Virus record (IMG/VR): IMGVR_UViG_3300031857_000005
Coordinates: 124,001 to 188,000 of that record
DNA length: 64,000 bases
Direction: 5' to 3' (one strand)
A program made the translations under genes and the position numbers. Of this stretch, positions 1-64,000 are shown in pieces. Each line of letters starts with the position of its first letter. Position 1 is the stretch's first letter. The notes below the pieces were generated by a model. That model did not search any database. It had not been told where the DNA came from and saw only the letters and a list, made by a program, of their open reading frames with translations.

Positions 1-612
1 TTCTTTGGTTGATGGATCAACAATAATTTTTTGGAATCTTCTTTCCAATGCACCATCCTTCTCAAAGTTCTTACGGTACTCATCTAATGTTGTTGCTCCA
101 ACACATTGGATTTCTCCTCTTGCCAATGCGGGTTTGAAGATATTTGATGCGTCTAATGAACCTGAAGAACTACCAGCACCAACTATTGTGTGAATCTCAT
201 CAATGAAAACAATGATATTGGGGTTATTCTGAAGTTCTTCAATAATAACCTTCATTCTTTCTTCAAATTGTCCTCTATATTTGGTACCTGCAACAATGGA
301 ATTCATATCTAAAGATACAATCCTTTTATCTGTTAAATTCTTTGGACAATCTCCCTCAAATATCTTCATTGCCAATCCTTCTACAATTGCGGTTTTACCA
401 CAACCTGGTTCACCAACAATAATTGGATTATTTTTCTTTCTCCTTGAAAGGACTTGTGCGATACGCATAATTTCTTTTTCCCTACCAACAACAGGATCTA
501 ATTTACCTTCACTTGCGAGTTTATTTAAATCCTTACTAAAGTTATCCAACACAGGAGTTCCTTTGTCAGAAGGCTTTTTATTTTTGTCATCGTTATCCAT
601 ATATTCAATCAT
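1..612 (-). CDS. ClpA/ClpB/ClpC-family AAA+ ATPase, 5' part (continues beyond window start); lacks the Clp N-terminal domain
   Basis: Manual minus-strand translation from ATG at 612 (alternative 600): [48 protein letters not shown]..., Walker [11 protein letters not shown], pore loop [11 protein letters not shown], Walker [28 protein letters not shown]. Missing from the ORF track because it is truncated. Confidence 0.95.
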
Positions 613-692
613 TTTTTAACTTTTTAAAAATGTAATTTAAAAAAAACAAAAAGTATATTATTTTGTCAACCTGTCATTCATTTTTTTTATAT

Positions 693-709
693 ACTGACAT
701 TTTGTCAGT
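693..709. promoter_or_regulatory. Perfect inverted repeat ACTGACA-ttt-TGTCAGT in the clp/hsp20 divergent intergenic region (candidate operator/enhancer)
   Basis: 7-bp perfect IR; extra TGTCA half-sites at 664-668 and 672-676. Confidence 0.5.
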
Positions 710-718
710 TTTATGATT

Positions 719-735
719 TTGGCACGCATTTAGTA
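719..735 (+). promoter_or_regulatory. Sigma54-like -24/-12 element upstream of hsp20
   Basis: TTGGCACG at 719-726 is a perfect -24 box; the -12 region (TAGTA vs TTGCW) matches only partly. Confidence 0.4.
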
Positions 736-775
736 AAATGAGGGACAAAAATAAACCAATAAAAAAAATAAAAAA

Positions 776-1123
776 ATGTTTAACACAATTTTTGATGAAT
801 TTTACACATTAACAAAACCAACTAACTTATTACAAACTTATCAGACAGATGAATCCACTGTATGTATTATGGATTTACCAGGGTATAATAAAGACAATTT
901 AAAGGTTGAATTAAAAGATGGGACATTACACATTGAGGGAAAACGATCAATTATTATTAACGGTTTGAAGTCCCCAATAAAAAACCACTCAATTTCAAGA
1001 ACATATACCATTGGTAATAAGTACGATGATGAAAAGGTAACTGCGGAGGTAAAAGATGGAATTCTGACAATAACTCTCCCGTTTAAAGATGAAAAGAAAA
1101 ATAAAGTGATTAGTTTGTTGTAA
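776..1123 (+). CDS. Hsp20/alpha-crystallin small heat-shock protein
   Basis: MDLPGYNKDNLKVELKDGTLHIEG...SRTYTIG...AEVKDGILTITLP, C-terminal I-S-L (IXI-like) motif. Confidence 0.93.
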   Translation: MFNTIFDEFYTLTKPTNLLQTYQTDESTVCIMDLPGYNKDNLKVELKDGTLHIEGKRSIIINGLKSPIKNHSISRTYTIGNKYDDEKVTAEVKDGILTITLPFKDEKKNKVISLL

Positions 1124-1154
1124 AAAAAGGTCCACTTCGGTGGACTTTTTTTTT
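1124..1154. terminator. Intrinsic terminator (possibly bidirectional)
   Basis: GTCCAC-TTCG-GTGGAC stem (C-UUCG-G tetraloop) flanked by an A-run and a T9 run. Confidence 0.85.
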
Positions 1155-1183
1155 ACCATATTTATTTTTAAATAAAAAAAGTT

Positions 1184-1426
1184 ATGGCAATTACAAAAGA
1201 AGAAATTTCAGGAACAACAATCATAAATGAAATACAATCAAGTAATATCAAAAAGACAGTTTATGATACAATCACTAAAAAATTAATGGTGGAGTTTAAT
1301 AATGGAACACAATATGAATATGATGAGGTACCACATCAAACTTATACTCAATTTAGAATGTCAGAATCACAAGGTAAGTTCTTTAGTTCAAAAATAGCAA
1401 AAACTTTCAAATATAAGAAAGTTTAA
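1184..1426 (+). CDS. KTSC domain protein
   Basis: SSNIKKTVYD...LMVEFNNGTQYEYDEVP...SESQGKFF pattern and size are typical of KTSC. Confidence 0.88.
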   Translation: MAITKEEISGTTIINEIQSSNIKKTVYDTITKKLMVEFNNGTQYEYDEVPHQTYTQFRMSESQGKFFSSKIAKTFKYKKV

Positions 1427-1457
1427 ATAAATTAATTAATCATTGTATTTATTATAG

Positions 1458-2192
1458 ATGGATAAACACGATGATATTCTTTCAAGTTTTAAAGTTCAAA
1501 AAGAACTAAACCCTAAAATTTGGGATGGTAAGGGTAGTAACTCTAAAATGAAACCTGATATTAGAGAAAGGTTACTTGAGATTGCGTATGAATTTATTGA
1601 TTTTTTAGGTGTTGATATTGTTGTTACAGATGTGATAATGACAGGTTCTCTTTCTAATTATAATTGGTCAAAATATTCAGATGTTGACTTACATATTGTT
1701 GCGAATTTTAACCAATTCCCAACCAATCAAATTGATTTATATAAAGAATTTTTCAACCTTAAAAAAATTCTTTTCAATGATAATCACGATATAACAATAT
1801 ATGGATATGATGTAGAACTTTATCTTCAGGACGAAGAAGAAACTCATTTTAGTAGTGGAGTATATTCAGTATTGTTTGATGAGTGGGCTAATAATCCTAA
1901 AAAAGAATCTGTTAGTATTGATAAAGAACAAATTAAAAATAAAGCAAAACAATGGATGGATATTATTGATGGTGTTATTAATAATATGAAAGATGAGGAT
2001 ATTGATACTGCAAAAGAATTAATAAAGAAATACAAAGATAAGTTAAAAAAATACAGAACCTGTGGACTGGAAAAAGACGGAGAATACTCAAACGAGAATT
2101 TGGTGTTTAAGATGTTAAGAAGAAATGGGTACATTGAAAAGTTATATAACTTTGGTAATGAATTTTTAGATAAAAAGTTATCTATTAACTAA
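1458..2192 (+). CDS. Pol-beta superfamily nucleotidyltransferase
   Basis: TGSLSNYNWSKYSDVDLH (GS...DxD), third acidic residue in YDVELY. Confidence 0.85.
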   Translation: MDKHDDILSSFKVQKELNPKIWDGKGSNSKMKPDIRERLLEIAYEFIDFLGVDIVVTDVIMTGSLSNYNWSKYSDVDLHIVANFNQFPTNQIDLYKEFFNLKKILFNDNHDITIYGYDVELYLQDEEETHFSSGVYSVLFDEWANNPKKESVSIDKEQIKNKAKQWMDIIDGVINNMKDEDIDTAKELIKKYKDKLKKYRTCGLEKDGEYSNENLVFKMLRRNGYIEKLYNFGNEFLDKKLSIN

Positions 2193-2279
2193 AAAAAAAT
2201 CTCATATTTAATCGTAATGTTAATAAACGATGATTATGATATATTTATATAAAAAAATAATTTTATAAAAAAAAACAAA

Positions 2280-3761
2280 ATGGGAAGTTTAAGACCGATA
2301 GGTAGTGAAAAACTACAAGGAATGGATAAAATTAAGAGAATTATAGAAATTTCTCGTTATAACGAACATATGCCAAATCCTGTTAATGAAAACGAATCAA
2401 AAGAATATTCTCGTTTTCTTGCTGATGGTAATAGATATGAAATAATTAAAGAAAAATCAGGTTACATTATTAAACACCAAATTTCTGAGGGTGTTTCTGA
2501 CTATATTGAACCTATGAAAAATAGAAAATATTATTCATCTTATTCTCAGGCTTTAAAAAGACTGAATTTAATGGCTAAAGAATTAAATACTCTTCACGAA
2601 AATAAAGAAGAGGTTTCATTATTTGGTGAAGAAAAGAAATTTTACCTTAAGAAGAATATGTCAGAAAAATTAAATATGGATCCAAACAGTATGGATGAAC
2701 TTGATGAACAAGCACCTGCACCCGCAGCACCCGCTCCGGCACCTGCAGCACCCGCTCCGGCACCTGTTCCCGCACCTGAAGATGTTCCTGTAGAACCTGA
2801 AGGAGAACTTCCTCCACCATCAGAAGAAGGAATGGAAGATGAGGGCATGGAAGATACTGAAGAAAATGAAGAAGAAGTAACATTCAAATCAATACAAAAA
2901 TTAACAGGAAAATTAGCACAAAAAATTCGTGACTTTGAATCAAATGGAGAAGAAGATGAAGAAGGTATGGATGGGAATGATGTTAAATATGTTATTAACT
3001 CAATATTGTCGTCATTAGACTTAACAACATTAGATGAAGATGATGTTGATGAAATTGTTGCTCGTTTTGAGGGTGATGAAGAAGGAATGCCTGAGGAAGG
3101 TGGTATGGAAACTGAAGAACCTATGGAACCATCACCTGAAGGAGAAGAAGGTGAAGAATTACCTCCACCACCAGCTGAAGGAGAAATGGCTGAAATGCAA
3201 AATTTAGGTGATAAGTTTATGAATAAACTTAAAGGGGCCTATTCGTCATCATTAGGTAAAAAATTACCTGGTATGGATGAAATGTTCGGTGATGGTGATG
3301 ATGAAGAGTTGGGAACTATGAGAGGTCGTTATTTCGGTGACGAAGAAGAAGAGGATGAGTTTGGATTTGATGACGAAATGGGTTTTGAAGATGAAGAAGA
3401 TGATTATACAATGAGAGGTGCAAGAAAACATAGAAGAATGTATGATGATGAAAATCATTTCTCACACGGAACATTTGGAGAATCCAAAGTAGATAATATT
3501 ATTAAAAAATACTTTGAAATTGACAATAAGGAAAAACAATTAAATGAAGAAAAAAGAAGAAGAGAATTAAGAAACCATATTCTTGAAACTAAATCTGAAA
3601 TTAAAAGATTGTCTGAAACAGTTCGTCAAGAAAGAATGGCGGTTAAATTTTTGAGTGAAAATAAAAAAGCAAGTTTAATTGGAATTACAAATAAGAAAAA
3701 TTTGATATTCAAAGTAAACGAAAATCAATTTAGAATTTCACCAAACGGAACGATTATATGA
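2280..3761 (+). CDS. Hypothetical acidic protein with Pro/Ala linker; probable internal head protein
   Basis: ORF track; PAPAAPAPA linker, D/E-rich tracts, upstream TATTTAT motif. Confidence 0.6.
   Translation: MGSLRPIGSEKLQGMDKIKRIIEISRYNEHMPNPVNENESKEYSRFLADGNRYEIIKEKSGYIIKHQISEGVSDYIEPMKNRKYYSSYSQALKRLNLMAKELNTLHENKEEVSLFGEEKKFYLKKNMSEKLNMDPNSMDELDEQAPAPAAPAPAPAAPAPAPVPAPEDVPVEPEGELPPPSEEGMEDEGMEDTEENEEEVTFKSIQKLTGKLAQKIRDFESNGEEDEEGMDGNDVKYVINSILSSLDLTTLDEDDVDEIVARFEGDEEGMPEEGGMETEEPMEPSPEGEEGEELPPPPAEGEMAEMQNLGDKFMNKLKGAYSSSLGKKLPGMDEMFGDGDDEELGTMRGRYFGDEEEEDEFGFDDEMGFEDEEDDYTMRGARKHRRMYDDENHFSHGTFGESKVDNIIKKYFEIDNKEKQLNEEKRRRELRNHILETKSEIKRLSETVRQERMAVKFLSENKKASLIGITNKKNLIFKVNENQFRISPNGTII
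2724..2765 (+). repeat. 21-nt tandem duplication (AAPAPAP x2)
   Basis: gcagcacccgctccggcacct occurs at 2724-2744 and 2745-2765. Confidence 0.9.
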
Positions 3762-4165
3762 ATAAATTAATATACATCAATGGTTTGGGACCAAACTACA
3801 AAGGTGATAATATTTATGAATTTATATTTTCAGATACCTTAGAAGTTTGGGGTGAAAATTGGGAATCAAAACCTGCAAATGGTTACCCACTTCCTCCAGA
3901 TATTGAGTATGTTAAAAAAGTTGGTGTATTAAGGAACGGAGAAATAACATTGGAATTAATTCAGGATTCCGATGTTTTTTCACTTATAGACGCGACTGAC
4001 GATGTTATTGCGTTAGGTTGGGAAAAAGAAACTGAAGAGTTAGATTTCTCAGTAACAAAAAGGTTAGTCTTCAAATTTGGACAAACCGAAGAAGAAGTAA
4101 AAAATAAATTATATGAACGAGATATCGTTCTTGAGTTTGAAAAAAAAGTGGTATATGAGAACTAA
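3758..4165 (+). CDS. Hypothetical protein
   Basis: ORF track; ATGA overlap with upstream gene. Confidence 0.75.
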   Translation: MNKLIYINGLGPNYKGDNIYEFIFSDTLEVWGENWESKPANGYPLPPDIEYVKKVGVLRNGEITLELIQDSDVFSLIDATDDVIALGWEKETEELDFSVTKRLVFKFGQTEEEVKNKLYERDIVLEFEKKVVYEN

Positions 4166-4991
4166 AAACCCTATTACTGTATTGTTGGAAAATGGAATTC
4201 ATTTTTCCACTTTAACAAATATGTCGGAAAAACAAATTAAAGTTTTAGCGGAAAGATTTAAAAAAGAAGAATCTAAAGAGGCGGTAACTAAAACCGTATA
4301 TCAACCATTAAAAAACCCTAAAGATATGGAAGCGGTTCAAAATATGGTAACTAAATCAGATCCTAACGCATCTGTTGAATTGGAAGAAAAATTTGAGTCC
4401 AAAGCACAACAAGGATTATTTTGGGCTAAATGTAATAAATCTAAAGGTAAGGAAAAAAAGAAATGGTGTGATATGGCGAAAGAATTTTCGGACGACACAA
4501 CAAAAAAAGACTATGGAAAAAACCCAAAAAAGAAACATCCTGAAAAAACGGTTGATTATAAAAAGAAGGCTCAAAAAGAAAGTTATGAAAAATTTCTTGA
4601 GGATAGAATCGTTGAGATGGTTTATAACCATGTCAACCCTAAATTAACTAAAGGTGAAATCAAAAAAACAATTCAAGAAAGATCTGAAAGCATGATCTTG
4701 AGGAATCCAAAAAAAATGTCTATGTTCTCTGATGAATCAGGAATAGAAATGAAAAAAATGGATAAACCAATCGGTAAAGTATTTTCAGTGGGTAAATCAC
4801 CAATGGACGAACAAGGAACAAAAGAGAAAGAAAGAACAAAAGAAAAAGAACCTGGAACAAAGAATCCACCAAAAAGAAGAGGTAACCCTTTTAAAAACCC
4901 AAATCCTGGTGTAAAAGAAAGTCCAAGAGGTGGTAATAAAGAGGATGTTAAAATGACTTTTATGGGTCAGATAAAACAAGCGTTAAAATAA
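4155..4991 (+). CDS. Hypothetical basic protein (start probably 4155, MRTKNP)
   Basis: ORF track 4113..4991; the internal ATG overlaps the upstream stop; EKFESKAQQ motif. Confidence 0.7.
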   Translation: MRTKNPITVLLENGIHFSTLTNMSEKQIKVLAERFKKEESKEAVTKTVYQPLKNPKDMEAVQNMVTKSDPNASVELEEKFESKAQQGLFWAKCNKSKGKEKKKWCDMAKEFSDDTTKKDYGKNPKKKHPEKTVDYKKKAQKESYEKFLEDRIVEMVYNHVNPKLTKGEIKKTIQERSESMILRNPKKMSMFSDESGIEMKKMDKPIGKVFSVGKSPMDEQGTKEKERTKEKEPGTKNPPKRRGNPFKNPNPGVKESPRGGNKEDVKMTFMGQIKQALK

Positions 4992-4995
4992 TAAG

Positions 4996-6345
4996 ATGGT
5001 AGATAAAGACTTAGAAAGATTAATCAGGAAAATAATTAAAGAAGCACCAATTGATTATGGTGATTATCCTGAAAGAATGGATCCAAAAACTCAAAGAAGA
5101 ATTGAAGATCCTGAGAACATTTACGCTAAGAACAGAGCTTTTAAAGGTGGTGTTTCTGATGTTGAGAAAATTGCAGGGACAAGATTTAAAGAGATTGTTG
5201 ATTATGTAAAAAGATATTTTAGTACTCAAGAAAACATAACTGACCCTCATGTGATGAGATCTATTATGATGGAACAAATGAGAGCGGTTCAACAATCAAT
5301 GGTTATAGAGTCATCGCATAAAGATGAGTTAAAAGATTTGGCGGTAGAAATTGCGGCGAAAGAAGAAGGATGGATGGATTATTCATTAACTATAAATGAA
5401 GCGATAGAAAATGGTGACATCAGTAAGTCACCAATCCAAGGTGCAGGAACTAGATACGGATTTGAGTTTATTAATGTTGACGCATTTTTAAATGAGAAAA
5501 AAATTAACCCAAGTCAATTCCAAATGAAGGAAAAGGATTTACCTAAATTACAAATTCCTTCAGATTTTTCATTTGATATTGACGAGTTGACACCGGAAGA
5601 ACAAAGACAACTTGAAATTGAAAAGAGGCATGTTATTAACGCATTGATTCAAGGTAAAGGTAAAAGAGGACAATTTTCGTATCAAGCATTTAAAAATAGG
5701 TTAGACGAGATTGATCCAAGATTATATTCATTATACAATAAGATTATGTCTGCAAATGACTTAATGTATTTTACTCAAGAAGATTTGATTGAGATGATGG
5801 GAGGAAATGCCGCTGGTTCATCTGGTGTTGAGAGTGAAGACGAAGATGATGAAGGTGGTGAAGAAGGTGAAGGTATGGATGTTGTAGTAGCAAACGGTAT
5901 AATATTCCCAATTTTATTACACGAATTAATTAAAGGTTTTGGTTCTGTTGCATCAAGAGAACAATGGAGAGGTATGGATCCAGGAATGGCTCAAGATATT
6001 ATGGGTAAGACAGATGTATTTTCTAATGAACCAATGCAATTTAGAGTTGGTGCAGAACTTGTTAGAAAATTAAGAACTTTATTACCTGATGAATTAGTCT
6101 TAGATGAAAGAAGTAAAATTTATATTCCTTTCTTTGAGAGAATTCTTTATGGTATTCCTGCAGATAGATTCTTAAAAGAAATTATGTCAAATGTTGTTTC
6201 TGAAAGAGAAGAAGATAATAATAAAGTAAAACGAACTTTTGAGGACATCCTTAGAAGGGCAAAATCGGACTATCAGAAATATAAAGGTGGTGATAACGAA
6301 GAAGATGAGGAGGATGACGATGCCTTATCAAAATTAGGTTTATAA
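4996..6345 (+). CDS. Hypothetical protein immediately upstream of terminase
   Basis: ORF track, 449 aa; N-terminal KIIKEA motif. Confidence 0.75.
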   Translation: MVDKDLERLIRKIIKEAPIDYGDYPERMDPKTQRRIEDPENIYAKNRAFKGGVSDVEKIAGTRFKEIVDYVKRYFSTQENITDPHVMRSIMMEQMRAVQQSMVIESSHKDELKDLAVEIAAKEEGWMDYSLTINEAIENGDISKSPIQGAGTRYGFEFINVDAFLNEKKINPSQFQMKEKDLPKLQIPSDFSFDIDELTPEEQRQLEIEKRHVINALIQGKGKRGQFSYQAFKNRLDEIDPRLYSLYNKIMSANDLMYFTQEDLIEMMGGNAAGSSGVESEDEDDEGGEEGEGMDVVVANGIIFPILLHELIKGFGSVASREQWRGMDPGMAQDIMGKTDVFSNEPMQFRVGAELVRKLRTLLPDELVLDERSKIYIPFFERILYGIPADRFLKEIMSNVVSEREEDNNKVKRTFEDILRRAKSDYQKYKGGDNEEDEEDDDALSKLGL

Positions 6346-6363
6346 TCTACTTAAATTATTAAT

Positions 6364-6397
6364 AAAACCCCCTTTTATGTAAATAACTGGGGGTTTT
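6364..6397. terminator. Inverted repeat / probable terminator
   Basis: aaaaccccc-N16-gggggtttt. Confidence 0.55.
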
Positions 6398-6420
6398 GAT
6401 ATTTATTGCTAAATGGTTTT

Positions 6421-8184
6421 ATGAGTTTAACTAAAGAACAGGTAATGTTGGAGTATGTAAAATGTATGAAGGATACTCCATACGCATTAAAAACATATTT
6501 ACAAACTTACGACAATACGGTATCACAATATGTCCCATTACAATTATTCCCCGATCAAGTTTCATTATTAAATGATTACGAAAGTTTTAACGAAAATATT
6601 GCATTAAAATATCGTCAAGCGGGTGTATCCACCGTAACTGCGGCATGGGTATCAAAAAAATTAGCGTTCGCAAAGAAAAATAAACCTGAAAAAATTCTAA
6701 TTATTGCCAACAAATTGGACACCTCTTTAGAGATGGCGAATAAGATTAGAGGGTTTGTTGGACAATGGCCGAAATGGGTTGGGATTGATTTTGCCGCAGA
6801 AAAAAATTCACAAAAACACTACAAATTAAATAACGGATGTGAAGTTAAAGCGGTTGCAACATCAAAGGATGCCCTTCGTGGATTTACCCCTACGGTTCTT
6901 ATATTTGATGAGGCGGCGTTTATTGAGGCGGATAGTGATTTTTGGGCGGCTTGTATGGCATCCCTATCTACAGGGGGTAAAGTAATCGTGGTATCAACAC
7001 CGAATGGTTATGATCCAATTTACTATGAAATATATGATCAGGCATTAAGAAATATGAACGACTTTAAAATTACAGAAATGTATTGGTTTAGAGATCCTCG
7101 TTACACAAAAGATTTATACTTGGTTAAAACTGAAGATATTATCCATTATTTGTTAAATAAAGAAGAATATCCTGAAGATAAAATATTAAGTTGGGAAGGT
7201 ATCCCATTTGAAACAAGAAATTATGATGATCTTAAAACAATAATGGATTCAGGTTACAAACCTTGTTCAGATTGGTTTGAAAGAATGGTTAAGAAACTTA
7301 AATATGATAAACGAAAAGTTTCTCAGGAGTTGGAATGTAACTTCCTTGGATCAGGAGATAATGTGTTTGATTCAAAGATGTTACAGACTATTCGTGAAAA
7401 TATGGTTAAAGACCCCCAAAATAAAATGATGGGAAATTCACTATGGATATGGAAGGAACCTATTGTTGGGCACAAATATATTATGGGGGTTGATGTTTCT
7501 CGTGGTGATAGTGAGGATTTTAGTACAATACAAATCATTGATTTTGATGAAAGAGAACAAGTATTGGAATACATTGGAAAAATTCCACCTGATGTATTGG
7601 CAGAAATTGCATATAAATGGGGAAATATGTATTCAGCATATATTGTAATTGATATCACTGGTGGTATGGGAATTGCAACATCAAGAAAATTACAAGAACT
7701 TGGATATAAAAATATGTATGTTGATGGTATTGATTTAAATAATACTTGGAAATACAATCCAAAAGCCCTTGATAAAATTCCTGGCATCAACTTTAATAAC
7801 AAAAGAGTTCAAATAATTGCCGCTTTTGAGGAAGGAATGAGACATAAGTTTAGGATATATAGTTCAAGGTTATATAATGAAATGAATACATTCGTATATG
7901 TGAATGGTAGACCGGATCACCAAAAAGGACATCACGATGATTTAATTATGTCCATATCAATGGCATTATATGTTGGGGAGTCCTCATTCTCAAGTTTAGA
8001 GAAAGTAACTGAACAAACTAAAGCAATGTTAGAATCTTGGACGGTAAATAATAATGAATCAGTTAAAAATGTAATTGATTTTAATCCCGTAATTCCACAT
8101 ATGAATCAAGATAGATTTAGAGATAATTCAAGTATTAGTAGAAAGGATTATGAAAACTATGGTTGGTTATTTGGTATTAGATAA
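6421..8184 (+). CDS. terL: Terminase large subunit (T4 gp17-like)
   Basis: LKYRQAGVST (Walker A region), VLIFDEAAF (Walker B), VVSTPNG (motif III), nuclease GVDVSRG and HHDDLIMS; start moved to MSLTKEQ. Confidence 0.95.
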   Translation: MSLTKEQVMLEYVKCMKDTPYALKTYLQTYDNTVSQYVPLQLFPDQVSLLNDYESFNENIALKYRQAGVSTVTAAWVSKKLAFAKKNKPEKILIIANKLDTSLEMANKIRGFVGQWPKWVGIDFAAEKNSQKHYKLNNGCEVKAVATSKDALRGFTPTVLIFDEAAFIEADSDFWAACMASLSTGGKVIVVSTPNGYDPIYYEIYDQALRNMNDFKITEMYWFRDPRYTKDLYLVKTEDIIHYLLNKEEYPEDKILSWEGIPFETRNYDDLKTIMDSGYKPCSDWFERMVKKLKYDKRKVSQELECNFLGSGDNVFDSKMLQTIRENMVKDPQNKMMGNSLWIWKEPIVGHKYIMGVDVSRGDSEDFSTIQIIDFDEREQVLEYIGKIPPDVLAEIAYKWGNMYSAYIVIDITGGMGIATSRKLQELGYKNMYVDGIDLNNTWKYNPKALDKIPGINFNNKRVQIIAAFEEGMRHKFRIYSSRLYNEMNTFVYVNGRPDHQKGHHDDLIMSISMALYVGESSFSSLEKVTEQTKAMLESWTVNNNESVKNVIDFNPVIPHMNQDRFRDNSSISRKDYENYGWLFGIR

Positions 8185-8204
8185 TATTTATAATAAAATA
8201 TAGT

Positions 8205-8384
8205 ATGGGATTATCAAGTAGAAAAAAATCAGGTAAACTTATTGCTGGCAGTACGATGATAGTACCTGGGCAACCTATTTTGAGTGCAAAAAAATTCGTT
8301 ATAACATTCTCAAATAAAAAAGGTTCTTTACCTGAGACATATAATGAACAATCAACAAGTTCAGGAACCACATCTAACAGTTAA
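8205..8384 (+). CDS. Small hypothetical protein (59 aa), not in ORF track
   Basis: MGLSSRKKSGKLIAGSTMIVPGQPILSAKKF...; fills the terL-portal gap; TATTTAT at 8185-8191. Confidence 0.6.
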   Translation: MGLSSRKKSGKLIAGSTMIVPGQPILSAKKFVITFSNKKGSLPETYNEQSTSSGTTSNS

Positions 8385-8441
8385 TTCTATACTTATAGAT
8401 AAAAGTGATTAAAATTATATAAATAAAATTAAATAGTCAAT

Positions 8442-10268
8442 ATGGAACAAAATCAAAATAATCTAACTATTTGGCAAAGATTATCTCAAGCATTTGGTCC
8501 GAATTCTTTATTAGGTCAAGATTTACCAACATACAAACTTGATAAGACAGAGTTATTAAGAACTACAGATAAGAAAGAATACGAACTTGAAAAACTACAA
8601 ACTCAACAATCATTGTACCTATCAGGACAATGGGCAAAAATTGAGAATAATCTATATACACAAGCGATTTATTATGAACCAACAAGATTGGCTTCATTTT
8701 ATGATTATGAATCTATGGAATTTACACCTGAGATTTCTACCGCTTTGGATATCTATTCTGAGGAATCGACAACCGCAGATCAAAACGGGTATATACTCCA
8801 AATATATTCTGAATCAAAAAGAATAAAAGGAATATTAGCAGATTTGTTTAATAATGTATTGGATATTAATACCAATCTTGCAATGTGGACAAGAAACACT
8901 TGTAAGTATGGTGATAATTTTGTTTATCTAAAACTTGATCCTGAAAAAGGAATTGTTGGTTGTATGCAATTACCTAACATTGAAATCGAAAGATTGGAGC
9001 GAGGTATGGCAGCTAAATCAACAAATGCTGAAGTTGATCCCAAATCTAAAGGTTTAAGATTTCATTGGAAGGTTAAAGATATGGAATTTAATTCTTGGGA
9101 GGTTGCTCACTTTAGATTATTGGGTGACGATAGAAAACTTCCTTATGGAACATCTATGCTTGAGAAGGCAAGAAGAATTTGGAAACAGTTAATGTTGTCT
9201 GAAGATGCGATGTTAATATATAGAACATCAAGAGCACCTGAAAGAAGGGTGTTTAAAGTGTTTGTTGGAAACATGGACGATAAGGATGTTGAACCATATG
9301 TACAAAGGGTTGCAAATAAGTTTAAACGAGATCAAGTGGTTGACTCAAAAACAGGAAATGTTGATTTAAGATTTAACCAAATGGCGGTGGATCAAGATTA
9401 TTTTGTACCTGTTAGAGATGCTACACAAACAATGCCGATTGAGACATTACCAGGAGCTCAAAACTTATCTGAAATTGCGGATATTGAATATATCCAAAAG
9501 AAATTGGTAACCGCATTGAGAGTTCCAAAGGCATATTTAGGATTTGAAGAGGTAGTTGGTGACGGTAAAAATCTATCATTACAAGATATTCGTTTTGCAA
9601 GGACTATTAATAAAATTCAAAAAAGTATGATTGCAGAAATGAATAAAATTGCAATCATTCACTTGTTCTTATTAGGTTTTGAAGACGAGTTACAAAACTT
9701 TACATTAGGACTTACTAACCCATCAAAACAAGCCGATTTGTTAATGGTTGATGTATGGAAAGAAAAAGTTCTTTTATATAAAGATTTGGTTACTGAGATA
9801 CCAAACACAATTCAACCAACATCAGCAACTTGGGCTAAGAAACATATATTCGGTTTCTCTGATGAGGATATTAAATTAGATGTACAACAAATTAGATTAG
9901 AGAGAGCAGTTGCTGCCGAACTTACAAATACACCAACAATTATTACACATACAGGAATGTTTGATACTGTTGATAAATTATACAAAACTAAATCAGGATC
10001 AACTCAAACTGCAGGTGCGGCACCAGCAGAAGGAGGAGGGGAACCACCTATGGGTGGAGGAATGCCACCGATGGGTCCTGAGCCAGGTGGAGGAGCGGAA
10101 CCACCACTACCAGGAGGAGAAACATTACCTGAAAATAAAGAAAAAAATAATTTAAATATTTTATTAGAAAGTGATGATATTCATGGTGATTCGTACATTG
10201 ACTTAAGTAGAGCGAGAAATTCTTTAGGTTCAATTGAGGATGAATTGAGCAAATTGTTAAGAGATTGA
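8442..10268 (+). CDS. Portal protein (T4 gp20-like)
   Basis: PYGTSMLEKARRIWKQLMLSEDAMLIYRTSRAPERRVF, DYFVP, IETLPGAQNLSEIADIEYIQKKL..ALRVPKAYL. Confidence 0.95.
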   Translation: MEQNQNNLTIWQRLSQAFGPNSLLGQDLPTYKLDKTELLRTTDKKEYELEKLQTQQSLYLSGQWAKIENNLYTQAIYYEPTRLASFYDYESMEFTPEISTALDIYSEESTTADQNGYILQIYSESKRIKGILADLFNNVLDINTNLAMWTRNTCKYGDNFVYLKLDPEKGIVGCMQLPNIEIERLERGMAAKSTNAEVDPKSKGLRFHWKVKDMEFNSWEVAHFRLLGDDRKLPYGTSMLEKARRIWKQLMLSEDAMLIYRTSRAPERRVFKVFVGNMDDKDVEPYVQRVANKFKRDQVVDSKTGNVDLRFNQMAVDQDYFVPVRDATQTMPIETLPGAQNLSEIADIEYIQKKLVTALRVPKAYLGFEEVVGDGKNLSLQDIRFARTINKIQKSMIAEMNKIAIIHLFLLGFEDELQNFTLGLTNPSKQADLLMVDVWKEKVLLYKDLVTEIPNTIQPTSATWAKKHIFGFSDEDIKLDVQQIRLERAVAAELTNTPTIITHTGMFDTVDKLYKTKSGSTQTAGAAPAEGGGEPPMGGGMPPMGPEPGGGAEPPLPGGETLPENKEKNNLNILLESDDIHGDSYIDLSRARNSLGSIEDELSKLLRD

Positions 10269-10289
10269 TATTTATAAATAAAAAAGATT

Positions 10290-11006
10290 ATGAAATTTGG
10301 TTTATTAAAATCACAGATAGAAAATATATTGATTGAGTCATATAAGAACGAATCAATAAAAGATAATATGTTTATCTTTAAAGAGTTGGTACTTAAAAAC
10401 AAAAACATTAGTAGAATGTTTTATTTATATGACGAGTTAAATTCTAATAAAGGACTTAATGAGTCCATTGCTAGTGAATATATAAATCAAAGTATTATTG
10501 TTTATGAAAATTTAACCAATAAAATTAACCCTAACCAATTGAGAGAAATTCAATCGTGGGTGGGACACATACAATGTGAAAATAACTACACATTGGTGGA
10601 TGATTTGTTTTCTAACAATGTTACAAATTTAGAATCTAAAATTAAAAGTAAAAATACAATTTTAGAGAATCTAAAGAAAGAACCAAAAAAAGAAAAAGAG
10701 ATTATTAATGTCCCAATAAAAACTATGGTTAGTGTTGCAAACAAAACGGCATCAAACTATATTGAAAGTTTAAACGAATCAGATAAAACTGAACTGAAAA
10801 AACTTTTGTCATCTGATGATGAAACTATAAAGGAGTCTTACTTAATCCTTAAAGGAAAAGTAATTTCTAAATTAGAAAGACTACAAGAAAGCGAGCAAGA
10901 TAATGATGTAACTTCTAAAATAGACGAAACAATACAGAAAATTCAAAATGAATCTTTTGATAAGGTTGGTTATTTTAAGTTACAAAAATTGAATGAAAAT
11001 CTTTAA
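10290..11006 (+). CDS. Hypothetical protein (head module)
   Basis: ORF track; follows portal; upstream TATTTAT. Confidence 0.75.
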   Translation: MKFGLLKSQIENILIESYKNESIKDNMFIFKELVLKNKNISRMFYLYDELNSNKGLNESIASEYINQSIIVYENLTNKINPNQLREIQSWVGHIQCENNYTLVDDLFSNNVTNLESKIKSKNTILENLKKEPKKEKEIINVPIKTMVSVANKTASNYIESLNESDKTELKKLLSSDDETIKESYLILKGKVISKLERLQESEQDNDVTSKIDETIQKIQNESFDKVGYFKLQKLNENL

Positions 11007-11188
11007 TCGTTCATAAATTTTTGACGATAAATAGCTCTGTTCTTAATTTCTCGTTTTGAGATTGACTTCTTTTTAAATTCTTTTCTACCATTGAGTAGAG
11101 AATTTTGACGAGTCCTAATAACTTTACTTTTTAGTTCTTTAAGGGCTTTCTCTATATCCCCATTTTTATTCACTCTAACTATTAACAT
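11003..11188 (-). CDS. rpsU: Phage-encoded 30S ribosomal protein bS21 (Bacteroidota type)
   Basis: MLIVRVNKNGDIEKALKELKSKV...RKEFKKKS..KRE...RAIYRQ aligns without gaps to Bacteroidota bS21 as recalled (MLII..K.GENIDRALK..K.KF...F.KPS..R...KA.Y). Confidence 0.88.
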   Translation of the reverse strand: MLIVRVNKNGDIEKALKELKSKVIRTRQNSLLNGRKEFKKKSISKREIKNRAIYRQKFMND

Positions 11189-11228
11189 TATAATTTTTTA
11201 TTGGTTTATTGGTATTTGATATATATCA

Positions 11229-11236
11229 CAAAAATA
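11229..11236 (-). promoter_or_regulatory. Bacteroidota housekeeping -7 element (TAnnTTTG) upstream of rpsU
   Basis: Minus strand reads TATTTTTG ~40 nt upstream of the bS21 start; -33 element not clearly seen. Confidence 0.4.
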
Positions 11237-11279
11237 CTTATTTTTTTGGAAAATAAACGCGATAGTATGAGAAACATCT

Positions 11280-11747
11280 ATGAAAAAAGGAAAAACCGCC
11301 AAAATTAATGGTTTTAGAACATCAAAGGTAGTCTATGGGACGGTAGACTCAAAAGAATTTAAATCACTTTATCTTAATTTACAAACTTGGGTGGAACCAA
11401 AAGAAGACTATGAGAATTGGGTAAGAATTACACAAAATATGTGCCGATCAATTAAACATTCAGTCTATGACAATATAGATAAATCATTATTTGATGATAA
11501 ATTTATTGTGGACATGGATTTAAGAACAAGTGGTTTACATATAAAGAAAAAATCATTCTTAAATCTTGAGATAAACTTATTTTTAATAGATGAGGTAGAT
11601 TTCAAGGACATGAAACTAAAAAGAAAATTAAAAAGTATTATTAAAGGAGTTTATGATGATGTATTAAATAAGAACGAACATTTTAAATTTTATTTGACAA
11701 AAAACGGGAATATAAAAAAACCAAAGGTAAAAATGGAGAAAGTTTAA
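11280..11747 (+). CDS. Hypothetical protein
   Basis: ORF track, 155 aa. Confidence 0.75.
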   Translation: MKKGKTAKINGFRTSKVVYGTVDSKEFKSLYLNLQTWVEPKEDYENWVRITQNMCRSIKHSVYDNIDKSLFDDKFIVDMDLRTSGLHIKKKSFLNLEINLFLIDEVDFKDMKLKRKLKSIIKGVYDDVLNKNEHFKFYLTKNGNIKKPKVKMEKV

Positions 11748-11770
11748 TATTTATATAGAAAACTTTTGAT

Positions 11771-12499
11771 ATGAACCAAAACAGAATATTAGGACCGAAT
11801 GAAACCGGCAGAGGAATTCTTATTGAATACGATGCCGGTTATATTGATCCTTCAGACAAATATAATTCAGATATAATTAAAGAATCTAAAAACTTTTTAG
11901 ATCACTCAAAACCATTTGAGTTCTATGCGGTGTTACAAAAATACAATACCCCAAATAGAAATGGTAGAGTATATCCTGAGAAAGTATTAAAGCGTGAAGC
12001 AGAAAATTATAAGAAGATGATTGAGAAGGGAACTGCATTGTCAGAACTTAATCACCCTGAATCTTCATTAATTGATTTAGACAGAGTTTCCCATTTAATT
12101 ACTGAAGTATGGTGGGATGGACCTGTATTGTTAGGTAAGTTAAAATTATTAACAAGTCCAGGATTTCACGAAAGTGGTATCTGTTCTACTAAAGGAGATT
12201 TAGCGGCGAACTATTTAAGACAAGGAGTTACTTTAGGTATTTCTTCTCGTGGTGTTGGTTCACTTAAAAAAGTGGGAGAACAAAATGAGGTACAGGATGA
12301 TTTTGAATTAATTTGTTTTGACTTAGTATCATCACCATCTACTCCTGGTGCATATCTTTTCTTAGATAAAAACGACAGAATGAAGTTTGACGAGAATCTT
12401 GAGGAAGATAAAAAAATGGCAGTGGAAAGAAATGTTGGTAGTACGGGAAACAAATCACTTGACTTAATGAAGCGTTTATCCGATTATTTGGATAAATAA
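11771..12499 (+). CDS. Prohead core protease (T4 gp21-like)
   Basis: NRNGRVYP, ELNHP, LGISSRGVGS, FDLVSSPSTPGAY. Confidence 0.93.
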   Translation: MNQNRILGPNETGRGILIEYDAGYIDPSDKYNSDIIKESKNFLDHSKPFEFYAVLQKYNTPNRNGRVYPEKVLKREAENYKKMIEKGTALSELNHPESSLIDLDRVSHLITEVWWDGPVLLGKLKLLTSPGFHESGICSTKGDLAANYLRQGVTLGISSRGVGSLKKVGEQNEVQDDFELICFDLVSSPSTPGAYLFLDKNDRMKFDENLEEDKKMAVERNVGSTGNKSLDLMKRLSDYLDK

Positions 12500-12505
12500 A
12501 AATTT

Positions 12506-12721
12506 ATGGAACAAGGAGAAAAATATTTTGTGGCAAAGATCACTTCTGATTTGTTAGATACAGAATCGGGTAAAGTTAAAAAAGTAAGAGAAGAAAAATT
12601 AGTTTTGGGATATTCCCCAACTGATGTGGAAGCTAAAGTTACTAAAGTATATGAAAACTATACAATGGATTGGAGAATCACTTCAATTACAGAGAGTAAA
12701 ATTGATGAAGTAATTGAATAA
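12506..12721 (+). CDS. Hypothetical protein
   Basis: ORF track, 71 aa. Confidence 0.7.
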   Translation: MEQGEKYFVAKITSDLLDTESGKVKKVREEKLVLGYSPTDVEAKVTKVYENYTMDWRITSITESKIDEVIE

Positions 12722-12741
12722 ATTACTAAAGATTAAATTAT

Positions 12742-12770
12742 AAGGATGGACAAATGTTCATCCTTTTTTT
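12742..12770 (+). terminator. Intrinsic terminator
   Basis: aaggatggaca-aa-tgttcatcctt followed by a T-run. Confidence 0.7.
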
Positions 12771-12864
12771 ATGCTCAAAATTTAATTTTTTTTATCTAAA
12801 AATAGTATTAAACTGATTTTTTTGAAAATGTCAAGTATTTATCTGTAAAACTATTCAAAAAATA

Positions 12865-14265
12865 ATGAGCAAAAAAGAATCATTAGTAGAAGATACATTT
12901 ATCCAATTAAAGAATTTGGAGGATGTTATCGCGGAAAACGCACAAGGAATACTTGCATCAACAATGAAGCAAGAAATCAAAGAATTAGTAAAAGAATCTC
13001 TGAACGAACAAGAAGAGGAAGATGAGATTGATTTAGATGCTGAGGTTGATACCGACGCTGATAACGACGAAATGGAAATGGATATGGATTTCGACGATGA
13101 AGACATGGAAGTGAATACTGATATGGATTTCGACGATGAAGATATGGATATGGACATGGATGTCGAAGATGATACCATTGATTTAACAGGAGCCTCAGAT
13201 GAAGAAATTCTTCGTGTATTTAAGGCAATGGGAGATGAAGATGGAATCATTGTAAAAAAAGATGATGAAATGATACATTTATCTGATGATAATGAAGATG
13301 TAGAATACATCATCCAACTTGGAGAATCTGACGAAGACGAAATGGAATTGGACGAAATGTACGATGACGAAATGGATTTTGAAGACGAAGACGAAATGGG
13401 CTTTGAAGACGAAATGGATTTTGGAGACGAAGAAACTGAAGGAGTTATTTATGAGTTAGAACTTGACGACATGGGTAACGAAGAAGAAGAACTTGACATG
13501 GATGACATGGAATCTATTGAAGATGATTATTTCGACATGGAAGAAGAGTATGTTATGGAATCCTCAAAATTCAAATCTAAAGGAGTTGGAATGGGTAACG
13601 CATCAAAATTCAAATACGGTAAAAAACCTAACCAAGAAGGTGGTTTCGATGTTAAGAAAAAACAAGGAACTAGAGGTGTTGGAATGGGTAAAGCTAAATT
13701 TGAATATAAAGAGGAAGTTAACACTGGTAAAGAACCTAAAAAATCTACAACAATTAAAAAGGTAGAGACTAAAGAGGCTTCAAGAACATTAGGTTCAGGT
13801 AAAAGATTTGGTAGAAAAGGTTTAGACAAACCTAAAGCAGCACCAAGACATTTACGAGTTGAATCTACTGACGGTGAATTAAACTTACTTAGAGAAAAAA
13901 ATGAAGAGTATAGAAAGGCACTTAACCTTTTCAGAACAAAGTTAAATGAAGTTGCGGTATTCAATTCAAACTTAGCTTACGCTACGAGATTGTTTACAGA
14001 ACATTCTACAACTAAACAAGAAAAGATTAACATCTTAAGAAGATTTGACAGTGTAGATACTCTTAAAGAATCAAAAAATCTTTACAAATCTATTAAAAAC
14101 GAACTTTCAAACACAAGTACTACGGATAACACAATCACAGAATCAATTGAAAGAAATGTTGTTAAGACTCCATCAAGTGGATCGGCAGTAAATCTAATTG
14201 AATCTAAGACTTATGAAAATCCACAATTCTTGAGAATGAAAGATTTAATGGGAAAATTAAAATAA
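12865..14265 (+). CDS. Prohead core/scaffolding protein (T4 gp22 position) with long acidic D/E/M tract
   Basis: Lies between protease and MCP; coiled-coil C-terminus; DMDFDDED repeats (gatatggatttcgacgatgaaga at 13081 and 13120). Confidence 0.75.
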   Translation: MSKKESLVEDTFIQLKNLEDVIAENAQGILASTMKQEIKELVKESLNEQEEEDEIDLDAEVDTDADNDEMEMDMDFDDEDMEVNTDMDFDDEDMDMDMDVEDDTIDLTGASDEEILRVFKAMGDEDGIIVKKDDEMIHLSDDNEDVEYIIQLGESDEDEMELDEMYDDEMDFEDEDEMGFEDEMDFGDEETEGVIYELELDDMGNEEEELDMDDMESIEDDYFDMEEEYVMESSKFKSKGVGMGNASKFKYGKKPNQEGGFDVKKKQGTRGVGMGKAKFEYKEEVNTGKEPKKSTTIKKVETKEASRTLGSGKRFGRKGLDKPKAAPRHLRVESTDGELNLLREKNEEYRKALNLFRTKLNEVAVFNSNLAYATRLFTEHSTTKQEKINILRRFDSVDTLKESKNLYKSIKNELSNTSTTDNTITESIERNVVKTPSSGSAVNLIESKTYENPQFLRMKDLMGKLK

Positions 14266-14299
14266 AAATAAACTAAAAACAAATAAAAAACCAAAAAAA

Positions 14300-16177
14300 A
14301 TGGGAGCATTATTAGAATCAGGTCTTGTTGGTAATATTGGGTTAAAGCACCTTAAAGTTATCAAAGAAGATACTATTAACAAATGGGACAAATTAGGGTT
14401 CCTTGATGGACTTAAAGGACATCTAAAAGAAAATGTAGCACAGTTGTATGAAAACCAAGCTTCTTTCTTAATTAACGAAGCAACTTCTGAAGGTTCTAAC
14501 GGAGCGTTCGAAACAGTTGTTTTCCCTATCGTAAGAAGAGTTTTCTCTAAATTGTTGGCTAACGATATCGTATCAGTACAAGCAATGAACTTACCTATCG
14601 GTAAATTGTTCTACTTCGTACCTCGTATCCAAGGTTATGAAACAGGAACTGAACAAACTGCAGCAAATAACTATGTTGGTGGTGGTTCACACTACGCACC
14701 TGTAGGAGCACCTAATAACAACGGTGGATCAGTTGATTCATCAGTAATTGGAGCTGGATACCCTGACAATGCAAATGCATATAAGAAAAATCTTTATGAT
14801 TTATTCTACGAAGGTGCTGAAGGACAATTAGATCCTCCAGGATTGTTTGATTACTCAAAAGGAAAATGGTCAGCGGTAACTGCTGAAACTAGCGTACAAG
14901 CATGGAGTAATGGTGATTTGGATAATTATGTTTACTCATCAGGTTCTCAAGTAAGAAAAGTTATTGTTAAACTTTGTGGATGGAATCAAATTGAAGGTTA
15001 CGGAAAATTAATAGGTCCTGATGGAAATGAGGTTGATTCTGAAACTTTCCTTTCTGACTTAAGAATTTTTGCACCTAGAGGAAATGCTGCTTTAACAGGT
15101 ACAACACCTTGTAATGTTGTTTATAACGCTGAAGGTAATCCAAATTCACTATTGTTTAGAGTTGTTACTCAACAATATGGTAAAGGAATCGTTAAATATG
15201 GTTCTAACCGAGGAACTACATTCCCTGAAACAGGTAATGGTGGTTCTTACTACAACATCTGTGATGGTAATGGTTGTATCTATTTAGAAGTAGATTTATC
15301 TTGTCCAGCATGTGCTGACTGTGGTGACACTTCATTAGATGGTTACACAGGAACTACATTGACGGCTAACTTGGCGTCAGGTACTTCATTCTACGCGGCT
15401 TGGAGAACTTATGAGAACCTTGAGTTCCAAGATCAAATTGGTGAGGTTTCTTTTGATTTAGAATCTGTTACAGTTTCTGTATCTGAAAGAAAACTAAGAG
15501 CACAATGGTCACCTGAAATGGCTCAAGATGTTGCGGCATTCCACAATATCGATGCAGAGGCTGAATTGACAGCGTTGTTGTCAGAACAAGTAGCAGCTGA
15601 AATCGACCGTGAAATTCTTCGTGACTTGAGAAAAGGAGCGGCTTGGAATCTTCGTTGGGATTACAACGGATGGAGAAGAATCCAACAAACTACATCTTAC
15701 ACTCAGAAAGATTGGAACCAAACTTTGATTACTGCGATTAACCAATTGTCAGCACAAATCCACAAATCAACATTGAGAGGTGGGGCTAACTGGATCGTTG
15801 TATCTTCTGAGGTTTCTGCAATCTTCGATGATTTAGAATACTTCCACGTATCTAACGCATCTCCTGAGCAAGATCAGTATAACATGGGTATCGAAAGAGT
15901 TGGTACTTTAGCAGGACGTTACCAAGTGTATCGTGATCCTTACTTCCCACCAAACCAAGTTTTGATTGGACACAAAGGAACATCGTTACTTGACACAGGT
16001 TACATCTACGCACCGTATGTACCTCTACAATTGACACCTACAATGTACAATCCGTTCAACTTCACACCTATCAAAGGTATTATGACAAGATACGCTAAGA
16101 AAATGGTTAATAACCGTTTCTACGGTCGTATCACTGTTGATGGAGTTCGTACATTCGATTTAAGAGAATTGAGATAA
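14300..16177 (+). CDS. Major capsid protein (T4 gp23-like) with large central insertion
   Basis: FPIVRRVFSKLLANDIVSVQAMNLPIGKLFY; RKLRAQWSPEMAQD...HNIDAEAELTALLSEQVAAEIDREI; YAPYVPL; GIMTRYA. Confidence 0.96.
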   Translation: MGALLESGLVGNIGLKHLKVIKEDTINKWDKLGFLDGLKGHLKENVAQLYENQASFLINEATSEGSNGAFETVVFPIVRRVFSKLLANDIVSVQAMNLPIGKLFYFVPRIQGYETGTEQTAANNYVGGGSHYAPVGAPNNNGGSVDSSVIGAGYPDNANAYKKNLYDLFYEGAEGQLDPPGLFDYSKGKWSAVTAETSVQAWSNGDLDNYVYSSGSQVRKVIVKLCGWNQIEGYGKLIGPDGNEVDSETFLSDLRIFAPRGNAALTGTTPCNVVYNAEGNPNSLLFRVVTQQYGKGIVKYGSNRGTTFPETGNGGSYYNICDGNGCIYLEVDLSCPACADCGDTSLDGYTGTTLTANLASGTSFYAAWRTYENLEFQDQIGEVSFDLESVTVSVSERKLRAQWSPEMAQDVAAFHNIDAEAELTALLSEQVAAEIDREILRDLRKGAAWNLRWDYNGWRRIQQTTSYTQKDWNQTLITAINQLSAQIHKSTLRGGANWIVVSSEVSAIFDDLEYFHVSNASPEQDQYNMGIERVGTLAGRYQVYRDPYFPPNQVLIGHKGTSLLDTGYIYAPYVPLQLTPTMYNPFNFTPIKGIMTRYAKKMVNNRFYGRITVDGVRTFDLRELR

Positions 16178-16199
16178 TCAATAACTTAAAATAATCCTC

Positions 16200-16230
16200 A
16201 AAGGAGACAAGAAATTGTCTCCTTTTTTTA
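16200..16230 (+). terminator. Intrinsic terminator after MCP
   Basis: aaaggagacaa-gaaa-ttgtctccttt plus a T-run. Confidence 0.85.
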
Positions 16231-16273
16231 TTTATGATAATTTATAATGAGTTATATTTATATAAAAAAGATT

Positions 16274-17392
16274 ATGAAAAAAATATTACTATTTTTAATG
16301 TTATTAATAAGTTCCGTAATAAACGGACAAACAGTATTATATAATGATAATTGTGAAGTATCTGGGTATAACTGGTTTGGGTTTTCAACGAACCCTCAGT
16401 TCCCAAACATATTTTCAACATATTTAGGTGGGACAACATCAATTTCAGATGGACCATCAAATAAACCTCTATATGTTAGTAATAGTAGTTCATTTGGTTT
16501 ATTTGGTCTTGGGGGGTCAGGTTCAGGAAGTGAATATGAAAGATATCAATTACCTAACATAACTGGATTGAATCCTAATAAACTATATAGATTTACTTTT
16601 AAACTTATGGCGTACGCTGAAAATATTACAGGGTTTTCAGGAAGTGGTTTAGACGTTACCGATTCTGTAACGGTAAGAGTTTCGGTAAATAACGGACCAT
16701 ATCAAATTGAGTCTATAATTAAAGGGTGGTCAAACTCATACTGGAGTTTTGATGCAACTGGAATTATTAATGAAACTGCCAATGGATTACCAAATACATA
16801 TAGACCAATATCTGCGGGTAATCAAGAAAATACCGGATTTGGGTATTCTACATATAACTTATTATTAACAAATATTAGTCAAATACAAATTAGAATAGAT
16901 ATGAGATCAAATTATGGTGGTTCTAATTATGGTGAATGGTGGGTAATTGATGATATGGAATTAATAGATGAGGATCCCCTACCTGTTGAGTTGATGTCAT
17001 TTGATGGTATGTCAACTGAGGAAGGTAACCTTTTATTATGGAAAACTGCATCAGAGCACAATTCAGATTATTTTTTAATTCAATCCACAATTGATGGTGA
17101 AAAATACACTACAGTTGATAAAGTTGGTGCTGCGGGTAATAGTAATCAAGTAATGGAATATAGTTTATTAGACACAAAGTATGGTAATAATTTAACCTAT
17201 TATAGATTGTTACAATATGACTTTGACGGTAAATATACTATATACGGTCCAATATTAATTAATAACCAAGTTAAAGAAAAGAAAGTTATTAAAATCATTG
17301 ATTTAATGGGGAAAGAAGTTACAGAATTTTCTTCAAATGGTATATATATTGAGGTATATGAAGATGGTACAATGAGTAAAGTGTGGAGATAA
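16274..17392 (+). CDS. Secreted protein: Sec signal peptide, beta-rich domain, LPVEL Fn3-like domain, T9SS-type C-terminal sorting-like tail
   Basis: MKKILLFLMLLISSVING|Q; PLPVELMSF..W.TASEHNSDYF..S.DG..GNSN..Y...YYRLLQYDFDG; KVIKIIDLMGKEV...GIYIEVYEDGTMSKV. Confidence 0.78.
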   Translation: MKKILLFLMLLISSVINGQTVLYNDNCEVSGYNWFGFSTNPQFPNIFSTYLGGTTSISDGPSNKPLYVSNSSSFGLFGLGGSGSGSEYERYQLPNITGLNPNKLYRFTFKLMAYAENITGFSGSGLDVTDSVTVRVSVNNGPYQIESIIKGWSNSYWSFDATGIINETANGLPNTYRPISAGNQENTGFGYSTYNLLLTNISQIQIRIDMRSNYGGSNYGEWWVIDDMELIDEDPLPVELMSFDGMSTEEGNLLLWKTASEHNSDYFLIQSTIDGEKYTTVDKVGAAGNSNQVMEYSLLDTKYGNNLTYYRLLQYDFDGKYTIYGPILINNQVKEKKVIKIIDLMGKEVTEFSSNGIYIEVYEDGTMSKVWR

Positions 17393-17407
17393 GAAATTAT
17401 CTCCAAT

Positions 17408-17632
17408 TTACTGATTCTTTGTTAGAACCCTAATTGATTTAGATATTACCTCAGACTCCCCAATTGTGAACGCACCTCTACTATGAGCAGCCTTAACTGC
17501 CTCAACTAGATAGTAAATGGAATGATTACTATCTATTGTTGATAAAATCATATCTAAATGTTCTTCAGTTAAAAGATTTATTGTCCCAAATAGATTACCA
17601 TAAATTTCCGATTGTTCTTCACTCATTTCCAT
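17408..17632 (-). CDS. Hypothetical protein
   Basis: ORF track, 74 aa. Confidence 0.65.
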   Translation of the reverse strand: MEMSEEQSEIYGNLFGTINLLTEEHLDMILSTIDSNHSIYYLVEAVKAAHSRGAFTIGESEVISKSIRVLTKNQ

Positions 17633-17670
17633 ATTGTTTGATATTTATAATAATAGACAAGTTTGTTAAA

Positions 17671-18969
17671 ATGTTAAATGATATTATAAAAAAAATTTTA
17701 AGGGAGGCAACTTCAGATAGTAGTGGATCTAGAGGTTCATTTGTTGTACCATTAAGACCTGGTTTAAAAAAATTTGATAAAACACAGTTAGCTCCATTTA
17801 CAGAAAAGGTTTCTAACTATGATAGTCCATTATTAGATTATGATAGTTACGACGGTAAAATGAGTGAAACCAAGAAACAAATTAAAAAAATTGAGGGTAA
17901 GGCTGAGAAATCTACAAAGTATCTCAAAAATCACCCAATTCAAAATGATGATGATGGGGATATTATAAACCCAACACCAGGAAAAGGAAAAAAATTTGTT
18001 CCCATTAAAGAAAGTTCAACATCAATATCTGCGGGAGAATATTCCGGACCAATAGAACTTGGACTTAAAAAATGGAAACCTCAATTGTTGGCTCCATTCA
18101 CAGAATTTGTTGATACTGAAATTAATCATAAGAAAAAACAAAAAACCATGAAAAACAACATCAAAAAACAAGTTGGCGTTTGGGAAAAAAATCCTGACGG
18201 GACTTACAAACAAGATGATCATGATGTTCACACTATTAAAGAGGATTTAGCGGTATGGTTTGGTACAAAGAAAAAACCAAAAGGATCTAAACAACCAAAA
18301 GGTCCATGGGTTGATATTTGTCGTAAGGTAAATGGAAAACATCCACCTTGTGGAAGAAGTGATTCCGACAGTGGTGCATATCCTAAATGTCGTGCAGTAG
18401 GTGTTGCGGGTAAAATGAGTGACTCAGCAAAAAAAGCGGCTTGTCAACAAAAAAGAAAAGCCGAGAAAAAAGACACTCAAACAGGTAAAGGACAAAAACC
18501 AATTATGACATCTTATAAACCAAGAAAAAAAACAAATGAAAATATGAAAACAATTAGATTGACAGAATCTGAATTAGTTAGAATTGTAAAAAAAATTCTT
18601 AACGAAGAAACCTCAATGGGATTAAAAAAGGAAACTCCTCAGATGTTTATGGTAGATAAATTGTGGGATAGAAAAATGATTACCCCAATAGATAACACCA
18701 ATATTAGTGTACAAAAAGGATATGAGGTTTGGTATGGTTATGATAATGTTGGTAGAAAAATTGTTGAATCTTCAAAAGTAATGAGTACTTTTGGTAGGGT
18801 AGAATTAAATTGTAATACAAAAATGGTTGATTATGATACGATGGCAACTAAAAAATATGAGGAGTACTCTATTGACATTGAAAGACAAAAACAATCTGAT
18901 TTTGATTTCTTAAACCCATATTGCTCAATGATTGACTGGAAATATGGTGACAAACCTAAAAAAAGGTAG
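17671..18969 (+). CDS. Hypothetical multi-module basic protein; probable internal head protein (start probably 17671)
   Basis: TATTTAT at 17642; N-terminal IIKKILREA; GKHPPCGRS..YPKCR module; internal TESELVRIVKKILNE motif. Confidence 0.7.
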   Translation: MLNDIIKKILREATSDSSGSRGSFVVPLRPGLKKFDKTQLAPFTEKVSNYDSPLLDYDSYDGKMSETKKQIKKIEGKAEKSTKYLKNHPIQNDDDGDIINPTPGKGKKFVPIKESSTSISAGEYSGPIELGLKKWKPQLLAPFTEFVDTEINHKKKQKTMKNNIKKQVGVWEKNPDGTYKQDDHDVHTIKEDLAVWFGTKKKPKGSKQPKGPWVDICRKVNGKHPPCGRSDSDSGAYPKCRAVGVAGKMSDSAKKAACQQKRKAEKKDTQTGKGQKPIMTSYKPRKKTNENMKTIRLTESELVRIVKKILNEETSMGLKKETPQMFMVDKLWDRKMITPIDNTNISVQKGYEVWYGYDNVGRKIVESSKVMSTFGRVELNCNTKMVDYDTMATKKYEEYSIDIERQKQSDFDFLNPYCSMIDWKYGDKPKKR

Positions 18970-19377
18970 TTATAACACTACCTTTTTTTGTTTTTCTATC
19001 TCAATCTTATATTTTGAGCAGACAATATAATCTTTTTTATTTTTAGTGACTACAAAATCAAATCCTTCTTTAACAGGTATTGAGAATACATATTTGGTTT
19101 TAAACAAATTATCCTTAATTGCTACAATAATCACACAGTTACCATCAAATGATTTTTCTACTATAGTATATGGTTTTTCATTTGAAAATAGTTTATATGG
19201 GTGTACCATATCTGCCATCATATGAAATAGATAATTATATTTTGGAGTTTTTTCTTTTCCATTTTTATAAATTACTAATGGTTCCACATCAATGTAGTGA
19301 ATACTATCACAGTTAAATTGTGAGAAACTATAAAAAGACATTAAAAAAGATACGATTAATAAAAATAGATTTTTCAT
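18970..19377 (-). CDS. Secreted hypothetical protein
   Basis: Signal peptide MKNLFLLIVSFLMSFYSFS|Q; TAGTTTTG (-7 element) at 19399-19406 on the minus strand. Confidence 0.7.
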   Translation of the reverse strand: MKNLFLLIVSFLMSFYSFSQFNCDSIHYIDVEPLVIYKNGKEKTPKYNYLFHMMADMVHPYKLFSNEKPYTIVEKSFDGNCVIIVAIKDNLFKTKYVFSIPVKEGFDFVVTKNKKDYIVCSKYKIEIEKQKKVVL

Positions 19378-19430
19378 GTTTATTTGTTTTTATATTTACA
19401 AAACTAATATTTTTTTTCTAAAAAACAAAA

Positions 19431-19853
19431 TTAAAGATTAGAAATTTTTTCTAATACATTGTGTAGAGAATTTTTAATCTGAGAATTAATTTTTTCCTCG
19501 TAATTTAATCTTCTTTTCTCCGCTTCATTATCAAAAATTTGGGTAACCCTTTCCCAATCTCTATGAGTTAATTTAACGCTATAGTGATATACATGGTTAG
19601 TTAAATCTACCCTACCATAATCCATAGTGATAAAAATATCCATATCTTTATTCTCAATGTACCGTTTGTTAGACATTGGTGCAATGTCAAATTTGGTTGT
19701 TGGGTGTTTGATTGTTTTTAAACAAATCTTAAAACAAGTTTTTTCGTATGATACCTCTTCATCTTCGTGGGATGGTATGAATGAACTTCTTTTTGCCCAT
19801 AAATACATTCGTAGTTTTAACCTAGTAAAAAATCTAATTATTCTTTTTTTCAT
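19431..19853 (-). CDS. Hypothetical protein
   Basis: ORF track, 140 aa. Confidence 0.7.
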   Translation of the reverse strand: MKKRIIRFFTRLKLRMYLWAKRSSFIPSHEDEEVSYEKTCFKICLKTIKHPTTKFDIAPMSNKRYIENKDMDIFITMDYGRVDLTNHVYHYSVKLTHRDWERVTQIFDNEAEKRRLNYEEKINSQIKNSLHNVLEKISNL

Positions 19854-19911
19854 ATTATTAATTTATACGATTAAAATATATGAAAAAAATTTGGTTAAGA
19901 CAAATGTTAAA

Positions 19912-20379
19912 TTAACAATATGAACCTGAACAATGTTTTTTACCGTCTAATCCTGGTTTTGTACCTTTACATACTTGTACCGCATAACCATTAGCATATG
20001 CCGAAGGGTAAACCTCAAATTTAGATTTTGCTGCCGCTTTACCACGAGCACATAATTTAGTTCCTGTTTTCTTACGTCCTTCCATCATCATATCATCATC
20101 ATCAATATTCATTGACATTTGCATTCCGTGTTTTTTGGTTTCATTCATTAAAAAATCAAAAACTTGATCCATATTGTTTTTCGCTTCAGAAATATGATCT
20201 TGAGCCCAATCGTGACCATTCTCAAGAATTTCTTCAATCATAGAGTGATCCATATCCAACAACATATCACATTGTCTTCTCATTTGTTGAAGGTTTGAAA
20301 AGAACATATATCTATTACTTTCTTCGTGAGTCTCTCTAAGAACTCTTTTTACTACTCTACTTACTAAATCCGTTTTCAT
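19912..20379 (-). CDS. Hypothetical protein with C-terminal basic YPSAYAN module
   Basis: ORF track; VVKRVLRE N-terminal motif; KLCARGKAAAKSKFEVYPSAYANGY. Confidence 0.7.
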   Translation of the reverse strand: MKTDLVSRVVKRVLRETHEESNRYMFFSNLQQMRRQCDMLLDMDHSMIEEILENGHDWAQDHISEAKNNMDQVFDFLMNETKKHGMQMSMNIDDDDMMMEGRKKTGTKLCARGKAAAKSKFEVYPSAYANGYAVQVCKGTKPGLDGKKHCSGSYC

Positions 20380-20385
20380 AATACG

Positions 20386-21021
20386 TTAAGAATTTAATCC
20401 ATTACCACCAAGGGTAATCATATTTAATTGTGTCACGGAAGCACCATATCCATCTGTCCATACAGGATGAGGTGGAGACACCTGTGTTATTGTACTTCCA
20501 GTTGCTCCACAATCACAACAAATTACACATACGGTAGATTCGGTGCTTGCACTTCTTGGTGGAGTATCTTTTGGGACACACTCCCAACAATCCCCAAAAG
20601 GTCCTTCATCAGGAATTATATTGGGTTCACCTGGATCTGAAGAATAACCTGTATGTGTTGCACAAAATGATTCATTAGTTGATTGATTAGAAAATTGGAA
20701 GACATCTCCCAAGTTTGGTATATCACCATAAGTAGTACAAAAACCTGATAACTCTATCAAAATTTTATCACCACCACATATATTAAATTCTAATGAAATT
20801 AATTCATCCATTTCTGTTTGGATGCAATCACAACAATCTGTGTATATATGATTACCTCCCGCACCTTCTTGTGTGTCTAATGTTACAGAAATTACTTTTC
20901 CACAATATGGACCTATTTCACCAATATAATAATCAATTATATTATTTGGGTAAAGAGTGGTAGTACTACTAATTATAGATTGTTCACCTGAAGTACAACT
21001 TATTACAATATAATTTGCCAT
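20386..21021 (-). CDS. Cys-rich hypothetical virion protein (short paralogue)
   Basis: CxxC modules; C-terminal ~57 aa nearly identical to the neighbour; TATTTAT upstream. Confidence 0.7.
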   Translation of the reverse strand: MANYIVISCTSGEQSIISSTTTLYPNNIIDYYIGEIGPYCGKVISVTLDTQEGAGGNHIYTDCCDCIQTEMDELISLEFNICGGDKILIELSGFCTTYGDIPNLGDVFQFSNQSTNESFCATHTGYSSDPGEPNIIPDEGPFGDCWECVPKDTPPRSASTESTVCVICCDCGATGSTITQVSPPHPVWTDGYGASVTQLNMITLGGNGLNS

Positions 21022-21053
21022 TTTTGTTTTTTATTTATAAATATCACATTATT

Positions 21054-23090
21054 TTAATTATTCAACCCATTTCCGCCTAATGTAACCATATTCATTTGAG
21101 TTACCTCAGTTCCATATCCATCTGTCCATACAGGATGAGGAGGAGCAACTTGAGTTATTGTACTTCCTGTTGATCCACAATCACAACAAATAACACAAAT
21201 TAGTGTTTCTGTATTTGCACTTCTTGGAAATCTTGTATTATCAAAAGTACATTGAATACAGTTATAATATGTTGAAACAGGAGTTATTGTTGTGTAATTA
21301 GGTTCTAATGGACAAGTGTTTAATAAAATATAACATTGTCCATAATTTTGAGTGACGAATACTAATTGAGAGTCAAAATAAGTCATTATATTCCATATAT
21401 CAATTGGGATATTAACAAACTGTTGTCCTCCACCACCACATTTAACAATAGAGGCACCAATTAATGTTCCACTATTACAAGATGTGCAATCACTAAATGG
21501 TGTTACCGTATTTGAAATATATGATACAATAGCATTATCAGTTACAGGGTTATATGGGGATATTAATTCGTGACATTGAAATTCAGTTGTTCCTCTTACT
21601 ACCTTCACATAATCTCCTGTTGTGAATGAATTTGAATTTAAAACGACGATATTATTTTGACCACTACCACATTCTCTCGTTAACCAAATATAAGAATTAT
21701 CAGCATTTAATTCACATTCTGAACAACTTTCAAAAACATCAAAACTAAGAACAGGATAGAATGAGTCATTAATATCCTGAATACCCGTTATTTCAACACA
21801 ATCATCAAGTTGTGGAACATAAAATGTTTTACCAATTGGGTTTTGAACGTATTGATAAGAAAACACAACACCTGTTGTGACTACATCGGTAATTGTTATT
21901 ATTAAATCTAAACTACCCTCAAATAAATCTTTATTGATAGTTATTGTGTCATCTACAGAATATCTAATCCCATTATTAGATAATGAAACACTAGTGACTA
22001 CTCCGCTCATAATGTCAACGTAAAAACCTGAACCAACCCCATTACCCGTTGTTGTACCTGTGAATGGACCATATGTACCATCACCAAGTAAAGAATTTGG
22101 TGATGTAAATGAAAAATTATTGATTAATCCTGTGTTAGTACAACTTGAATAAGTATAATACAATCCCGTACACTGAATACATTCTTGACAATCAGGTTGT
22201 GGGTTATAATCTAAAAATGTTGAAATAGTAACCGCTGATTCTGTTAAATCACCCACTTCAAAACACCCATCAGATGTAGAGAGATTTGATACTTCATTTC
22301 CTTCATAAAATACAGAACCCCATACAACTTCATCTTCTTGTGTTAAACAATTTGTTATAATTCTTTTTTCATTACTAATTGCTAAACACTCATCACAACT
22401 TACTTCCTCGTTTGTACCTAAAATAGAAATTAATGTCCCTGTAGTTTCAGTGGTTTGAATACTATCAACAGTACCACATTGTATATCACCAAAACTATCA
22501 ATAAAGGTTACAATATAATTAGTGTAATCAAAACCAGAAGGAAATTCAATGTAATAAGATGTAAAGGGATCTAAACAGGTATTGACTTGATATGTTGCAA
22601 AATTATTTATTAAACATTCAGTGCAACCCGTATACGAATCACTTATTGATGTCAAAGAATAAATAAAATCTCCGTCTCTTGGTGTAACAAAACAACTAAT
22701 AGTTACACAACCTAACGATTTAATCTCCCCTTCTATTGAAACTGACAAATAATAAATGTCACCTATTGTTGGTAATGTTGTAAAAGTATTGATATCAATA
22801 AAATATGTTTCACCTCTTACACAATCCACAACACTTACCGCAGTGGTAATTCCACTTAAACATTCTTCACAAGATGTATATGATTCATCAAGTGTTGCGG
22901 TTACTTGAGATGTTGTATCTTTTATTATTAATACTCTATAACAATCGGTAGTTCTTGGTTCAGTTAAAACCGTAAATAAATAGGTATTTCCTGTTGTTAT
23001 TGTACTAATTGGATCGTCAACTATAATATTTGTTGGTCTAGCGTCACCAACACAACATTTTATAACGGTTAAATCTTTAAGAGCTGCCAT
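21054..23090 (-). CDS. Cys-rich hypothetical virion protein (long paralogue, repeated CxxC modules)
   Basis: YTSCEECL, YTGCTECL, VSCDECL, DCQECIQC, FESCSECE, FSDCTSCN, YYNCIQCT. Confidence 0.7.
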   Translation of the reverse strand: MAALKDLTVIKCCVGDARPTNIIVDDPISTITTGNTYLFTVLTEPRTTDCYRVLIIKDTTSQVTATLDESYTSCEECLSGITTAVSVVDCVRGETYFIDINTFTTLPTIGDIYYLSVSIEGEIKSLGCVTISCFVTPRDGDFIYSLTSISDSYTGCTECLINNFATYQVNTCLDPFTSYYIEFPSGFDYTNYIVTFIDSFGDIQCGTVDSIQTTETTGTLISILGTNEEVSCDECLAISNEKRIITNCLTQEDEVVWGSVFYEGNEVSNLSTSDGCFEVGDLTESAVTISTFLDYNPQPDCQECIQCTGLYYTYSSCTNTGLINNFSFTSPNSLLGDGTYGPFTGTTTGNGVGSGFYVDIMSGVVTSVSLSNNGIRYSVDDTITINKDLFEGSLDLIITITDVVTTGVVFSYQYVQNPIGKTFYVPQLDDCVEITGIQDINDSFYPVLSFDVFESCSECELNADNSYIWLTRECGSGQNNIVVLNSNSFTTGDYVKVVRGTTEFQCHELISPYNPVTDNAIVSYISNTVTPFSDCTSCNSGTLIGASIVKCGGGGQQFVNIPIDIWNIMTYFDSQLVFVTQNYGQCYILLNTCPLEPNYTTITPVSTYYNCIQCTFDNTRFPRSANTETLICVICCDCGSTGSTITQVAPPHPVWTDGYGTEVTQMNMVTLGGNGLNN

Positions 23091-23092
23091 AA

Positions 23093-24562
23093 TTATTTCT
23101 TATTTACTATTTGAAACTTTATTTCTTTTTTATATGTATTAACTTCACCTGACGATAATACTTTAATATCAATAAAGTATTCATTAGGAATTTTGTCCCT
23201 CGTATCAAAAAGAAAATAATATTCATTTGGTGTTCTATTAATTTTAGTCCAATCTTGAACCCTAACTTCTGTTGATCCTTCCTTAACATATATTCTGTAG
23301 TAAGCATCAACATTTGGTTGTAGTTGATTAGTTGTATATGCCTTTTTAATAACAACACCAACTTTTCTTACATCGGTATTAAGTATTTTTTCATCTTGTT
23401 TTATACCATAATAATCAAAACCATATATTGTTGGTTGTTGAGATTCCGTCCCAATCTGAATAGATTTTTTTAGTGGATAAACATTAAATTCATTTACAAC
23501 ATTAGGAAGAGTAAAACCATTCAATACTATATTGGACCAAGTATCCGTAAATGTACAAGGAACCTGATAACCACCAGGAGGTAAAGGAGGTATTACTACC
23601 TCGTAAACTCCTTTAGCTCTTCTACAGGTTTGTAAATTAGTTAACCCAACAATAGGGTTACCATTACCGTCACCAATACTAACTGATGGGTTATTATCTA
23701 AATTTTGAAAATCTCCGTCTTCATAGATATACAAATATAATTTATTAGATTTTCCTAAAGAAAAACTATTTCTATCATCATCAATAATATCATTAAATGA
23801 TGTTTCTAAAAATGGTTCGTAAAAGGTTTGAGTATGTCTTGTAAAGAAACCAACTTCGTAGGTACCAGTTGTCCCTGATAAAAGTTCCACCTGAGGCATA
23901 TATGCAATCCCCCAACCCGCAACATTTGTTAAAAATCCCTGAAGTATGTCGTTTATTTCAGATGTCATATTAAATTCAATATTCTCATCACCAAATTCAA
24001 AATGTTGGGTGTCAACAATATATAAATCATTAAAGGTAAAAACCCCTGAATTTGTATTACTATATATTCCCGCTTGCTCCCAATTAGTCATTCCTGATGA
24101 TGTGTACCAATTTGACGATCTTGTAGAATAATTTTTATCATTAGGTACTTGAGTCATTAAGTCCGCAAAATCATAACCAACACCTTCATCCCAATATTGT
24201 GGTTGATCAGGATCTAAATCTCTGTACGGTATTCTAAATAAAATTAAATCAAATGATGTTGCTCTTAATCTACCGCTTGATGTTGATGTGTTAAGTAACT
24301 CTTTATCAAAAAAAGATGTATTTGTCATCCTTAAAGTGTGAACCATATTAGGATTACAATTTATTGGAGGTATTGTCCCATCTGAATATTTTTCTTTTAA
24401 TAGATTTAAATCTAAATTAAAAATAAATCTACTAAAACCTATTGGATCTACAATACTACCATTACCATAAAATAATTCCATTACAGGATTTCTTCCGGTA
24501 TTTGTTATACTACCTGATATTAATGTATTGTTTCTACTGAAATACGAATTGTTAATTGACAT
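23093..24562 (-). CDS. Hypothetical structural (baseplate/tail-region) protein
   Basis: ORF track; beta-rich; position next to spike gene; TATTTAT upstream. Confidence 0.6.
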   Translation of the reverse strand: MSINNSYFSRNNTLISGSITNTGRNPVMELFYGNGSIVDPIGFSRFIFNLDLNLLKEKYSDGTIPPINCNPNMVHTLRMTNTSFFDKELLNTSTSSGRLRATSFDLILFRIPYRDLDPDQPQYWDEGVGYDFADLMTQVPNDKNYSTRSSNWYTSSGMTNWEQAGIYSNTNSGVFTFNDLYIVDTQHFEFGDENIEFNMTSEINDILQGFLTNVAGWGIAYMPQVELLSGTTGTYEVGFFTRHTQTFYEPFLETSFNDIIDDDRNSFSLGKSNKLYLYIYEDGDFQNLDNNPSVSIGDGNGNPIVGLTNLQTCRRAKGVYEVVIPPLPPGGYQVPCTFTDTWSNIVLNGFTLPNVVNEFNVYPLKKSIQIGTESQQPTIYGFDYYGIKQDEKILNTDVRKVGVVIKKAYTTNQLQPNVDAYYRIYVKEGSTEVRVQDWTKINRTPNEYYFLFDTRDKIPNEYFIDIKVLSSGEVNTYKKEIKFQIVNKK

Positions 24563-24583
24563 TTATACTTTTTAATATAAATA

Positions 24584-26134
24584 TCAATTAATCCTAATAT
24601 TTTTGTTTAAAATGATATTATCTGCAGTTGCTAGTTTTTGGAGTATTTCACTTGCTAAAGTACCGTCACTTGCGGTTGGTACTGGAGGTACTCCAGGAAA
24701 TGGATGAACATGAAATAAAACGAATCTTGTTAATAGGGTTAAGAAACTTATTAACTCTTCACCTCTAACCATTGAATTAGTGTTATCGTATATTTGATTC
24801 GCTAACATTGGTTGTGGGATTCCATATAATGTATCTTTTAAATTAATTGCAAATTTATCTGTTGATCTATGTGTTAACAAATATAACTTATCACCTCCCA
24901 TAACTGAATAAGTAATAGGGTTTGAAATATAATCTCTTTTATTAACTTCTTCTCTAACAATGTTTTTTAAGATACCTAATTTTGGTGGTGTTTTTTGCCA
25001 TACCAAACCAGAACCTCTTTCTGTATAACCCTTACTTAAAGTTATTTTATTATATAATAATTTAACTTTTAGACAATGTTGGAAATCGTTTATTACATCA
25101 CTGATATCATTAAAATATTGGTATGTTTGGTAACTAGGTCCATAAAAAAATGGGAATTGATCGGATATAGATTCTCCGTCACCCGCAGGATAATTAATGT
25201 ACCCATCAACTTGTATTTTACCTTCATTAACTCCATTAATAAAGTCGTTAACAATTTCGGCAGCATCATTTAAAGACTTACCCGTAAACGTTAAAGTATA
25301 TAATGGTTTTATTGTTGTACCATCCAATATATCAACTGACTCGTTTATTTGAGAAACTTTTGTGTTTTCATTGTCTTTTGGTAATGAATATAATTTGACT
25401 TTACCGTTATATGTTAGTGCGGTTGGAGATAAGTTATCTAACGACCATTCAACATAATATTTAGTTTGGATGTCCTCATATGTCTCCCTTTCAACAACAT
25501 CAGTACCCGCCTCAACATTTTCTAACTGATAACTTGACAATTGTAAGAAAGATCTTCCATCGTTTTTTACCACAGGTATATTATCATTACCTGAAGGTAG
25601 GTATTTACCTGATCTTAATAATGCACTTGATGAACCATCATTAGGGTTCTCAACCATAACTAAATCACTACTACCCCTACCTAAAAATGCATTATCACCA
25701 GGTTTTGGGAAAACTCCCTCAAGAGTCACCCTAACTTTACCTGTTTGAGCATCAATAATTGATTCGGACTGTTTTAATTTTTCACCACTTGCTAATACGG
25801 ACTGAGAGTTGTTGTAGTTTTCAAATTTAGTATTCCAAGGTCGTGATAATGGTCCTTGAATATAAAATTTATTACCATCATACCTTTCTTCGTTATTGGC
25901 ATATATGATATTAACATATTCACCAACTTTTGGTATTTGGGAAATATACATAGGTAATAAAGGTAAAAAAACCAACGGATCCTTTATCGTCCACTTATCA
26001 ATATTAGGATTCCAATCTACAGGATAAATGTATTTAATTAATTCAATTTTAGGTTCAACACGAATTCGACCAATCCCTTTAGGATCGTCAATATCTTTAA
26101 CCTCACCATAAAATATATTTTTATTACTTAGCAT
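24584..26134 (-). CDS. Baseplate central spike/hub protein (gp5/gpV-like)
   Basis: N-terminal OB-fold-type GEVKDIDDPKGIGRIRV..PLLP...IPKVGEYV; C-terminal HVHP apex motif. Confidence 0.72.
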   Translation of the reverse strand: MLSNKNIFYGEVKDIDDPKGIGRIRVEPKIELIKYIYPVDWNPNIDKWTIKDPLVFLPLLPMYISQIPKVGEYVNIIYANNEERYDGNKFYIQGPLSRPWNTKFENYNNSQSVLASGEKLKQSESIIDAQTGKVRVTLEGVFPKPGDNAFLGRGSSDLVMVENPNDGSSSALLRSGKYLPSGNDNIPVVKNDGRSFLQLSSYQLENVEAGTDVVERETYEDIQTKYYVEWSLDNLSPTALTYNGKVKLYSLPKDNENTKVSQINESVDILDGTTIKPLYTLTFTGKSLNDAAEIVNDFINGVNEGKIQVDGYINYPAGDGESISDQFPFFYGPSYQTYQYFNDISDVINDFQHCLKVKLLYNKITLSKGYTERGSGLVWQKTPPKLGILKNIVREEVNKRDYISNPITYSVMGGDKLYLLTHRSTDKFAINLKDTLYGIPQPMLANQIYDNTNSMVRGEELISFLTLLTRFVLFHVHPFPGVPPVPTASDGTLASEILQKLATADNIILNKNIRIN

Positions 26135-26336
26135 TTCTTGATTGGTATTCTTTTAATAAAGTATTATAACTTAATTCTAATTTATCTAAATGATTTGTCA
26201 ACTTTATTACAGTATCTTTAGTTAACTCAAAATCTTTCTGAATAAAATCCATTGCCAATTTTAAATCTTGGTTAGTACTACTTTTGTATTCTTTTATTAT
26301 CTCAACAATTTTAGTTGATTCTATTTTATTTTCCAT
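26124..26336 (-). CDS. Hypothetical coiled-coil protein
   Basis: ORF track, 70 aa. Confidence 0.65.
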   Translation of the reverse strand: MENKIESTKIVEIIKEYKSSTNQDLKLAMDFIQKDFELTKDTVIKLTNHLDKLELSYNTLLKEYQSRNAK

Positions 26337-26340
26337 AATA

Positions 26341-28263
26341 TTAAACTATTACTCCATACGCCGAGTTAGGTATTGTTTGGAATGCCGGTGTCACACTTAG
26401 TGCGGGTATACCAATATCTGCTCTACCGTTTTCGTTAAACTCATCATCAATACCATTTATTATTCCTTTAACTGCCGCTAACATTAGATTCGGACTACCA
26501 TCTGGCATAGGTCCTGTTGGTAATCCTAATTCCTCAAACTCAGTTATCACTCTTAAAAATGCGCTTGTTTTTGAAAATCCTTTTCTCATTTTAGATGCCA
26601 ATAAAAGTGGTAACGGTAATGAATTAGTTTGGGTTTGTATATTAGATAATAATCCCAATAATTGATTAATTATTGATTTACATTCTCTTAAATCTTTAAT
26701 TATGTTTGCAATTTGTACTAATATTGCAGTTAAAGACAAAATCATATCTGTGTATTTTTTTGTTTTTTCTTTTGCAATGTTTTGGATTATTCCTCTAATT
26801 AAATTCTTTATATCTTTTTTAACTATATCAAAAATTATTTTAACAAAAAGTACTGTGACTCTAGAAACAAACTCAACAAAAAAGGTTCTTAATTTTTTTG
26901 CAAAATCCATATATGAATTAATTTCATCAACAAATGTTTTACCTAACGATTTCGCTATAACCATTATTGGTAAAACAATCTTTGGTGATAGTATTGCCAT
27001 AACAATTGCTTTAGGGAATTCTTTTAAAAAACTCAAATCAATGTTAATTTTAAATGGAAAAAATTTATCAGTAACTACATTTGTTAAATCCGCTGCCGCA
27101 TTTATTTGATTGTTATTATTACTACCCTCAATATAATTTAATGTGGCAATTGCGTCTATAATTGACTCTGGATCCACAGGTAATTTAACTGTTTCACATT
27201 CCTCAAACTCAACAACACCATTTTTTATATCAGAAACTTTTTGATCAATAATTCGTAAATCTATTTCACTAAATTCAAAAAACCCATCATCAATGTTATC
27301 AAATTGAGAAACTTTTGATGCTCCCGTGACATCAATCTCCTTGTTTGAATCAAAACATAATCCTAATATTCTTTTAAGAATTAATAATACTTTATTTAAG
27401 TCTATTAATTGGAAATCTCCGTCACCTTTTTTAATTGATAATGCACCAACCAATTGATTCATTAATTGAGCAAAAATATTTTTAAAATCAACAATATTAA
27501 CTGTCTTATAGTAGTCTTCAATAAACTCAGTTACTTTATTACTTTGTCTTGGTTTTAAATCTACTTTATAAAAATTACCAACAACAGTTTGTTGTTGGTT
27601 ATTAACATATGACTCAACATAAGTAATATCAAATAAATTTTGTGTTGATTTACCAAGGTAGTCATTACCAGCAGGTACGGAATATGGTTGGTTAATATTT
27701 TGTATTCTATTATATAACTCCTTATTCATTGAAAATGGGAAACTATTATATACTGGGTTAGTTCTTTCGTATATAATTTTACCGACAGGGCTTGTGGGAT
27801 CTTCCTTTAAGGTGTCCATTAAATCTATTGATTTAACTTTAATATAAACCGATGAGTTTGGCGCATATTCCTGATCTTCTGAACACCCAATTGCCTTAAC
27901 GGATAATTCGTTTAAGATACCTTCTAATTTAGGTTGTATTTCTTTTATTGCCGTAACAAATATTTTTTTTAAATACTTAACAGTTTTAGTGTCACCACTT
28001 TTTTCACCACTATTTGACAATATTTTTGTTAAATCTAATAATTGATCTAATTGATTTTTTTTGTCTCTAATAGTGTTTTCAAACTTATCAACTTTCTTTT
28101 TCGCACTTGATAATTGTTCAGATACTTCTTTTTTATAAATTTCTAAAGATTCTCCTTTTTTCTTTTTTAAGTCTTGAATATCTTTATCTACCTGTTGATA
28201 TTTTTGGGTTGCGGAAATCTTTTTTTGTACAGTTTTATAACCATCACTAATATCTAAAGCCAT
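26341..28263 (-). CDS. Hypothetical protein (baseplate region)
   Basis: ORF track, 640 aa. Confidence 0.7.
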   Translation of the reverse strand: MALDISDGYKTVQKKISATQKYQQVDKDIQDLKKKKGESLEIYKKEVSEQLSSAKKKVDKFENTIRDKKNQLDQLLDLTKILSNSGEKSGDTKTVKYLKKIFVTAIKEIQPKLEGILNELSVKAIGCSEDQEYAPNSSVYIKVKSIDLMDTLKEDPTSPVGKIIYERTNPVYNSFPFSMNKELYNRIQNINQPYSVPAGNDYLGKSTQNLFDITYVESYVNNQQQTVVGNFYKVDLKPRQSNKVTEFIEDYYKTVNIVDFKNIFAQLMNQLVGALSIKKGDGDFQLIDLNKVLLILKRILGLCFDSNKEIDVTGASKVSQFDNIDDGFFEFSEIDLRIIDQKVSDIKNGVVEFEECETVKLPVDPESIIDAIATLNYIEGSNNNNQINAAADLTNVVTDKFFPFKINIDLSFLKEFPKAIVMAILSPKIVLPIMVIAKSLGKTFVDEINSYMDFAKKLRTFFVEFVSRVTVLFVKIIFDIVKKDIKNLIRGIIQNIAKEKTKKYTDMILSLTAILVQIANIIKDLRECKSIINQLLGLLSNIQTQTNSLPLPLLLASKMRKGFSKTSAFLRVITEFEELGLPTGPMPDGSPNLMLAAVKGIINGIDDEFNENGRADIGIPALSVTPAFQTIPNSAYGVIV

Positions 28264-28264
28264 A

Positions 28265-28633
28265 TTATTTTAATTTATAATTTTTATCGTCAGATATGTC
28301 TTTCTCAATTAAATTTTTGATTATATCGTCATCTAAATCAATATCAGATAAAGTAAAGTCGTCTTGTTTTTCTGTTGATTTTTGCCACATTTGAGACTGT
28401 AGTTTTGAAAGAGTTAACTTTTTCTCAACACAGTCATTTATAATTTTTTGTTGTTTTTCAATGACAGGACCAATAAGTTGCATATCTTCAGGTTCCTTCA
28501 TCATTGTTAACATCTTATTTTGAATTCTTATTGCGGTATTCCTTTGCTCAACAAGTTCGTTATATATCTCTTGCATTAGAGATAACATTGATTCTTTTGT
28601 TAAATTGATTTGTTTTTTTTGAGGTCTTGCCAT
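28265..28633 (-). CDS. Hypothetical helical protein
   Basis: ORF track, 122 aa. Confidence 0.7.
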   Translation of the reverse strand: MARPQKKQINLTKESMLSLMQEIYNELVEQRNTAIRIQNKMLTMMKEPEDMQLIGPVIEKQQKIINDCVEKKLTLSKLQSQMWQKSTEKQDDFTLSDIDLDDDIIKNLIEKDISDDKNYKLK

Positions 28634-28653
28634 AACAATAAATACTTAAATTT

Positions 28654-29400
28654 TTATTTTAACATTTCTTGAATTAATTGAAAATAGATTTTGCGGTATC
28701 TTTTAATTGATGATCTAATTTCTTTAGTTGTCAAATTTGTCATCTCCCTCAATTCAAATAAGATAACATTTTTATTAAATTTATTGTTTGATGTATCAAG
28801 AAATATGTCATTATAATTTTCAAACATATCGTATAACGCTTGTCCTAATTTTAATTCTTGTTCGGACATTTGTTTATCAGATAAAGTATCTAATAATTTA
28901 TCTAAAAATTTTTTAATAATATCTTCAGTGGTTATACTATAATCATCAATATGATATATCATATCTGGACTATGTTGTAAATCAGATGAAATATCTTCGT
29001 AAGAAATTTTTCTATTCATTTCTTTTTGGTCTTTCATGATTTGTCCCATCAAGTAATTTTTACATATGGTACCAAAATATGAATACGCCTTTTTTTCTTT
29101 TGATGGTTTAAATTTATCAATTTTAGTCATCAAAAATGAATGAGTATCTATATGGACTTCCTCAAAGTTCATATCTTTTCTGTACAATTTATATCTTCTA
29201 ATGATTGAAGATATCATCTTGTCTAAAGGAAGTTTTAAAAACTCATTATATATTTTATTTTTTTCTTCGAAAGTGTCTGCGGTTAGATACATTCTAACCG
29301 CATTTTCCTCTCTTTCGTCAAAATAATTATTAAGTTTTGGTTTTCTACCTTTCTTTTTTACTTCATCTAATGTGTTTGAATTTTTTTCATTATCATTCAT
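28654..29400 (-). CDS. Putative phage sigma factor (gp55/sigma70 region 2-like)
   Basis: DTHSFLMTKIDKFKPSKEKKAYSYFGTICKNYL resembles the region-2 'FDPEK...F.YF..I..N' segment of gp55-like late sigmas. Confidence 0.55.
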   Translation of the reverse strand: MNDNEKNSNTLDEVKKKGRKPKLNNYFDEREENAVRMYLTADTFEEKNKIYNEFLKLPLDKMISSIIRRYKLYRKDMNFEEVHIDTHSFLMTKIDKFKPSKEKKAYSYFGTICKNYLMGQIMKDQKEMNRKISYEDISSDLQHSPDMIYHIDDYSITTEDIIKKFLDKLLDTLSDKQMSEQELKLGQALYDMFENYNDIFLDTSNNKFNKNVILFELREMTNLTTKEIRSSIKRYRKIYFQLIQEMLK

Positions 29401-30242
29401 TAAACTTCTTGGGGTTCGTATTTTATTTCCCTCTGATTGATGTACATATACTCTTTCTTCGCGGAGTCAATCCAAAATCTAACCTCATCTTCGGTTAATC
29501 TATCATCACCGTTTTTATAATTCCAAAAAATAGATCCTTCTCTTAAGTTTGTATGTTTATAACCAATTCTTGGAATTGACATAAATCTTACTGAGTTATG
29601 TGTCATTCTTAAAAGAAACTCATAACCAAAAGTTAATTTAAATGTTGTTTTTAACATTCCATAATCAACAAACGATTCTTTTTTAATAGCCAATCCTGAT
29701 AATTGGAAGTTTTGATATGACAACAATGTTTCGTTAGTTAAAATACCCATCTCACTTGAGAAGTTTGCCGCAAATGTTGCCTCATTAGTAAACCCAACAA
29801 ATACTCCTTTTTCATCAACATCAACCACGATAGGTAAAAATGCGTCAACATTAGGATAAATGTTTGCATACTCTTTAAAGTTTTTAACCCATATATTTGA
29901 GAATTCATCATCAAACTCAAATATTGTTACCCATTTAGATGTTGCCACCTTAACCCCATGATTAACCTGAGAACAAAAATTAGGTTCTTTAGTCCACTCC
30001 TCAAATTTAACATTTAAATCCCCAAAATCGTATGACTTCAAATGATCACTTAAAAATGTATCATTAGTGTGTACAATAACAATCTCATCAAATTGTTCTT
30101 TTTGTAATTTTAATGAAGTAATTGCCTTATCAAGGTACTCCTCAAAAAATCCTGTTTTACCTGTTCTAATCGGTAATATAACCGAAATTGTATTCTTTTC
30201 CATATTATTCAATTGTTTCAAATTTAGATAGTTGATCTTCAA
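29400..30242 (-). CDS. Glycosyltransferase, GT2-like (GT-A)
   Basis: ISVILPI..., NFCSQVNHGVKVATSKWVTIFEFDD. Confidence 0.75.
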   Translation of the reverse strand: MKINYLNLKQLNNMEKNTISVILPIRTGKTGFFEEYLDKAITSLKLQKEQFDEIVIVHTNDTFLSDHLKSYDFGDLNVKFEEWTKEPNFCSQVNHGVKVATSKWVTIFEFDDEFSNIWVKNFKEYANIYPNVDAFLPIVVDVDEKGVFVGFTNEATFAANFSSEMGILTNETLLSYQNFQLSGLAIKKESFVDYGMLKTTFKLTFGYEFLLRMTHNSVRFMSIPRIGYKHTNLREGSIFWNYKNGDDRLTEDEVRFWIDSAKKEYMYINQREIKYEPQEV

Positions 30243-31263
30243 ACGATTCCAACCTTGTGTTTATCATACTTTCAAATAGATTGTTTACATCAGATTCAAA
30301 TTTTGTTTTATCTGAAAATTCCGATATTGTTTTATCCATTTCTTCAAAAATAATTGGATTAATATTATCCTCTAACCAATTTTGAATAAAGTCGGCAACA
30401 ACATCAACAAACATATTTTGATTGTTAATCCAAATTCCATTATTTTCATTCATCCATTCTGGTTGAAGGTTAGGTACTAATCCGACTACAGGGATTCCCA
30501 TTTTAAATGATTCAAGAGGGAAAGTTCCAAATCCACTCGTAGGGTCAATCCATACTGAACAAAAACTTTCTTTCATAGCATTTGCAAATTCAATTTCTGA
30601 CAATCCTCTCATATCTCTAAATGTAATCCATCTGTATTGTGGAAATTTAGCGTAGAATGCTTTAATCATATTTACAGTATCTCTTTGATCTCTTGAGTGA
30701 ACTGAAATAATTGTTTTTGGTGGAAATTTTTGTTTCTCAAATGATTCAGTAATAAATGGATTAACAACATCAATTGACACACCTCTCATCATTGACTCAA
30801 TCATTTCTTTTTGTCTGTCTGAAGTTGTAATACATTTATAAAAACCTAATTTTGTCCATGTATCCCCTGGATTTAAAGTTTCAAAAACATGATCATATGC
30901 CTGACAAATAACCACTTTACCACAAGGTAAATTTGTAATTTGATCCATAACAAACCCATATATTTCAGGTACAACAATAATATCTTCAGGAGATACCGCC
31001 AAATTAGTACCCTCAATTGCGTTATGAGGTAATTCCATATATTCCTCACCTAACCAACTTGATACTCCGAAATATTCAGGTTTTTCATGTAAGATTATAG
31101 AATTGAATCCATTGTTTTTAAGAGCCATCGCCATTTGATAAATGTATCTAACTGACGCTCTAGCATTACCTTTTGTGTCTTGTACCAAAAAATAAATTCG
31201 GGACGACTTGTCCTTCATGTTTTGGATTGACTTTTCAAGTTTTGATATTTGTTCTTGGTTCAT
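30205..31263 (-). CDS. Glycosyltransferase-like protein (GT-B)
   Basis: GGVRYIYQ-like ASVRYIYQMA, IIVVPEIY, GFGTFPLESFKMGIPVV; true start probably near 31263. Confidence 0.6.
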   Translation of the reverse strand: MNQEQISKLEKSIQNMKDKSSRIYFLVQDTKGNARASVRYIYQMAMALKNNGFNSIILHEKPEYFGVSSWLGEEYMELPHNAIEGTNLAVSPEDIIVVPEIYGFVMDQITNLPCGKVVICQAYDHVFETLNPGDTWTKLGFYKCITTSDRQKEMIESMMRGVSIDVVNPFITESFEKQKFPPKTIISVHSRDQRDTVNMIKAFYAKFPQYRWITFRDMRGLSEIEFANAMKESFCSVWIDPTSGFGTFPLESFKMGIPVVGLVPNLQPEWMNENNGIWINNQNMFVDVVADFIQNWLEDNINPIIFEEMDKTISEFSDKTKFESDVNNLFESMINTRLESFEDQLSKFETIE

Positions 31264-31267
31264 AATA

Positions 31268-31549
31268 TTAAAATTTATTTATTATTTTTTTTGTTAATAG
31301 TGTATTAAATGCGAATCTAAAAGGGACTGATGTTTCGTTTGAACTTAATGCCATTTTTTCATCAATTTCATCATGAGGATCCATTAAAATTTCCAACATA
31401 TATTTAATCATTTCATATTTAACAATATGTACTTTTGTTTGATTGTCAACATCTTCAGTTTCATCTGATTTTTTTTCATCATCAATTCTAGTGAATTCAT
31501 CAATTGCATCTAAATCAATGTAATAGTGCTCTCCAAAAATCTTAAACAT
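31268..31549 (-). CDS. Hypothetical protein
   Basis: ORF track. Confidence 0.7.
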   Translation of the reverse strand: MFKIFGEHYYIDLDAIDEFTRIDDEKKSDETEDVDNQTKVHIVKYEMIKYMLEILMDPHDEIDEKMALSSNETSVPFRFAFNTLLTKKIINKF

Positions 31550-31552
31550 AAT

Positions 31553-32224
31553 TTATAAAGTTTTAAATAATTCTGTAAATTCGGATAATGATTTTATCGT
31601 ATATTTAGAATTAATTTGTTTATTGTAGTCAGTTTCAAATTTAATAACAATTTTATTTGACGGATGGTTTAATAATAAGTCAGGATTAGATGTAAGTAAA
31701 ATGTCTATACTATCCCAAACAGTATTTTTTGTTTGATTACTGTAAAAAAATACTTTCTCAATTAAACACCCAAATTTGGATAGGAAAAACAATGAGGATG
31801 GTTTTGATTTACCTATTTCATCTGAAAAAATAATAATATCATTATCTTCTCTTAAATCCAAATATAAATCGTTAAGGTAGTTGAATGACATGGTTTCCGT
31901 TGACGGAGCGTGCCCAAACAATTCCATAGTATAGTCTTCATACATAAACGAATATAATTCTTCTTTAGATTTAAATGAAAAGTGTTTATCTAATTCTAAT
32001 GAATCAACATCACCTAAAATTTCGTATTTAAAATAATTAACATCAGTATTCTCATTCATTTCAACCAACTCATCAGTATCTCCCGAAAAAGTTAATTCAT
32101 AAGTCTTATCTACGGACTCCATTTGAATATCGTTAGATTCAATTAAATGTTTTTCATACAGTTGTTTAAACTTCCCAATAGTATCCCTCAATACACCATT
32201 AATCTCAATCCCTATTTTCTTCAT
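31553..32224 (-). CDS. HAD-like 5'(3')-nucleotidase-fold protein with degenerate motif I
   Basis: KIGIEINGVLRD (cf. IGIDIDGVL), YNKQ/NK tail pattern. Confidence 0.5.
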   Translation of the reverse strand: MKKIGIEINGVLRDTIGKFKQLYEKHLIESNDIQMESVDKTYELTFSGDTDELVEMNENTDVNYFKYEILGDVDSLELDKHFSFKSKEELYSFMYEDYTMELFGHAPSTETMSFNYLNDLYLDLREDNDIIIFSDEIGKSKPSSLFFLSKFGCLIEKVFFYSNQTKNTVWDSIDILLTSNPDLLLNHPSNKIVIKFETDYNKQINSKYTIKSLSEFTELFKTL

Positions 32225-32939
32225 ACTTATCCAAAATTTTACTAATTAATGGGTTTCTAACATTTTTAGCATTTCTAAAATCATAAACACCAATGTTATT
32301 AACATTTTTAAATCGTTGTAATGCGTCGTATAGTCCTGATTGTGTTTTATCTTTATATCTGTCTGTTTGTTCTAAATCTCCTGAAATAAAAAACTTACTA
32401 TTAAAACCAATTCTTGTAAGTAATAGTTTCATTTGATTTGGCGTTGAGTTTTGTGATTCTTCAAATATCAAAATTGAATTGTCAATATTCATACCTCTCA
32501 TATAAGCCAAGGCAAATACCTCAATAATGTCTGCCTTTTTTAACTCTTCTCTTGCCTCTTTACCGATGATTTTATTCAAAAGATAGTAAGAAGGGAATAT
32601 ATACGGATCCAATTTTTCCTCAAGATTTCCAGGTAAAGAACCTAACTTTTCTTCCGCTTCAACTGCGGGTCTAACAATAATTAATTTTTCATAACCATTG
32701 TTTGGATCCATTAATAAATCCACCGCCGCTTTCATTGAGATGTAACTTTTACCAACCCCTGCTGGACCTGAACAAATTGTAATTTCATTTTCTTTAAGGA
32801 GGTTATAATACTCTTCCTGATTTGGGGATAAGAATTTATTCTTTTGTTTTCTTTTGATTACTGAATTAATAAATTCTTTTTTTGAGAACGGTTTAGATTC
32901 TTGTTCCTCGTTCTGTTGTAATGGTTTTTTTCTAGTCAT
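32205..32939 (-). CDS. phoH: PhoH family ATPase
   Basis: SGPAGVGKSY, IIVRPAVE, LAYMRGMNIDNSILIFEESQN, LLTRIG, GDLEQTD. Confidence 0.95.
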   Translation of the reverse strand: MTRKKPLQQNEEQESKPFSKKEFINSVIKRKQKNKFLSPNQEEYYNLLKENEITICSGPAGVGKSYISMKAAVDLLMDPNNGYEKLIIVRPAVEAEEKLGSLPGNLEEKLDPYIFPSYYLLNKIIGKEAREELKKADIIEVFALAYMRGMNIDNSILIFEESQNSTPNQMKLLLTRIGFNSKFFISGDLEQTDRYKDKTQSGLYDALQRFKNVNNIGVYDFRNAKNVRNPLISKILDKYEENRD

Positions 32940-32944
32940 CTACT

Positions 32945-33856
32945 TTATTTTCTTATAATATTAAAATTATTTTCAAAGAATTCAATAGTTTCTTTTAACC
33001 CTTCATATATTGGTGTAAATTTAAAATCAGGTAAATATTTTTTTATTTTACTATTGTCACTTGGTTTTCTAAATTGTCCGTCAGGTTTTGTGGTGTCCCA
33101 TACTACCTCACCTTTAAAATTCATAAGTTCTATTATCATACCAACAACATCTTTAATTGATATTTCTTCTGATGTTGATAATATTATTGGTTCACTTTCG
33201 TCATATTCTTGTAATACCCATTCAGTTAATTTTGCAACATCTTTACTAAAAATAAATTCTCTTAAAGGATTACCACTACCCCAAATAGTAAATGGTGTTT
33301 TATTTTCTCTTGCTAAATAACATTTATGTATTAATGAAGGAATAACATGACCATTCACAATATTATAATTGTCATTCGGTCCATAAATATTACAGGGTAT
33401 AACTGATTTATAATTTAACCCATATTGTTCTCTGTATGATCTAATTTGTATATCAACCATTCTTTTTGCATATGCATAAGCATCATTTGATGTATGGGGA
33501 GGACCCATATGTATCTTTGATTCAGTAAGAGGGTATTCAACATTATCAGGAAAAATACAAGTAGATAAAAAAGAAACTAAATTTTTTACACCACATAATC
33601 TTGCTCCCTCAATAATGTTTGTATTCATCATAACATTATCATAAAAAAATTCTCCCTTATATCTCATATTGGCTCCAATCCCACCAACCTTTGCCGCACA
33701 ATGTATAACACTATCAAATCCTTTTAAAAGTAATGCATAAGTTTGATTTTTATCAACCAAATTGTAATCTTTAGAAGAAAAATTATAATACTTATCTCCA
33801 ATAAATTCAGAACCAACTAAACCATTTCCTCCTGTAACTAATATTTTATTTTCCAT
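32945..33856 (-). CDS. fcl: GDP-L-fucose synthase
   Basis: VTGGNGLVG, HCAAKVGGIGAN, FLSTCIFP, YAYAKR, PCNIYGPNDN, HVIPSLI, WGSGNPLREF, PDGQFRK. Confidence 0.93.
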   Translation of the reverse strand: MENKILVTGGNGLVGSEFIGDKYYNFSSKDYNLVDKNQTYALLLKGFDSVIHCAAKVGGIGANMRYKGEFFYDNVMMNTNIIEGARLCGVKNLVSFLSTCIFPDNVEYPLTESKIHMGPPHTSNDAYAYAKRMVDIQIRSYREQYGLNYKSVIPCNIYGPNDNYNIVNGHVIPSLIHKCYLARENKTPFTIWGSGNPLREFIFSKDVAKLTEWVLQEYDESEPIILSTSEEISIKDVVGMIIELMNFKGEVVWDTTKPDGQFRKPSDNSKIKKYLPDFKFTPIYEGLKETIEFFENNFNIIRK

Positions 33857-34820
33857 AATAATCTAACCAATATTGAACCATCTCATCTAACATAGACTCA
33901 AAAGTGTATTTAGGGTTCCACCCAAGTTTATTTCTTAGTTTAGAAGAATCTCCTTTTAAATCATGTAATTCTTCAGGTCTAAAATGTTTTTCATCAACAA
34001 CAACATAATCTCTAAAATCTAAATTTAATTTAGAAAAAGTATAATCACATAAATCCTTTACTGAGTGAGATATTCCTGTTGAACACACATAATCATCGGG
34101 ACTATCAGATTGTAACATCAACCACATTGCTTCAACATAATCTTTGGCGTGTCCCCAATCTCTGGTTGCATCAAGATTACCTAAATGTAAATTATCTTGT
34201 AAACCTAATTTAATTCTTACTGCTGCCTTTACGACTTTGTTAGTTACAAAATTTGTTCCTCTTCTTGGTGATTCGTGGTTGAACAGTATACCGTTCCATA
34301 TTTTCATTCCATAAGAGTTTCTGTAATTTCTACAAATATTGTATGAGAATACTTTTGCGCAACCGTATGGTGAAACTGGATTCATAGGGGTTATTTCTCG
34401 TTGATATCCATCCTCATCTATATTATTACCAAACATCTCAGAAGAAGATGCTTGATATATTTTTGAATGGGGGGATACCATTCTCACCGCTTCTAATAAA
34501 TTTAATGTACCTAATCCTGTTGCATTTGCGGTATATATTGGTTGATCAAAAGAAATTCTAACGTGAGATTGTGCAGCTAAATTATACACCTCATCAGGTT
34601 GTACTTTTTGTAAAACTCTAACTAATGATGCCATATCAGTTAGATCAGCATATTCTAAATTTATTTTATTTTCATCTCTTAAATTATTTATTCTTGATGA
34701 TTGTGTTTCAGAAACTGAATTTCTTTTTACTGTACCCCATACTTCATAACCTTTATTAACTAAAAGTTCTGCAAGATAAGATCCGTCCTGACCATTTATA
34801 CCTGTTATTAATGATTTCAT
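33846..34820 (-). CDS. gmd: GDP-mannose 4,6-dehydratase
   Basis: LITGINGQDGSYLAELL, YNLAAQSHVRISF, YQASSSEMFG, PVSPYGCAK, GILFNHESPRRGTNFVTNK, LGNLDATRDWGHAKDYV. Confidence 0.97.
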   Translation of the reverse strand: MKSLITGINGQDGSYLAELLVNKGYEVWGTVKRNSVSETQSSRINNLRDENKINLEYADLTDMASLVRVLQKVQPDEVYNLAAQSHVRISFDQPIYTANATGLGTLNLLEAVRMVSPHSKIYQASSSEMFGNNIDEDGYQREITPMNPVSPYGCAKVFSYNICRNYRNSYGMKIWNGILFNHESPRRGTNFVTNKVVKAAVRIKLGLQDNLHLGNLDATRDWGHAKDYVEAMWLMLQSDSPDDYVCSTGISHSVKDLCDYTFSKLNLDFRDYVVVDEKHFRPEELHDLKGDSSKLRNKLGWNPKYTFESMLDEMVQYWLDYYGK

Positions 34821-34823
34821 TAT

Positions 34824-35762
34824 TTATATAGTATTTTTTATTTGTTTATAAAAATTTTCACTTATCAGTTTTGTTTTAGATCTATTACCAACCTTGAATG
34901 GTTCAATCTCATTTAAACTTTTTGGACAAGATAAAATAAACCCGTCAAATTGAAAACTTTCATTATCAAAGTCACATGAGCAAAGTATTTTGTAATTATT
35001 CTTTTCAAGAAATTCAACACAATCGTAATGTAATTTATTACTGTGAGTTGAAATAAAAAGGTATTTTATTTTTTGACTCTTAAGTAAATCTTCTATTTGA
35101 TGTAACATGACGTATTCTTCTCCCTGAATGTCAGAATGTAATAAATCAACTCCCTCAATGTTTTTAGATTTCAAATAATCATATAAATTTATACCTTCGT
35201 TGGATATGAATCCTTTAGTTATATCATATTCTAAATTATTTAGAATAAAATTTTTTATTCCTAAATCAATGTTACTTTGTATTGGTTCAATACAATATGA
35301 TTTTGAATTTTTAATTTCTTTCATGAACCATATTGAATACATTGACCAATAACTGCCAAGTTCCACCATTATTGAGTTTTCACCTAATACATTCAAAACC
35401 TTTTTGAATGCCCTTTCTTCTGATGGTTCATGAACACCTAAGTTGTAACGTAGAATATTAATGAAATTACCGTAGTATTCTGAGTGTATTTTTAATCCAT
35501 TATGTAGAGTTATCAAATCACCATCAATAAAACCAGCATCTTTATGTCTTTCTATAAAAAGGTTATTTGGATCCGATATGATATCTATAAATCGACCATC
35601 AAAATCGTCAGGGTTACCCAAACCCCCCTTTTCGTTGGTTTCAGTAGTTTTTAAAACTTCAAAAATTTTATCATCATAATATTTGTCACCATAGTTGTTT
35701 TCTAAATTATCGTAACCAAAATTAAATAAATAATCTTTTATTTCTTTATGTGGATTAATCAT
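34824..35762 (-). CDS. FkbM-like SAM-dependent methyltransferase
   Basis: MVELGSYWSMYS, DLLHSDIQGEE, LFISTHS. Confidence 0.7.
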   Translation of the reverse strand: MINPHKEIKDYLFNFGYDNLENNYGDKYYDDKIFEVLKTTETNEKGGLGNPDDFDGRFIDIISDPNNLFIERHKDAGFIDGDLITLHNGLKIHSEYYGNFINILRYNLGVHEPSEERAFKKVLNVLGENSIMVELGSYWSMYSIWFMKEIKNSKSYCIEPIQSNIDLGIKNFILNNLEYDITKGFISNEGINLYDYLKSKNIEGVDLLHSDIQGEEYVMLHQIEDLLKSQKIKYLFISTHSNKLHYDCVEFLEKNNYKILCSCDFDNESFQFDGFILSCPKSLNEIEPFKVGNRSKTKLISENFYKQIKNTI

Positions 35763-36388
35763 TTGTGTAGTATTATGTTTACATTATTCTCAAAAAGAAC
35801 TTTGTTTATATTATGACTACCACAATAGTCTATGATTTCATTTTTAATTATGTTATTATGTTCTAAAACTAATAATTCTACCCCCATATTGGTTAAATCT
35901 AATTGTCTTAGAATATCTAAATCAACCCCTTCAATATCAATACTTACAAAATCAAATTTTTTATAAGGTACCGACGTTAAAACGGTATCAATTGTATCAC
36001 ATTCAATTTCAAACTCAGAAAAACTACCCCATGATGATGTTCTTTCATAACTTGATAAATCGATTGTAGATAACAAGTCCATATTATCTCCCGCGGTTGG
36101 GTTATGATGAAAGGTGTTATGATAAAAAGTGGTTTTAAGTTTTTCCTTTGATAGGCATTTTTCCACACATACAACTTTGTTTGAGTTTTCATACAAAGTT
36201 TTTAATTTTTTAAATGTCAGTGGAGACGCTTCAACTAAAACCCCTCCCCATCCATTTTCAATAAGTAATCTTGAGTTACTAAAAGTAATTCCGTCATTAG
36301 CCCCAAGATCTAGTAAATTACCTATTTTACCGTTAAAATAGTCAAACACTATTAAATCCTCCCTGTATTGGGAATATGTTTTTTTCAT
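35759..36388 (-). CDS. FkbM family methyltransferase
   Basis: YSQYRED, LDLGANDGITFSNS, GVLVEA, SIDIEGVD. Confidence 0.88.
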   Translation of the reverse strand: MKKTYSQYREDLIVFDYFNGKIGNLLDLGANDGITFSNSRLLIENGWGGVLVEASPLTFKKLKTLYENSNKVVCVEKCLSKEKLKTTFYHNTFHHNPTAGDNMDLLSTIDLSSYERTSSWGSFSEFEIECDTIDTVLTSVPYKKFDFVSIDIEGVDLDILRQLDLTNMGVELLVLEHNNIIKNEIIDYCGSHNINKVLFENNVNIILHK

Positions 36389-36397
36389 ATATTAATT

Positions 36398-37009
36398 TTA
36401 AATTAAAAATTGTTTATTTTTGAAAATTAAATTTGACCACTTTTCATCTTCTTTGATATGATGACTTAGTTCAAAATTATTTGATTCAAAAAAATCTATA
36501 ATTTTATAACATTTAGCCTCGTTTTCATACAAACTTTGTTCATCTTTGGTTGAAAAGCATTCTAGTTGTATTGATTTGAAATTTTTAATGTAATTACCCA
36601 ATGATTCTACTACGTCTAAGTCACTTCCTTGTGTGTCAATTTTTAAAAAACTTATTACTTTATCTGACAAATTGTTTTCTATTAAAAATGTAGATAGTTT
36701 AGATACTTTTACGTTAATAACATTCATTAGTTGTAACCGTACTTTTTTATCCCATTTATCTTTATAATCGGTAAATGGTTTTAACGAGCTAGTATAGTGG
36801 GGTTCATTAACATAAAACTCCGACATACCGTCATTGTTGTTTATTGCGTAATTAAAAACCTTTATGTTTTTGTGGTTTAATTCTAAAGATTTTAATTTTT
36901 CATATAAATGTGGTACAGGCTCAAAGGCAAAAATCATATTGTTTTCATCATCTAAATATTGACTTAAAAATGATCCTTCATTTGCCCCAACGTCTATTAT
37001 AATATTCAT
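36398..37009 (-). CDS. FkbM family methyltransferase
   Basis: IDVGANEG, IFAFEPVP, FLKIDTQGSDL. Confidence 0.88.
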   Translation of the reverse strand: MNIIIDVGANEGSFLSQYLDDENNMIFAFEPVPHLYEKLKSLELNHKNIKVFNYAINNNDGMSEFYVNEPHYTSSLKPFTDYKDKWDKKVRLQLMNVINVKVSKLSTFLIENNLSDKVISFLKIDTQGSDLDVVESLGNYIKNFKSIQLECFSTKDEQSLYENEAKCYKIIDFFESNNFELSHHIKEDEKWSNLIFKNKQFLI

Positions 37010-37782
37010 TTTTTTAAAATTTTTATTTCGTTATTTTCAAATTTTGTGTAATACATACAATTTTTTATGTTTGATAAATTACCATTAATTAATGAGTCGT
37101 TTATTTTTTGTTCATTTTGCCAATATGATGTTTCATATATGTCTGAAAATTTTTTATCAGTATTTGGTCCATAGTTATGTCTGTGATGTATGCAAAAAAT
37201 TGTTTCGGTACAGTCAATTGCTGTGTGTTCTTTTATTGCTTTATTCATTAAAAAATTATCAAACCTCATTCTTGCAATAAAAAATTTTGGAACATCTAAA
37301 AATACGTGCTTTTTAAAAATAAAATAATCTATAGCCCACTCACCATGAACACTTAAATTTTCAAATAAATTAAAATTAGGGATAGTATCTAATAAGGTGT
37401 AGTTGTGCCAATCATATTTTTGACCAACAAGAACAAAATCATTGATAGACTTGTTAACGGTATTTATAGTGTTTAATAAGGTTTCATCAAACATAACATC
37501 AGAATTAACCCAAACAATAACATCACTATTTTCCGCATGTTCAGAAGCAATATTTTTCATACTAACCCATGTAGGTATATCACTATAGCTCGAGTGATCA
37601 TAATCGGAAACAACCTCAACATCCAAATCTTCACACATATCAATCACTGATTGGTTTTTGTTAAAAACAAGAATTTTTTTATCAATAGGTAATCTTGACC
37701 AACTACGAATTGAGTTTTTTTGCATAATAGTTATATCTTCATTATTTAATGGTTTACAAGATGTAATAAAAATTAATTTCAT
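37006..37782 (-). CDS. Glycosyltransferase-like (GT-A) protein
   Basis: WVNSDVMF (DxD-like), FDNFL, HHRH; operon context. Confidence 0.55.
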   Translation of the reverse strand: MKLIFITSCKPLNNEDITIMQKNSIRSWSRLPIDKKILVFNKNQSVIDMCEDLDVEVVSDYDHSSYSDIPTWVSMKNIASEHAENSDVIVWVNSDVMFDETLLNTINTVNKSINDFVLVGQKYDWHNYTLLDTIPNFNLFENLSVHGEWAIDYFIFKKHVFLDVPKFFIARMRFDNFLMNKAIKEHTAIDCTETIFCIHHRHNYGPNTDKKFSDIYETSYWQNEQKINDSLINGNLSNIKNCMYYTKFENNEIKILKK

Positions 37783-38558
37783 TAGATGTTTTTAAGTATT
37801 TTATCTTTCCAATAATCATAATCAATAATATCTAAATTGTAATTATTAGAAATGATTTCATTATATTTTTTATCAATTAAATCGTAATCTAATAAATCTT
37901 CTATTTTATCTAAAATAATAATTGGTAAAGTTTCGTAAAGTTTATAAATTCCGTAATTATTAACCTTTACTGTTATAGGGATTCTATTGGAATACAATAC
38001 TTCCCATAATCTATGGGTATCTACTCCGTTACCTACGGGACATAATATCATTTTATAATCAAGCATCCTATTAAAAAAATCATGTAAGGACAGATTACTT
38101 TCCTCCCAATCTATATGTGGACATCCGATTGAAATATTTTTGTATTTTATTCTTTCTGTATAATTTGTATGAATGTTAAAATTAGAATAAATAAATTTTT
38201 CAGGTTCTTTATTTTTTATGTTGTTTAACAGGTTCTCTTTTTCTTGAACCCTTTCAAAATACCCAATACCATGATTGTATCTTAATGATTCTAATTTATT
38301 TTCTATTCCCATAGGAATAGGAATGACTAAATCTGAATTTGACAATGCGTTTTGTGCGTACCATTTTTTAATATTTGAAGGTACATGGGAAACATGATAG
38401 TCGGTTATTGGGTAGTCAGAATTACCTGTGATTAAAATTACATCAGAATCAAGATTTTTTATTGTATTAAATTCCTCAAATAAAAAATCTGTTTTACAAA
38501 AAATTATTTTATTACCATCATGAAGATTAGTGAATTTATTTAATTGTATGAAATTCAT
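37782..38558 (-). CDS. Exostosin/GT47-like glycosyltransferase
   Basis: YKMILCPVGNGVDTHRLWEVLY..IPI. Confidence 0.6.
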   Translation of the reverse strand: MNFIQLNKFTNLHDGNKIIFCKTDFLFEEFNTIKNLDSDVILITGNSDYPITDYHVSHVPSNIKKWYAQNALSNSDLVIPIPMGIENKLESLRYNHGIGYFERVQEKENLLNNIKNKEPEKFIYSNFNIHTNYTERIKYKNISIGCPHIDWEESNLSLHDFFNRMLDYKMILCPVGNGVDTHRLWEVLYSNRIPITVKVNNYGIYKLYETLPIIILDKIEDLLDYDLIDKKYNEIISNNYNLDIIDYDYWKDKILKNI

Positions 38559-38562
38559 AATT

Positions 38563-38634
38563 TTATTTTTTAATGGTATTCATCAACAATTTTCCTTTTT
38601 CTGTTAATTCTATCATTTGTCTTTGTACTGTCAT
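38563..38634 (-). CDS. Tiny translationally coupled ORF (23 aa) or gene remnant
   Basis: MTVQRQMIELTEKGKLLMNTIKK; ATGA overlap with upstream stop; fills the gap exactly. Confidence 0.35.
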   Translation of the reverse strand: MTVQRQMIELTEKGKLLMNTIKK

Positions 38635-39311
38635 ATTAAATTGGTTTTTTTAAGTAATTCCATTTCATCAACGTTTATTTGTTGTATGAAAAAATTTTTA
38701 TCTTCTATATTAAAAGGTCTTTTTCTACCATATCCAAAATCAAATTCTTTTATATCATTAGGATATTTTTCATATAAAAAATGATGTTTTAGTTCTGTTA
38801 ATAAATCATAATCGGCACTTGGGATATTAAGCCATTCAATAACAAATGTTAAAATAAAATCATGTTTTACAATAAAAAAACTTTGTTCTACCCAATCACT
38901 ATGTAAAATACTCATTAAAGATTTACATTGTTTATTTTCCAATTGTTCATAAACATTATTTATATCACCAAAAAAAAGACAATCTTGTTCTTTATAAATA
39001 AAATCACAATTGTTATTATAACAAATTAATAATCCTATTAAAATTGAGAGGCTCCACCCACTGAGGTGAAATTTTTTTGTTTTAATTAAATCACCAATGT
39101 GTCCTAAATTGTGTTCTAAATTAATAAATTCCGTGTTATCATATTTTTCCTTCTCAAAGTTTCCGTCAATATTAATCACATAAATTTTATTATTTGTGAA
39201 TTTTCTGGTATTTTTATACCATATATCAAAAAATTTATCTTTGTCAAATCCTGAATACATTTTGTTATTACCCTGAAAATATCCGGTAATAATATTAAAA
39301 TTATTATTCAT
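38631..39311 (-). CDS. Hypothetical protein in glycan operon (GT-like)
   Basis: ORF track; YKEQDCL. Confidence 0.55.
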   Translation of the reverse strand: MNNNFNIITGYFQGNNKMYSGFDKDKFFDIWYKNTRKFTNNKIYVINIDGNFEKEKYDNTEFINLEHNLGHIGDLIKTKKFHLSGWSLSILIGLLICYNNNCDFIYKEQDCLFFGDINNVYEQLENKQCKSLMSILHSDWVEQSFFIVKHDFILTFVIEWLNIPSADYDLLTELKHHFLYEKYPNDIKEFDFGYGRKRPFNIEDKNFFIQQINVDEMELLKKTNLI

Positions 39312-39997
39312 ATTATTGTAAAATTTAATTTGGATTGTGATTTTGTTGTACTATCTTTAATTTTATTATTTTTAAGGTTTATATGGTAAAATAAATTACT
39401 ATTCCTTAATTGTAATGAATCAAATAATAATTTAAAAGAACTATCTATAAAATGTGATTCACAACTTTTTTCCATTAAATAACAATAATCAAAAATATTA
39501 TTAGATAAACCTTTTTTTGGTGATATTATTGGTAAGTCTTTGTTTATTATTTTCCCTTTATTAATTTCAAAATTTCTATCCAAATCGTCGTGTAAAAAAA
39601 CATAGTTATTCTCCTTAACTTGATATAAATCAAATAATTTTTTTTCTGATTCTATATCACGATTTACAAAAAATTTGTCCCATCTATAATCAAATGGTAA
39701 ATTATTTTGAAGATAAAAACTGTCATCAAATTCTTTAGAATTAGGGTGTCTGTAAAATCCTGCAATTATTAATTCATTTTTATTTATATTATTTTCATTA
39801 ATATAATTTTGAACAAAATCGTCGTCCCCAATTAAAAATGATAAATTATTTAAATCACGATACATAAATGATACACTATCTAAATTATGTGATTTGACAA
39901 ACATTATATATTCTTCATTAGGGTTAATTAAAGAACGAACTAAACCATTACAAATTATGTGATCACCTAAACCTAAATGATGATAGATATATTTCAT
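39308..39997 (-). CDS. Glycosyltransferase-like (GT-B; LGLGD motif)
   Basis: YHHLGLGDHIICNG; HFIDSSF. Confidence 0.55.
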   Translation of the reverse strand: MKYIYHHLGLGDHIICNGLVRSLINPNEEYIMFVKSHNLDSVSFMYRDLNNLSFLIGDDDFVQNYINENNINKNELIIAGFYRHPNSKEFDDSFYLQNNLPFDYRWDKFFVNRDIESEKKLFDLYQVKENNYVFLHDDLDRNFEINKGKIINKDLPIISPKKGLSNNIFDYCYLMEKSCESHFIDSSFKLLFDSLQLRNSNLFYHINLKNNKIKDSTTKSQSKLNFTII

Positions 39998-40003
39998 GAA
40001 CTT

Positions 40004-40627
40004 TTAATTACAAAAATTATTTAATTCATTCATCTCATTAAAATTTTTTATATGATGAAATGTTATATTATTTTTTATTTCATTTTGATTAATGTTATAT
40101 GATAATGGGGGTTCAGAATGAAACATCTCATCTGTTTTCATTTTTATACCACACTCAATTAAATTTAAACCTAATGTTACATCGGCAAACATCGTATTTT
40201 TATGATGTATTTTTTCACAAAGAACATTTAATACTTCTCTATGTAACAATACCCCACCGCCCCCTGAATGATAAAACAAATCTTTCATTTTAGGCCAACA
40301 ATTAATTAAAAATCCGTACGCTGATTTAGTATCACAACCCACAACAAATTCTTCTAATTTTTTTGTGTTTACAAATGTATCATCATCACAGAAAAAAAAC
40401 CATTCCTTATCTAAAAAATTATTTTTTAGATATTTAAAAATGTTTATATGTTTCTCTTCTAAACTCCAATAGTCGGATTTATCAGTGACTTTAATGGTTT
40501 TTTCATCTTTACCATCATCATCTGAGTAAAAAAATAAATCCTGATTTTTTCCCCATGTTTCAGAAACATTTCTTTGTCTATCCAAGTATATTTTACTTGT
40601 CATTACAAAATAAGTAATTTTTTTCAT
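40004..40627 (-). CDS. Fringe/GT31-like glycosyltransferase
   Basis: WFFFCDDDTFVN, SGGGGVLL, DVTLG, ITFHH. Confidence 0.75.
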   Translation of the reverse strand: MKKITYFVMTSKIYLDRQRNVSETWGKNQDLFFYSDDDGKDEKTIKVTDKSDYWSLEEKHINIFKYLKNNFLDKEWFFFCDDDTFVNTKKLEEFVVGCDTKSAYGFLINCWPKMKDLFYHSGGGGVLLHREVLNVLCEKIHHKNTMFADVTLGLNLIECGIKMKTDEMFHSEPPLSYNINQNEIKNNITFHHIKNFNEMNELNNFCN

Positions 40628-40633
40628 ATTAAA

Positions 40634-41218
40634 TTAAAACCATTGATGTAGATTAATTCCTAAAGAAGTGATTTGATTTACTAATTCATTTTTAGTTTGT
40701 TCATTTTCTTTTGGCATAAATCTTTCGTGAAACTCAACATAAAGTTCATTAATTTTTTTTATAGAACCTTTCTCCAGTAAGTCTCTAAGAACTGCAAATT
40801 CACTCCCCTCAATATCCATTTTACAAACAATATAATCATCATCATTATACTGTTGGAGAAAGTTACTTAATGAAATTGATTCTACCTCAACCTTTGTTTC
40901 ATATCCTGGATGAATAAATCCAATATTGTCAATTGACGACCCCCAACCATCAACATCTGATTGTCCATCGTGAGGTGAACCTGAACGACTTTTTCTGTGG
41001 TTTTCTTGGTTAAAAAATACTGTTCCATCCTCAATCCACACCGCTTTTTGATGTGGTGTAACATTGTACGGAATTTGTTTTATTCTTTCAATAATGTTAC
41101 AAGCTGGATTAGCTTCAAATGTGTGAATTTCAAAATCTTCAGTTACAATTTTTTTACCTATAAAATCTTTTAACCCCTCACATAAATGTGTTCCGCAATC
41201 TAAAAATACTTTTTTCAT
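40634..41218 (-). CDS. FkbM family methyltransferase
   Basis: FLDCGTHLCEG, TFEANP, CKMDIEGSEF, YVEFH. Confidence 0.85.
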   Translation of the reverse strand: MKKVFLDCGTHLCEGLKDFIGKKIVTEDFEIHTFEANPACNIIERIKQIPYNVTPHQKAVWIEDGTVFFNQENHRKSRSGSPHDGQSDVDGWGSSIDNIGFIHPGYETKVEVESISLSNFLQQYNDDDYIVCKMDIEGSEFAVLRDLLEKGSIKKINELYVEFHERFMPKENEQTKNELVNQITSLGINLHQWF

Positions 41219-41250
41219 ATTTTATTTTATTTTATTTTATTTAATATTAT

Positions 41251-41898
41251 CTACACTAATTTTGAGTGTTCTGGATAAATCATATCATCGTTCTCATTAA
41301 ATGCTTGACCAACAAATCTATTATTTTCTCTTTTAGATGGAAATGGTTTATTATTAAAAAACTCATCATGAACCACACAATTATCTTTAATTAACGGGTA
41401 AATAATATCTTTAAGAAAAAATTGATCTACTTGCCAAAAATTACCCTTAACATACTCATCAATTTTTGTTTTCATATTATGTATTGTTCCTTTTTTTGAT
41501 CCCCACATTCCACCAAGTATTTCTATGTTATGATACGGGTGATCTTTCATAATATGAAATCCTTTATCAGACTCTAACCATTCATCAACGGCATTTTTTT
41601 CTCTTTCATTTAATCTTGAGTCACAATCTCTAACAATTACAACATCAACATCATCTTCACTTGATGGGTAAAACCTCCAGAACATTCCTGTCCAATCACC
41701 ATCAGTGTCCATTAAAATAATTTCGGTGTTATCAAAACTATTTAATTTTTCTATAATTTCTGTCGGAACACTTTTTCCAACATAATATCTACATATCCAA
41801 TCAGGATAAATAGTTTTAGCAAGTTCAGAATTTTTAATCGCACCAATATTATATATTGGATTTGTTCCCCATAAACTAAAAGATATTATTTTTTTCAT
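41251..41898 (-). CDS. Glycosyltransferase-like protein
   Basis: ISFSLWG, MFWRF, VRDCDSR (DxD), ILGGMWG, DQFFL. Confidence 0.6.
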   Translation of the reverse strand: MKKIISFSLWGTNPIYNIGAIKNSELAKTIYPDWICRYYVGKSVPTEIIEKLNSFDNTEIILMDTDGDWTGMFWRFYPSSEDDVDVVIVRDCDSRLNEREKNAVDEWLESDKGFHIMKDHPYHNIEILGGMWGSKKGTIHNMKTKIDEYVKGNFWQVDQFFLKDIIYPLIKDNCVVHDEFFNNKPFPSKRENNRFVGQAFNENDDMIYPEHSKLV

Positions 41899-42557
41899 AA
41901 ACCAAAATTTTTTTCTTTTCGTTTAATATAAACATTTCTATCAATAGTGTCAAACTTTACATTATCAATATGAACAAAATCTCTTTTACCAAATCCAGCG
42001 TCAGGATGTTCATGTCTAATAATTATATCATTAAAATATGTTTGTTTGTTTAATAAGTTTGCAACATCCATAAATTCATTATCCGCCCATAACGATGTGT
42101 AGTCAGGATGATAAATATAATTAAATCTTTCGTAATATTTTTTACCTAAGATACATAAAGTATTCAACCTATTACCTTGATTTCCATCGTTAAACCATAA
42201 AACCCCGTCAGTGTTAGGATATAGTTCAGTCATTTTATTTCTGATTATATTATCATACCCTTTAACTTTTGGTATCATGTCATCAGAGGCAATTAAAATA
42301 ATATCCCAATCACCAATTGTTATATCTCTATTAACCGCATTTATTTTATTTTTACTAAAACCAAGATTGTACTTTAAATTTTTATAAGTTTTTAATTTTT
42401 CTAAAACATTATGATTGTTCATAGACTCGTCGTCTGTATCTATTGTAATTTGAAACTCAACATTATCAATGTTTTCCGCTAATTGGTAATATATGTCTAA
42501 AACGTTAAAAAATTTATCTCTCCTACCTCTTGTTGGGAATTTAATTAGTATTTTCAT
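41895..42557 (-). CDS. GT2-like glycosyltransferase
   Basis: IKFPTRGR, NKINAVNR, IASDDMIP, WADNEF. Confidence 0.7.
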   Translation of the reverse strand: MKILIKFPTRGRRDKFFNVLDIYYQLAENIDNVEFQITIDTDDESMNNHNVLEKLKTYKNLKYNLGFSKNKINAVNRDITIGDWDIILIASDDMIPKVKGYDNIIRNKMTELYPNTDGVLWFNDGNQGNRLNTLCILGKKYYERFNYIYHPDYTSLWADNEFMDVANLLNKQTYFNDIIIRHEHPDAGFGKRDFVHIDNVKFDTIDRNVYIKRKEKNFGL

Positions 42558-43935
42558 TTTTAAAAATATTATTTTTATTCATTATATAATTATATAATTC
42601 TTGTGTGTTTTTATTTGCCTCAGTAGATACGGTACCATCTTTCTCATGGTGAAAATATGTGAATAGAGGTTTTGGTATTCTTTTACCAACAAAACCATTG
42701 TTCATCATTCTAACCCATAAATCATAATCTTCCCATCCTTTCATTTCTTCGTCATATCCTCCACAAATATCAAATGATTCTCTTGTAAACATTGAACAAT
42801 TCACAATGAATGGTCCTTGTATCAATCTTTCTTTTGTCCATTCAGGACGATTCTCAATTCCACTCATTTGTCCAATGTGATTAGTATCGCAATATACGGG
42901 ACTGATATTGTTATCTTTTTTAATAATATTCACACAAGTTTGAATATATTCTGATGAAATCATGTCGTCAGAATCTAAAGGTAAGATATAAACACCGTTT
43001 GAGTTTTTTATTCCGTTATTTCTGGCATTTGCCGGACCTCCATTTTCTTGATTAATAATTTTAATATTTGGATGATTGGATAATGAACTCAATTTATTTA
43101 AGACGTATTCATCCGTGGATCCATCATTAACAATAATCAACTCAAAATTTTTGTATGTGGAATTAAAAACGGACTCAATTGATTTATGAAACATTTTACC
43201 ATAATTATGAACCGGCATAATTACCGAGACTAAAGGTAAATTTTTATTTGGGTTTAATACTGGTAAGTTGTTCTCTAAAATGTTAGGTAGATGAGGTTTG
43301 TAATTTTCAATAAAAACTTTCCTATTTTTATCCCATTGTTCATTTGTCATGCCAATTGATAAATGAGTTATTGGAATATTGGAAACTACCCCAACCTTAA
43401 CACCGTTAATATGGTTCTCAAATGAAAATGTTGTATCATAAAAATGGAAACCTTCAACTGATTCATTAAATGGTTTAACAATTGTTTTTTTATTTATCAT
43501 CATAAATACACCATCAATAATTACGGTGTCGATGATTTTACCCCCAAAAGGTTCATTATAGGATGAAAGCCATTTTTTACCATTATGTTGATGATAAACT
43601 TGTCCTACCATTTCTGAACTAATCTCCCACCACATACCTGACGAAGGGTAGTATCTTGTTCCTGCAACACCCAATATCCCAAATTCAGGTTTCTTGGTAA
43701 AATGTTCTATAACTCTTTTAGCCCAATACCCCTTTTCAAAAATGATATCATCATGACATAAAACAACGATATCATTTAGACTTTCGGATAAAATTTCATT
43801 ATAAACTACTGACAATGATTTTTCACCATTATTAATTTTCTCAATGATTTGTACATCATTAATCCCACAAGTTTCCTTAATATGTTCAATAAACTTTGGT
43901 TTTGTTGATTTTGTACTATACCCAATTGTAATCAT
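42541..43935 (-). CDS. Two-domain glycosyltransferase (N-terminal GT-A plus C-terminal GT2)
   Basis: VLCHDDI, FHFYDTTFS; LVSVIMPVHN, IIVNDGSTD, GPANARNNG, LDSDD, EDYDLW. Confidence 0.88.
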   Translation of the reverse strand: MITIGYSTKSTKPKFIEHIKETCGINDVQIIEKINNGEKSLSVVYNEILSESLNDIVVLCHDDIIFEKGYWAKRVIEHFTKKPEFGILGVAGTRYYPSSGMWWEISSEMVGQVYHQHNGKKWLSSYNEPFGGKIIDTVIIDGVFMMINKKTIVKPFNESVEGFHFYDTTFSFENHINGVKVGVVSNIPITHLSIGMTNEQWDKNRKVFIENYKPHLPNILENNLPVLNPNKNLPLVSVIMPVHNYGKMFHKSIESVFNSTYKNFELIIVNDGSTDEYVLNKLSSLSNHPNIKIINQENGGPANARNNGIKNSNGVYILPLDSDDMISSEYIQTCVNIIKKDNNISPVYCDTNHIGQMSGIENRPEWTKERLIQGPFIVNCSMFTRESFDICGGYDEEMKGWEDYDLWVRMMNNGFVGKRIPKPLFTYFHHEKDGTVSTEANKNTQELYNYIMNKNNIFKNENTN

Positions 43936-44546
43936 ATCCCCGTACTTCCGAAACCATTTGAGTTTCTATCTTTATTGTTTATATTATCTACTTTGTTAAA
44001 CTTTATCCATTTACCACACGCTACAGGAGAAAAAACGGCTTGAGCAATTTTTTGTCCTTTTTTGATTGTTGTTGGTAAATTATTTGCGTTAAAAATAATA
44101 ACCTGTATTTCTCCCGTGTATCCTTGATCAACAGTTCCTGGCGAGTTCAATACCATAATACCATCTTTAAGTGCTAACCCACTCTTTGATCTTACTTGAA
44201 GTTCGTACTGTTCAGGAATATCAATATGTAATCCTGTTGGCACTAACTTCCTACCAAACGGAGGAACTTCAATCTCCTCAGTTGAGTATAAATCAAAACC
44301 AGAATCTGTAAAATATGCGTATTGAGGATCAACTGAATCGGGACGACTAAAAGAATAATTCACATTAATCTTTTGTTCGTATCTTTCCATATCTCTCTCT
44401 AACTCGGCAATATCAATTCCAAACTCATCAATAATTGCTTGATAATTCGGTTCTTCATCTCCAAATACTTCATCAAGTTCTTGGAGTTGTTTTAATAAAT
44501 CCTCAAGACTTTCCTCATCGTTATTATCACCTAATGTAAAACTCAT
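43932..44546 (-). CDS. dut: Trimeric dUTPase with acidic N-terminal extension
   Basis: DSGFDL, VRSKSGL, NSPGTVDQGYTGEI, KIAQAV, RNSNGFGSTG. Confidence 0.95.
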   Translation of the reverse strand: MSFTLGDNNDEESLEDLLKQLQELDEVFGDEEPNYQAIIDEFGIDIAELERDMERYEQKINVNYSFSRPDSVDPQYAYFTDSGFDLYSTEEIEVPPFGRKLVPTGLHIDIPEQYELQVRSKSGLALKDGIMVLNSPGTVDQGYTGEIQVIIFNANNLPTTIKKGQKIAQAVFSPVACGKWIKFNKVDNINNKDRNSNGFGSTGI

Positions 44547-45244
44547 TTTAATTCTTTTAATTTTTTAATTGCGTCAACTAAAACAACAACATCCTTTTCA
44601 CAATATTCAGATATTTCTTTTAATTTTTGTTCTTCCCAATAAGCACTATGAACTTTATCTCCAGTTACTTCCCCATCTTTTGGTGTTGGTATATCAAGAC
44701 AAGAACACATCAAATCTAATGAACCAATTGATGTATAAGCTCCGTATTGCCAAATTTCTTTGGTATCAATGGCTTTAACTTCCCAAGGTTTTGTATCATA
44801 TGAAGGAAGAAGTTTTGATGGCATAATACCATTAATAATCATTCTTTTTGCCATCATAGGAATATCAAAATTCTTTAAATTATGCCCACAAAGATAAAAA
44901 TCTAATTTTTGACATCTGTCTAAAAGATTTCTTACTTGAAGTAGTAATTCTTTTTCATCGTCTCCTGAAAATGTTTGTTTTTTTATGTCTCCGTTATCCA
45001 TAACAAATGCCATAGACACACAAACAATTTTTGCAAATTCAGGAACAAGAGCTGCTCGTTTTTTAAACACCTCATCCTTAGTTAATCCATTATCTTCAGG
45101 AAACCTTTTTTGAAACCAATCAAAATATTTGTCAAACTGATTTGCAATACTTGGACTAAATCTTTCACAAGATTCATAATCAGGACATCCACCAACCGTT
45201 TCAATATCCAAGAATAAAATTTTTGTAATAGGAATATTAATCAT
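44543..45244 (-). CDS. PolB-like 3'-5' exonuclease (DEDDy)
   Basis: LFLDIETV, GHNLKNFDIP, YCEKDV. Confidence 0.88.
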   Translation of the reverse strand: MINIPITKILFLDIETVGGCPDYESCERFSPSIANQFDKYFDWFQKRFPEDNGLTKDEVFKKRAALVPEFAKIVCVSMAFVMDNGDIKKQTFSGDDEKELLLQVRNLLDRCQKLDFYLCGHNLKNFDIPMMAKRMIINGIMPSKLLPSYDTKPWEVKAIDTKEIWQYGAYTSIGSLDLMCSCLDIPTPKDGEVTGDKVHSAYWEEQKLKEISEYCEKDVVVLVDAIKKLKELK

Positions 45245-45247
45245 AAA

Positions 45248-46465
45248 TTATTTAATTAAAGATTTGTAAAATTCTGCTCGTGTTTTTGTTACATTTTTAA
45301 GATCATATCTATCTTTAACAGTTTCATATAATCTTTCACCCATATCAACAACCATATTTGGGTTGTCAACCAATTTTTTAACATATTTTGCCCAATCTCC
45401 ATGATTTCTATTTTTATCCACTAATAAAGCGTTACCATCAGTAAAATTACCATTATTAAGTGAATGTTTTAAATCAATGGTATAAGGTCCAACATTAGAT
45501 GCGATTAATGCTTTTTTATAGAATCCAGCTTCAATAACCTTAAGTTGTGACTTCATTCGGTTAAATACATGATCAACAATTGGTGCCAATGAAATATCAA
45601 ACTTAGAGTAGTTCTTGGCATATGATGTGGTAGGTTTTGTCCAAACCCTTACATAGTTTTCATTTTCCCAACCAAAATATTCTTCATCGTTAAATTTATC
45701 CAAAAATGTTTTATAGTTTGGTGTAATGATTTTATAATTGTTAGTAAATATACTCTCATATTTAACCCAAACAGTTTCTTCAGGTCTAATTGGTCTTCTT
45801 GTCTCTTGTCCTGTCTGTTTGTTTATTTCAGTCACAGTTCCTCTTGTATCAAAACCACAAACATAATATTGTAATTTATCTTGGATTGGTTTTAACTTTG
45901 ACACCATTCCATCTAAAAGTTTTAAATCGTGAAGGTGAGATGATCCCCCTAACCAACCAACTCTAATTTTTTCTGATGGTAATGTTGGTTGATTAAATTG
46001 TTCTTCGTTTGGATTAATTGCATTTGGTAAAACAAGAACATTTTTATTAAATTTTCTTATTTCATCGGCGAATAATTCTGTCGTTGTTGTGACATACGAA
46101 CAAACTTTCATGTTTGCCGTTATCTTTTCGTGTATTTTATTTGTTACAATTAATTGATGTATTGGGTGTTCCTTTGTTGGTAACCAATAATCATCAATAT
46201 CCATAATAACAACAATACCATTTGATTTTAATTTTTCTATTAATGATGGAGTTTCTTCATAGTTATTCCCAATATTTCTATGGAAATGAACAATTTGATA
46301 CTGACCCCAATATTTGTCATCATCAACTTTTGGTTGGAAGTCTATGTCAACATGAAAATCATCAGAATATAAATTTTGTAACATTACATGGGGGTCAACG
46401 GATCTGTACTTACCAACACCTGAACCATCAGATGGGAGTACTAATACTTTAATTTTTTCTTTCAT
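45248..46465 (-). CDS. Glycosyltransferase, GT4/GT1-like (GT-B)
   Basis: DIDDYW, VLPNAI, VGWLGGSSH, DISLAP, KSQLKVIEAG...ASNVGPY. Confidence 0.85.
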   Translation of the reverse strand: MKEKIKVLVLPSDGSGVGKYRSVDPHVMLQNLYSDDFHVDIDFQPKVDDDKYWGQYQIVHFHRNIGNNYEETPSLIEKLKSNGIVVIMDIDDYWLPTKEHPIHQLIVTNKIHEKITANMKVCSYVTTTTELFADEIRKFNKNVLVLPNAINPNEEQFNQPTLPSEKIRVGWLGGSSHLHDLKLLDGMVSKLKPIQDKLQYYVCGFDTRGTVTEINKQTGQETRRPIRPEETVWVKYESIFTNNYKIITPNYKTFLDKFNDEEYFGWENENYVRVWTKPTTSYAKNYSKFDISLAPIVDHVFNRMKSQLKVIEAGFYKKALIASNVGPYTIDLKHSLNNGNFTDGNALLVDKNRNHGDWAKYVKKLVDNPNMVVDMGERLYETVKDRYDLKNVTKTRAEFYKSLIK

Positions 46466-46523
46466 AAATTAGTTATATAATAATCCAATTATAATCATTA
46501 ATTTATGATATATCAATAAATAA

Positions 46524-46560
46524 AAAACAAAAAACCCCCACTTTTGGTGGAGGTTTAGCC
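46524..46560 (-). terminator. Intrinsic terminator separating the upstream genes from the glycan operon
   Basis: Minus strand: aaacctccac-caaaa-gtggggttt followed by T-rich tract. Confidence 0.6.
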
Positions 46561-46588
46561 GATGTAATAAAATACAAAGGGGTGCGTG

Positions 46589-47185
46589 TTATTCTGATAT
46601 TTTTCTAATTTTAGTTACTCTACCCTCAAAAAGATGTTGACCAACTCTAAATTTAAATTGTTCATTTGATTTTTTTGTTGACTCAACTAACAAACCATTT
46701 TCTTTCAAAACATCCTCAACAGTTTCTCTAACGATAGTTTTAATATCACTTGCGGATATACCAATTGATTGTGGTTGGGGATTACTAACTCTTTGTTTAG
46801 TTTCATTAATTACTTCACCTTTTGCGTTTGTGTTCATTAATCTTGATGCCTTCTCAACTAAATCATTAGATAATGATGGTCCTCCCATATTAGATGGTTG
46901 ATTAATTGGATGTTCCATCATTAATCTTTTAATCTCATCAGGTAATTTTGAATTTGCTATTCTATCTACTGTAGGTACCTCAGTGTTATACGATTTTGGG
47001 ATTGACTCCTCACTTAATAAATTTTGTGGTAAGTTATAACTGGCATTAACAGGTTGAAATTCTTCTACCATTGGAGAGTTAAATGCTTCAGGATTATTAA
47101 TCCCATTACGACCCATTGTGTCGTGTCTCTCCATTATTTTTTTTGATATCATTAATTTATTTATCAAATCTTGTTCTGCTGACAT
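46589..47185 (-). CDS. Hypothetical protein
   Basis: ORF track; C-terminal IVRETVEDVLKENGLLVES. Confidence 0.7.
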   Translation of the reverse strand: MSAEQDLINKLMISKKIMERHDTMGRNGINNPEAFNSPMVEEFQPVNASYNLPQNLLSEESIPKSYNTEVPTVDRIANSKLPDEIKRLMMEHPINQPSNMGGPSLSNDLVEKASRLMNTNAKGEVINETKQRVSNPQPQSIGISASDIKTIVRETVEDVLKENGLLVESTKKSNEQFKFRVGQHLFEGRVTKIRKISE

Positions 47186-47186
47186 A

Positions 47187-47591
47187 TTATACTAAATTTT
47201 CTTGGTTATTATCAAATACTGCATTTATCACAACGCTTGTCATACTTTTATCACCATTTGGGTTATATCCAGGTTTTGGTTCATTAAATGTTTCTGCCGT
47301 AGGTCTGAATGACACTATCTTGTCAACCCTAAACATTCTCCAACTTGGTAATGGTTTTTTTCCTAAATACGCCTTATGAGACGCCCCCTCTAAATCCCAA
47401 GCTCGTAACACAGGATTTCCTGCCTTACTATACCCAAAACAAACAGGTTCTATTGTTCTTAAACCATTTCCACCTGGTTCATCACCTTGGTAATAAATCA
47501 CAACTTTTTGTCGTTTCTTAATTGCATCAACGATTGACTCAATAGATGCTACCTCAAGAATAAGACTTTTTAATGTGTTGTAAAGTTTCAT
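47187..47591 (-). CDS. Stand-alone WYL-domain protein
   Basis: KVVIYYQG...RTIEPVCFG...VLRAWD...WRMFRVDKI. Confidence 0.8.
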   Translation of the reverse strand: MKLYNTLKSLILEVASIESIVDAIKKRQKVVIYYQGDEPGGNGLRTIEPVCFGYSKAGNPVLRAWDLEGASHKAYLGKKPLPSWRMFRVDKIVSFRPTAETFNEPKPGYNPNGDKSMTSVVINAVFDNNQENLV

Positions 47592-47878
47592 TAAACTGAT
47601 GGAGTGGTATATGGTTTATCGTATTGATATTCATTAATTTTTATTTCATTTTTTCTTTCTAAAATATCAACTGAAGAACCACCATTAACAGTATCCAAAA
47701 ATGATCCAGTACCTTTACCCAATTCATCCCCATCAGACAACGCATCTTTATTTGTTGCCGAATATTGGTTAACAGGTTTGTAATCGTTTTTTGGGATTAA
47801 CTTTTGTCTTTGTTGTTCACCTACTTGACCTAACTCATTCAGAGGTTGATCAAAATTCAATCTTTCACTAATTGCCAT
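47591..47878 (-). CDS. Hypothetical protein
   Basis: ORF track. Confidence 0.7.
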   Translation of the reverse strand: MAISERLNFDQPLNELGQVGEQQRQKLIPKNDYKPVNQYSATNKDALSDGDELGKGTGSFLDTVNGGSSVDILERKNEIKINEYQYDKPYTTPSV

Positions 47879-47879
47879 T

Positions 47880-48347
47880 TTAAATTATTTTTTTTATTAA
47901 ATCATTTATCCTTTTAAGGTTTTCTGTGATTTTTATATCATCATTATAATCTTTGTGACTTTTTACGTCTCTATTCATATTTGATAACCATCCCATGTCA
48001 TCAATTAATTCGTCAGTAATGTCATCAGGCATTACATCACTTACCGCTTGATTTGTATGAGTTCCGTTTCTCATTCCATCAATTGTTGTTGTTACCCAAT
48101 TATTCATATAATCACCACCATTTAAAATATATGGTGCATCTTCTTTATTACCGTCAAAATATTTAAACCAATTTTGAATTCTTTCTAACTGCTGAAATGT
48201 TACTTGTCCATTATCTCTTAAGAACATATTTCTTTTGTGTCCCTCAACAGTTGCATCAGAATTTGGTACTTGATCAAAACATTGTTGTAAGTACTGTGTA
48301 AGTTCTTTAGGTAATACTACTACCTGTCCGTATAATTCTTTATTCAC
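47880..48347 (-). CDS. Hypothetical protein
   Basis: ORF track. Confidence 0.7.
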   Translation of the reverse strand: MNKELYGQVVVLPKELTQYLQQCFDQVPNSDATVEGHKRNMFLRDNGQVTFQQLERIQNWFKYFDGNKEDAPYILNGGDYMNNWVTTTIDGMRNGTHTNQAVSDVMPDDITDELIDDMGWLSNMNRDVKSHKDYNDDIKITENLKRINDLIKKII

Positions 48348-49326
48348 CTGTTTTGAGTATTTTGATTAAATTGTTTATACTTATCCCTTCTTTTTCCGCA
48401 ATCTTTTTAATTGATTGTAAATTCCTTGTTAATATTTTATTAACTGGTGTATCGTCAATTTCGGAATCTTTCTTAACAACATCTCCTGATTTATTTTTTT
48501 TATTAAGAATAATTTCGTCAATCATCCTCACCATTTTTTCTTTTTCAATTTCTGATAATCTTTTTTTAGTAAAACAATTTTTACATTCACCTTGTTTTTT
48601 TTCTCGTTTTAATTGTTTGTCTAAACTCTTATCAAATCCAAATACCTTACATCTTTCATCTCTCTCAAATAAATCTTCAATACCCAACTTTTCCATAGTT
48701 TCCATACATTCTTTATATGTCTTATCATTTTTGGTTTCTTCATCACCAAACGCGCCAGACATATCTATTTCATCAAGTATATTTTCGTCATCATTTTCAA
48801 TTGATTCACCATAATAAACTCTATAACCACGAACAACAGGATTGTTTGTTTGTCTTGTTGTTATCACAGTTTGATCCATTGTTTTTCTTGGATGCATTCC
48901 TTGATCTAACATTGGTATATTTGAACCTGCAAAAGTACCGTCAGAAGCAACAAACTCAGTCATTTCACCATCAGTTTCTTCATCTTTGTTTTCTTTGTAT
49001 TTTTCAGGAATTTTAGTGTTTAATTTCATTCCTAATTTTTGTCCAAGTTTAATAATGAATGGAGTTGCAATTGTACTTCCTGGTATAATTTGTAATGCAA
49101 TTAACGGTATTAATTTTAATAAATCGGCAGATTGATCTTTAATGAATTCCTTTTCATCTTTAGGTAATTCAAAATCTTTATTTTTTAAATATTCTTTTGC
49201 TGAAGACATAAGAATTTTAACAAGGACTCTTGTTTGTTTTGCCTCATTAGATGCAACTTCTTTGTATTTCTTCAAATCAGAATATACTTTGTCTACAGTT
49301 TTATTTTTTGCCTCTTTAAAAGTCAT
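48340..49326 (-). CDS. Hypothetical protein with N-terminal hydrophobic hairpin
   Basis: ORF track; LLKLIPLIALQIIPGSTIATPFII. Confidence 0.7.
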   Translation of the reverse strand: MTFKEAKNKTVDKVYSDLKKYKEVASNEAKQTRVLVKILMSSAKEYLKNKDFELPKDEKEFIKDQSADLLKLIPLIALQIIPGSTIATPFIIKLGQKLGMKLNTKIPEKYKENKDEETDGEMTEFVASDGTFAGSNIPMLDQGMHPRKTMDQTVITTRQTNNPVVRGYRVYYGESIENDDENILDEIDMSGAFGDEETKNDKTYKECMETMEKLGIEDLFERDERCKVFGFDKSLDKQLKREKKQGECKNCFTKKRLSEIEKEKMVRMIDEIILNKKNKSGDVVKKDSEIDDTPVNKILTRNLQSIKKIAEKEGISINNLIKILKTGE

Positions 49327-49340
49327 AGGTATTTTTTACA

Positions 49341-49367
49341 ATAAATACTTTGATTTGTGGTATTTAT
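49341..49367. promoter_or_regulatory. Back-to-back pair of TATTTAT late-promoter-like motifs at a divergence point
   Basis: ATAAATA at 49341-49347 (14 nt before minus-strand start 49326) and TATTTAT at 49361-49367 (11 nt before plus-strand start 49379). Confidence 0.7.
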
Positions 49368-49378
49368 TTAGAAAAAAG

Positions 49379-51598
49379 ATGGCACAACAAAATATTAATC
49401 AATATGTATATTCTAAATTACGACTTAACATCGTAAATGAGTGTCAAGATATGTCTTTGGCGTCTGATGAGGTAAATTACAACCAAGAAGTTGTATTTTC
49501 ACCATTTCTTATTGCCCAAACATATGGAAATAAGTTACCAATAAACATAGATATATCGGATACGGATACCGTTCAAAATTTGAATTTATTCTATAAAGAT
49601 TATAATTTCAATAATATTTTTGTTTCTCAAAATTATTATAACCCTGAAAATAAAGATTTGTTATGTTTTTCATCATCAACAGCTTGTGATATAGGATTAA
49701 CGGGAATTGATAATGGGTTGGTAACATCAATGAATGGTGAAGAAATAAATTTCACAAATGGTTTATACGATAACTCATTAAAATTTGAAAGATTATATTT
49801 TGATAGAAGATTTAAGATGTTTCAAACTACTGGATATACTACTGATAATGTTAGATTTTCAGGTATAACCGACAGAACATTGTATGAAGTTGTTAGTAAG
49901 AATGGTCCAACAGGAAAATATCACGAACTATATGGGGGGTTCTATCAAGGATTTTATAGATTGTTTGGTTATGATTATAATATTTTTCCTGAAAGGATGA
50001 ATAAAGGATGGTCGGTTGAGATGTTGTTAAAACCGAGATTGATAGATGAATATTTTCCAAGTACAGGAGAAACTACTCTTAATGAAATTTATCCTGAAAA
50101 TGCTGAAATATTCTTTTATTTTGGTACAAGAGCTGAAAATAAATTTTATCACCACGCAGATGGTTCCCCAAATTGTTTTCCTGAATATAACAGAGTTACA
50201 AATGGGTTAGAAGAATGTGTGCAGACTTGTGCTTGTTGTAATCAACAAATCACAAATAGTAGATGTATATATGTTTACCCACCAAGATCAGAAAATAATC
50301 AACACGATCCTCATTTAAATTATGGATGTGATTTATGTAATGGAAATAAAGATAAAAAATTAACTTGTGGTTGTGACTGTGGTAAACAAGCTTGTGATTT
50401 GTGTGGGTGGGAATGTTTTACTCATCAGTGTGAAAACATAATTACGCCAACACCAACGCCAACACCTGATCCAACACCGACTCCTGATTGTAATAACCCC
50501 ATACCTGTCTGTACTCCAACTTGTACAACTTGCGATACTTGTGACGAATGTGAGAATTGCCCATCAACAGGATTTACTTCAGTTGAGAACACTTGCGAAT
50601 CTAATCCTTTATTTGACTCAATGTCGAATGCGATAGCAATTAAATTATGTGGTAGTAAAAACAATCCTCAAATTGGTGTTAAAATATTTAGATGGACTGG
50701 TAATTGTGAAACCACAGGAACTTGTGTTACAGGACAAACTTATGTTACGGGTTATACAATAGATGAATATTGTTCTCCTGATGGAATATATGATTATTGT
50801 GAAATAGTTAATCCTTTATATTTGTTAGAGGAACATTGGTTCCAAGTAGATGTTGTATGGGAAAGATATACTTGGTTAGATATATGTGATTTATGGTGGA
50901 GAGGTGGTCTTGGGGACATTACCAAATTTGAATACTTAGATTCGTTGGCTAACGATACTACAAAATTAATTAAACCCCCAATTACTCGTGGAACAGAAAT
51001 TGCGGAGAAAATAGAACTTGTTAATTTGGATCAATCTTGGTTAGATGACACCCAATTAAGAATGGGGAGATTAAAAATTTATGTTAATGGAAAAATATTC
51101 TTCAAAATAGAAAATATTGAGGAGATAATACCAAGAGCATTAAGTACGGATAAAGAAAGACAGTTAGGAGTTCCATTTAATATTTCTTGGGGTGGTGGAA
51201 CACAAGGATTAAGGGAAAATTTAACATTCTCGGCTTGTACTGCACTTGACGGAAAATATATACAAGACCCCGAATGTTTCTCAACAGAGTTATTAAACAC
51301 AACATCTTTAGCAGGATTACAAACAAATATATTATTGGAACAAAATTTTGCGGGGACTTTTGAGGGTGGTATATCACAATTTAGAATGTATGTAGAACCT
51401 TTATCGGCACCTGAAGTAAAACATAACTTCTTATTACTTAAAGATACTTTTGATATGTTAAACCCTGATTGTCCTGATTGTAGTACAATTGTTTGTTTAC
51501 CAAATGATTTCACATATGTTTTAGTTGAGTTGGATTTCTTAGTAACTCAAGATTTTTTCTACATTAGAACACAGAATAATGATTATTTCATAGTCTGA
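49379..51598 (+). CDS. Large structural protein with Cys-rich insert and (PT)n linker (start probably 49379)
   Basis: ORF track start 49142 overlaps the opposite gene; MAQQNINQY start has motif upstream; CACC, CGCDCG, PTPTPTPDPTPTP, CTTCDTCDECENC. Confidence 0.7.
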   Translation: MAQQNINQYVYSKLRLNIVNECQDMSLASDEVNYNQEVVFSPFLIAQTYGNKLPINIDISDTDTVQNLNLFYKDYNFNNIFVSQNYYNPENKDLLCFSSSTACDIGLTGIDNGLVTSMNGEEINFTNGLYDNSLKFERLYFDRRFKMFQTTGYTTDNVRFSGITDRTLYEVVSKNGPTGKYHELYGGFYQGFYRLFGYDYNIFPERMNKGWSVEMLLKPRLIDEYFPSTGETTLNEIYPENAEIFFYFGTRAENKFYHHADGSPNCFPEYNRVTNGLEECVQTCACCNQQITNSRCIYVYPPRSENNQHDPHLNYGCDLCNGNKDKKLTCGCDCGKQACDLCGWECFTHQCENIITPTPTPTPDPTPTPDCNNPIPVCTPTCTTCDTCDECENCPSTGFTSVENTCESNPLFDSMSNAIAIKLCGSKNNPQIGVKIFRWTGNCETTGTCVTGQTYVTGYTIDEYCSPDGIYDYCEIVNPLYLLEEHWFQVDVVWERYTWLDICDLWWRGGLGDITKFEYLDSLANDTTKLIKPPITRGTEIAEKIELVNLDQSWLDDTQLRMGRLKIYVNGKIFFKIENIEEIIPRALSTDKERQLGVPFNISWGGGTQGLRENLTFSACTALDGKYIQDPECFSTELLNTTSLAGLQTNILLEQNFAGTFEGGISQFRMYVEPLSAPEVKHNFLLLKDTFDMLNPDCPDCSTIVCLPNDFTYVLVELDFLVTQDFFYIRTQNNDYFIV

Positions 51599-51618
51599 AA
51601 TATTTATAGTAAAAAAAC

Positions 51619-54600
51619 ATGGCAAACATTAGAATTACCGATTTAGATTTAGTCCCATTTTCATCAATAACTGTTGATGACGTTTTTCCATTGGTAGATG
51701 TTAGTGGTAATACCACATATAAAATTAATTTAAATCAATTAAGTAATTATTTATCAGGATTTAATAACCGTTGGTACATTGAATCAGGTGAAACAATAAC
51801 CGTAAGAACAAATACTCAAAGTTTTATATATAACGATTTAATTGTTTATGGTAATTTAGTTTTGGAAAATAACTCAAAACTATTTGTTGTTAATGGGAAC
51901 ATTGAACTTATAAGTGGGGGAACAATTTCAAATGATGGGGGAGATATAATTTTAATTGATTTACCTGAATTTGATACCAAAGTTACTGATTTTACATATA
52001 ATGACAATGAATTTACTATATCAAATAATATTGGTAGTTCATATTCAGTTTCACTTAATGAAGTTACAGGTTTAACTGTAAACGGTAATTTTAGTGCAAC
52101 AACAATAAGTGCGTCTACTATTGATTTGTGTGGTACAAATGGAATATTATTTACCGATACCATATCAGGATGTTCCCCAATTAATATTTTAAGTTTTGCA
52201 ATTTTTCACGAAGGGTTAAGTGCCAATACAATTTCTGCAATAACATATCAAAATTTACCTGACAATGTTACTGGATTTTATTTACCATTAAGTGGAGGGA
52301 CAGTTACTGGATCAACAACATTTACTAATGGATTATTGTCAAGTACAATCTCTGCAACAACAATAAGTGGAGGTACTTTTTATGGTGATGGTAGTAACTT
52401 ACTTGGTAGTATAACTGGTGGAACTAATTTAGGTGACGGATTACCAATTTTTAGTAACACTCAAAATAAAAATTTAGAATTTAACTCAATTACTGGAGAC
52501 ACCCTTGATAAAATTTCAACTACTCTTAATTCAAACAAAATTGAAATTGGGATAAATGAACCTAATTTAGATATTTGGCCTTTAGTGGTAAAAGGAAGTA
52601 AGTTGTTAAATGGTGGTGTTTCATATATAAGCGGTTATACTTTTGAGGTAAGTCCTTTAGAATATATAATTGGAGAAACTATATATTCAATAACATCGTC
52701 ATCAACTGTTGTATTGAATTCGGGAGATAGTACATATGATAGGATTGATGTTATTATATCCGACGTTTTTGGGAATACATCTGTAATTCAAGGAACACCA
52801 TCCTTAAATCCCGAAAAACCAAATATAGATGAATTAACCCAACTTGAAATTACATTTATATTGGTACCAGCAAATAGTATTGAACCTGATATAACCACAC
52901 TAATATTATATAATAATAATTTGGGGACACCAACGGAATGGACATTTGGTTCGGTTGGTTCACAACCAACAAGAATAATTTCATCAGCAACTGAAGAAAC
53001 TTACAGTGGATCAACATCTATTAGAGTTAGTGGTGTTACAGGTGCATTTACAACATCTTTTAGATTAACTGGATTAACTACTGTTGACACAACAAATTAT
53101 TCTTCATTACAATTTGCAATAAGAAATTTATCCGCAAACACAACAACAACACAAATAAGATTCAGATTTTTAACATCCACAGGTACTCAAAATGGTAGTG
53201 CTGTTTTTATGAATGCCGCGGGTTCTTCAAACTTTGTCCAATATAATAATACTAACACATCATCATGGCAAGTAATATCAATACCTTTATGGAGATTTTA
53301 TCTAACTAATAATTTTGCACAAATTTTAGAAGTATCATTCAATAGTCCTAATGCAAGATATTATTTTGATTTAATCGAATTGTTAGAGGGTTATTCATCT
53401 TCCCCTCCTGTTAATTCTTGGACGGCAATAAAAGGTGATGGGACAACCACTATTACCGCACCAAACCCAAATGCTACTTTAACAATTTCAGGTGGAACAA
53501 ATATTAGTTCATCAATATCTGGTTCATCTACTGTTGTTCTAAACTTGGATAATAATATTTCACTTAATAGTGTTAGTGCAACAACTATAAGTGGGGGAAC
53601 ATTTTATGGTGATGGTAGTAATCTTACAGGAATTGGTGGTGGAGATAACTTTTTACCATTAAGTGGTGGTACGGTAACAGGTGATACTATTTTTACACAA
53701 AATATTACTGCGAATACCGTTAATAGTTTAAGGTTAGGTATTGGTGGTGGAAACATAAATTCTAATATTTCGTTGGGAACAAATTCACTCCAATCTAATA
53801 CTACAGGATTTGAAAACATTTCTTTTGGTAATCAATCACTCCAAAACAATACAACAGGTGTTAGAAATATTGCAATTGGTTCAAATACTTTACAAGCTAA
53901 CATAACAGGAAATTACAACGTATCATTGGGTAGATATTCACTCCGATGCAATACAACAGGTAGTAACAACGTATCATTGGGTAGATATTCACTCCGATGG
54001 AATACAACGGGTAGTAACAACGTATCATTGGGTGCGTGTTCACTCCTTTGTAACAGTACAGGTACTGCAAATATTGCGTTGGGTCAAAGTTCACTCCAAC
54101 GTAACACAACAGGTTACCGAAACGTATCATTAGGTAGTTATTCACTCTATTCTAACACAACAGGAACTAACAATGTATCGTTGGGTGCAAATTCACTCAT
54201 ATCCAATATCTCAGGATGTTTAAACGTGAGTATAGGTACAAATTCACTCCTATCTAACACAACAGGAGGTAGTAACATATCGATGGGTTTTCAATCACTC
54301 CGTAACAACACAACAGGAACTAACAACATATCGTTAGGTGGGTGTTCACTTTATTGTAACAGTATAGGATGTAACAACGTATCATTGGGTAGATATTCAC
54401 TCCAACGTAACACAACAGGAAATAATAACGTTGCGTTGGGTTACTCCTCACTCCGATGTAACACAACAGGATTATACAACGTATCGTTGGGTCAAAATTC
54501 ACTCCGATTAAACACAACAGGATGTAACAACGTATCGTTGGGATCAAGCTCACTCCAAAATAATACAACAGGTAATCACAACATATCATTGGGTTCAGGT

Positions 54601-56160
54601 TCACTCCTATCCAATATTTCAGGATGTTACAACGTATCGTTAGGTCAAAGTTCACTACTAAACAACACCACAGGATGTAACAACGTATCGTTGGGTAATT
54701 GCTCACTCCGAGGTAACACAACAGGATGTAACAACGTATCGTTAGGTTTGTGTTCACTCCGAGCAAACACTACAGGTAATGGAAATATTGCGTTAGGACA
54801 AGTTTCATTATTTAGTAATACAACTGGTTATCGTAATATTGGTTTAGGTGTAAGTTTAGTTGCAAATACCACAGGGTCTAATAATATAGCCCTTGGGGAT
54901 AATGCATTAGCCTTTAACACAACAGGAAATGGTAATATTGCATTGGGATCAAGATCTTTAAGAAGTAATACAACAGGGTTTTACAACGTCTCTATTGGTT
55001 GCGGTGCAATGTATTGTAGTACAACTAGTAATTTTAATACCGCAATAGGTTTTAGATCGTTATTTTGTAACACAACAGGTACTCGTAATGTTGGGATTGG
55101 TCAACAAACACTTTACGATAATACTACAGGTAATGATAATGTTGCGTTAGGGTATAGAATTTTAAGACGTAACACAACAGGATGTAACAACGTATCGTTA
55201 GGTTCTCTTTCACTATATGGTAATACAGTAGGAAATTACAACGTAGCGTTAGGACAATCTGCTTTACGTTGTAATACTTCAGGTACAACTAATGTTGGAA
55301 TTGGGAGGTGTTCTTTGTGTTTAAATACAACAGGTTCTTACAACGTAGCGTTGGGTCAAAATTCACTCCGATCAAACACAACAGGATGTCTTAATGTTGC
55401 GTTGGGATCATGTTCACTCCAAAACAACACAACAGGATGTTTTAATGTTGCTTTAGGTTTAAGTTCACTCCGATTAAACACAACAGGATGTAACAACGTA
55501 TCGTTGGGACAACTTTCGCTCTTTTCTAACACAACAGGAGCATACAACGTATCGTTGGGTACAGGTTCACTAAACACTAACACAACAGGATGTAACAACG
55601 TATCGTTGGGTAATCGTTCATTAAACTTTAACACAACAGGTTCTGACAACGTATCGTTGGGTAATCGTTCACTCCAATGTAATATTAATGGTGGATCAAA
55701 TGTATCAATAGGAAGGTATTCATTACAATGTAACACTTCGGGAACTTTAAATGTTTCTATAGGAGAAAGGTCAATGAGAAATAATACAACATCTAATTTT
55801 AACATTGCAATGGGTTATAACTCACTTTTTAGTAATTTATCAGGTAATACTAATATAAGTTTGGGTGTACAATCTTTATTTAGTAATAATGTTGGGGCGT
55901 GTAATATTGCAATAGGATTTAAAAGTGCTTGTATTAATACTTCAGGAAATACAAACGTTGTTATAGGATGTGAAGCACAAACGGGTGATTTTTCTAATTC
56001 GGTAATATTAGGTAATAGTGCCACTGCGGGTAATAATAATGAATTTGTGGTAGGTAGTTCAGGAACTCCTTTAGGAACAATAACAACCGAATCGTGCACA
56101 TCAAGTAAAACATGGCAGATAAGAGTCAATGGTAACTTATATAAATTACTATTGGCTTAA
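51619..56160 (+). CDS. Long tail fibre / adhesin with ~43 x 17-aa beta-roll repeats
   Basis: N-terminal MANIRITDL..DDVFPLVD..TYKI anchor-type motif; NVSLGxxSLxxNTTGxx repeats; C-terminal WQIRVNGNLYKLLL. Confidence 0.8.
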   Translation: MANIRITDLDLVPFSSITVDDVFPLVDVSGNTTYKINLNQLSNYLSGFNNRWYIESGETITVRTNTQSFIYNDLIVYGNLVLENNSKLFVVNGNIELISGGTISNDGGDIILIDLPEFDTKVTDFTYNDNEFTISNNIGSSYSVSLNEVTGLTVNGNFSATTISASTIDLCGTNGILFTDTISGCSPINILSFAIFHEGLSANTISAITYQNLPDNVTGFYLPLSGGTVTGSTTFTNGLLSSTISATTISGGTFYGDGSNLLGSITGGTNLGDGLPIFSNTQNKNLEFNSITGDTLDKISTTLNSNKIEIGINEPNLDIWPLVVKGSKLLNGGVSYISGYTFEVSPLEYIIGETIYSITSSSTVVLNSGDSTYDRIDVIISDVFGNTSVIQGTPSLNPEKPNIDELTQLEITFILVPANSIEPDITTLILYNNNLGTPTEWTFGSVGSQPTRIISSATEETYSGSTSIRVSGVTGAFTTSFRLTGLTTVDTTNYSSLQFAIRNLSANTTTTQIRFRFLTSTGTQNGSAVFMNAAGSSNFVQYNNTNTSSWQVISIPLWRFYLTNNFAQILEVSFNSPNARYYFDLIELLEGYSSSPPVNSWTAIKGDGTTTITAPNPNATLTISGGTNISSSISGSSTVVLNLDNNISLNSVSATTISGGTFYGDGSNLTGIGGGDNFLPLSGGTVTGDTIFTQNITANTVNSLRLGIGGGNINSNISLGTNSLQSNTTGFENISFGNQSLQNNTTGVRNIAIGSNTLQANITGNYNVSLGRYSLRCNTTGSNNVSLGRYSLRWNTTGSNNVSLGACSLLCNSTGTANIALGQSSLQRNTTGYRNVSLGSYSLYSNTTGTNNVSLGANSLISNISGCLNVSIGTNSLLSNTTGGSNISMGFQSLRNNTTGTNNISLGGCSLYCNSIGCNNVSLGRYSLQRNTTGNNNVALGYSSLRCNTTGLYNVSLGQNSLRLNTTGCNNVSLGSSSLQNNTTGNHNISLGSGSLLSNISGCYNVSLGQSSLLNNTTGCNNVSLGNCSLRGNTTGCNNVSLGLCSLRANTTGNGNIALGQVSLFSNTTGYRNIGLGVSLVANTTGSNNIALGDNALAFNTTGNGNIALGSRSLRSNTTGFYNVSIGCGAMYCSTTSNFNTAIGFRSLFCNTTGTRNVGIGQQTLYDNTTGNDNVALGYRILRRNTTGCNNVSLGSLSLYGNTVGNYNVALGQSALRCNTSGTTNVGIGRCSLCLNTTGSYNVALGQNSLRSNTTGCLNVALGSCSLQNNTTGCFNVALGLSSLRLNTTGCNNVSLGQLSLFSNTTGAYNVSLGTGSLNTNTTGCNNVSLGNRSLNFNTTGSDNVSLGNRSLQCNINGGSNVSIGRYSLQCNTSGTLNVSIGERSMRNNTTSNFNIAMGYNSLFSNLSGNTNISLGVQSLFSNNVGACNIAIGFKSACINTSGNTNVVIGCEAQTGDFSNSVILGNSATAGNNNEFVVGSSGTPLGTITTESCTSSKTWQIRVNGNLYKLLLA
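53760..55990 (+). repeat. 51-nt (17-aa) coding tandem repeat array, ~43 units
   Basis: For example, units at 53917 and 53968 differ at 2 of 51 nt. Confidence 0.92.
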
Positions 56161-56201
56161 AATATTTTATGTTTATGTTTTAGTTAAATTAATAATATAA
56201 C

Positions 56202-57023
56202 ATGGTACAAAAAATTTTTTTTAACGCATCACTACCGAGAGCAGGATCAACATTACTGCAAAATATTCTAATGCAAAATCCTGATATTTATTCCACACCA
56301 ACTTCTGGTGTTATAGAATTATTATCAACCGCAAGAACATTATATTCTAATGGAGATGCGTTTAAGGCTCAAGATTCTGAAACTATGAAATCAGGATTTA
56401 AAAATTTTTGTAACAAAGGTTTTTTTGGGTTTTATGATGGTGTTACTAATAGACCTTATGTTATGGAAAAAAGTAGAGGTTGGCTTGGATACCAAGATTT
56501 TGTTGAATTTTTTATGGATGAAAAACCTAAAATAATTTGTATGGTTCGTGATTTGAGATCAATATTTTCATCAATGGAAAAAAATTATAGAAAAAATCCT
56601 GATAAAGATCCAAACATTGTTAATACTGTTGAATTAAAAAATATGACAACAACATCAAGGATAGATCATTACTCAATTTCTCCCCCAATCGGACCATCAT
56701 TAGAATGGTTATCGGAGACATTCCAAAGAAAACAAAATAAAGATATACTTTTTATCCGATTTGAGGATTTAACATCAAATCCTGATACTGAACTTAAAAA
56801 GATTTACAACTATTTAGAATTACCTTACTACCAACATGATTTTAATAATGTACAACAACTTACATTTGAGAATGATATAATCCATGGGATTTTTGGTGAT
56901 CACCAAATTAAATCTCAGGTAAAACCTGTTAAAGATGATTACGTTGATATATTAAGTCAAGAAAATTGTGATAGATTAAGACAACATTATGATTGGTTTT
57001 TTAGGACATTTAACTATTTATAA
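56202..57023 (+). CDS. PAPS-dependent sulfotransferase
   Basis: 5'-PSB loop SLPRAGSTLL; EKSR; 3'-PB MVRDLRSIFSS; IRFEDL..P...L.KIY.YL. Confidence 0.85.
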   Translation: MVQKIFFNASLPRAGSTLLQNILMQNPDIYSTPTSGVIELLSTARTLYSNGDAFKAQDSETMKSGFKNFCNKGFFGFYDGVTNRPYVMEKSRGWLGYQDFVEFFMDEKPKIICMVRDLRSIFSSMEKNYRKNPDKDPNIVNTVELKNMTTTSRIDHYSISPPIGPSLEWLSETFQRKQNKDILFIRFEDLTSNPDTELKKIYNYLELPYYQHDFNNVQQLTFENDIIHGIFGDHQIKSQVKPVKDDYVDILSQENCDRLRQHYDWFFRTFNYL

Positions 57024-57050
57024 TATATAAAAAATTAAAAATATAATAAA

Positions 57051-57293
57051 ATGGAAGAAAATATAACACAAGAGCAAATCCAAAACAGTATCAACGCCGC
57101 GTTTGACTCCGTTAATTTAATAAATCAAATGTTAACGTCAGAAAAAACTGATGAAAACAAAAATACTGTAAAAAGAAATTTTGAACATTTGGAAATAATG
57201 TTATCAAAAGATTGGTTTTTAACAAATTTAACTGAACAACAAAAAACGGATATTGATTCTTCAATTGAAGATGGTAAATTGTTTATTTTGTAA
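57051..57293 (+). CDS. Small hypothetical protein (tail-fibre-associated?)
   Basis: ORF track, 80 aa. Confidence 0.7.
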   Translation: MEENITQEQIQNSINAAFDSVNLINQMLTSEKTDENKNTVKRNFEHLEIMLSKDWFLTNLTEQQKTDIDSSIEDGKLFIL

Positions 57294-57316
57294 TACTATA
57301 AATTATATTTTTTCTT

Positions 57317-58195
57317 ATGGAAGAAAAATATTTGGTTTGGCACATTGAGGGTGGTTTAGGTAAAAATATTGCGGCAACGGCATTATTAAATTCATTAAAA
57401 GAAAAATACAATGATAGAAAAATTGTTGTAGTTGCATCTTATCCCGAAATATTTTTAAACTTACCATCGGTATATAGGGTATACAAATTAGGTTCTACTC
57501 AGTATTTTTATGATGATTATATTAAAGATAAAGATACTATAGTTTTTAAACATGAACCATATTATGAAACACAACATATATTGAAACAAAAACATTTGAT
57601 TTCAAATTGGTGTAACATAATGGGAATAGATTATAATTTTCAATTACCAACTTTAAATTTTAATTTTGTTCAACAAAGGAATGTACTTTCATGGGAAAGA
57701 AGTAAACCTATTTTGGTGATTCAAACAAATGGAGGACATCTTCAGAGTAATCAATCTTATTCTTGGACAAGAGATTTGCCTTATATGATAACTTCTCAAA
57801 TTGCAGAAAAATATAAAGAGACTCATCACATCATACAAGTATGTAAACCAAATTCAATAAAATTACCAAACGCAGAAATTATTGATTATCAAATTCAATC
57901 AATGGATTTGTTTGGATTACTTATTGCAAGTGATAAAAGAATTCTAATTGATTCTTGTTTGCAACACGCATCCGCCGCACTTAATTTACCATCTACTGTG
58001 TTTTGGATTGGTACGTCACCTAAAAACTTTGGTTATTCATTACATAATAATATTATTGCTAATCAACCAACCGATACCACAAAATTAATTGATGGTTATC
58101 TTTTTGACTATTCTTTTGACGGAATAAGTCACGAATGTCCTTATTATAGTTTGGAAGAAATGTTTGACATACCAAATATCTTGGAAAAGATATAA
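57317..58195 (+). CDS. GT9/heptosyltransferase-like glycosyltransferase (GT-B)
   Basis: HIEGGLGKNIAAT, ILVIQTNGG, LIDSCLQHASAALNLPSTVFW. Confidence 0.68.
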   Translation: MEEKYLVWHIEGGLGKNIAATALLNSLKEKYNDRKIVVVASYPEIFLNLPSVYRVYKLGSTQYFYDDYIKDKDTIVFKHEPYYETQHILKQKHLISNWCNIMGIDYNFQLPTLNFNFVQQRNVLSWERSKPILVIQTNGGHLQSNQSYSWTRDLPYMITSQIAEKYKETHHIIQVCKPNSIKLPNAEIIDYQIQSMDLFGLLIASDKRILIDSCLQHASAALNLPSTVFWIGTSPKNFGYSLHNNIIANQPTDTTKLIDGYLFDYSFDGISHECPYYSLEEMFDIPNILEKI

Positions 58196-58292
58196 CCCGT
58201 TAAAAATCATTTTTTTATTTACTTTTTAAAATTAATTTCTGTATCTATCAGACAATTCTCTATTGGATAGATATTTATTGTAAAAACTAATA

Positions 58293-61172
58293 ATGGGAAA
58301 AATAATTCTTAAAAGTAATGGTGTTGAGACACAAATAATCAACGTAACCGATTTTACCGCATTAAGTGGAGAATCAAATGTTTACGTTTTAGGTATTAAC
58401 GATAACGGAGATGTTTTAGAACAATTTAATCCTGATGGTTCAGTAATCAAATTTGATAACAGTGGTGATAAAATCACTCAAGGAGTTTATAACGATAATA
58501 CAGGAACTTTAACACTTACCGATTTAACAGGTGGAACTTTAACCGTTACAGGTTTTACAACAGGATCAACTGAAATATACATAACAGGTGGTACATATTC
58601 CGCAAATACTATAACTTTTACAAATAATACGGGAGGAACATTTAATGTTACAGGTATTACATCTGTATATGAAGTAGGTTCAGGAAGTAGTTCCGTCCAA
58701 TTAGTGGGTGTTAGTGGTTCGGCAATTGGGGATTATTCTGTAGTAAGTGGAGGATTTAATAATACAACTTTTGGTGACTGCTCAAGTATTGTCGGGGGTT
58801 CAAATAACCTAATAACTGGACCAACAGGAATTGTGAATTCAACGTATAACGGGATATATAGTGGGAGTACATTTAGTGGTTATTATGGAAGTTATTCACC
58901 ATCATCAACATTATCAGGTTTAGGAACTGGTGCAACATTCTCATTTTATTTTAACCCACCAGGAACATTAAGTAATGTTTATGTTAATAATAACGGTAAG
59001 AATTACATTAATAATGATACTGTAACAGTACTTGGAAATGTCTTTGGCGGAACAATAGGAACAGATAATGTTACATTCCAAATTGGAACAGTTAATGCTC
59101 CGTCTAATAGTTTTATTGGTAGTGGGGAATTTAATACAATTTCAGCATACTACGGTTGTTCTGTAATTGTCGGTGGTGAAAATAATAGAACTTACGATGG
59201 TTATGATTCTGTTAAAAATAACTTTATTGGTGGGGGATGTAATAATACTTCTAGTGGATACTTCTCAACGGTTGTTGCGGGTAGAAACAATTGTTCTTTT
59301 GGTGATTGTGCCTTTGTTGGTGGTGGTTGTGGAAACCGAGCATATAGTAGATCAACAATCGCTGGTGGTAGAAGAAATACCGCAGGTATATCAGGAGGAG
59401 TTAATTCTGTAAATATTTTGGGTTCTTACACAGGTACTGGAGTTTCTCAAGGAACATATAGTGTTTATACAAATAATGTTATAAGTTCAGGAATTGGTTT
59501 AAGTTTATTAATTACTTTTGATAATTCTGGTGTTACTACAAATACCCAAGTTGAAAATAATGGTAACTTATATAACACTTCCGATCAAGTTATTGTTCCA
59601 GGAAATTTATTTAATGGTGGAACATCACCATTAAATGATATTATTTATGAGATTACTGGTACATTTACAAATTCTTACGCATCAATTATTGGTGGTTGTG
59701 GAAACAGATCTATTGGTGAGTATTCAACCATAAGTGGTGGTTATCGTAATACCGCATCAGGATATGTATCAACAATAAGTGGTGGTTATTGTAATACCGC
59801 ATCATCACAATACACGGTAATTGCTGGTGGTTGTTGTAATGAATCAAGAAAAAATTCATCAACAGTAAGTGGTGGTAGAAGTAATACAGTTGATAACGAA
59901 TACGATACAATTGGTGGTGGATATAGAAATACAACATTAGTTAGTGGAAGTGCTTGTGGGGTATCAACAATAAGTGGTGGATACCTTAATACATCTGGAA
60001 ACTATTATACATTTAATGGTGGTGGTTGTAATAATAAAACTTTAGGGGAATACTCATCAATCGTTGGGGGTTGTAATAACCAAATTCTTTCAGGTTTTGT
60101 TGATGGTGTGAATTTTAATGCGGGTGATGCTTCCTCAATACCTAATAACACATACACCGTTAATCCTACAAATATTAGTGGTTATGGTGACGGACTTCAA
60201 ATAAGTTTTGATGTAAATAGTGGTGTAGTAAGTAATATTAGTATATTAAATCCTGGTATAAGATATGAAAGTGGGAATCAAGTTTTAGTTCTTGGGACTA
60301 GTATTGGTGGTTCATCGGCAAACGATTTAACATTTGATATATCAAATGTTAAATCATCAAATCATTCATTTATTGGTGGTGGTAGAGAAAATACAACATT
60401 AAGTGATTGTTCAACCATAAGTGGAGGTTATGAGAACACTGTCAGCGGAAATTACGGATCTATAGGTGGTGGAGCAAACAATACAATATCAACATATTCT
60501 GATTACGCAACAATCGGTGGAGGTGACGACAATACAATATTATCGGGTGAAGCACCAACAATATCAGGTGGTGAAAACAATACAGTTAGTGGTCGTTATT
60601 CAACCGTTGGGGGTGGTAATTACAATGTAATAGAATCAATAACATCAAGTAATTATACTCAATACGCATCAACAATTGGTGGAGGTTCTTGTAATACAAT
60701 TTCATCATATAGTGGGTACTATGATATGTATGGTAATACAATTGCTGGTGGTACTTGTAATACAACGGTATCTTCAGAATACAACGGACAAACCATTAGT
60801 GGGGGATATAGGAATATAACAATGTCTAAATTCTCAACAGTTGGCGGTGGGTGTAACAACACATCAAGTGGTGATTATTCATTTATTGGTGGTGGTAGAA
60901 GTAACACATCAAGTAGTAATTACTCTATGATTCTTGGTGGTAATTCTAACACGACAATTGGTATAAGAAGTGCGGTTGTTGGTGGACAAAACATTATTGC
61001 AACAGATGATGATATGGTTTATATGGCAAATGCCAATATTCAGTCATCCGGATATATTTATTTTGGAGATGTGAACACAGACGGATCTTGGAGAATGAGA
61101 ATATCTGGTACAACATTTATAATAGAAAAAAGAGTTGGTGGTTCTTGGGTAACATCAGGAACATTTGTATAA
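58293..61172 (+). CDS. Tail fibre / adhesin with S-x-I-x-GG-x-x-N repeats and inserted beta-domains
   Basis: Many STISGGYxNT units; C-terminal GDVNTDGSWRMRISGTTFIIEKRVGGSW. Confidence 0.78.
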   Translation: MGKIILKSNGVETQIINVTDFTALSGESNVYVLGINDNGDVLEQFNPDGSVIKFDNSGDKITQGVYNDNTGTLTLTDLTGGTLTVTGFTTGSTEIYITGGTYSANTITFTNNTGGTFNVTGITSVYEVGSGSSSVQLVGVSGSAIGDYSVVSGGFNNTTFGDCSSIVGGSNNLITGPTGIVNSTYNGIYSGSTFSGYYGSYSPSSTLSGLGTGATFSFYFNPPGTLSNVYVNNNGKNYINNDTVTVLGNVFGGTIGTDNVTFQIGTVNAPSNSFIGSGEFNTISAYYGCSVIVGGENNRTYDGYDSVKNNFIGGGCNNTSSGYFSTVVAGRNNCSFGDCAFVGGGCGNRAYSRSTIAGGRRNTAGISGGVNSVNILGSYTGTGVSQGTYSVYTNNVISSGIGLSLLITFDNSGVTTNTQVENNGNLYNTSDQVIVPGNLFNGGTSPLNDIIYEITGTFTNSYASIIGGCGNRSIGEYSTISGGYRNTASGYVSTISGGYCNTASSQYTVIAGGCCNESRKNSSTVSGGRSNTVDNEYDTIGGGYRNTTLVSGSACGVSTISGGYLNTSGNYYTFNGGGCNNKTLGEYSSIVGGCNNQILSGFVDGVNFNAGDASSIPNNTYTVNPTNISGYGDGLQISFDVNSGVVSNISILNPGIRYESGNQVLVLGTSIGGSSANDLTFDISNVKSSNHSFIGGGRENTTLSDCSTISGGYENTVSGNYGSIGGGANNTISTYSDYATIGGGDDNTILSGEAPTISGGENNTVSGRYSTVGGGNYNVIESITSSNYTQYASTIGGGSCNTISSYSGYYDMYGNTIAGGTCNTTVSSEYNGQTISGGYRNITMSKFSTVGGGCNNTSSGDYSFIGGGRSNTSSSNYSMILGGNSNTTIGIRSAVVGGQNIIATDDDMVYMANANIQSSGYIYFGDVNTDGSWRMRISGTTFIIEKRVGGSWVTSGTFV

Positions 61173-61194
61173 AAAATTAAAAAAAAAATAAAAT

Positions 61195-64000
61195 ATGGGA
61201 TTTATAAGTGATAGTATATCGGGAACAACAATAAGTGGTGGAACTTTTTATGGTGATGGATCGGGTCTAACTGATGTGTCATTAAACGATATTTTAACAG
61301 CATCAGCGATTCTTGGTGTAAATATAAACACGTCAAGTGATTACTTAGGTATTACAGCTATTGACACATTTGATGATGAATCATCAAATTATATAAGTTG
61401 GACAAATGGATCAAACCAAGGAACTGGTTTTAATCCTTGGGTTATATCAACACAACCAAATACAGGTGTTTTTTTAGGAAATCCGGCTTCAGATGGAATG
61501 GGAACAACTGGTATTGGGACAAACGCATTCGCTTTATTTGCAACTGACGGATCAAACTATGTATCAACATCAAGAACATTTACAACACCTTTAAGTGTCG
61601 GTGAAGTGTTTTCTTTTTATTGGGCAATTAATTTTGATGCAAATGGTGGAAATAAAGGTTTTGATTTAAAAGCTGGTGGTGTAACAATATTTAATGCAAA
61701 TAATAATAATACATCAACAATTACCTCAAATTTATCAGCACCATATAATGTTGTTGATGGTGGTTATGGGACAACACCAATGCTTGTAACATTAACAAGA
61801 GACTCGTCAACACAATATACAATAACAATAACATCAAGAAGTGGTGGTCCAACATATTCAGCACCAATAAATTCTTCATTAGCAATTAATGAATTAAGTT
61901 TTTATTGTGGAGCACAAAGTGATGGATCAGGACAAAGAAATTTATATTTTAATAAATTACAAATAACACAAAATGTAAGTTTAAATAAAGTTTCTGTTGA
62001 TGAATTAAAAATCGCATTAAACGTTGGTGATATATTATATTCGGCAGGAACTGGAACCGACTCAACTGTAAGAGTAGACAATGGAAATTTTGCAAATGGT
62101 AACTGCTCAATTGTTGCTGGAGGAAGTGGAAATATTAGTGATAGTCAATATTCAACAATCGGTGGTGGATGTAATAACACAATAAATAATTTTACAACAA
62201 ATTCTAACTATTATTCGGTAGTTGGGAATTTAATTGGTGGGGGTAATCGTAATACAATTGATTCTAATACGTTAAATGATGCCGATGTTGGTGGATCAGT
62301 AATTGGTGGTGGTTATGTAAATCAATTGATTTCACCTTTTTATGGTTTCAACACGGTTAATGGTGGGGTTTTAAATAGAACATTTTTTGATTATAGTACA
62401 ATTGGTGGTGGAGCAATCAATGTTAACTTAGATTCGTTTACAACAATCGGTGGTGGAGCATTTAATACAAACTCAAGTTATACATCAACAATCGGTGGTG
62501 GTAATAATAATACAATTGGAACTTTATCTTCTTATTATAATGATCCTATTATTGGTCAAACTATAGGTGGTGGATCTTGTAATACAATGTCATCTTATAG
62601 TGCTCAGTATTATAATGGTGGTAGTACAATTAGTGGTGGATATTGTAACACAACAGTTTCTTCATATTATGGAGGGCAAACTATATCAGGAGGGTTTAAT
62701 AATATAACATCAAGTGATTATGCAACAGTTGGTGGAGGGGTTAGAAACACATCAAGTGGTTATTATTCAACTGTAAGTGGTGGGATTAACAATACATCAA
62801 GTTGTGGTGGTTCATTTATTGGTGGTGGTTGTAACAACACATCAAGTTGTAATTATTCTACCGTAAGTGGAGGTTATAGAAATACATCAAGTTGTTGTAA
62901 TTCAACAATAGGTGGTGGTAGAAGTAACACAGTAAGTTCTTGTTATTCAACTGTTAGTGGGGGTCGTAACAACGTATCCGGAATTAGCGGAACTATATCA
63001 GGAATTTATGATCAAACATATAATGGAGGAACATTTAGTGGTTATTATGGGTCATATTCACCAACCTCAACATCTTCAGGGTTTGGTAATGGAGGAACAT
63101 TCTCATTTAATTTTAATACGGGAACATTGTCTAACGTTTATGTTAACACAATTGGTCAAAGTTATGTTCAAGGAGATACGTTATTATTTGACGGTACTTT
63201 ATTTGGTGGATCAAGTGGTACTGATGATGTGACAATTAAAATTAATGTGACATCAAGTGGTAATAATTCTACCGTAAGTGGAGGTTATTGTAATACATCA
63301 ATTGGTAGTAGTTCAACAGTAAGTGGTGGTAAAAGAAACACATCAAGTGGTAGTTATTCAACAATTGGAGGTGGTAATGTTAACACATCAAGTTGTTATT
63401 ACTCAACCGTTGGTGGTGGTAGAAATAACACGTCAAGCGATTATTGTTCAACCATTGGTGGTGGTTTTAATAATAAAATTAATCCAGCATCATCCGATAG
63501 TGGTACTATATACGCATCAACAATAGGAGGAGGATCTTGTAATACAATCGGAACATTATCGGCATATTATGATGTATATGGTGCAACAATAGGTGGGGGA
63601 ACTTGTAATACAGTTGGGACATTATCCTCTTATTGTGGTGTGTATAGCTCAACAATTGGTGGAGGTTCCTTTAATATAATATCATCCTACAGTGGATACT
63701 ATGAAATGTATGGTAATACAATAGCTGGTGGTACTTTTAATACAACGGTATCTTCAGAATACAACGGACAAACAATTGGTGGAGGTCGTGGTAATGTAAC
63801 AAGGTATAATTATTCAACTGTAAGTGGGGGTAGAACTAACACATCAAGTGGTTATTATTCAACAATTGGTGGTGGTATAAATAACACATTAATAAATGGT
63901 TGTTCGGCAATACTTGGAGGAATATGTAATACGTCACAACACGATTGTTCATTTATTGTTGGTAGTGGTATATGTAGTACTGCCGCAAACACAACACACG
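61195..64000 (+). CDS. Third tail fibre / adhesin (runs off window end)
   Basis: Manual translation MGFISDSISGTTISGGTFYGDGSGL...; lectin-like N-terminal domain then STIGGGxxN repeats; reading frame appears open to 64000 (not every codon checked). Confidence 0.78.
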   Translation, partial: MGFISDSISGTTISGGTFYGDGSGLTDVSLNDILTASAILGVNINTSSDYLGITAIDTFDDESSNYISWTNGSNQGTGFNPWVISTQPNTGVFLGNPASDGMGTTGIGTNAFALFATDGSNYVSTSRTFTTPLSVGEVFSFYWAINFDANGGNKGFDLKAGGVTIFNANNNNTSTITSNLSAPYNVVDGGYGTTPMLVTLTRDSSTQYTITITSRSGGPTYSAPINSSLAINELSFYCGAQSDGSGQRNLYFNKLQITQNVSLNKVSVDELKIALNVGDILYSAGTGTDSTVRVDNGNFANGNCSIVAGGSGNISDSQYSTIGGGCNNTINNFTTNSNYYSVVGNLIGGGNRNTIDSNTLNDADVGGSVIGGGYVNQLISPFYGFNTVNGGVLNRTFFDYSTIGGGAINVNLDSFTTIGGGAFNTNSSYTSTIGGGNNNTIGTLSSYYNDPIIGQTIGGGSCNTMSSYSAQYYNGGSTISGGYCNTTVSSYYGGQTISGGFNNITSSDYATVGGGVRNTSSGYYSTVSGGINNTSSCGGSFIGGGCNNTSSCNYSTVSGGYRNTSSCCNSTIGGGRSNTVSSCYSTVSGGRNNVSGISGTISGIYDQTYNGGTFSGYYGSYSPTSTSSGFGNGGTFSFNFNTGTLSNVYVNTIGQSYVQGDTLLFDGTLFGGSSGTDDVTIKINVTSSGNNSTVSGGYCNTSIGSSSTVSGGKRNTSSGSYSTIGGGNVNTSSCYYSTVGGGRNNTSSDYCSTIGGGFNNKINPASSDSGTIYASTIGGGSCNTIGTLSAYYDVYGATIGGGTCNTVGTLSSYCGVYSSTIGGGSFNIISSYSGYYEMYGNTIAGGTFNTTVSSEYNGQTIGGGRGNVTRYNYSTVSGGRTNTSSGYYSTIGGGINNTLINGCSAILGGICNTSQHDCSFIVGSGICSTAANTTH

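What the first reader, a model, noticed from the sequence alone, without database searches (positions are those of the whole stretch)
29400..46465. 17-kb phage glycan-building operon: ~11 GT-like genes, 4 FkbM methyltransferases and GDP-fucose synthesis
Seen in sequence: a tightly coupled minus-strand run with GT2-like, GT4-like, Fringe/GT31-like, exostosin/GT47-like and other GT-like genes, four FkbM-type O-methyltransferases, and gmd+fcl. No flippase, polymerase (Wzx/Wzy), ABC exporter or undecaprenyl-phosphate initiating transferase is present, and most ORFs look soluble. A TATTTAT motif lies ~50 nt upstream of the first gene (46516-46522). Inference: this looks like a cytoplasmic, lipid-carrier-free pathway making a methylated, fucosylated glycan, resembling the autonomous capsid/fibre glycosylation of chloroviruses and mimiviruses. 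The likely targets are the Ser/Thr/Asn-rich fibres or the capsid. Host-surface remodelling is the alternative.
Basis: partly seen in the sequence, partly recalled or inferred. Interest (0 to 1): 0.78.

Follow-up and report, generated by a model that had tools for sequence, protein, structure and literature searches.

The report
Hypervariable glycan gene island, jumbo phage
A 304-kb freshwater jumbo phage carries three conserved sugar-transferase genes plus an 11-kb swappable cassette of sugar-building genes. No gene for membrane export of the glycan was found, so the phage probably builds a methylated, fucose-type glycan inside the cell, on a target that is still unknown.

Summary
The gene-level observation holds. 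Window 29400-46465 is a tightly packed minus-strand run with 10 supported glycosyltransferase (GT) genes, one more unassigned candidate, three clear and one borderline FkbM methyltransferases, and a GMD plus fcl-like pair. No polytopic membrane protein, initiating transferase, Wzx, Wzy or ABC exporter was found in the 304-kb genome.

It is not a uniform glycan operon. It also holds a PolB-type exonuclease, a dUTPase, PhoH and two unknown genes. Comparison with 80 related viral contigs splits it in two:
- A conserved backbone with three core GTs: GT405, u352 and GT280.
- An 11-kb accessory island (32945-43935) between dUTPase and PhoH.

In relatives that interval ranges from 42 bp to more than 8.7 kb. 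Island content turns over almost completely between phages whose flanking genes are 80-99% identical. Only the first gene (PF13712-type) is constant. None of 412 island ORFs has three or more hydrophobic segments.

Best reading (about 0.4): cytoplasmic glycosylation of a phage protein, probably a virion protein, with a conserved core and a variable outer glycan. Remodelling of host envelope glycans through host lipid-carrier machinery is a serious rival (about 0.3). DNA glycosylation is unlikely. The target remains untested.

The parts
46516..46522 (-). TATTTAT promoter-like motif, 57 nt from motif start to the ATG of the first gene
   Evidence: Read directly. Genome-wide it occurs in 73 of 179 upstream regions against 6.5 expected, usually 10-29 nt before the ATG, with no -35 partner. 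Extended to TATTTATA it is the reverse complement of the T4 late promoter TATAAATA.
46532..46556 (-). Intrinsic terminator hairpin that ends the upstream unit (WYL-u198)
   Evidence: 10-bp stem with 5 GC pairs followed by a T run. The same terminator-then-TATTTAT layout recurs across the genome.
45248..46465 (-). GT405: core GT-B/GT4-like glycosyltransferase
   Evidence: phrog_7162 E 6e-48. Profile hit to GT4 chains E 3e-5. AF2 pLDDT 93.7 with Foldseek E 7e-13 to GlgM, PglA, MshA and ManT. Homologues lie in 114 viral stretches at 34-100% identity.
44543..45244 (-). PolB-type 3'-5' exonuclease (backbone gene, not a glycan gene)
   Evidence: PF10108 E 4.6e-15. Conserved in 32 related loci.
43932..44546 (-). 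dUTPase, the conserved left anchor of the island
   Evidence: PF00692 E 1.7e-26. TIGR00576 scores 140.6 bits, above its cut-off. Nucleotide homology to close relatives stops between about 43940 and 43440, from the dUTPase end into the first ~500 nt of the next gene.
32945..43935 (-). Accessory hypervariable glycan island: 17 genes, GC falling to 0.23
   Evidence: The dut-phoH interval in relatives ranges from 42 bp to more than 8.7 kb. Median island gene-set Jaccard is 0.07-0.21 when GT405 is 80-99% identical. GC profile.
42541..43935 (-). Two-domain GT (PF13712 N-terminal, GT2 C-terminal), the constant first gene of the island
   Evidence: PF13712 E 1.5e-29 and PF00535 E 4.9e-32. A PF13712-type gene is present in 47 of 47 island-bearing loci. 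Its C-terminal partner domain varies; it is GT4 in L165.
41895..42557 (-). GT220: phage-type glycosyltransferase, part of the semi-conserved inner module
   Evidence: phrog_14945 E 8e-21. 61% identical in L165.
41251..41898 (-). u215: GT-A (GT8-like) glycosyltransferase from a very large family with no Pfam model
   Evidence: AF2 pLDDT 78.5. Foldseek hits glycogenin, PBCV-1 A64R, the Skp1 galactosyltransferase and LgtC at E about 1e-6 and TM about 0.5. 6345 cluster representatives. Fused to GT2, TPR, GT41 or GT10 in multidomain members.
40634..41218 (-). FkbM-type methyltransferase
   Evidence: PF05050 E 4.5e-11, 43.6 bits.
40004..40627 (-). Fringe-like (GT31) glycosyltransferase
   Evidence: PF02434 E 5.1e-10, 39.6 bits against a cut-off of 21.
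39308..39997 (-). u229: probable GT-associated Rossmann-like domain (DUF6165/GT9-like)
   Evidence: The nearest Atlas clusters are viral. The model of the nearest cluster matches DUF6165 (giant viruses) and GT9/GT2 multidomain viral proteins at TM 0.7-0.9. This evidence is indirect.
38631..39311 (-). u226: GT-A fold protein
   Evidence: Its own Atlas model (pTM 0.85) matches Nucleotid_trans, GT8, RgpF and GT2 clusters at TM 0.64-0.71.
37782..38558 (-). u258a: RXYLT1_C/exostosin-like GT
   Evidence: PF24785 E 4.9e-4, below cut-off. Several of 698 homologues carry PF24785.
37006..37782 (-). u258b: unassigned candidate enzyme
   Evidence: Only 10 homologues, with no Pfam or PDB match and no profile relation to u215.
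35759..37009 (-). Two FkbM methyltransferases (36398-37009 and 35759-36388)
   Evidence: PF05050 E 4.6e-19 and 1.7e-14.
34824..35762 (-). Borderline FkbM-like C-terminal half with an unknown N-terminal domain of about 160 aa
   Evidence: PF05050 scores 22.7 bits, equal to its cut-off. TIGR01444 scores 27.3 bits against 37.7.
33846..34820 (-). GDP-mannose 4,6-dehydratase
   Evidence: PF16363 E 2.5e-123. TIGR01472 scores 404 bits against 415. 90% identical in L165 and 80% in L042. The closest cellular relatives are Saprospiraceae MAGs at 70-73%.
32945..33856 (-). GDP-L-fucose synthase-like epimerase/reductase
   Evidence: Best NCBIfam hit is NF047922, E 2e-66, but at 224 bits against a 500-bit cut-off. 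Adjacent gmd and fcl genes (64% identity for fcl) lie on a Saprospiraceae contig.
32205..32939 (-). PhoH-like ATPase, the conserved right anchor of the island
   Evidence: PF02562 E 2.8e-62. Nucleotide homology to relatives resumes at about 32900-32960.
31268..32224 (-). Two conserved backbone ORFs of unknown function (u223 and u93)
   Evidence: Conserved in 12-17 loci, including relatives with no island. No family match.
30205..31263 (-). u352: core GT4-like glycosyltransferase
   Evidence: Weak PF00534 match. Atlas feature score 0.98-1.0 to GT4-bearing clusters, and the nearest model has TM 0.7-0.85 to GT4 families. Present in relatives with no island.
29400..30242 (-). GT280: core GT2 glycosyltransferase
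   Evidence: PF00535 E 4e-9, 37.1 bits. There is a weak best NCBIfam hit to the SunS peptide S-glycosyltransferase, 24 bits, far below cut-off. Present in relatives with no island.
28654..29400 (-). u248: sigma-factor-like protein (T4 gp55-like), last gene before the next intergenic TATTTAT at 28638-28644
   Evidence: TIGR02937 E 8e-4. The top profile hits in the PDB are SigA (E 0.012) and T4 gp55 (E 0.042). Next promoter motif located.

Best explanation
The phage runs a two-tier glycosylation system in the host cytoplasm.

- Core tier: three GTs kept across the whole phage clade (GT405 and u352, both GT4-like, and GT280, a GT2). They are inferred to lay down a conserved inner glycan on a conserved phage-encoded acceptor, most probably a virion surface protein such as a Ser/Thr-rich fibre or a capsid or decoration protein.
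- Variable tier: the cassette between dUTPase and PhoH. It always starts with a PF13712-type GT, and in several relatives also holds GT220-like and u215-like genes. It is inferred to extend that core with a strain-specific outer glycan.
- In this phage, the phage GMD and fcl-like enzymes would convert host GDP-mannose to a GDP-6-deoxyhexose, most likely GDP-L-fucose. About seven island GT genes would add sugars and three or four FkbM enzymes would O-methylate them.

Shown here: the enzyme families and folds, the conserved-core and variable-cassette architecture, and that no membrane assembly or export gene was found.
Inferred: the acceptor, the order of steps, fucose as the product, and the timing.
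For: 1. The searches found no polyprenol-phosphate initiating transferase, Wzx, Wzy or O-antigen ligase, and no ABC transporter above cut-off, with positive controls. No ORF in the 304-kb genome has more than 4 hydrophobic segments. None of 412 island ORFs in 47 related loci has 3 or more.
2. The core GTs persist in relatives that lack the island altogether (L044, L047-51, L054, L078-79). GT405 is found down to 34% identity in contigs up to 366 kb. This fits a conserved phage-intrinsic acceptor.
3. The repertoire matches known autonomous viral protein glycosylation. PBCV-1 has GMD plus GMER, soluble GTs and a methyltransferase domain, and its glycan has a conserved core with variable decoration (PMC5408694). 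A relative's island (L248) has an aminosugar set of DegT, WbqC, an acetyltransferase and a methyltransferase.
4. Several island GT families are virus-dominated in the Atlas (93-100% viral for u226 and u352). The u229 neighbours are 83-100% viral, and the nearest family (DUF6165) is from giant viruses.
5. The u215 fold resembles cytoplasmic protein-directed GT-A enzymes: glycogenin, PBCV-1 A64R and the Skp1 galactosyltransferase. Its family is fused to TPR repeats in 9 of 41 and to GT41 (O-GlcNAc transferase family) in 3 of 41 multidomain members.
6. Many large Ser/Thr-rich (25-32%) presumptive structural proteins exist, for example 51619-56160, which matches virion and tail-spike PHROGs.
7. 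The run from GT405 to u248 has one promoter-like motif at its head and no internal terminator or intergenic TATTTAT.
8. Virion glycosylation by phage GTs has precedent in mycobacteriophages (Freeman 2023, as cited in PMC12619734).
Against: - There is no direct evidence for any acceptor.
- Soluble GTs are equally typical of Und-PP-linked assembly, and the host could provide the initiator, flippase and ligase.
- The flanking genes are for nucleotide metabolism and transcription (exonuclease, dUTPase, PhoH, a sigma-like gene), not structural genes.
- The fold matches of GT405 and u215 are generic, with TM about 0.5-0.6. The top GT4 hits act on small molecules, soluble glycans or lipid-linked acceptors.
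- Cassette hypervariability is explained at least as naturally by adaptation to variable host surface glycans.
- No fucosyltransferase family was recognised in this genome.
- No RNA run was listed as holding the stretch, so timing is unknown.
Confidence: 0.4

Rival explanations
1. Host envelope remodelling. The phage GTs and methyltransferases act at the inner face of the host membrane on host polyprenol-PP-linked intermediates (O-antigen, capsule, or the general Bacteroidota O-glycan). Host initiating transferase, flippase and ligase or oligosaccharyltransferase then move the altered glycan to the cell surface. The effect would be to block superinfection or to stop progeny adsorbing to debris. 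The cassette varies because host surface glycans vary.
For: - Cassette organisation between conserved flanks, with low GC (0.23-0.28), is like bacterial O-antigen and CPS loci.
- The closest cellular gmd-fcl pair is in Saprospiraceae (Bacteroidota) at 70-73% and 64%, so at least that module is host-like.
- The GT2 domain of 42541-43935 best matches EPS, colanic-acid and teichuronic-acid GTs, all far below cut-off.
- This is the explanation proposed for the 24 'LPS' genes of cyanomyovirus P-SSM2 and the 22 cell-wall genes of S-SCSM2R (PMC1079782; PMC12801897).
- From my own knowledge: Bacteroidota O-glycans contain fucose and O-methyl sugars and have a phylum-conserved core.
Against: - No island gene with three or more hydrophobic segments appears in 47 relatives (no Wzx, Wzy, Gtr-type or acyltransferase-like polytopic protein), although such genes are usual in seroconverting phages.
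- Three core GTs are conserved over a clade that presumably spans many host strains.
- Several island GT families are virus-dominated rather than recent bacterial captures.
- About 10 GTs plus 4 methyltransferases is a whole glycan, not a modification.
Confidence: 0.3
2. DNA hypermodification. The GTs build an oligosaccharide on a modified base of phage DNA to evade restriction. Precedents are glucosyl-hmC in T4 and the roughly 1-kDa oligosaccharide-like thymidine substituent of phage YerA41.
For: - The GT genes sit among nucleotide-metabolism genes (exonuclease, dUTPase, PhoH) and next to a gp55-like sigma gene. From my memory of the T4 map, agt lies next to gene 55.
- YerA41 sets a precedent for an oligosaccharide-like substituent on T, with several GT genes (PMC9023294).
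- The moraphage paper lists DNA glucosylation among possible roles of its core GTs.
- GT405 homologues sit in a 4-GT cluster near the DNA polymerase in Phapecoctavirus.
Against: - The genome has a single thymidylate-synthase-family gene. It keeps the uracil-specifying Asn, and is 56-59% identical to ordinary thymidylate synthases of Bacillus phages and closest to B. subtilis ThyA. It is not closest to T4 dCMP hydroxymethylase. No hydroxymethyl-pyrimidine handle is therefore evident.
- GT405 matches GT4 enzymes; T4 alpha/beta-glucosyltransferases are not among the top 50 fold matches.
- Four O-methyltransferases plus a GDP-deoxyhexose supply and about 10 GTs would be unprecedented for a DNA base.
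- The genome assembles near-identically from 15 or more ordinary metagenome runs.
Confidence: 0.07
3. Another cytoplasmic product. One option is a soluble methylated polysaccharide, like mycobacterial methylmannose and methylglucose polysaccharides. Another is glycosylation of non-structural phage or host proteins or small molecules, used for takeover or defence evasion.
For: - Among the best fold matches of GT405 are soluble-acceptor GT4 enzymes. These include the methylmannose-polysaccharide mannosyltransferase, GlgM, MshA and BshA.
- Alternating GT and methyltransferase genes, with no membrane genes found, fit a carrier-free soluble product.
Against: - No selective reason is evident for cassette-level hypervariability of an internal product.
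- The fold matches are generic.
- I could find no precedent in phages.
Confidence: 0.12

Closest known systems
Chlorovirus PBCV-1 autonomous capsid glycosylation (GMD, GMER, A064R, A111/114R and others)
   Same: Virus-encoded GMD plus an epimerase/reductase. Several soluble GT-A and GT-B enzymes with no signal peptide or TM segment. A methyltransferase for sugar O-methylation. The glycan has a conserved core and variable outer part across strains (PMC5408694). The u215 fold matches the A64R GT domain among others.
   Different: PBCV-1 is a eukaryotic giant virus with its GT genes scattered around the genome, and the glycan on capsid protein Vp54 is experimentally shown. Here the genes are clustered as a cassette in a tailed phage, and the acceptor is unknown. 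Sequence identity is only 15-17%.
Mycobacteriophage virion glycosylation (Che8-type; Freeman et al. 2023, cited in PMC12619734)
   Same: Phage-encoded GTs modify virion proteins in the bacterial cytoplasm.
   Different: From my recollection of that work, those phages carry only a few GT genes and target the C-termini of capsid and tail-tube proteins. Here there are about 10 GTs, 3-4 methyltransferases and a nucleotide-sugar pathway in a T4-like jumbo phage, with no experimental data. I could not read the paper itself.
'LPS' / cell-wall gene clusters of large T4-like cyanophages (P-SSM2, S-SCSM1, S-SCSM2R)
   Same: Large lytic T4-like phages with 13-24 GT, epimerase and synthase genes in clusters that are present or absent between close relatives. 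Their function is unproven.
   Different: Those phages infect cyanobacteria and have different GT families. Some include export or Kdo genes such as pgaA and kdsA/B. No fixed cassette site with a constant anchor gene has been described for them.
Bacterial O-antigen and capsule loci
   Same: A low-GC cassette of GTs, sugar-modifying enzymes and nucleotide-sugar genes between conserved flanking genes, with near-complete content turnover between close relatives.
   Different: The defining membrane components (initiating phosphotransferase, Wzx/Wzy or ABC transporter) were not found here, and none of the island ORFs in 47 related islands has three or more hydrophobic segments.
Moraphages (Perez-Hernandez et al. 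2025, PMC12619734)
   Same: Freshwater jumbo phages of 200-307 kb with T4-like structural genes. PhoH is among the widely shared VOGs, and four widely shared orthogroups are putative GTs. Bacteroidota hosts are predicted. This 304-kb genome fits that description.
   Different: That paper does not describe the dut-phoH cassette, the FkbM enzymes or the GDP-fucose genes. I could not compare sequences with their genomes. This genome has no DnaK, which only 8 of their 25 genomes carry.
T4 alpha/beta-glucosyltransferases and YerA41-type DNA glycans
   Same: Phage GTs placed among DNA-metabolism genes. An oligosaccharide on DNA has precedent.
   Different: No hydroxymethylase is evident. GT405 is GT4-like rather than alpha/beta-GT-like.

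Membership tests
Wzx/Wzy-dependent O-antigen or capsule locus | Polyprenol-phosphate initiating transferase (PF02397 or PF00953) | tested here: not met
   No match at E<=1 in the whole 304-kb genome. Controls were positive in 11 and 13 of 14 genomes.
Wzx/Wzy-dependent O-antigen or capsule locus | Flippase (Wzx, PF01943) and polymerase or ligase (Wzy_C, PF04932) | tested here: not met
   No match. No ORF has more than 4 hydrophobic segments. None of 412 island ORFs in relatives has 3 or more.
Wzx/Wzy-dependent O-antigen or capsule locus | Variable cassette of GTs and nucleotide-sugar genes between conserved flanks | tested here: met
   dut and phoH are the flanks. The interval ranges from 42 bp to more than 8.7 kb. 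Median Jaccard is 0.07-0.21 at 80-99% backbone identity.
ABC-transporter-dependent polysaccharide pathway | ABC ATPase plus ABC-2 permease | tested here: not met
   PF00005 gives only sub-threshold matches of 14.7 bits or less against a cut-off of 25, all in unrelated ORFs. No polytopic permease candidate exists.
Autonomous viral protein glycosylation (chlorovirus type) | Virus-encoded soluble GTs, nucleotide-sugar enzymes (GMD and GMER) and a sugar methyltransferase | tested here: met
   compared with PMC5408694.
Autonomous viral protein glycosylation (chlorovirus type) | Glycan covalently attached to a virion protein | not testable with these tools
   This needs virion glycoproteomics or lectin blots. 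No isolate exists and no RNA or protein data were found.
Phage DNA glycosylation (T4 type) | dCMP or dUMP hydroxymethylase that provides the attachment group | tested here: not met
   The single TS-family gene keeps Asn, is closest to B. subtilis ThyA, and is 56-59% identical to Bacillus phage thymidylate synthases. A dUMP hydroxymethylase cannot be fully excluded from sequence alone.
Phage DNA glycosylation (T4 type) | GT related to T4 alpha- or beta-glucosyltransferase | tested here: not met
   The top 50 fold matches of GT405 include no T4 alpha- or beta-glucosyltransferase; they are mostly GT4 enzymes such as GlgM, PglA, MshA and BshA. The u352 neighbours are GT4 clusters.
GDP-L-fucose de novo pathway | GDP-mannose 4,6-dehydratase | tested here: met
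   PF16363 E 2.5e-123. TIGR01472 scores 404 bits, just under the 415-bit equivalog cut-off.
GDP-L-fucose de novo pathway | GDP-4-keto-6-deoxymannose 3,5-epimerase/4-reductase (Fcl/GMER) | tested here: inconclusive
   The best hit is NF047922 (Fcl), E 2e-66, but at 224 bits against a 500-bit cut-off. A different GDP-6-deoxyhexose product is possible.
GDP-L-fucose de novo pathway | A fucosyltransferase to use the product (GT10, GT11 or similar) | tested here: not met
   No GT10 or GT11 match in the island ORFs. The relative L165 has a GT11 gene next to gmd. One of the unassigned GTs may do the job here.
FkbM methyltransferase family (PF05050) | Score above the Pfam gathering threshold | tested here: met
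   69.6, 54.8 and 43.6 bits. The fourth scores 22.7 bits, equal to the cut-off, and covers the C-terminal half only. The substrate (sugar O-methylation) is inferred.
Moraphage lineage | Clustering with the 25 described genomes in MCP, TerL and PolB trees | not tested
Only the descriptive features agree: size, freshwater origin, T4-like MCP, PhoH and core GTs.

The most novel reading that the evidence does not exclude
A widespread clade of freshwater jumbo phages carries its own serotype locus. This is an O-antigen-like, cassette-swapping gene island at a fixed site. With three clade-wide core GTs, it would decorate the virion with a conserved-core, variable-outer glycan of methylated deoxyhexose type. 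The glycan would be built entirely in the bacterial cytoplasm without a lipid carrier. That would be the bacterial-virus counterpart of chlorovirus and mimivirus autonomous glycosylation, and would imply strong diversifying selection on phage particle surfaces in lakes.
Probability: 0.33. Interest if true: 0.85.

Novelty: new variant of a known kind. Interest (0 to 1): 0.62.

Why it matters
Large glycan gene sets in lytic phages have been noted since 2005, for example in the cyanophage P-SSM2. Their target has not been established, and core GTs were recently listed for moraphages without analysis.

This case adds an organisation that can be tested. There is a fixed cassette site (dUTPase to PhoH), a constant anchor gene and clade-wide core GTs. 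Cassette content turns over almost completely between near-identical backbones, and no island gene with three or more hydrophobic segments was seen in any relative.

If the acceptor is the virion, phages would have serotype-like surface glycan diversity. That bears on adsorption, on grazing and decay of viruses in lakes, and on phage engineering. If the acceptor is the host envelope, this would be an unusually large conversion system for a lytic phage, one that parasitises host lipid-carrier machinery.

The island is also a rich source of virus-specific GT families, including the u215 family with more than 6000 sequence clusters and no Pfam model.

Tried and rejected
- **Megablast of the 17 kb against cultured phages:** no match.
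- **DNA-glycosylation lead:** I looked for a hydroxymethylase and found only an ordinary-looking thymidylate synthase. GT405's fold is GT4-like, not like T4 alpha/beta-GT.
- **Expression data:** no RNA run was listed as holding the stretch.
- **Genes downstream in the same strand block (18970-28633):** Pfam, PHROGs and PDB profiles gave nothing, so I could not show they are structural.
- **u258b (37006-37782):** homologue search, PDB profile search and hhalign against u215 were all negative.
- **The 381-aa ORF after the capsid gene:** by eye it looked like a secreted protein with a T9SS C-terminal domain. Pfam and NCBIfam did not support this, so I dropped it as evidence.
- **DnaK as a moraphage marker:** absent. 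This is uninformative, because only 8 of the 25 moraphages have it.
- **Literature on function of GT405 homologues in Phapecoctavirus:** none found.
- **Complex prediction:** not used. An enzyme-substrate pairing between a GT and a virion protein is unlikely to be modelled reliably, and a negative result would say nothing.
- **Timing from promoters:** TATTTAT precedes both small and large genes, and the sigma-like gene lies in the same unit, so early versus late cannot be decided.

Full report
**Context**

The window is bases 124001-188000 of a single 304,365-bp IMG/VR virus record that CheckV rates complete. GC content is 31%. It is a tailed phage. The window holds a large terminase, a portal and a T4 gp23-type major capsid protein. 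The nearest capsid relatives are at about 41-43% identity: an uncultured 484-kb phage, Microcystis phage Mel-JY01 and Flavobacterium phage immuto.

More than 598 viral contigs encode a capsid protein related to this one; the best 80 are 76-100% identical. The island sequence itself recurs near-identically in at least 15 lake or freshwater metagenome runs from several studies. So this is an abundant freshwater lineage.

Size, habitat, T4-like structural genes, a widely shared PhoH and several core GTs all fit the 'moraphages' described in 2025 (PMC12619734). I could not compare sequences with those genomes.

The closest cellular relatives of the phage gmd-fcl pair are in Saprospiraceae MAGs, at 70-73% for gmd and 64% for fcl. 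The next best are 58% or less. A Bacteroidota-type bipartite promoter pattern is also enriched upstream of genes, 8 observed against 1.0 expected. Both point to a Bacteroidota host, by inference.

**The observation**

Window 29400-46465 contains 22 minus-strand ORFs with intergenic distances of -38 to +72 nt.

Ten ORFs have support as GTs:

| ORF | Assignment |
|---|---|
| 45248-46465 | GT4-like GT-B |
| 42541-43935 | two GT-A domains, PF13712 + PF00535 |
| 41895-42557 | PHROG glycosyltransferase |
| 41251-41898 | GT8-like GT-A fold |
| 40004-40627 | Fringe/GT31 |
| 39308-39997 | DUF6165/GT9-like, indirect |
| 38631-39311 | GT-A fold |
| 37782-38558 | RXYLT1_C/exostosin-like |
| 30205-31263 | GT4-like |
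| 29400-30242 | GT2 |

One further ORF, 37006-37782, stays unassigned.

- Three FkbM domains are clear and a fourth sits exactly at the Pfam threshold.
- GMD is unambiguous. The neighbouring reductase is most like GDP-L-fucose synthase but falls well below the equivalog cut-off.
- The phage has no NTP_transferase gene, so GDP-mannose must come from the host.
- All GT2 and FkbM matches in the genome lie in this run, and its proteins have no paralogues elsewhere.

**Missing membrane machinery**

- Bac_transf, Glycos_transf_4, Polysacc_synt (Wzx) and Wzy_C gave no match anywhere in the genome. ABC_tran gave only sub-threshold matches. Each search recovered the family in 11-14 of 14 control genomes.
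- A hydropathy scan found at most one borderline hydrophobic segment in any ORF of the run. Only six ORFs genome-wide have 3-4 hydrophobic segments.

**Anatomy from comparison**

I fetched 80 viral loci around homologues of the first gene, GT405, and mapped all window ORFs onto them.

The conserved order is WYL protein, u198, GT405, exonuclease (absent in some), dUTPase, [variable interval], PhoH, u223, u93, u352, GT280, u248, u122, u640.

- In nine loci dUTPase is followed by PhoH after only 42-98 bp. In others the interval is 4.9-8.4 kb, or more than 8.7 kb. In this phage it is 11 kb.
- Nucleotide homology with close relatives (L005 at about 85%, L009 at about 76-80%) stops between about 43940 and 43440, from the dUTPase end into the first ~500 nt of the next gene, and resumes at 32900-32960. 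The variable island is therefore 32945-43935, 17 genes.
- The 412 island ORFs from 47 loci fall into 145 clusters, 76 of them singletons.
- Pairs of loci whose GT405 is 99% or more identical share the whole island.
- At 90-99% GT405 identity the median Jaccard index of island gene clusters is 0.07. At 80-90% it is 0.21.
- The one constant is the first gene. A PF13712-type GT is present in 47 of 47 islands, with a partner domain that changes: GT2 here, GT4 in L165.
- GT220 and u215 form a semi-conserved inner module, 61% and 71% identical in L165.
- The gmd-fcl pair is a mobile module. It is 80-90% identical in L042 and L165, whose GT405 is only 48% and 70% identical.
- Representatives of 69 island clusters carry GT2, FkbM, GT7, GT61, other methyltransferases, CmcI-type rhamnosyl O-methyltransferase, DegT aminotransferase, WbqC and UDP-glucose dehydrogenase.
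- Individual relatives add GT11, GT25, a hexapeptide acetyltransferase, PhyH and GT32-like domains.
- No island ORF in any relative has three or more hydrophobic segments.
- The centre of the island has the lowest GC of the window, 0.23.

An O-antigen-like cassette has been inserted at a fixed site.

**Transcription signals**

It lies directly after a good terminator hairpin at 46556-46532.
- The motif is the dominant upstream signal of the genome. It occurs in 73 of 179 upstream regions against 6.5 expected, mostly 10-29 nt before the start codon and often right after a terminator.
- It has no conserved -35 partner. Extended to TATTTATA it is the reverse complement of the T4 late promoter TATAAATA.
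- Within the minus-strand block, intergenic copies lie before 48340-49326, GT405, 28265-28633, 23093-24562 and 20386-21021. No good terminator lies between 46532 and the convergent one at about 18957-18990.
- The predicted unit headed by GT405 therefore runs through GT280 to u248 (28654-29400).
- u248 looks like a sigma factor. TIGR02937 scores E 8e-4, and the top PDB profile hits are SigA and T4 gp55.
- Because the putative late-type sigma lies in the same unit, and TATTTAT precedes both small and very large genes, I cannot assign early or late timing.
- Early expression would not exclude a virion target in any case, because PBCV-1 GTs are early genes.

**What it most likely does**

These points are solid:
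- The enzymes are of the kinds that build a multi-sugar, O-methylated glycan using a GDP-6-deoxyhexose.
- No signal peptide or transmembrane segment was detected by the hydropathy scan.
- Three GTs are clade-wide and the rest is a swappable cassette.
- The phage brings no membrane assembly or export component that I could detect.

The acceptor is not shown. I favour a phage protein, most probably on the virion, at a confidence of about 0.4, for these reasons:
- The core GTs are conserved across a clade that must span many hosts. This fits a conserved phage-intrinsic acceptor.
- The gene repertoire mirrors the documented autonomous systems of chloroviruses. These have GMD plus GMER, soluble GTs, a methyltransferase, and a glycan with a conserved core and a variable outer part.
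- Several island GT families are virus-dominated, and one resembles a giant-virus domain.
- The u215 family is fused to TPR and GT41 modules elsewhere. Its fold resembles cytoplasmic protein-directed GT-A enzymes, including PBCV-1 A64R.
- The genome encodes many large proteins with 25-32% Ser/Thr. The one at 51619-56160 matches virion-structural and tail-spike PHROGs.

All of these points are circumstantial.

**Rivals**

Host-envelope remodelling through host lipid-carrier machinery is a serious alternative, at about 0.3.
- Soluble GTs are also the rule in Und-PP-linked assembly.
- Cassette hypervariability and low GC are hallmarks of loci that track variable surface glycans.
- The gmd-fcl module is host-like.
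- This is the standing hypothesis for cyanophage 'LPS' clusters.
- Against it, no membrane gene appears in any of 47 islands, and the core GTs are conserved clade-wide.

DNA glycosylation deserved a check.
- The neighbours are nucleotide-metabolism genes, and an oligosaccharide-like thymidine substituent exists in phage YerA41.
- The only TS-family gene looks like an ordinary thymidylate synthase.
- GT405 is GT4-like.
- I put this rival at about 0.07.

A soluble cytoplasmic methylated polysaccharide, or a non-structural acceptor, takes most of the remainder.

**Comparison with what is known, and novelty**

Phage and giant-virus glycan gene sets are a known kind. Examples are PBCV-1, mimivirus, the mycobacteriophages, P-SSM2 and S-SCSM2R, and the moraphage paper already lists core GT orthogroups.

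I did not find the following described:
- the fixed dUTPase-PhoH cassette site
- the constant PF13712-type anchor gene
- the near-total content turnover between near-identical backbones
- the lack of any island gene with three or more hydrophobic segments
- the combination of several FkbM methyltransferases with a host-like GDP-fucose module

I therefore rate it a new variant of a known kind, of moderate to high interest. Its value depends on the acceptor, which needs experiments.

**Limits**

- No RNA data could be found, and the read-laying run failed.
- Whole genomes of relatives could not be fetched, so cassette type could not be tested for co-variation with structural-gene alleles.

Noticed in passing
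28654-29400 (-): A conserved 248-aa ORF translationally coupled to the GT2 gene looks like a sigma factor. TIGR02937 scores E 8e-4, and the top PDB profile hits are SigA and T4 gp55. It may be the factor that reads the TATTTAT(A) promoters.
   Followed up: partly
whole genome; in the window e.g. 49341-49347, 46516-46522, 28638-28644, 24577-24583, 21037-21043 (minus strand): TATTTAT(A) is a genome-wide single-element promoter-like motif, found in 73 of 179 upstream regions against 6.5 expected. It usually lies 10-29 nt before the ATG and often directly after a terminator, which implies very short leaders. A Bacteroidota-type TTTG-N17-21-TAnnTTTG pattern is also enriched (8 against 1.0 expected).
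   Followed up: partly
20386-21021 and 21054-23090 (-): A 211-aa and a 678-aa ORF (20-22% Ser/Thr) share an 85-aa C-terminal domain at 63% identity. The 678-aa ORF also matches an ORF about 116 kb away (genome 263486-264937). This looks like a fibre or receptor-binding module family, but no database match was found.
   Followed up: partly
14300-16177 (+): The major capsid protein is 625 aa. The best-scoring stretch to the gp23-type PHROG profile covers only residues 344-602, and relatives align in two pieces. So it carries large extra regions compared with T4 gp23, which could be a surface-exposed insertion.
   Followed up: no
16247-17392 (+): The 381-aa ORF right after the capsid gene starts with a signal-peptide-like hydrophobic segment. 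By eye its C-terminus resembles a T9SS sorting domain. Pfam and NCBIfam did not confirm this.
   Followed up: partly
26341-28263 (-): A conserved 640-aa ORF downstream of the core GTs has three hydrophobic segments at residues 419-525 and no database match. It could be a tape-measure-like or membrane-active protein. The moraphage paper reports that no tape measure gene was identified.
   Followed up: partly
51619-56160 (+): A 1513-aa protein with 26% Ser/Thr has 7-9 repeated matches to virion-structural and tail-spike PHROGs. It is a repeat-built fibre or spike and an obvious candidate glycan acceptor.
   Followed up: no
48340-49326 (-) versus 48353-48814 (+) and 49142-51598 (+): Gene calls conflict at the divergent junction. 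The 328-aa minus-strand ORF is the real gene, since a 326-aa gene is called there in relative L248. The 153-aa plus-strand ORF with three hydrophobic segments is probably spurious. The 818-aa plus-strand ORF probably starts at a later ATG.
   Followed up: partly
47187-47591 (-): A WYL-domain protein (PF13280, E 4e-5) is conserved in 59 related loci just upstream of the GT405 unit. It may be a regulator.
   Followed up: no
41251-41898 (-): u215 belongs to a very large family with no Pfam model: 6345 cluster representatives at 50% identity. It is common as a domain in proteins up to 1851 aa, and JGI labels several members 'protein O-GlcNAc transferase'.
   Followed up: yes
L169 (Saprospiraceae MAG contig), 4989-7085: The closest cellular gmd-fcl pair lies on a 120-kb Saprospiraceae contig, at 70% and 64% identity. 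A 4-kb contig binned as Saprospira, from a sample that also yields related phage contigs, has a 73% match and 32% GC. It may be mis-binned phage DNA.
   Followed up: partly
L167 (Escherichia phage Mt1B1_P17), 5663-8807: GT405 homologues at about 28% identity occur twice per genome in cultured Phapecoctavirus and related coliphages. They sit within a four-GT cluster near the DNA polymerase, and no function is reported. This could be a tractable model for the core GT.
   Followed up: partly

What the first reader, a model, noticed from the sequence alone, without database searches (positions are those of the whole stretch)
56202..58195. Sulfotransferase + small protein + GT9-like gene inserted between tail-fibre genes: candidate fibre-decoration cassette
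Seen in sequence: three co-oriented genes sit between a 1513-aa and a 959-aa fibre gene. They encode a sulfotransferase with intact PAPS-binding motifs (LPRAGSTLL, VRD.RS), an 80-aa protein and a GT-B/GT9-like protein. Inference: they may glycosylate and sulfate the fibres or the glycan made by the 29-46 kb operon, giving a sulfated and methylated glycan coat that could tune adhesion or shield against proteases and grazers. No PAPS synthase is in this window.
Basis: partly seen in the sequence, partly recalled or inferred. Interest (0 to 1): 0.72.

Follow-up and report, generated by a model that had tools for sequence, protein, structure and literature searches.

The report
Phage fibre-linked sulfation and glycosylation cassette
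A 304-kb marine phage carries, right behind a giant adhesin-like tail fibre gene, a conserved gene set for a sulfotransferase, a sugar-transferase-like enzyme and (just outside the window) its own supply of the sulfate donor, which most likely makes a sulfated sugar coat for the fibre, although the target has not been shown.

Summary
The three genes exist as described. ORF1 is a PAPS-type sulfotransferase with both donor-binding motifs invariant. ORF2 is a conserved 80-aa protein of unknown role. ORF3 has no Pfam hit, but its model matches GT9 heptosyltransferases, including the protein-glycosylating TibC/Aah. Its GT9 catalytic Asp is replaced by a family-wide Lys.

The window lies in a complete 304-kb tailed jumbo phage. 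Ten kb downstream, outside the window, sit paralogues of ORF3 and the sulfotransferase. Next to them are an APS kinase, an NMNAT-like adenylyltransferase and a DUF2061 membrane protein.

In 60 related viral loci the usual order is giant 17-residue-repeat fibre, sulfotransferase, small protein, APS kinase, adenylyltransferase, DUF2061, ORF3. In more distant relatives this block lies between the fibre and the tail sheath. A cultured Pelagibacter podophage has the same fibre type followed directly by an ORF3 homologue.

So linkage to a YadA-like fibre is real, and the "missing" PAPS genes belong to the module. Fibre decoration is the best reading (about 0.45), but it is unproven. Modification of a host envelope glycan is a serious rival. 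No evidence ties the cassette to the 29-46 kb operon.

The parts
51619..56160 (+). Giant fibre (1513 aa). It has an N-terminal non-repeat part and about 45 tandem 17-residue repeats (consensus SLGxxSLxxNTTGxxNV). It is a YadA-like beta-roll and the proposed acceptor or partner of the cassette.
   Evidence: Repeat analysis. PHROG hits to virion structural and tail spike families, E values down to 5e-173. AF2 model of the last 500 aa has pLDDT 74.7 with one short strand per 17 residues. The best Foldseek hits are YadA-like heads of the trimeric autotransporter adhesins BpaC and BoaA. 40% identity to HTVC111P tail fibre gp52. A homologue lies upstream of the sulfotransferase in 25 of 31 relatives.
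56202..57023 (+). Sulfotransferase ST1 (273 aa), PAPS-dependent, cytoplasmic.
   Evidence: Pfam PF13469 and PF00685 above cut-off. The 5'-PSB loop PRAGST and the 3'-PB motif RDxRxxxxS are invariant. The best solved relatives by profile are TPST1/2 (E 3e-8), then CurM ST and StaL. A 55%-identical paralogue, ST2, lies at genome 190948-191766.
57051..57293 (+). Conserved 80-aa acidic protein (sm80) that always follows the sulfotransferase in the closer relatives. Its role is unknown.
   Evidence: 17 distinct homologues (42-73% identity) found in the same position, 14 of them aligned, with invariant residues A17, F18, S20, V21, L23-N25, R42, N43, H46-E48, M50, K53, W55 and F56. No Pfam, PHROG or Atlas lead. 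Co-folding with ST and ORF3 gave no answer.
57317..58195 (+). ORF3a (292 aa), a GT-B, GT9-derived transferase. It keeps the C-terminal donor-site motif but has Lys16 where GT9 has the catalytic Asp.
   Evidence: AF2 model and Foldseek hits. hhalign places GLGK16 on the GT9 'LGD' motif. Lys16 is kept in 109 of 119 family representatives. Natural fusions exist to GT25 and FkbM methyltransferase domains, and one member passes the Pfam GT9 cut-off. A 51%-identical paralogue, ORF3b, lies at genome 190059-190934.
58293..61172 (+). Fibre-like 959-aa protein with Gly/Ser/Thr/Asn-rich repeats. Found downstream of the cassette only in the nearest relatives.
   Evidence: Sequence. 43% identical over 500 aa to the next gene. 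Homologue present only in L008-L010. No Pfam, PHROG or phage-database match.
61195..64000 (+). Paralogous 966-aa fibre-like gene that runs off the window (ends at window-equivalent 64095). Beyond it lie, in order: GT8, a GT9-like gene, ORF3b, ST2, APS kinase, NMNAT-like adenylyltransferase, DUF2061, a 164-aa ORF with no family hit, a DUF285 protein, GlcNAc-transferase, GT25, a methyltransferase and HtrL. Together they span genome 188397-199917.
   Evidence: ORFs in L007. Pfam results. Paralogy.
49142..51598 (+). 818-aa Cys-rich protein at the head of the + strand block. It is co-conserved with the fibre in the nearest relatives. Function unknown.
   Evidence: Homologues lie upstream of the fibre in L008-L010. 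No family hit. 4.6% Cys.

Best explanation
The three genes are the front half of a split and duplicated sulfated-glycan tailoring module. Marine tailed phages carry this module inside their tail/host-recognition gene block, directly behind a giant YadA-like beta-roll fibre.

Shown: ST1 is a PAPS-type sulfotransferase. ORF3 is a GT9-derived GT-B transferase. The two form a conserved pair down to about 35% identity. The pair travels with an APS kinase, an NMNAT-like adenylyltransferase and a DUF2061 membrane hairpin, and the whole block sits next to the repeat fibre.

Inferred, in four steps. (1) The adenylyltransferase makes APS from ATP and sulfate in place of a canonical ATP sulfurylase, and the APS kinase converts APS to PAPS, so the phage does not depend on host sulfate activation. 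(2) Late in infection, in the cytoplasm, ORF3 and the neighbouring GT8, GT9, GT25 and GlcNAc transferases put sugars on an acceptor. (3) ST1/ST2 sulfate that glycan. The conserved Lys at the GT9 base position may bind an anionic, possibly sulfated, substrate. (4) The acceptor is most likely the adjacent fibre, giving a sulfated, negatively charged glycan coat on the virion's adhesin. This would parallel TibC/Aah heptosylation of the repeat adhesins TibA and AIDA-I. The role of the 80-aa protein is unknown.
For: Enzyme identities. Pair and module conservation: among 60 non-redundant ORF3 loci, a sulfotransferase lies within 5 kb in 53, an APS kinase in 47 and the adenylyltransferase in 46. The three loci with ample flanks but no sulfotransferase also lack the PAPS genes. 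The ST+ORF3 pair persists at about 35% identity in two Ca. Taylorbacteria contigs.

Fibre linkage: 25 of 31 informative loci have the repeat fibre within 4 kb upstream. In distant relatives the order is fibre, GT2, GT4, FkbM, 114-aa protein, ST, ORF3, APS kinase, adenylyltransferase, DUF2061, an 86-aa ORF with no family hit, tail sheath, then baseplate further on. In the 31.6-kb podophage HTVC111P, tail fibre gp52 is followed at once by ORF3 homologue gp53.

Other support. ORF3's structural neighbours include the protein heptosyltransferases TibC, Aah and BAHTCr. ORF3 fusions to GT25 and FkbM domains place the family in glycan assembly. PAPS logic: the APS kinase scores 69 bits and carries the DGDELR, LVAPY and YEKPTEN motifs. 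The adenylyltransferase has GRYQPYHYGH and ISATGIR motifs. APS_kinase+CTP_transf_like fusion clusters exist in viruses, archaea and bacteria. NT+DUF2061 fusions exist. A DUF2061 gene sits with nodH, nodP and nodQ in Mesorhizobium nod loci. No canonical ATP sulfurylase is present in the phage genome.
Against: There is no direct evidence for the acceptor. The same fibre type occurs in cultured phages (Roseobacter CRP-1/7, P-SSM2/5, OM43 phage Venkman) that have no ORF3 or sulfotransferase hit, so the enzymes are not needed to build the fibre. The repeated N-T-T-G motif also occurs in CRP-1 gp37 and is therefore a fold feature, not evidence of glycosylation. The two cellular loci carry ST+ORF3 among housekeeping genes with no fibre. 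ORF3 lacks the GT9 catalytic Asp, so even glycosyl transfer is unproven. GT9, GT8 and GT25 are classically LPS enzymes, the module includes a membrane protein, and published work reads fibre-linked GTs in pelagimyophages as host O-chain modifiers. No ADP-heptose pathway gene (GmhA-type SIS) is in the genome, so the donor is unknown. Co-folding of ST, ORF3 and the 80-aa protein gave no answer.
Confidence: 0.45

Rival explanations
1. The module modifies a host envelope glycan (LPS core/O-chain or capsule) by adding sugars and sulfate. The aim would be to mask the receptor, either blocking superinfection by competing phages or stopping progeny from sticking to cell debris. It sits among fibre genes only because the host-recognition cluster is the plastic region of these genomes.
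For: The closest structural relatives of ORF3 are LPS core heptosyltransferases. The neighbouring genes are LPS-type families: GT8, GT9, GT25 and HtrL_YibB. The module includes a membrane hairpin protein, DUF2061. The pelagimyophage study describes tail fibres mixed with many GTs in a hypervariable 'host recognition cluster' and favours host O-chain modification. ST+ORF3 occurs without any fibre in two cellular contigs. The fibre type exists without the enzymes.
Against: The position is not merely somewhere in a plastic region. The order fibre then ST/ORF3 is kept across relatives down to about 55% ORF3 identity, on the same strand with short gaps, between fibre and sheath, which implies late co-expression with structural genes. 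A 31.6-kb podophage with little room for accessory genes keeps an ORF3 homologue whose start abuts the tail fibre stop. Close ORF3 relatives are almost absent from 185,579 species genomes (2 hits) but abundant in viral contigs, which is unusual for an LPS gene borrowed from hosts.
Confidence: 0.3
2. The enzymes assemble a free or lipid-linked sulfated oligosaccharide or polysaccharide that is not covalently attached to the fibre. Examples would be a virion-associated or secreted slime, or a ligand that the fibre's lectin-like N-terminal part binds. The product would be linked to the fibre functionally, not chemically.
For: The genome holds a very large glycan toolkit. It includes GDP-mannose 4,6-dehydratase, an epimerase/reductase, four FkbM methyltransferases, GT2 genes and a Fringe-like gene at 29-46 kb, and at least five more GT genes downstream. 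ORF3 fusions to GT25 and FkbM domains indicate multi-step glycan building.
Against: No polymerase, flippase or export genes were seen among the genes scanned. Not all genes were scanned, so this is weak evidence.
Confidence: 0.12
3. These are ordinary auxiliary metabolic genes for host sulfur assimilation (cysC-type) plus an unrelated small-molecule sulfotransferase, with no tie to the virion.
For: Virome surveys routinely list adenylylsulfate kinase among sulfur-cycle auxiliary genes.
Against: No PAPS reductase or sulfite reductase partners were seen in the module. The PAPS genes occur only where the sulfotransferase is present. The module sits in the structural block next to GT genes.
Confidence: 0.05

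Closest known systems
Bacterial autotransporter heptosyltransferases (BAHT: TibC, Aah, BAHTCr) acting on the repeat adhesins TibA and AIDA-I
   Same: GT-B/GT9-type fold: TibC chains give TM by query 0.56-0.65, and Aah and BAHTCr models also match. The enzyme is soluble and cytoplasmic. Its gene lies next to a very long beta-solenoid adhesin made of short tandem repeats rich in Ser and Thr.
   Different: ORF3 is about 100 residues shorter than TibC/Aah (292 aa against 371-391 aa for the matched TibC chains and the Aah model) and lacks their N-terminal extension. The GT9 catalytic Asp is Lys. No ADP-heptose pathway is present. ORF3 is partnered with a sulfotransferase and PAPS genes, which BAHT systems do not have. 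The acceptor fibre is YadA-head-like, not an AIDA-type beta-helix. The statement that BAHT enzymes glycosylate Ser in the repeats rests on my knowledge of the literature.
LPS core heptosyltransferases WaaC/WaaF (CAZy GT9, Pfam PF01075)
   Same: Best overall structural match. The C-terminal motif DSxxQH...W.GT falls in the region that the GT9 HMM matches in family member P0331, and it resembles DSGLMH of WaaF.
   Different: ORF3 itself has no PF01075 hit. It has Lys instead of the N-terminal 'GD' Asp. Its context is viral and fibre-linked.
Host recognition cluster of pelagimyophages and cyanomyophages (Zaragoza-Solas et al. 2020, PMC7029224)
   Same: A hypervariable island in the structural region that mixes tail fibres, YadA-domain proteins and many glycosyltransferases. 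The present locus is an instance of this in a 304-kb phage.
   Different: That paper does not mention sulfotransferases or sulfate (0 occurrences). It did not define the conserved ST-ORF3-PAPS unit, and it favoured host O-chain modification.
Rhizobial Nod-factor sulfation genes nodH (sulfotransferase) with nodP/nodQ (ATP sulfurylase and APS kinase)
   Same: A dedicated PAPS supply is encoded next to a glycan sulfotransferase. A DUF2061 gene sits in the same nod locus in Mesorhizobium.
   Different: NodPQ is the canonical CysDN/CysC type. Here the canonical ATP sulfurylase is absent and an NMNAT-like adenylyltransferase takes its place. The acceptor there is a lipo-chitooligosaccharide.
Protein-tyrosine sulfotransferases (TPST1/2; bacterial RaxST)
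   Same: Best solved sequence relatives of ST1 (E 3e-8), aligning over the 5'-PSB and 3'-PB motifs and a Lys that aligns with a Lys of TPST1.
   Different: The TPST catalytic Glu position (identified as Glu99 from memory) aligns with an invariant T-P-T in ST1. ST1 is therefore not a TPST family member, and tyrosine sulfation is only a remote possibility.
Virion glycosylation in mycobacteriophages and in giant viruses (chlorovirus capsid, mimivirus fibrils)
   Same: Virus-encoded glycosyltransferases decorate the virus's own structural proteins. This is recalled from the literature and was not tested here.
   Different: To my knowledge, no sulfation and no virus-encoded PAPS pathway has been described for those systems.

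Membership tests
PAPS-dependent sulfotransferase (Pfam PF13469 / PF00685) | Profile match above the curated cut-off | tested here: met
   56.7 bits (cut-off 27) and 53.5 bits (cut-off 22).
PAPS-dependent sulfotransferase (Pfam PF13469 / PF00685) | 5'-phosphosulfate-binding loop (P-x-x-G-[ST]-T) and 3'-phosphate-binding motif (R-D-x-R...S) | tested here: met
   PRAGST at residues 12-17 and RDLRSIFSS at 116-124 are invariant in 12 sequences. They align with the same motifs of TPST1.
PAPS-dependent sulfotransferase (Pfam PF13469 / PF00685) | Sulfotransfer activity and acceptor identity | not testable with these tools
   Needs an enzyme assay.
Protein-tyrosine sulfotransferase (TPST/RaxST type) | Catalytic Glu following the 5'-PSB loop (Glu99 of TPST2, recalled from the literature) | tested here: not met
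   In the profile alignment the TPST 'GEE' aligns with the invariant T32-P33-T34.
Glycosyltransferase family 9 (Pfam PF01075) | GT-B fold closest to heptosyltransferases | tested here: met
   Foldseek PDB top hits are 3tov, 1psw, WaaC and TibC (E 1e-9 to 1e-5; TM by query 0.52-0.70). Hits to Swiss-Prot models reach E 2e-11.
Glycosyltransferase family 9 (Pfam PF01075) | Profile match above the curated cut-off | tested here: not met
   No PF01075 hit at E <= 0.1 for ORF3. A distant family member, P0331, scores 22.9 against a cut-off of 22 over the C-terminal motif.
Glycosyltransferase family 9 (Pfam PF01075) | N-terminal 'G-D' catalytic Asp (Asp13 of WaaC, recalled from the literature) | tested here: not met
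   hhalign aligns GLGK16 with ALGD16 of phage GT9 proteins. Lys is kept in 109 of 119 family representatives.
Glycosyltransferase family 9 (Pfam PF01075) | C-terminal nucleotide-sugar motif D-S-G-x-x-H...G-P | tested here: inconclusive
   D212-S213-x-x-Q216-H217, W230 and G239-Y240 are conserved family-wide and resemble DSGLMH of WaaF. No direct ORF3-to-GT9 alignment of this region was obtained, because hhalign aligned only residues 13-58.
Autotransporter heptosyltransferase (BAHT: TibC/Aah) | About 400-aa enzyme with an N-terminal extension, an iron-finger Cys cluster, dodecamer assembly and ADP-heptose as donor | tested here: inconclusive
   The fold matches. ORF3 is only 292 aa, has no four-Cys cluster among its conserved residues, and the genome has no GmhA-type gene. 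Oligomeric state and donor were not testable.
APS kinase (Pfam PF01583), encoded outside the window at L007 7775-8233 | Profile match, P-loop, and the DGDxxR, (I/V)(S/A)PY and YExP motifs | tested here: met
   69.2 bits against a cut-off of 21.1. GQPGAGKT, DGDELR, LVAPY and YEKPTEN are in the sequence. The motif definitions are recalled from the literature.
ATP sulfurylase (Pfam PF01747) | Profile match anywhere in the genome | tested here: not met
   No match in the 304-kb genome. The step is proposed for the NMNAT-like adenylyltransferase on context only.
YadA-like head / trimeric beta-roll fibre | Short tandem repeats forming a beta-roll similar to trimeric autotransporter adhesin heads | tested here: met
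   17-residue repeats. The model has one strand per repeat. Foldseek probability is 1.00 to the BpaC and BoaA heads, but global TM is low because the monomer model is elongated. Trimer state was not tested.

The most novel reading that the evidence does not exclude
Marine phages sulfate their own adhesin fibres. In this reading the module is a self-sufficient virion-sulfation system with three parts. (i) An NMNAT-like adenylyltransferase, often anchored by or fused to DUF2061, acts as a non-canonical ATP sulfurylase and with a minimal APS kinase forms a new type of PAPS synthase, also found fused in archaea and bacteria. (ii) A GT9 derivative carries Lys for the catalytic Asp and works on, or with, a sulfated sugar. 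(iii) The product is a polyanionic glycan coat on a YadA-like tail fibre that tunes adsorption in seawater.
Probability: 0.2. Interest if true: 0.85.

Novelty: new variant of a known kind. Interest (0 to 1): 0.62.

Why it matters
Published work states that the role of phage sulfotransferases is unclear (PMC10580990). It reads the glycosyltransferases found among marine myophage tail fibres as host-surface modifiers, without evidence (PMC7029224).

This analysis defines a discrete and abundant unit: more than 2,000 ORF3 and 1,500 sulfotransferase cluster representatives in metagenomes. The unit joins a sulfotransferase, a GT9-derived transferase and its own PAPS supply to one fibre family, in phages ranging from 31 kb to 304 kb.

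If the fibre is the acceptor, this would to my knowledge be the first sulfated phage virion, and a new way to tune host recognition in the ocean's most abundant viruses. Separately, the APS kinase/adenylyltransferase/DUF2061 triad gives a testable candidate for a non-canonical sulfate-activation enzyme.

Tried and rejected
1. Co-folding of ST, ORF3 and the 80-aa protein scored 0.00. The tool's verdict was 'no answer', so this counts neither for nor against binding.

2. The promoter and terminator scan of 48.5-64 kb found no excess over shuffled sequence and no convincing terminator between the genes. It is uninformative except that it does not contradict co-transcription.

3. A sequence search of solved structures with the ORF3 profile gave 0 hits. 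Only fold comparison worked.

4. tblastn of the fibre's N-terminal 680 aa and of the 959-aa protein against cultured phages found no match.

5. The Atlas search for the 80-aa protein returned only viral hypothetical proteins. It is not homologous to the 114-aa protein that precedes the sulfotransferase in distant relatives.

6. I rejected the idea that the 90 N-x-S/T sequons mark N-glycosylation sites, because the same motif and 17-residue spacing occur in CRP-1 gp37, a phage lacking both enzymes.

7. I rejected the idea that the adenylyltransferase makes ADP-sugar for ORF3 (an RfaE-like role). It tracks the sulfotransferase and APS kinase, not ORF3: it is absent from the ORF3-only loci and from HTVC111P. 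It is also fused to APS kinase in other lineages.

8. I rejected filing ST1 as a TPST, because the catalytic Glu is not conserved.

9. A scan of 185,579 species genomes for ORF3 relatives gave only two hits. The scan uses close-relative patterns, so distant cellular relatives may have been missed.
Full report
THE OBSERVATION

The window contains three co-oriented ORFs at 56202-57023 (273 aa), 57051-57293 (80 aa) and 57317-58195 (292 aa). They lie between a 1513-aa ORF and a 959-aa ORF, with gaps of 23-97 bp.

The first ORF is a sulfotransferase by Pfam: Sulfotransfer_3 at 56.7 bits and Sulfotransfer_1 at 53.5 bits.

The 80-aa ORF has no family, but it is conserved in the same position in relatives.

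The third ORF has no Pfam GT9 hit. An AlphaFold2 model built on 14 homologues (pLDDT 81.7, pTM 0.83) finds GT9 heptosyltransferases as its best matches in the PDB and in Swiss-Prot models. These include 3tov, WaaF, WaaC and the protein heptosyltransferases TibC and Aah.

THE GENOME

The window is bases 124001-188000 of a single 304,365-bp contig with 31% G+C and 24 tRNA genes plus a tmRNA. The tools describe it as a virus record that CheckV rates complete.

Terminase, portal and major head protein genes lie at 6.4-16.2 kb of the window, and a sheath-like gene lies about 25 kb past the window. It is therefore a tailed jumbo phage from seawater-type metagenomes.

The minus-strand block at 29-46 kb is indeed a glycan operon. 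It contains GDP-mannose 4,6-dehydratase, an epimerase/reductase, four FkbM methyltransferases, GT2 genes and a Fringe-like gene, mixed with PhoH and dUTPase.

WHAT LIES JUST OUTSIDE THE WINDOW

Reading on from the 959-aa gene (locus L007) gives the following order: a paralogous 966-aa fibre-like gene, GT8, a weak GT9, a 295-aa paralogue of ORF3 (51% identity), a second sulfotransferase (55% identity), an APS kinase, a CTP_transf_like adenylyltransferase and a DUF2061 protein. Then come a 164-aa ORF with no family hit, a DUF285 protein, a GlcNAc-transferase, GT25, a methyltransferase and HtrL.

The genome has a bona fide APS kinase with its P-loop and the DGDELR, LVAPY and YEKPTEN motifs. It has no canonical ATP sulfurylase.

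SYNTENY

Both ORF3 and the sulfotransferase have thousands of relatives in marine metagenomes, often on contigs of 100-300 kb. In three contexts fetched by exact protein and 80 IMG/VR loci, the recurrent order is: giant repeat protein, sulfotransferase, 80-aa protein, APS kinase, adenylyltransferase, DUF2061, ORF3.

Counting 60 non-redundant loci gives these figures:
- A sulfotransferase lies within 5 kb of ORF3 in 53.
- An APS kinase lies within 5 kb in 47, and the adenylyltransferase in 46.
- Of 31 loci with enough upstream sequence, 25 have a homologue of the 1513-aa protein within 4 kb upstream of the sulfotransferase.
- The conserved part of that protein is the repeat region and the C-terminus.

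In a more distant group the order is fibre (2174 aa), GT2-like, GT4, FkbM methyltransferase, a 114-aa protein, sulfotransferase, ORF3, APS kinase, adenylyltransferase, DUF2061 and an 86-aa ORF with no family hit, then the tail sheath, with a baseplate protein further on. The module therefore sits inside the tail gene block.

In the present genome the module has been duplicated and split. The first copy, which is the finding, kept ST, the small protein and ORF3. The second copy kept ORF3, ST and the PAPS genes.

THE FIBRE

The 1513-aa protein has about 45 tandem 17-residue repeats with consensus SLGxxSLxxNTTGxxNV. It hits PHROGs annotated as virion structural protein and tail spike.

A model of its last 500 residues shows one short strand per repeat. 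Its best structural matches are YadA-like head domains of the trimeric autotransporter adhesins BpaC and BoaA, at probability 1.00. Global TM is low because the monomer model is an extended rod.

The same repeat family is found in the annotated tail fibre or tail spike proteins of Pelagibacter phages HTVC111P/112P, Prochlorococcus phages P-SSM2/5, Roseobacter phages CRP-1/7 and an OM43 phage.

In the 31.6-kb podophage HTVC111P the tail fibre gene gp52 is followed at once by gp53, an ORF3 homologue with 27% identity. There is no sulfotransferase there. This is an independent instance of the fibre-ORF3 pairing in a very small genome.

Most cultured phages with this fibre type have neither enzyme, so the cassette is an optional accessory. 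The N-T-T-G motif is a feature of the fold and not a mark of modification.

ORF3

The ORF3 family has 943 representatives at 50% clustering. Its close relatives are nearly confined to viruses: only two hits came from 185,579 species genomes.

The family's hallmark residues are G12-G13-x-G15-K16, T21, W98, R152, D212-S213-x-x-Q216-H217, W230, G239-Y240, H243 and N245.

Profile comparison with GT9 proteins from related phages aligns GLGK16 with the GT9 'LGD' motif. The Asp that serves as catalytic base in WaaC (from the literature) is therefore a conserved Lys here. The C-terminal DSxxQH region resembles the donor-binding DSGxxH of GT9. In one distant member that region passes the Pfam GT9 cut-off.

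Natural fusions join ORF3 to GT25 or FkbM methyltransferase domains, which places it in stepwise glycan assembly.

I therefore call ORF3 a GT9-derived GT-B transferase and not a GT9 member. Its chemistry and donor are unknown, and the genome lacks a GmhA-type gene for ADP-heptose.

THE SULFOTRANSFERASE

By profile, the nearest solved proteins are the tyrosylprotein sulfotransferases TPST1/2 (E 3e-8), followed by CurM ST and StaL. The similarity is mainly in the PAPS-binding elements. The TPST catalytic Glu position is occupied by an invariant T-P-T. The acceptor therefore cannot be read from the sequence.

The ST-ORF3 pairing is the deepest conserved feature. It persists at about 35% identity in two Candidatus Taylorbacteria contigs, where two ORF3 copies and one sulfotransferase sit among housekeeping genes (G6PD, Ddl, UvrC, GatB) with no fibre.

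PAPS SUPPLY

The adenylyltransferase resembles NadM-type NMN adenylyltransferases and has the GRYQPYHYGH and ISATGIR motifs.

Several lines tie it to the sulfation pathway:
- It occurs only where the sulfotransferase and APS kinase occur.
- It is fused to DUF2061 in some relatives.
- It is fused to APS kinase in clusters from viruses, archaea and bacteria in the ESM Atlas. One of these is automatically named sulfate adenylyltransferase/APS kinase.
- JGI labels many homologues 'adenylylsulfate kinase'.
- A DUF2061 gene is also part of the nodH/nodP/nodQ sulfation locus of Mesorhizobium.

I infer, without proof, that this protein supplies APS in place of a canonical ATP sulfurylase.

MECHANISM AND RIVALS

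Firmly supported: a self-supplied sulfation plus glycosyl-transfer module that is physically and evolutionarily tied to a YadA-like fibre within the tail block.

Inferred: the fibre is the acceptor. Three things favour this:
- The position-specific linkage in both myophage-type contigs and a podophage.
- The likely late co-expression with the structural genes.
- The structural kinship with enzymes that glycosylate repeat adhesins.

Four things count against it:
- There is no direct evidence.
- The fibre exists without the cassette.
- ST+ORF3 occurs in cells without a fibre.
- The neighbouring GT families are of the LPS type, and there is a membrane component.

The main rival is modification of a host envelope glycan, as proposed for GTs in the pelagimyophage host recognition cluster. 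I give fibre decoration about 0.45, host glycan modification about 0.3, a non-covalent sulfated glycan product about 0.12, and plain sulfur-assimilation auxiliary genes about 0.05.

I found nothing that ties the cassette to the 29-46 kb operon specifically.

NOVELTY

Glycosyltransferases among marine myophage tail fibres are known. Phage sulfotransferases have been noted but not explained. Iyer et al. predicted bacterial operons in which sulfotransferases and PAPS synthetases act on tail-collar or collagen-like proteins.

Four things are new here: the definition of the conserved ST/ORF3/PAPS unit, its fixed position behind one fibre family, the Lys-for-Asp GT9 derivative, and the candidate non-canonical sulfate-activating enzyme. 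I rate this a new variant of a known kind, with interest 0.62.

Noticed in passing
outside the window: L007 7775-9118 (genome 191775-193118): The APS kinase, NMNAT-like adenylyltransferase and DUF2061 triad may be a non-canonical PAPS synthase. APS_kinase+CTP_transf_like fusions occur in viral, archaeal and bacterial clusters, and a DUF2061 gene sits in rhizobial nodH/nodPQ loci.
   Followed up: partly
L094 1806-4477 and L095 7117-9704 (Candidatus Taylorbacteria MAG contigs): Two tandem ORF3 homologues plus a sulfotransferase (about 35% identity) lie among housekeeping genes (G6PD, pyrophosphatase, LexA, Ddl, UvrC, GatB). These were the only cellular hits in 185,579 species genomes.
   Followed up: partly
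window 29400-46465, minus strand: A large glycan operon: GDP-mannose 4,6-dehydratase, an epimerase/reductase, four FkbM methyltransferases, two GT2 genes and a Fringe-like GT, interleaved with PhoH, dUTPase and a PolB-type exonuclease. Several genes of 200-260 aa have no family.
   Followed up: partly
genome 102951-120580 (upstream of the window): An array of 24 tRNA genes, one with an odd anticodon call, and a tmRNA gene with tag peptide EKEQTLIIRG.
   Followed up: no
window 47187-47591, minus strand: A 134-aa protein with a WYL domain (E 4e-5) lies between the glycan operon and the fibre block.
   Followed up: no
window 49142-51598: An 818-aa protein with 4.6% Cys and no Pfam or PHROG hit heads the + strand fibre block. 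It is conserved upstream of the fibre in the nearest relatives. Its first 185 bases overlap a 328-aa minus-strand ORF (48340-49326).
   Followed up: no
outside the window: L007 9695-11632: A 645-aa protein with four DUF285 repeats (E 2e-106) and a weak PKD hit lies downstream of the PAPS genes. It may be another surface or fibre-type protein.
   Followed up: no
genome 259199-264793: Further paralogues of the 959/966-aa fibre-like proteins (33-42% identity) lie about 75 kb downstream.
   Followed up: no
window 14300-16177: The major head protein is 625 aa. The PHROG match covers only residues 344-602, so there is a long N-terminal extension of unknown nature.
   Followed up: no
ORF3, window 57317-58195, residues 256-276: The segment KLIDGYLFDYSFDGISHECPY carries invariant residues (Y261, Y265, G269, E273-C274-P275) yet is modelled with pLDDT below 50. 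It may be a substrate-binding or metal-binding loop.
   Followed up: no
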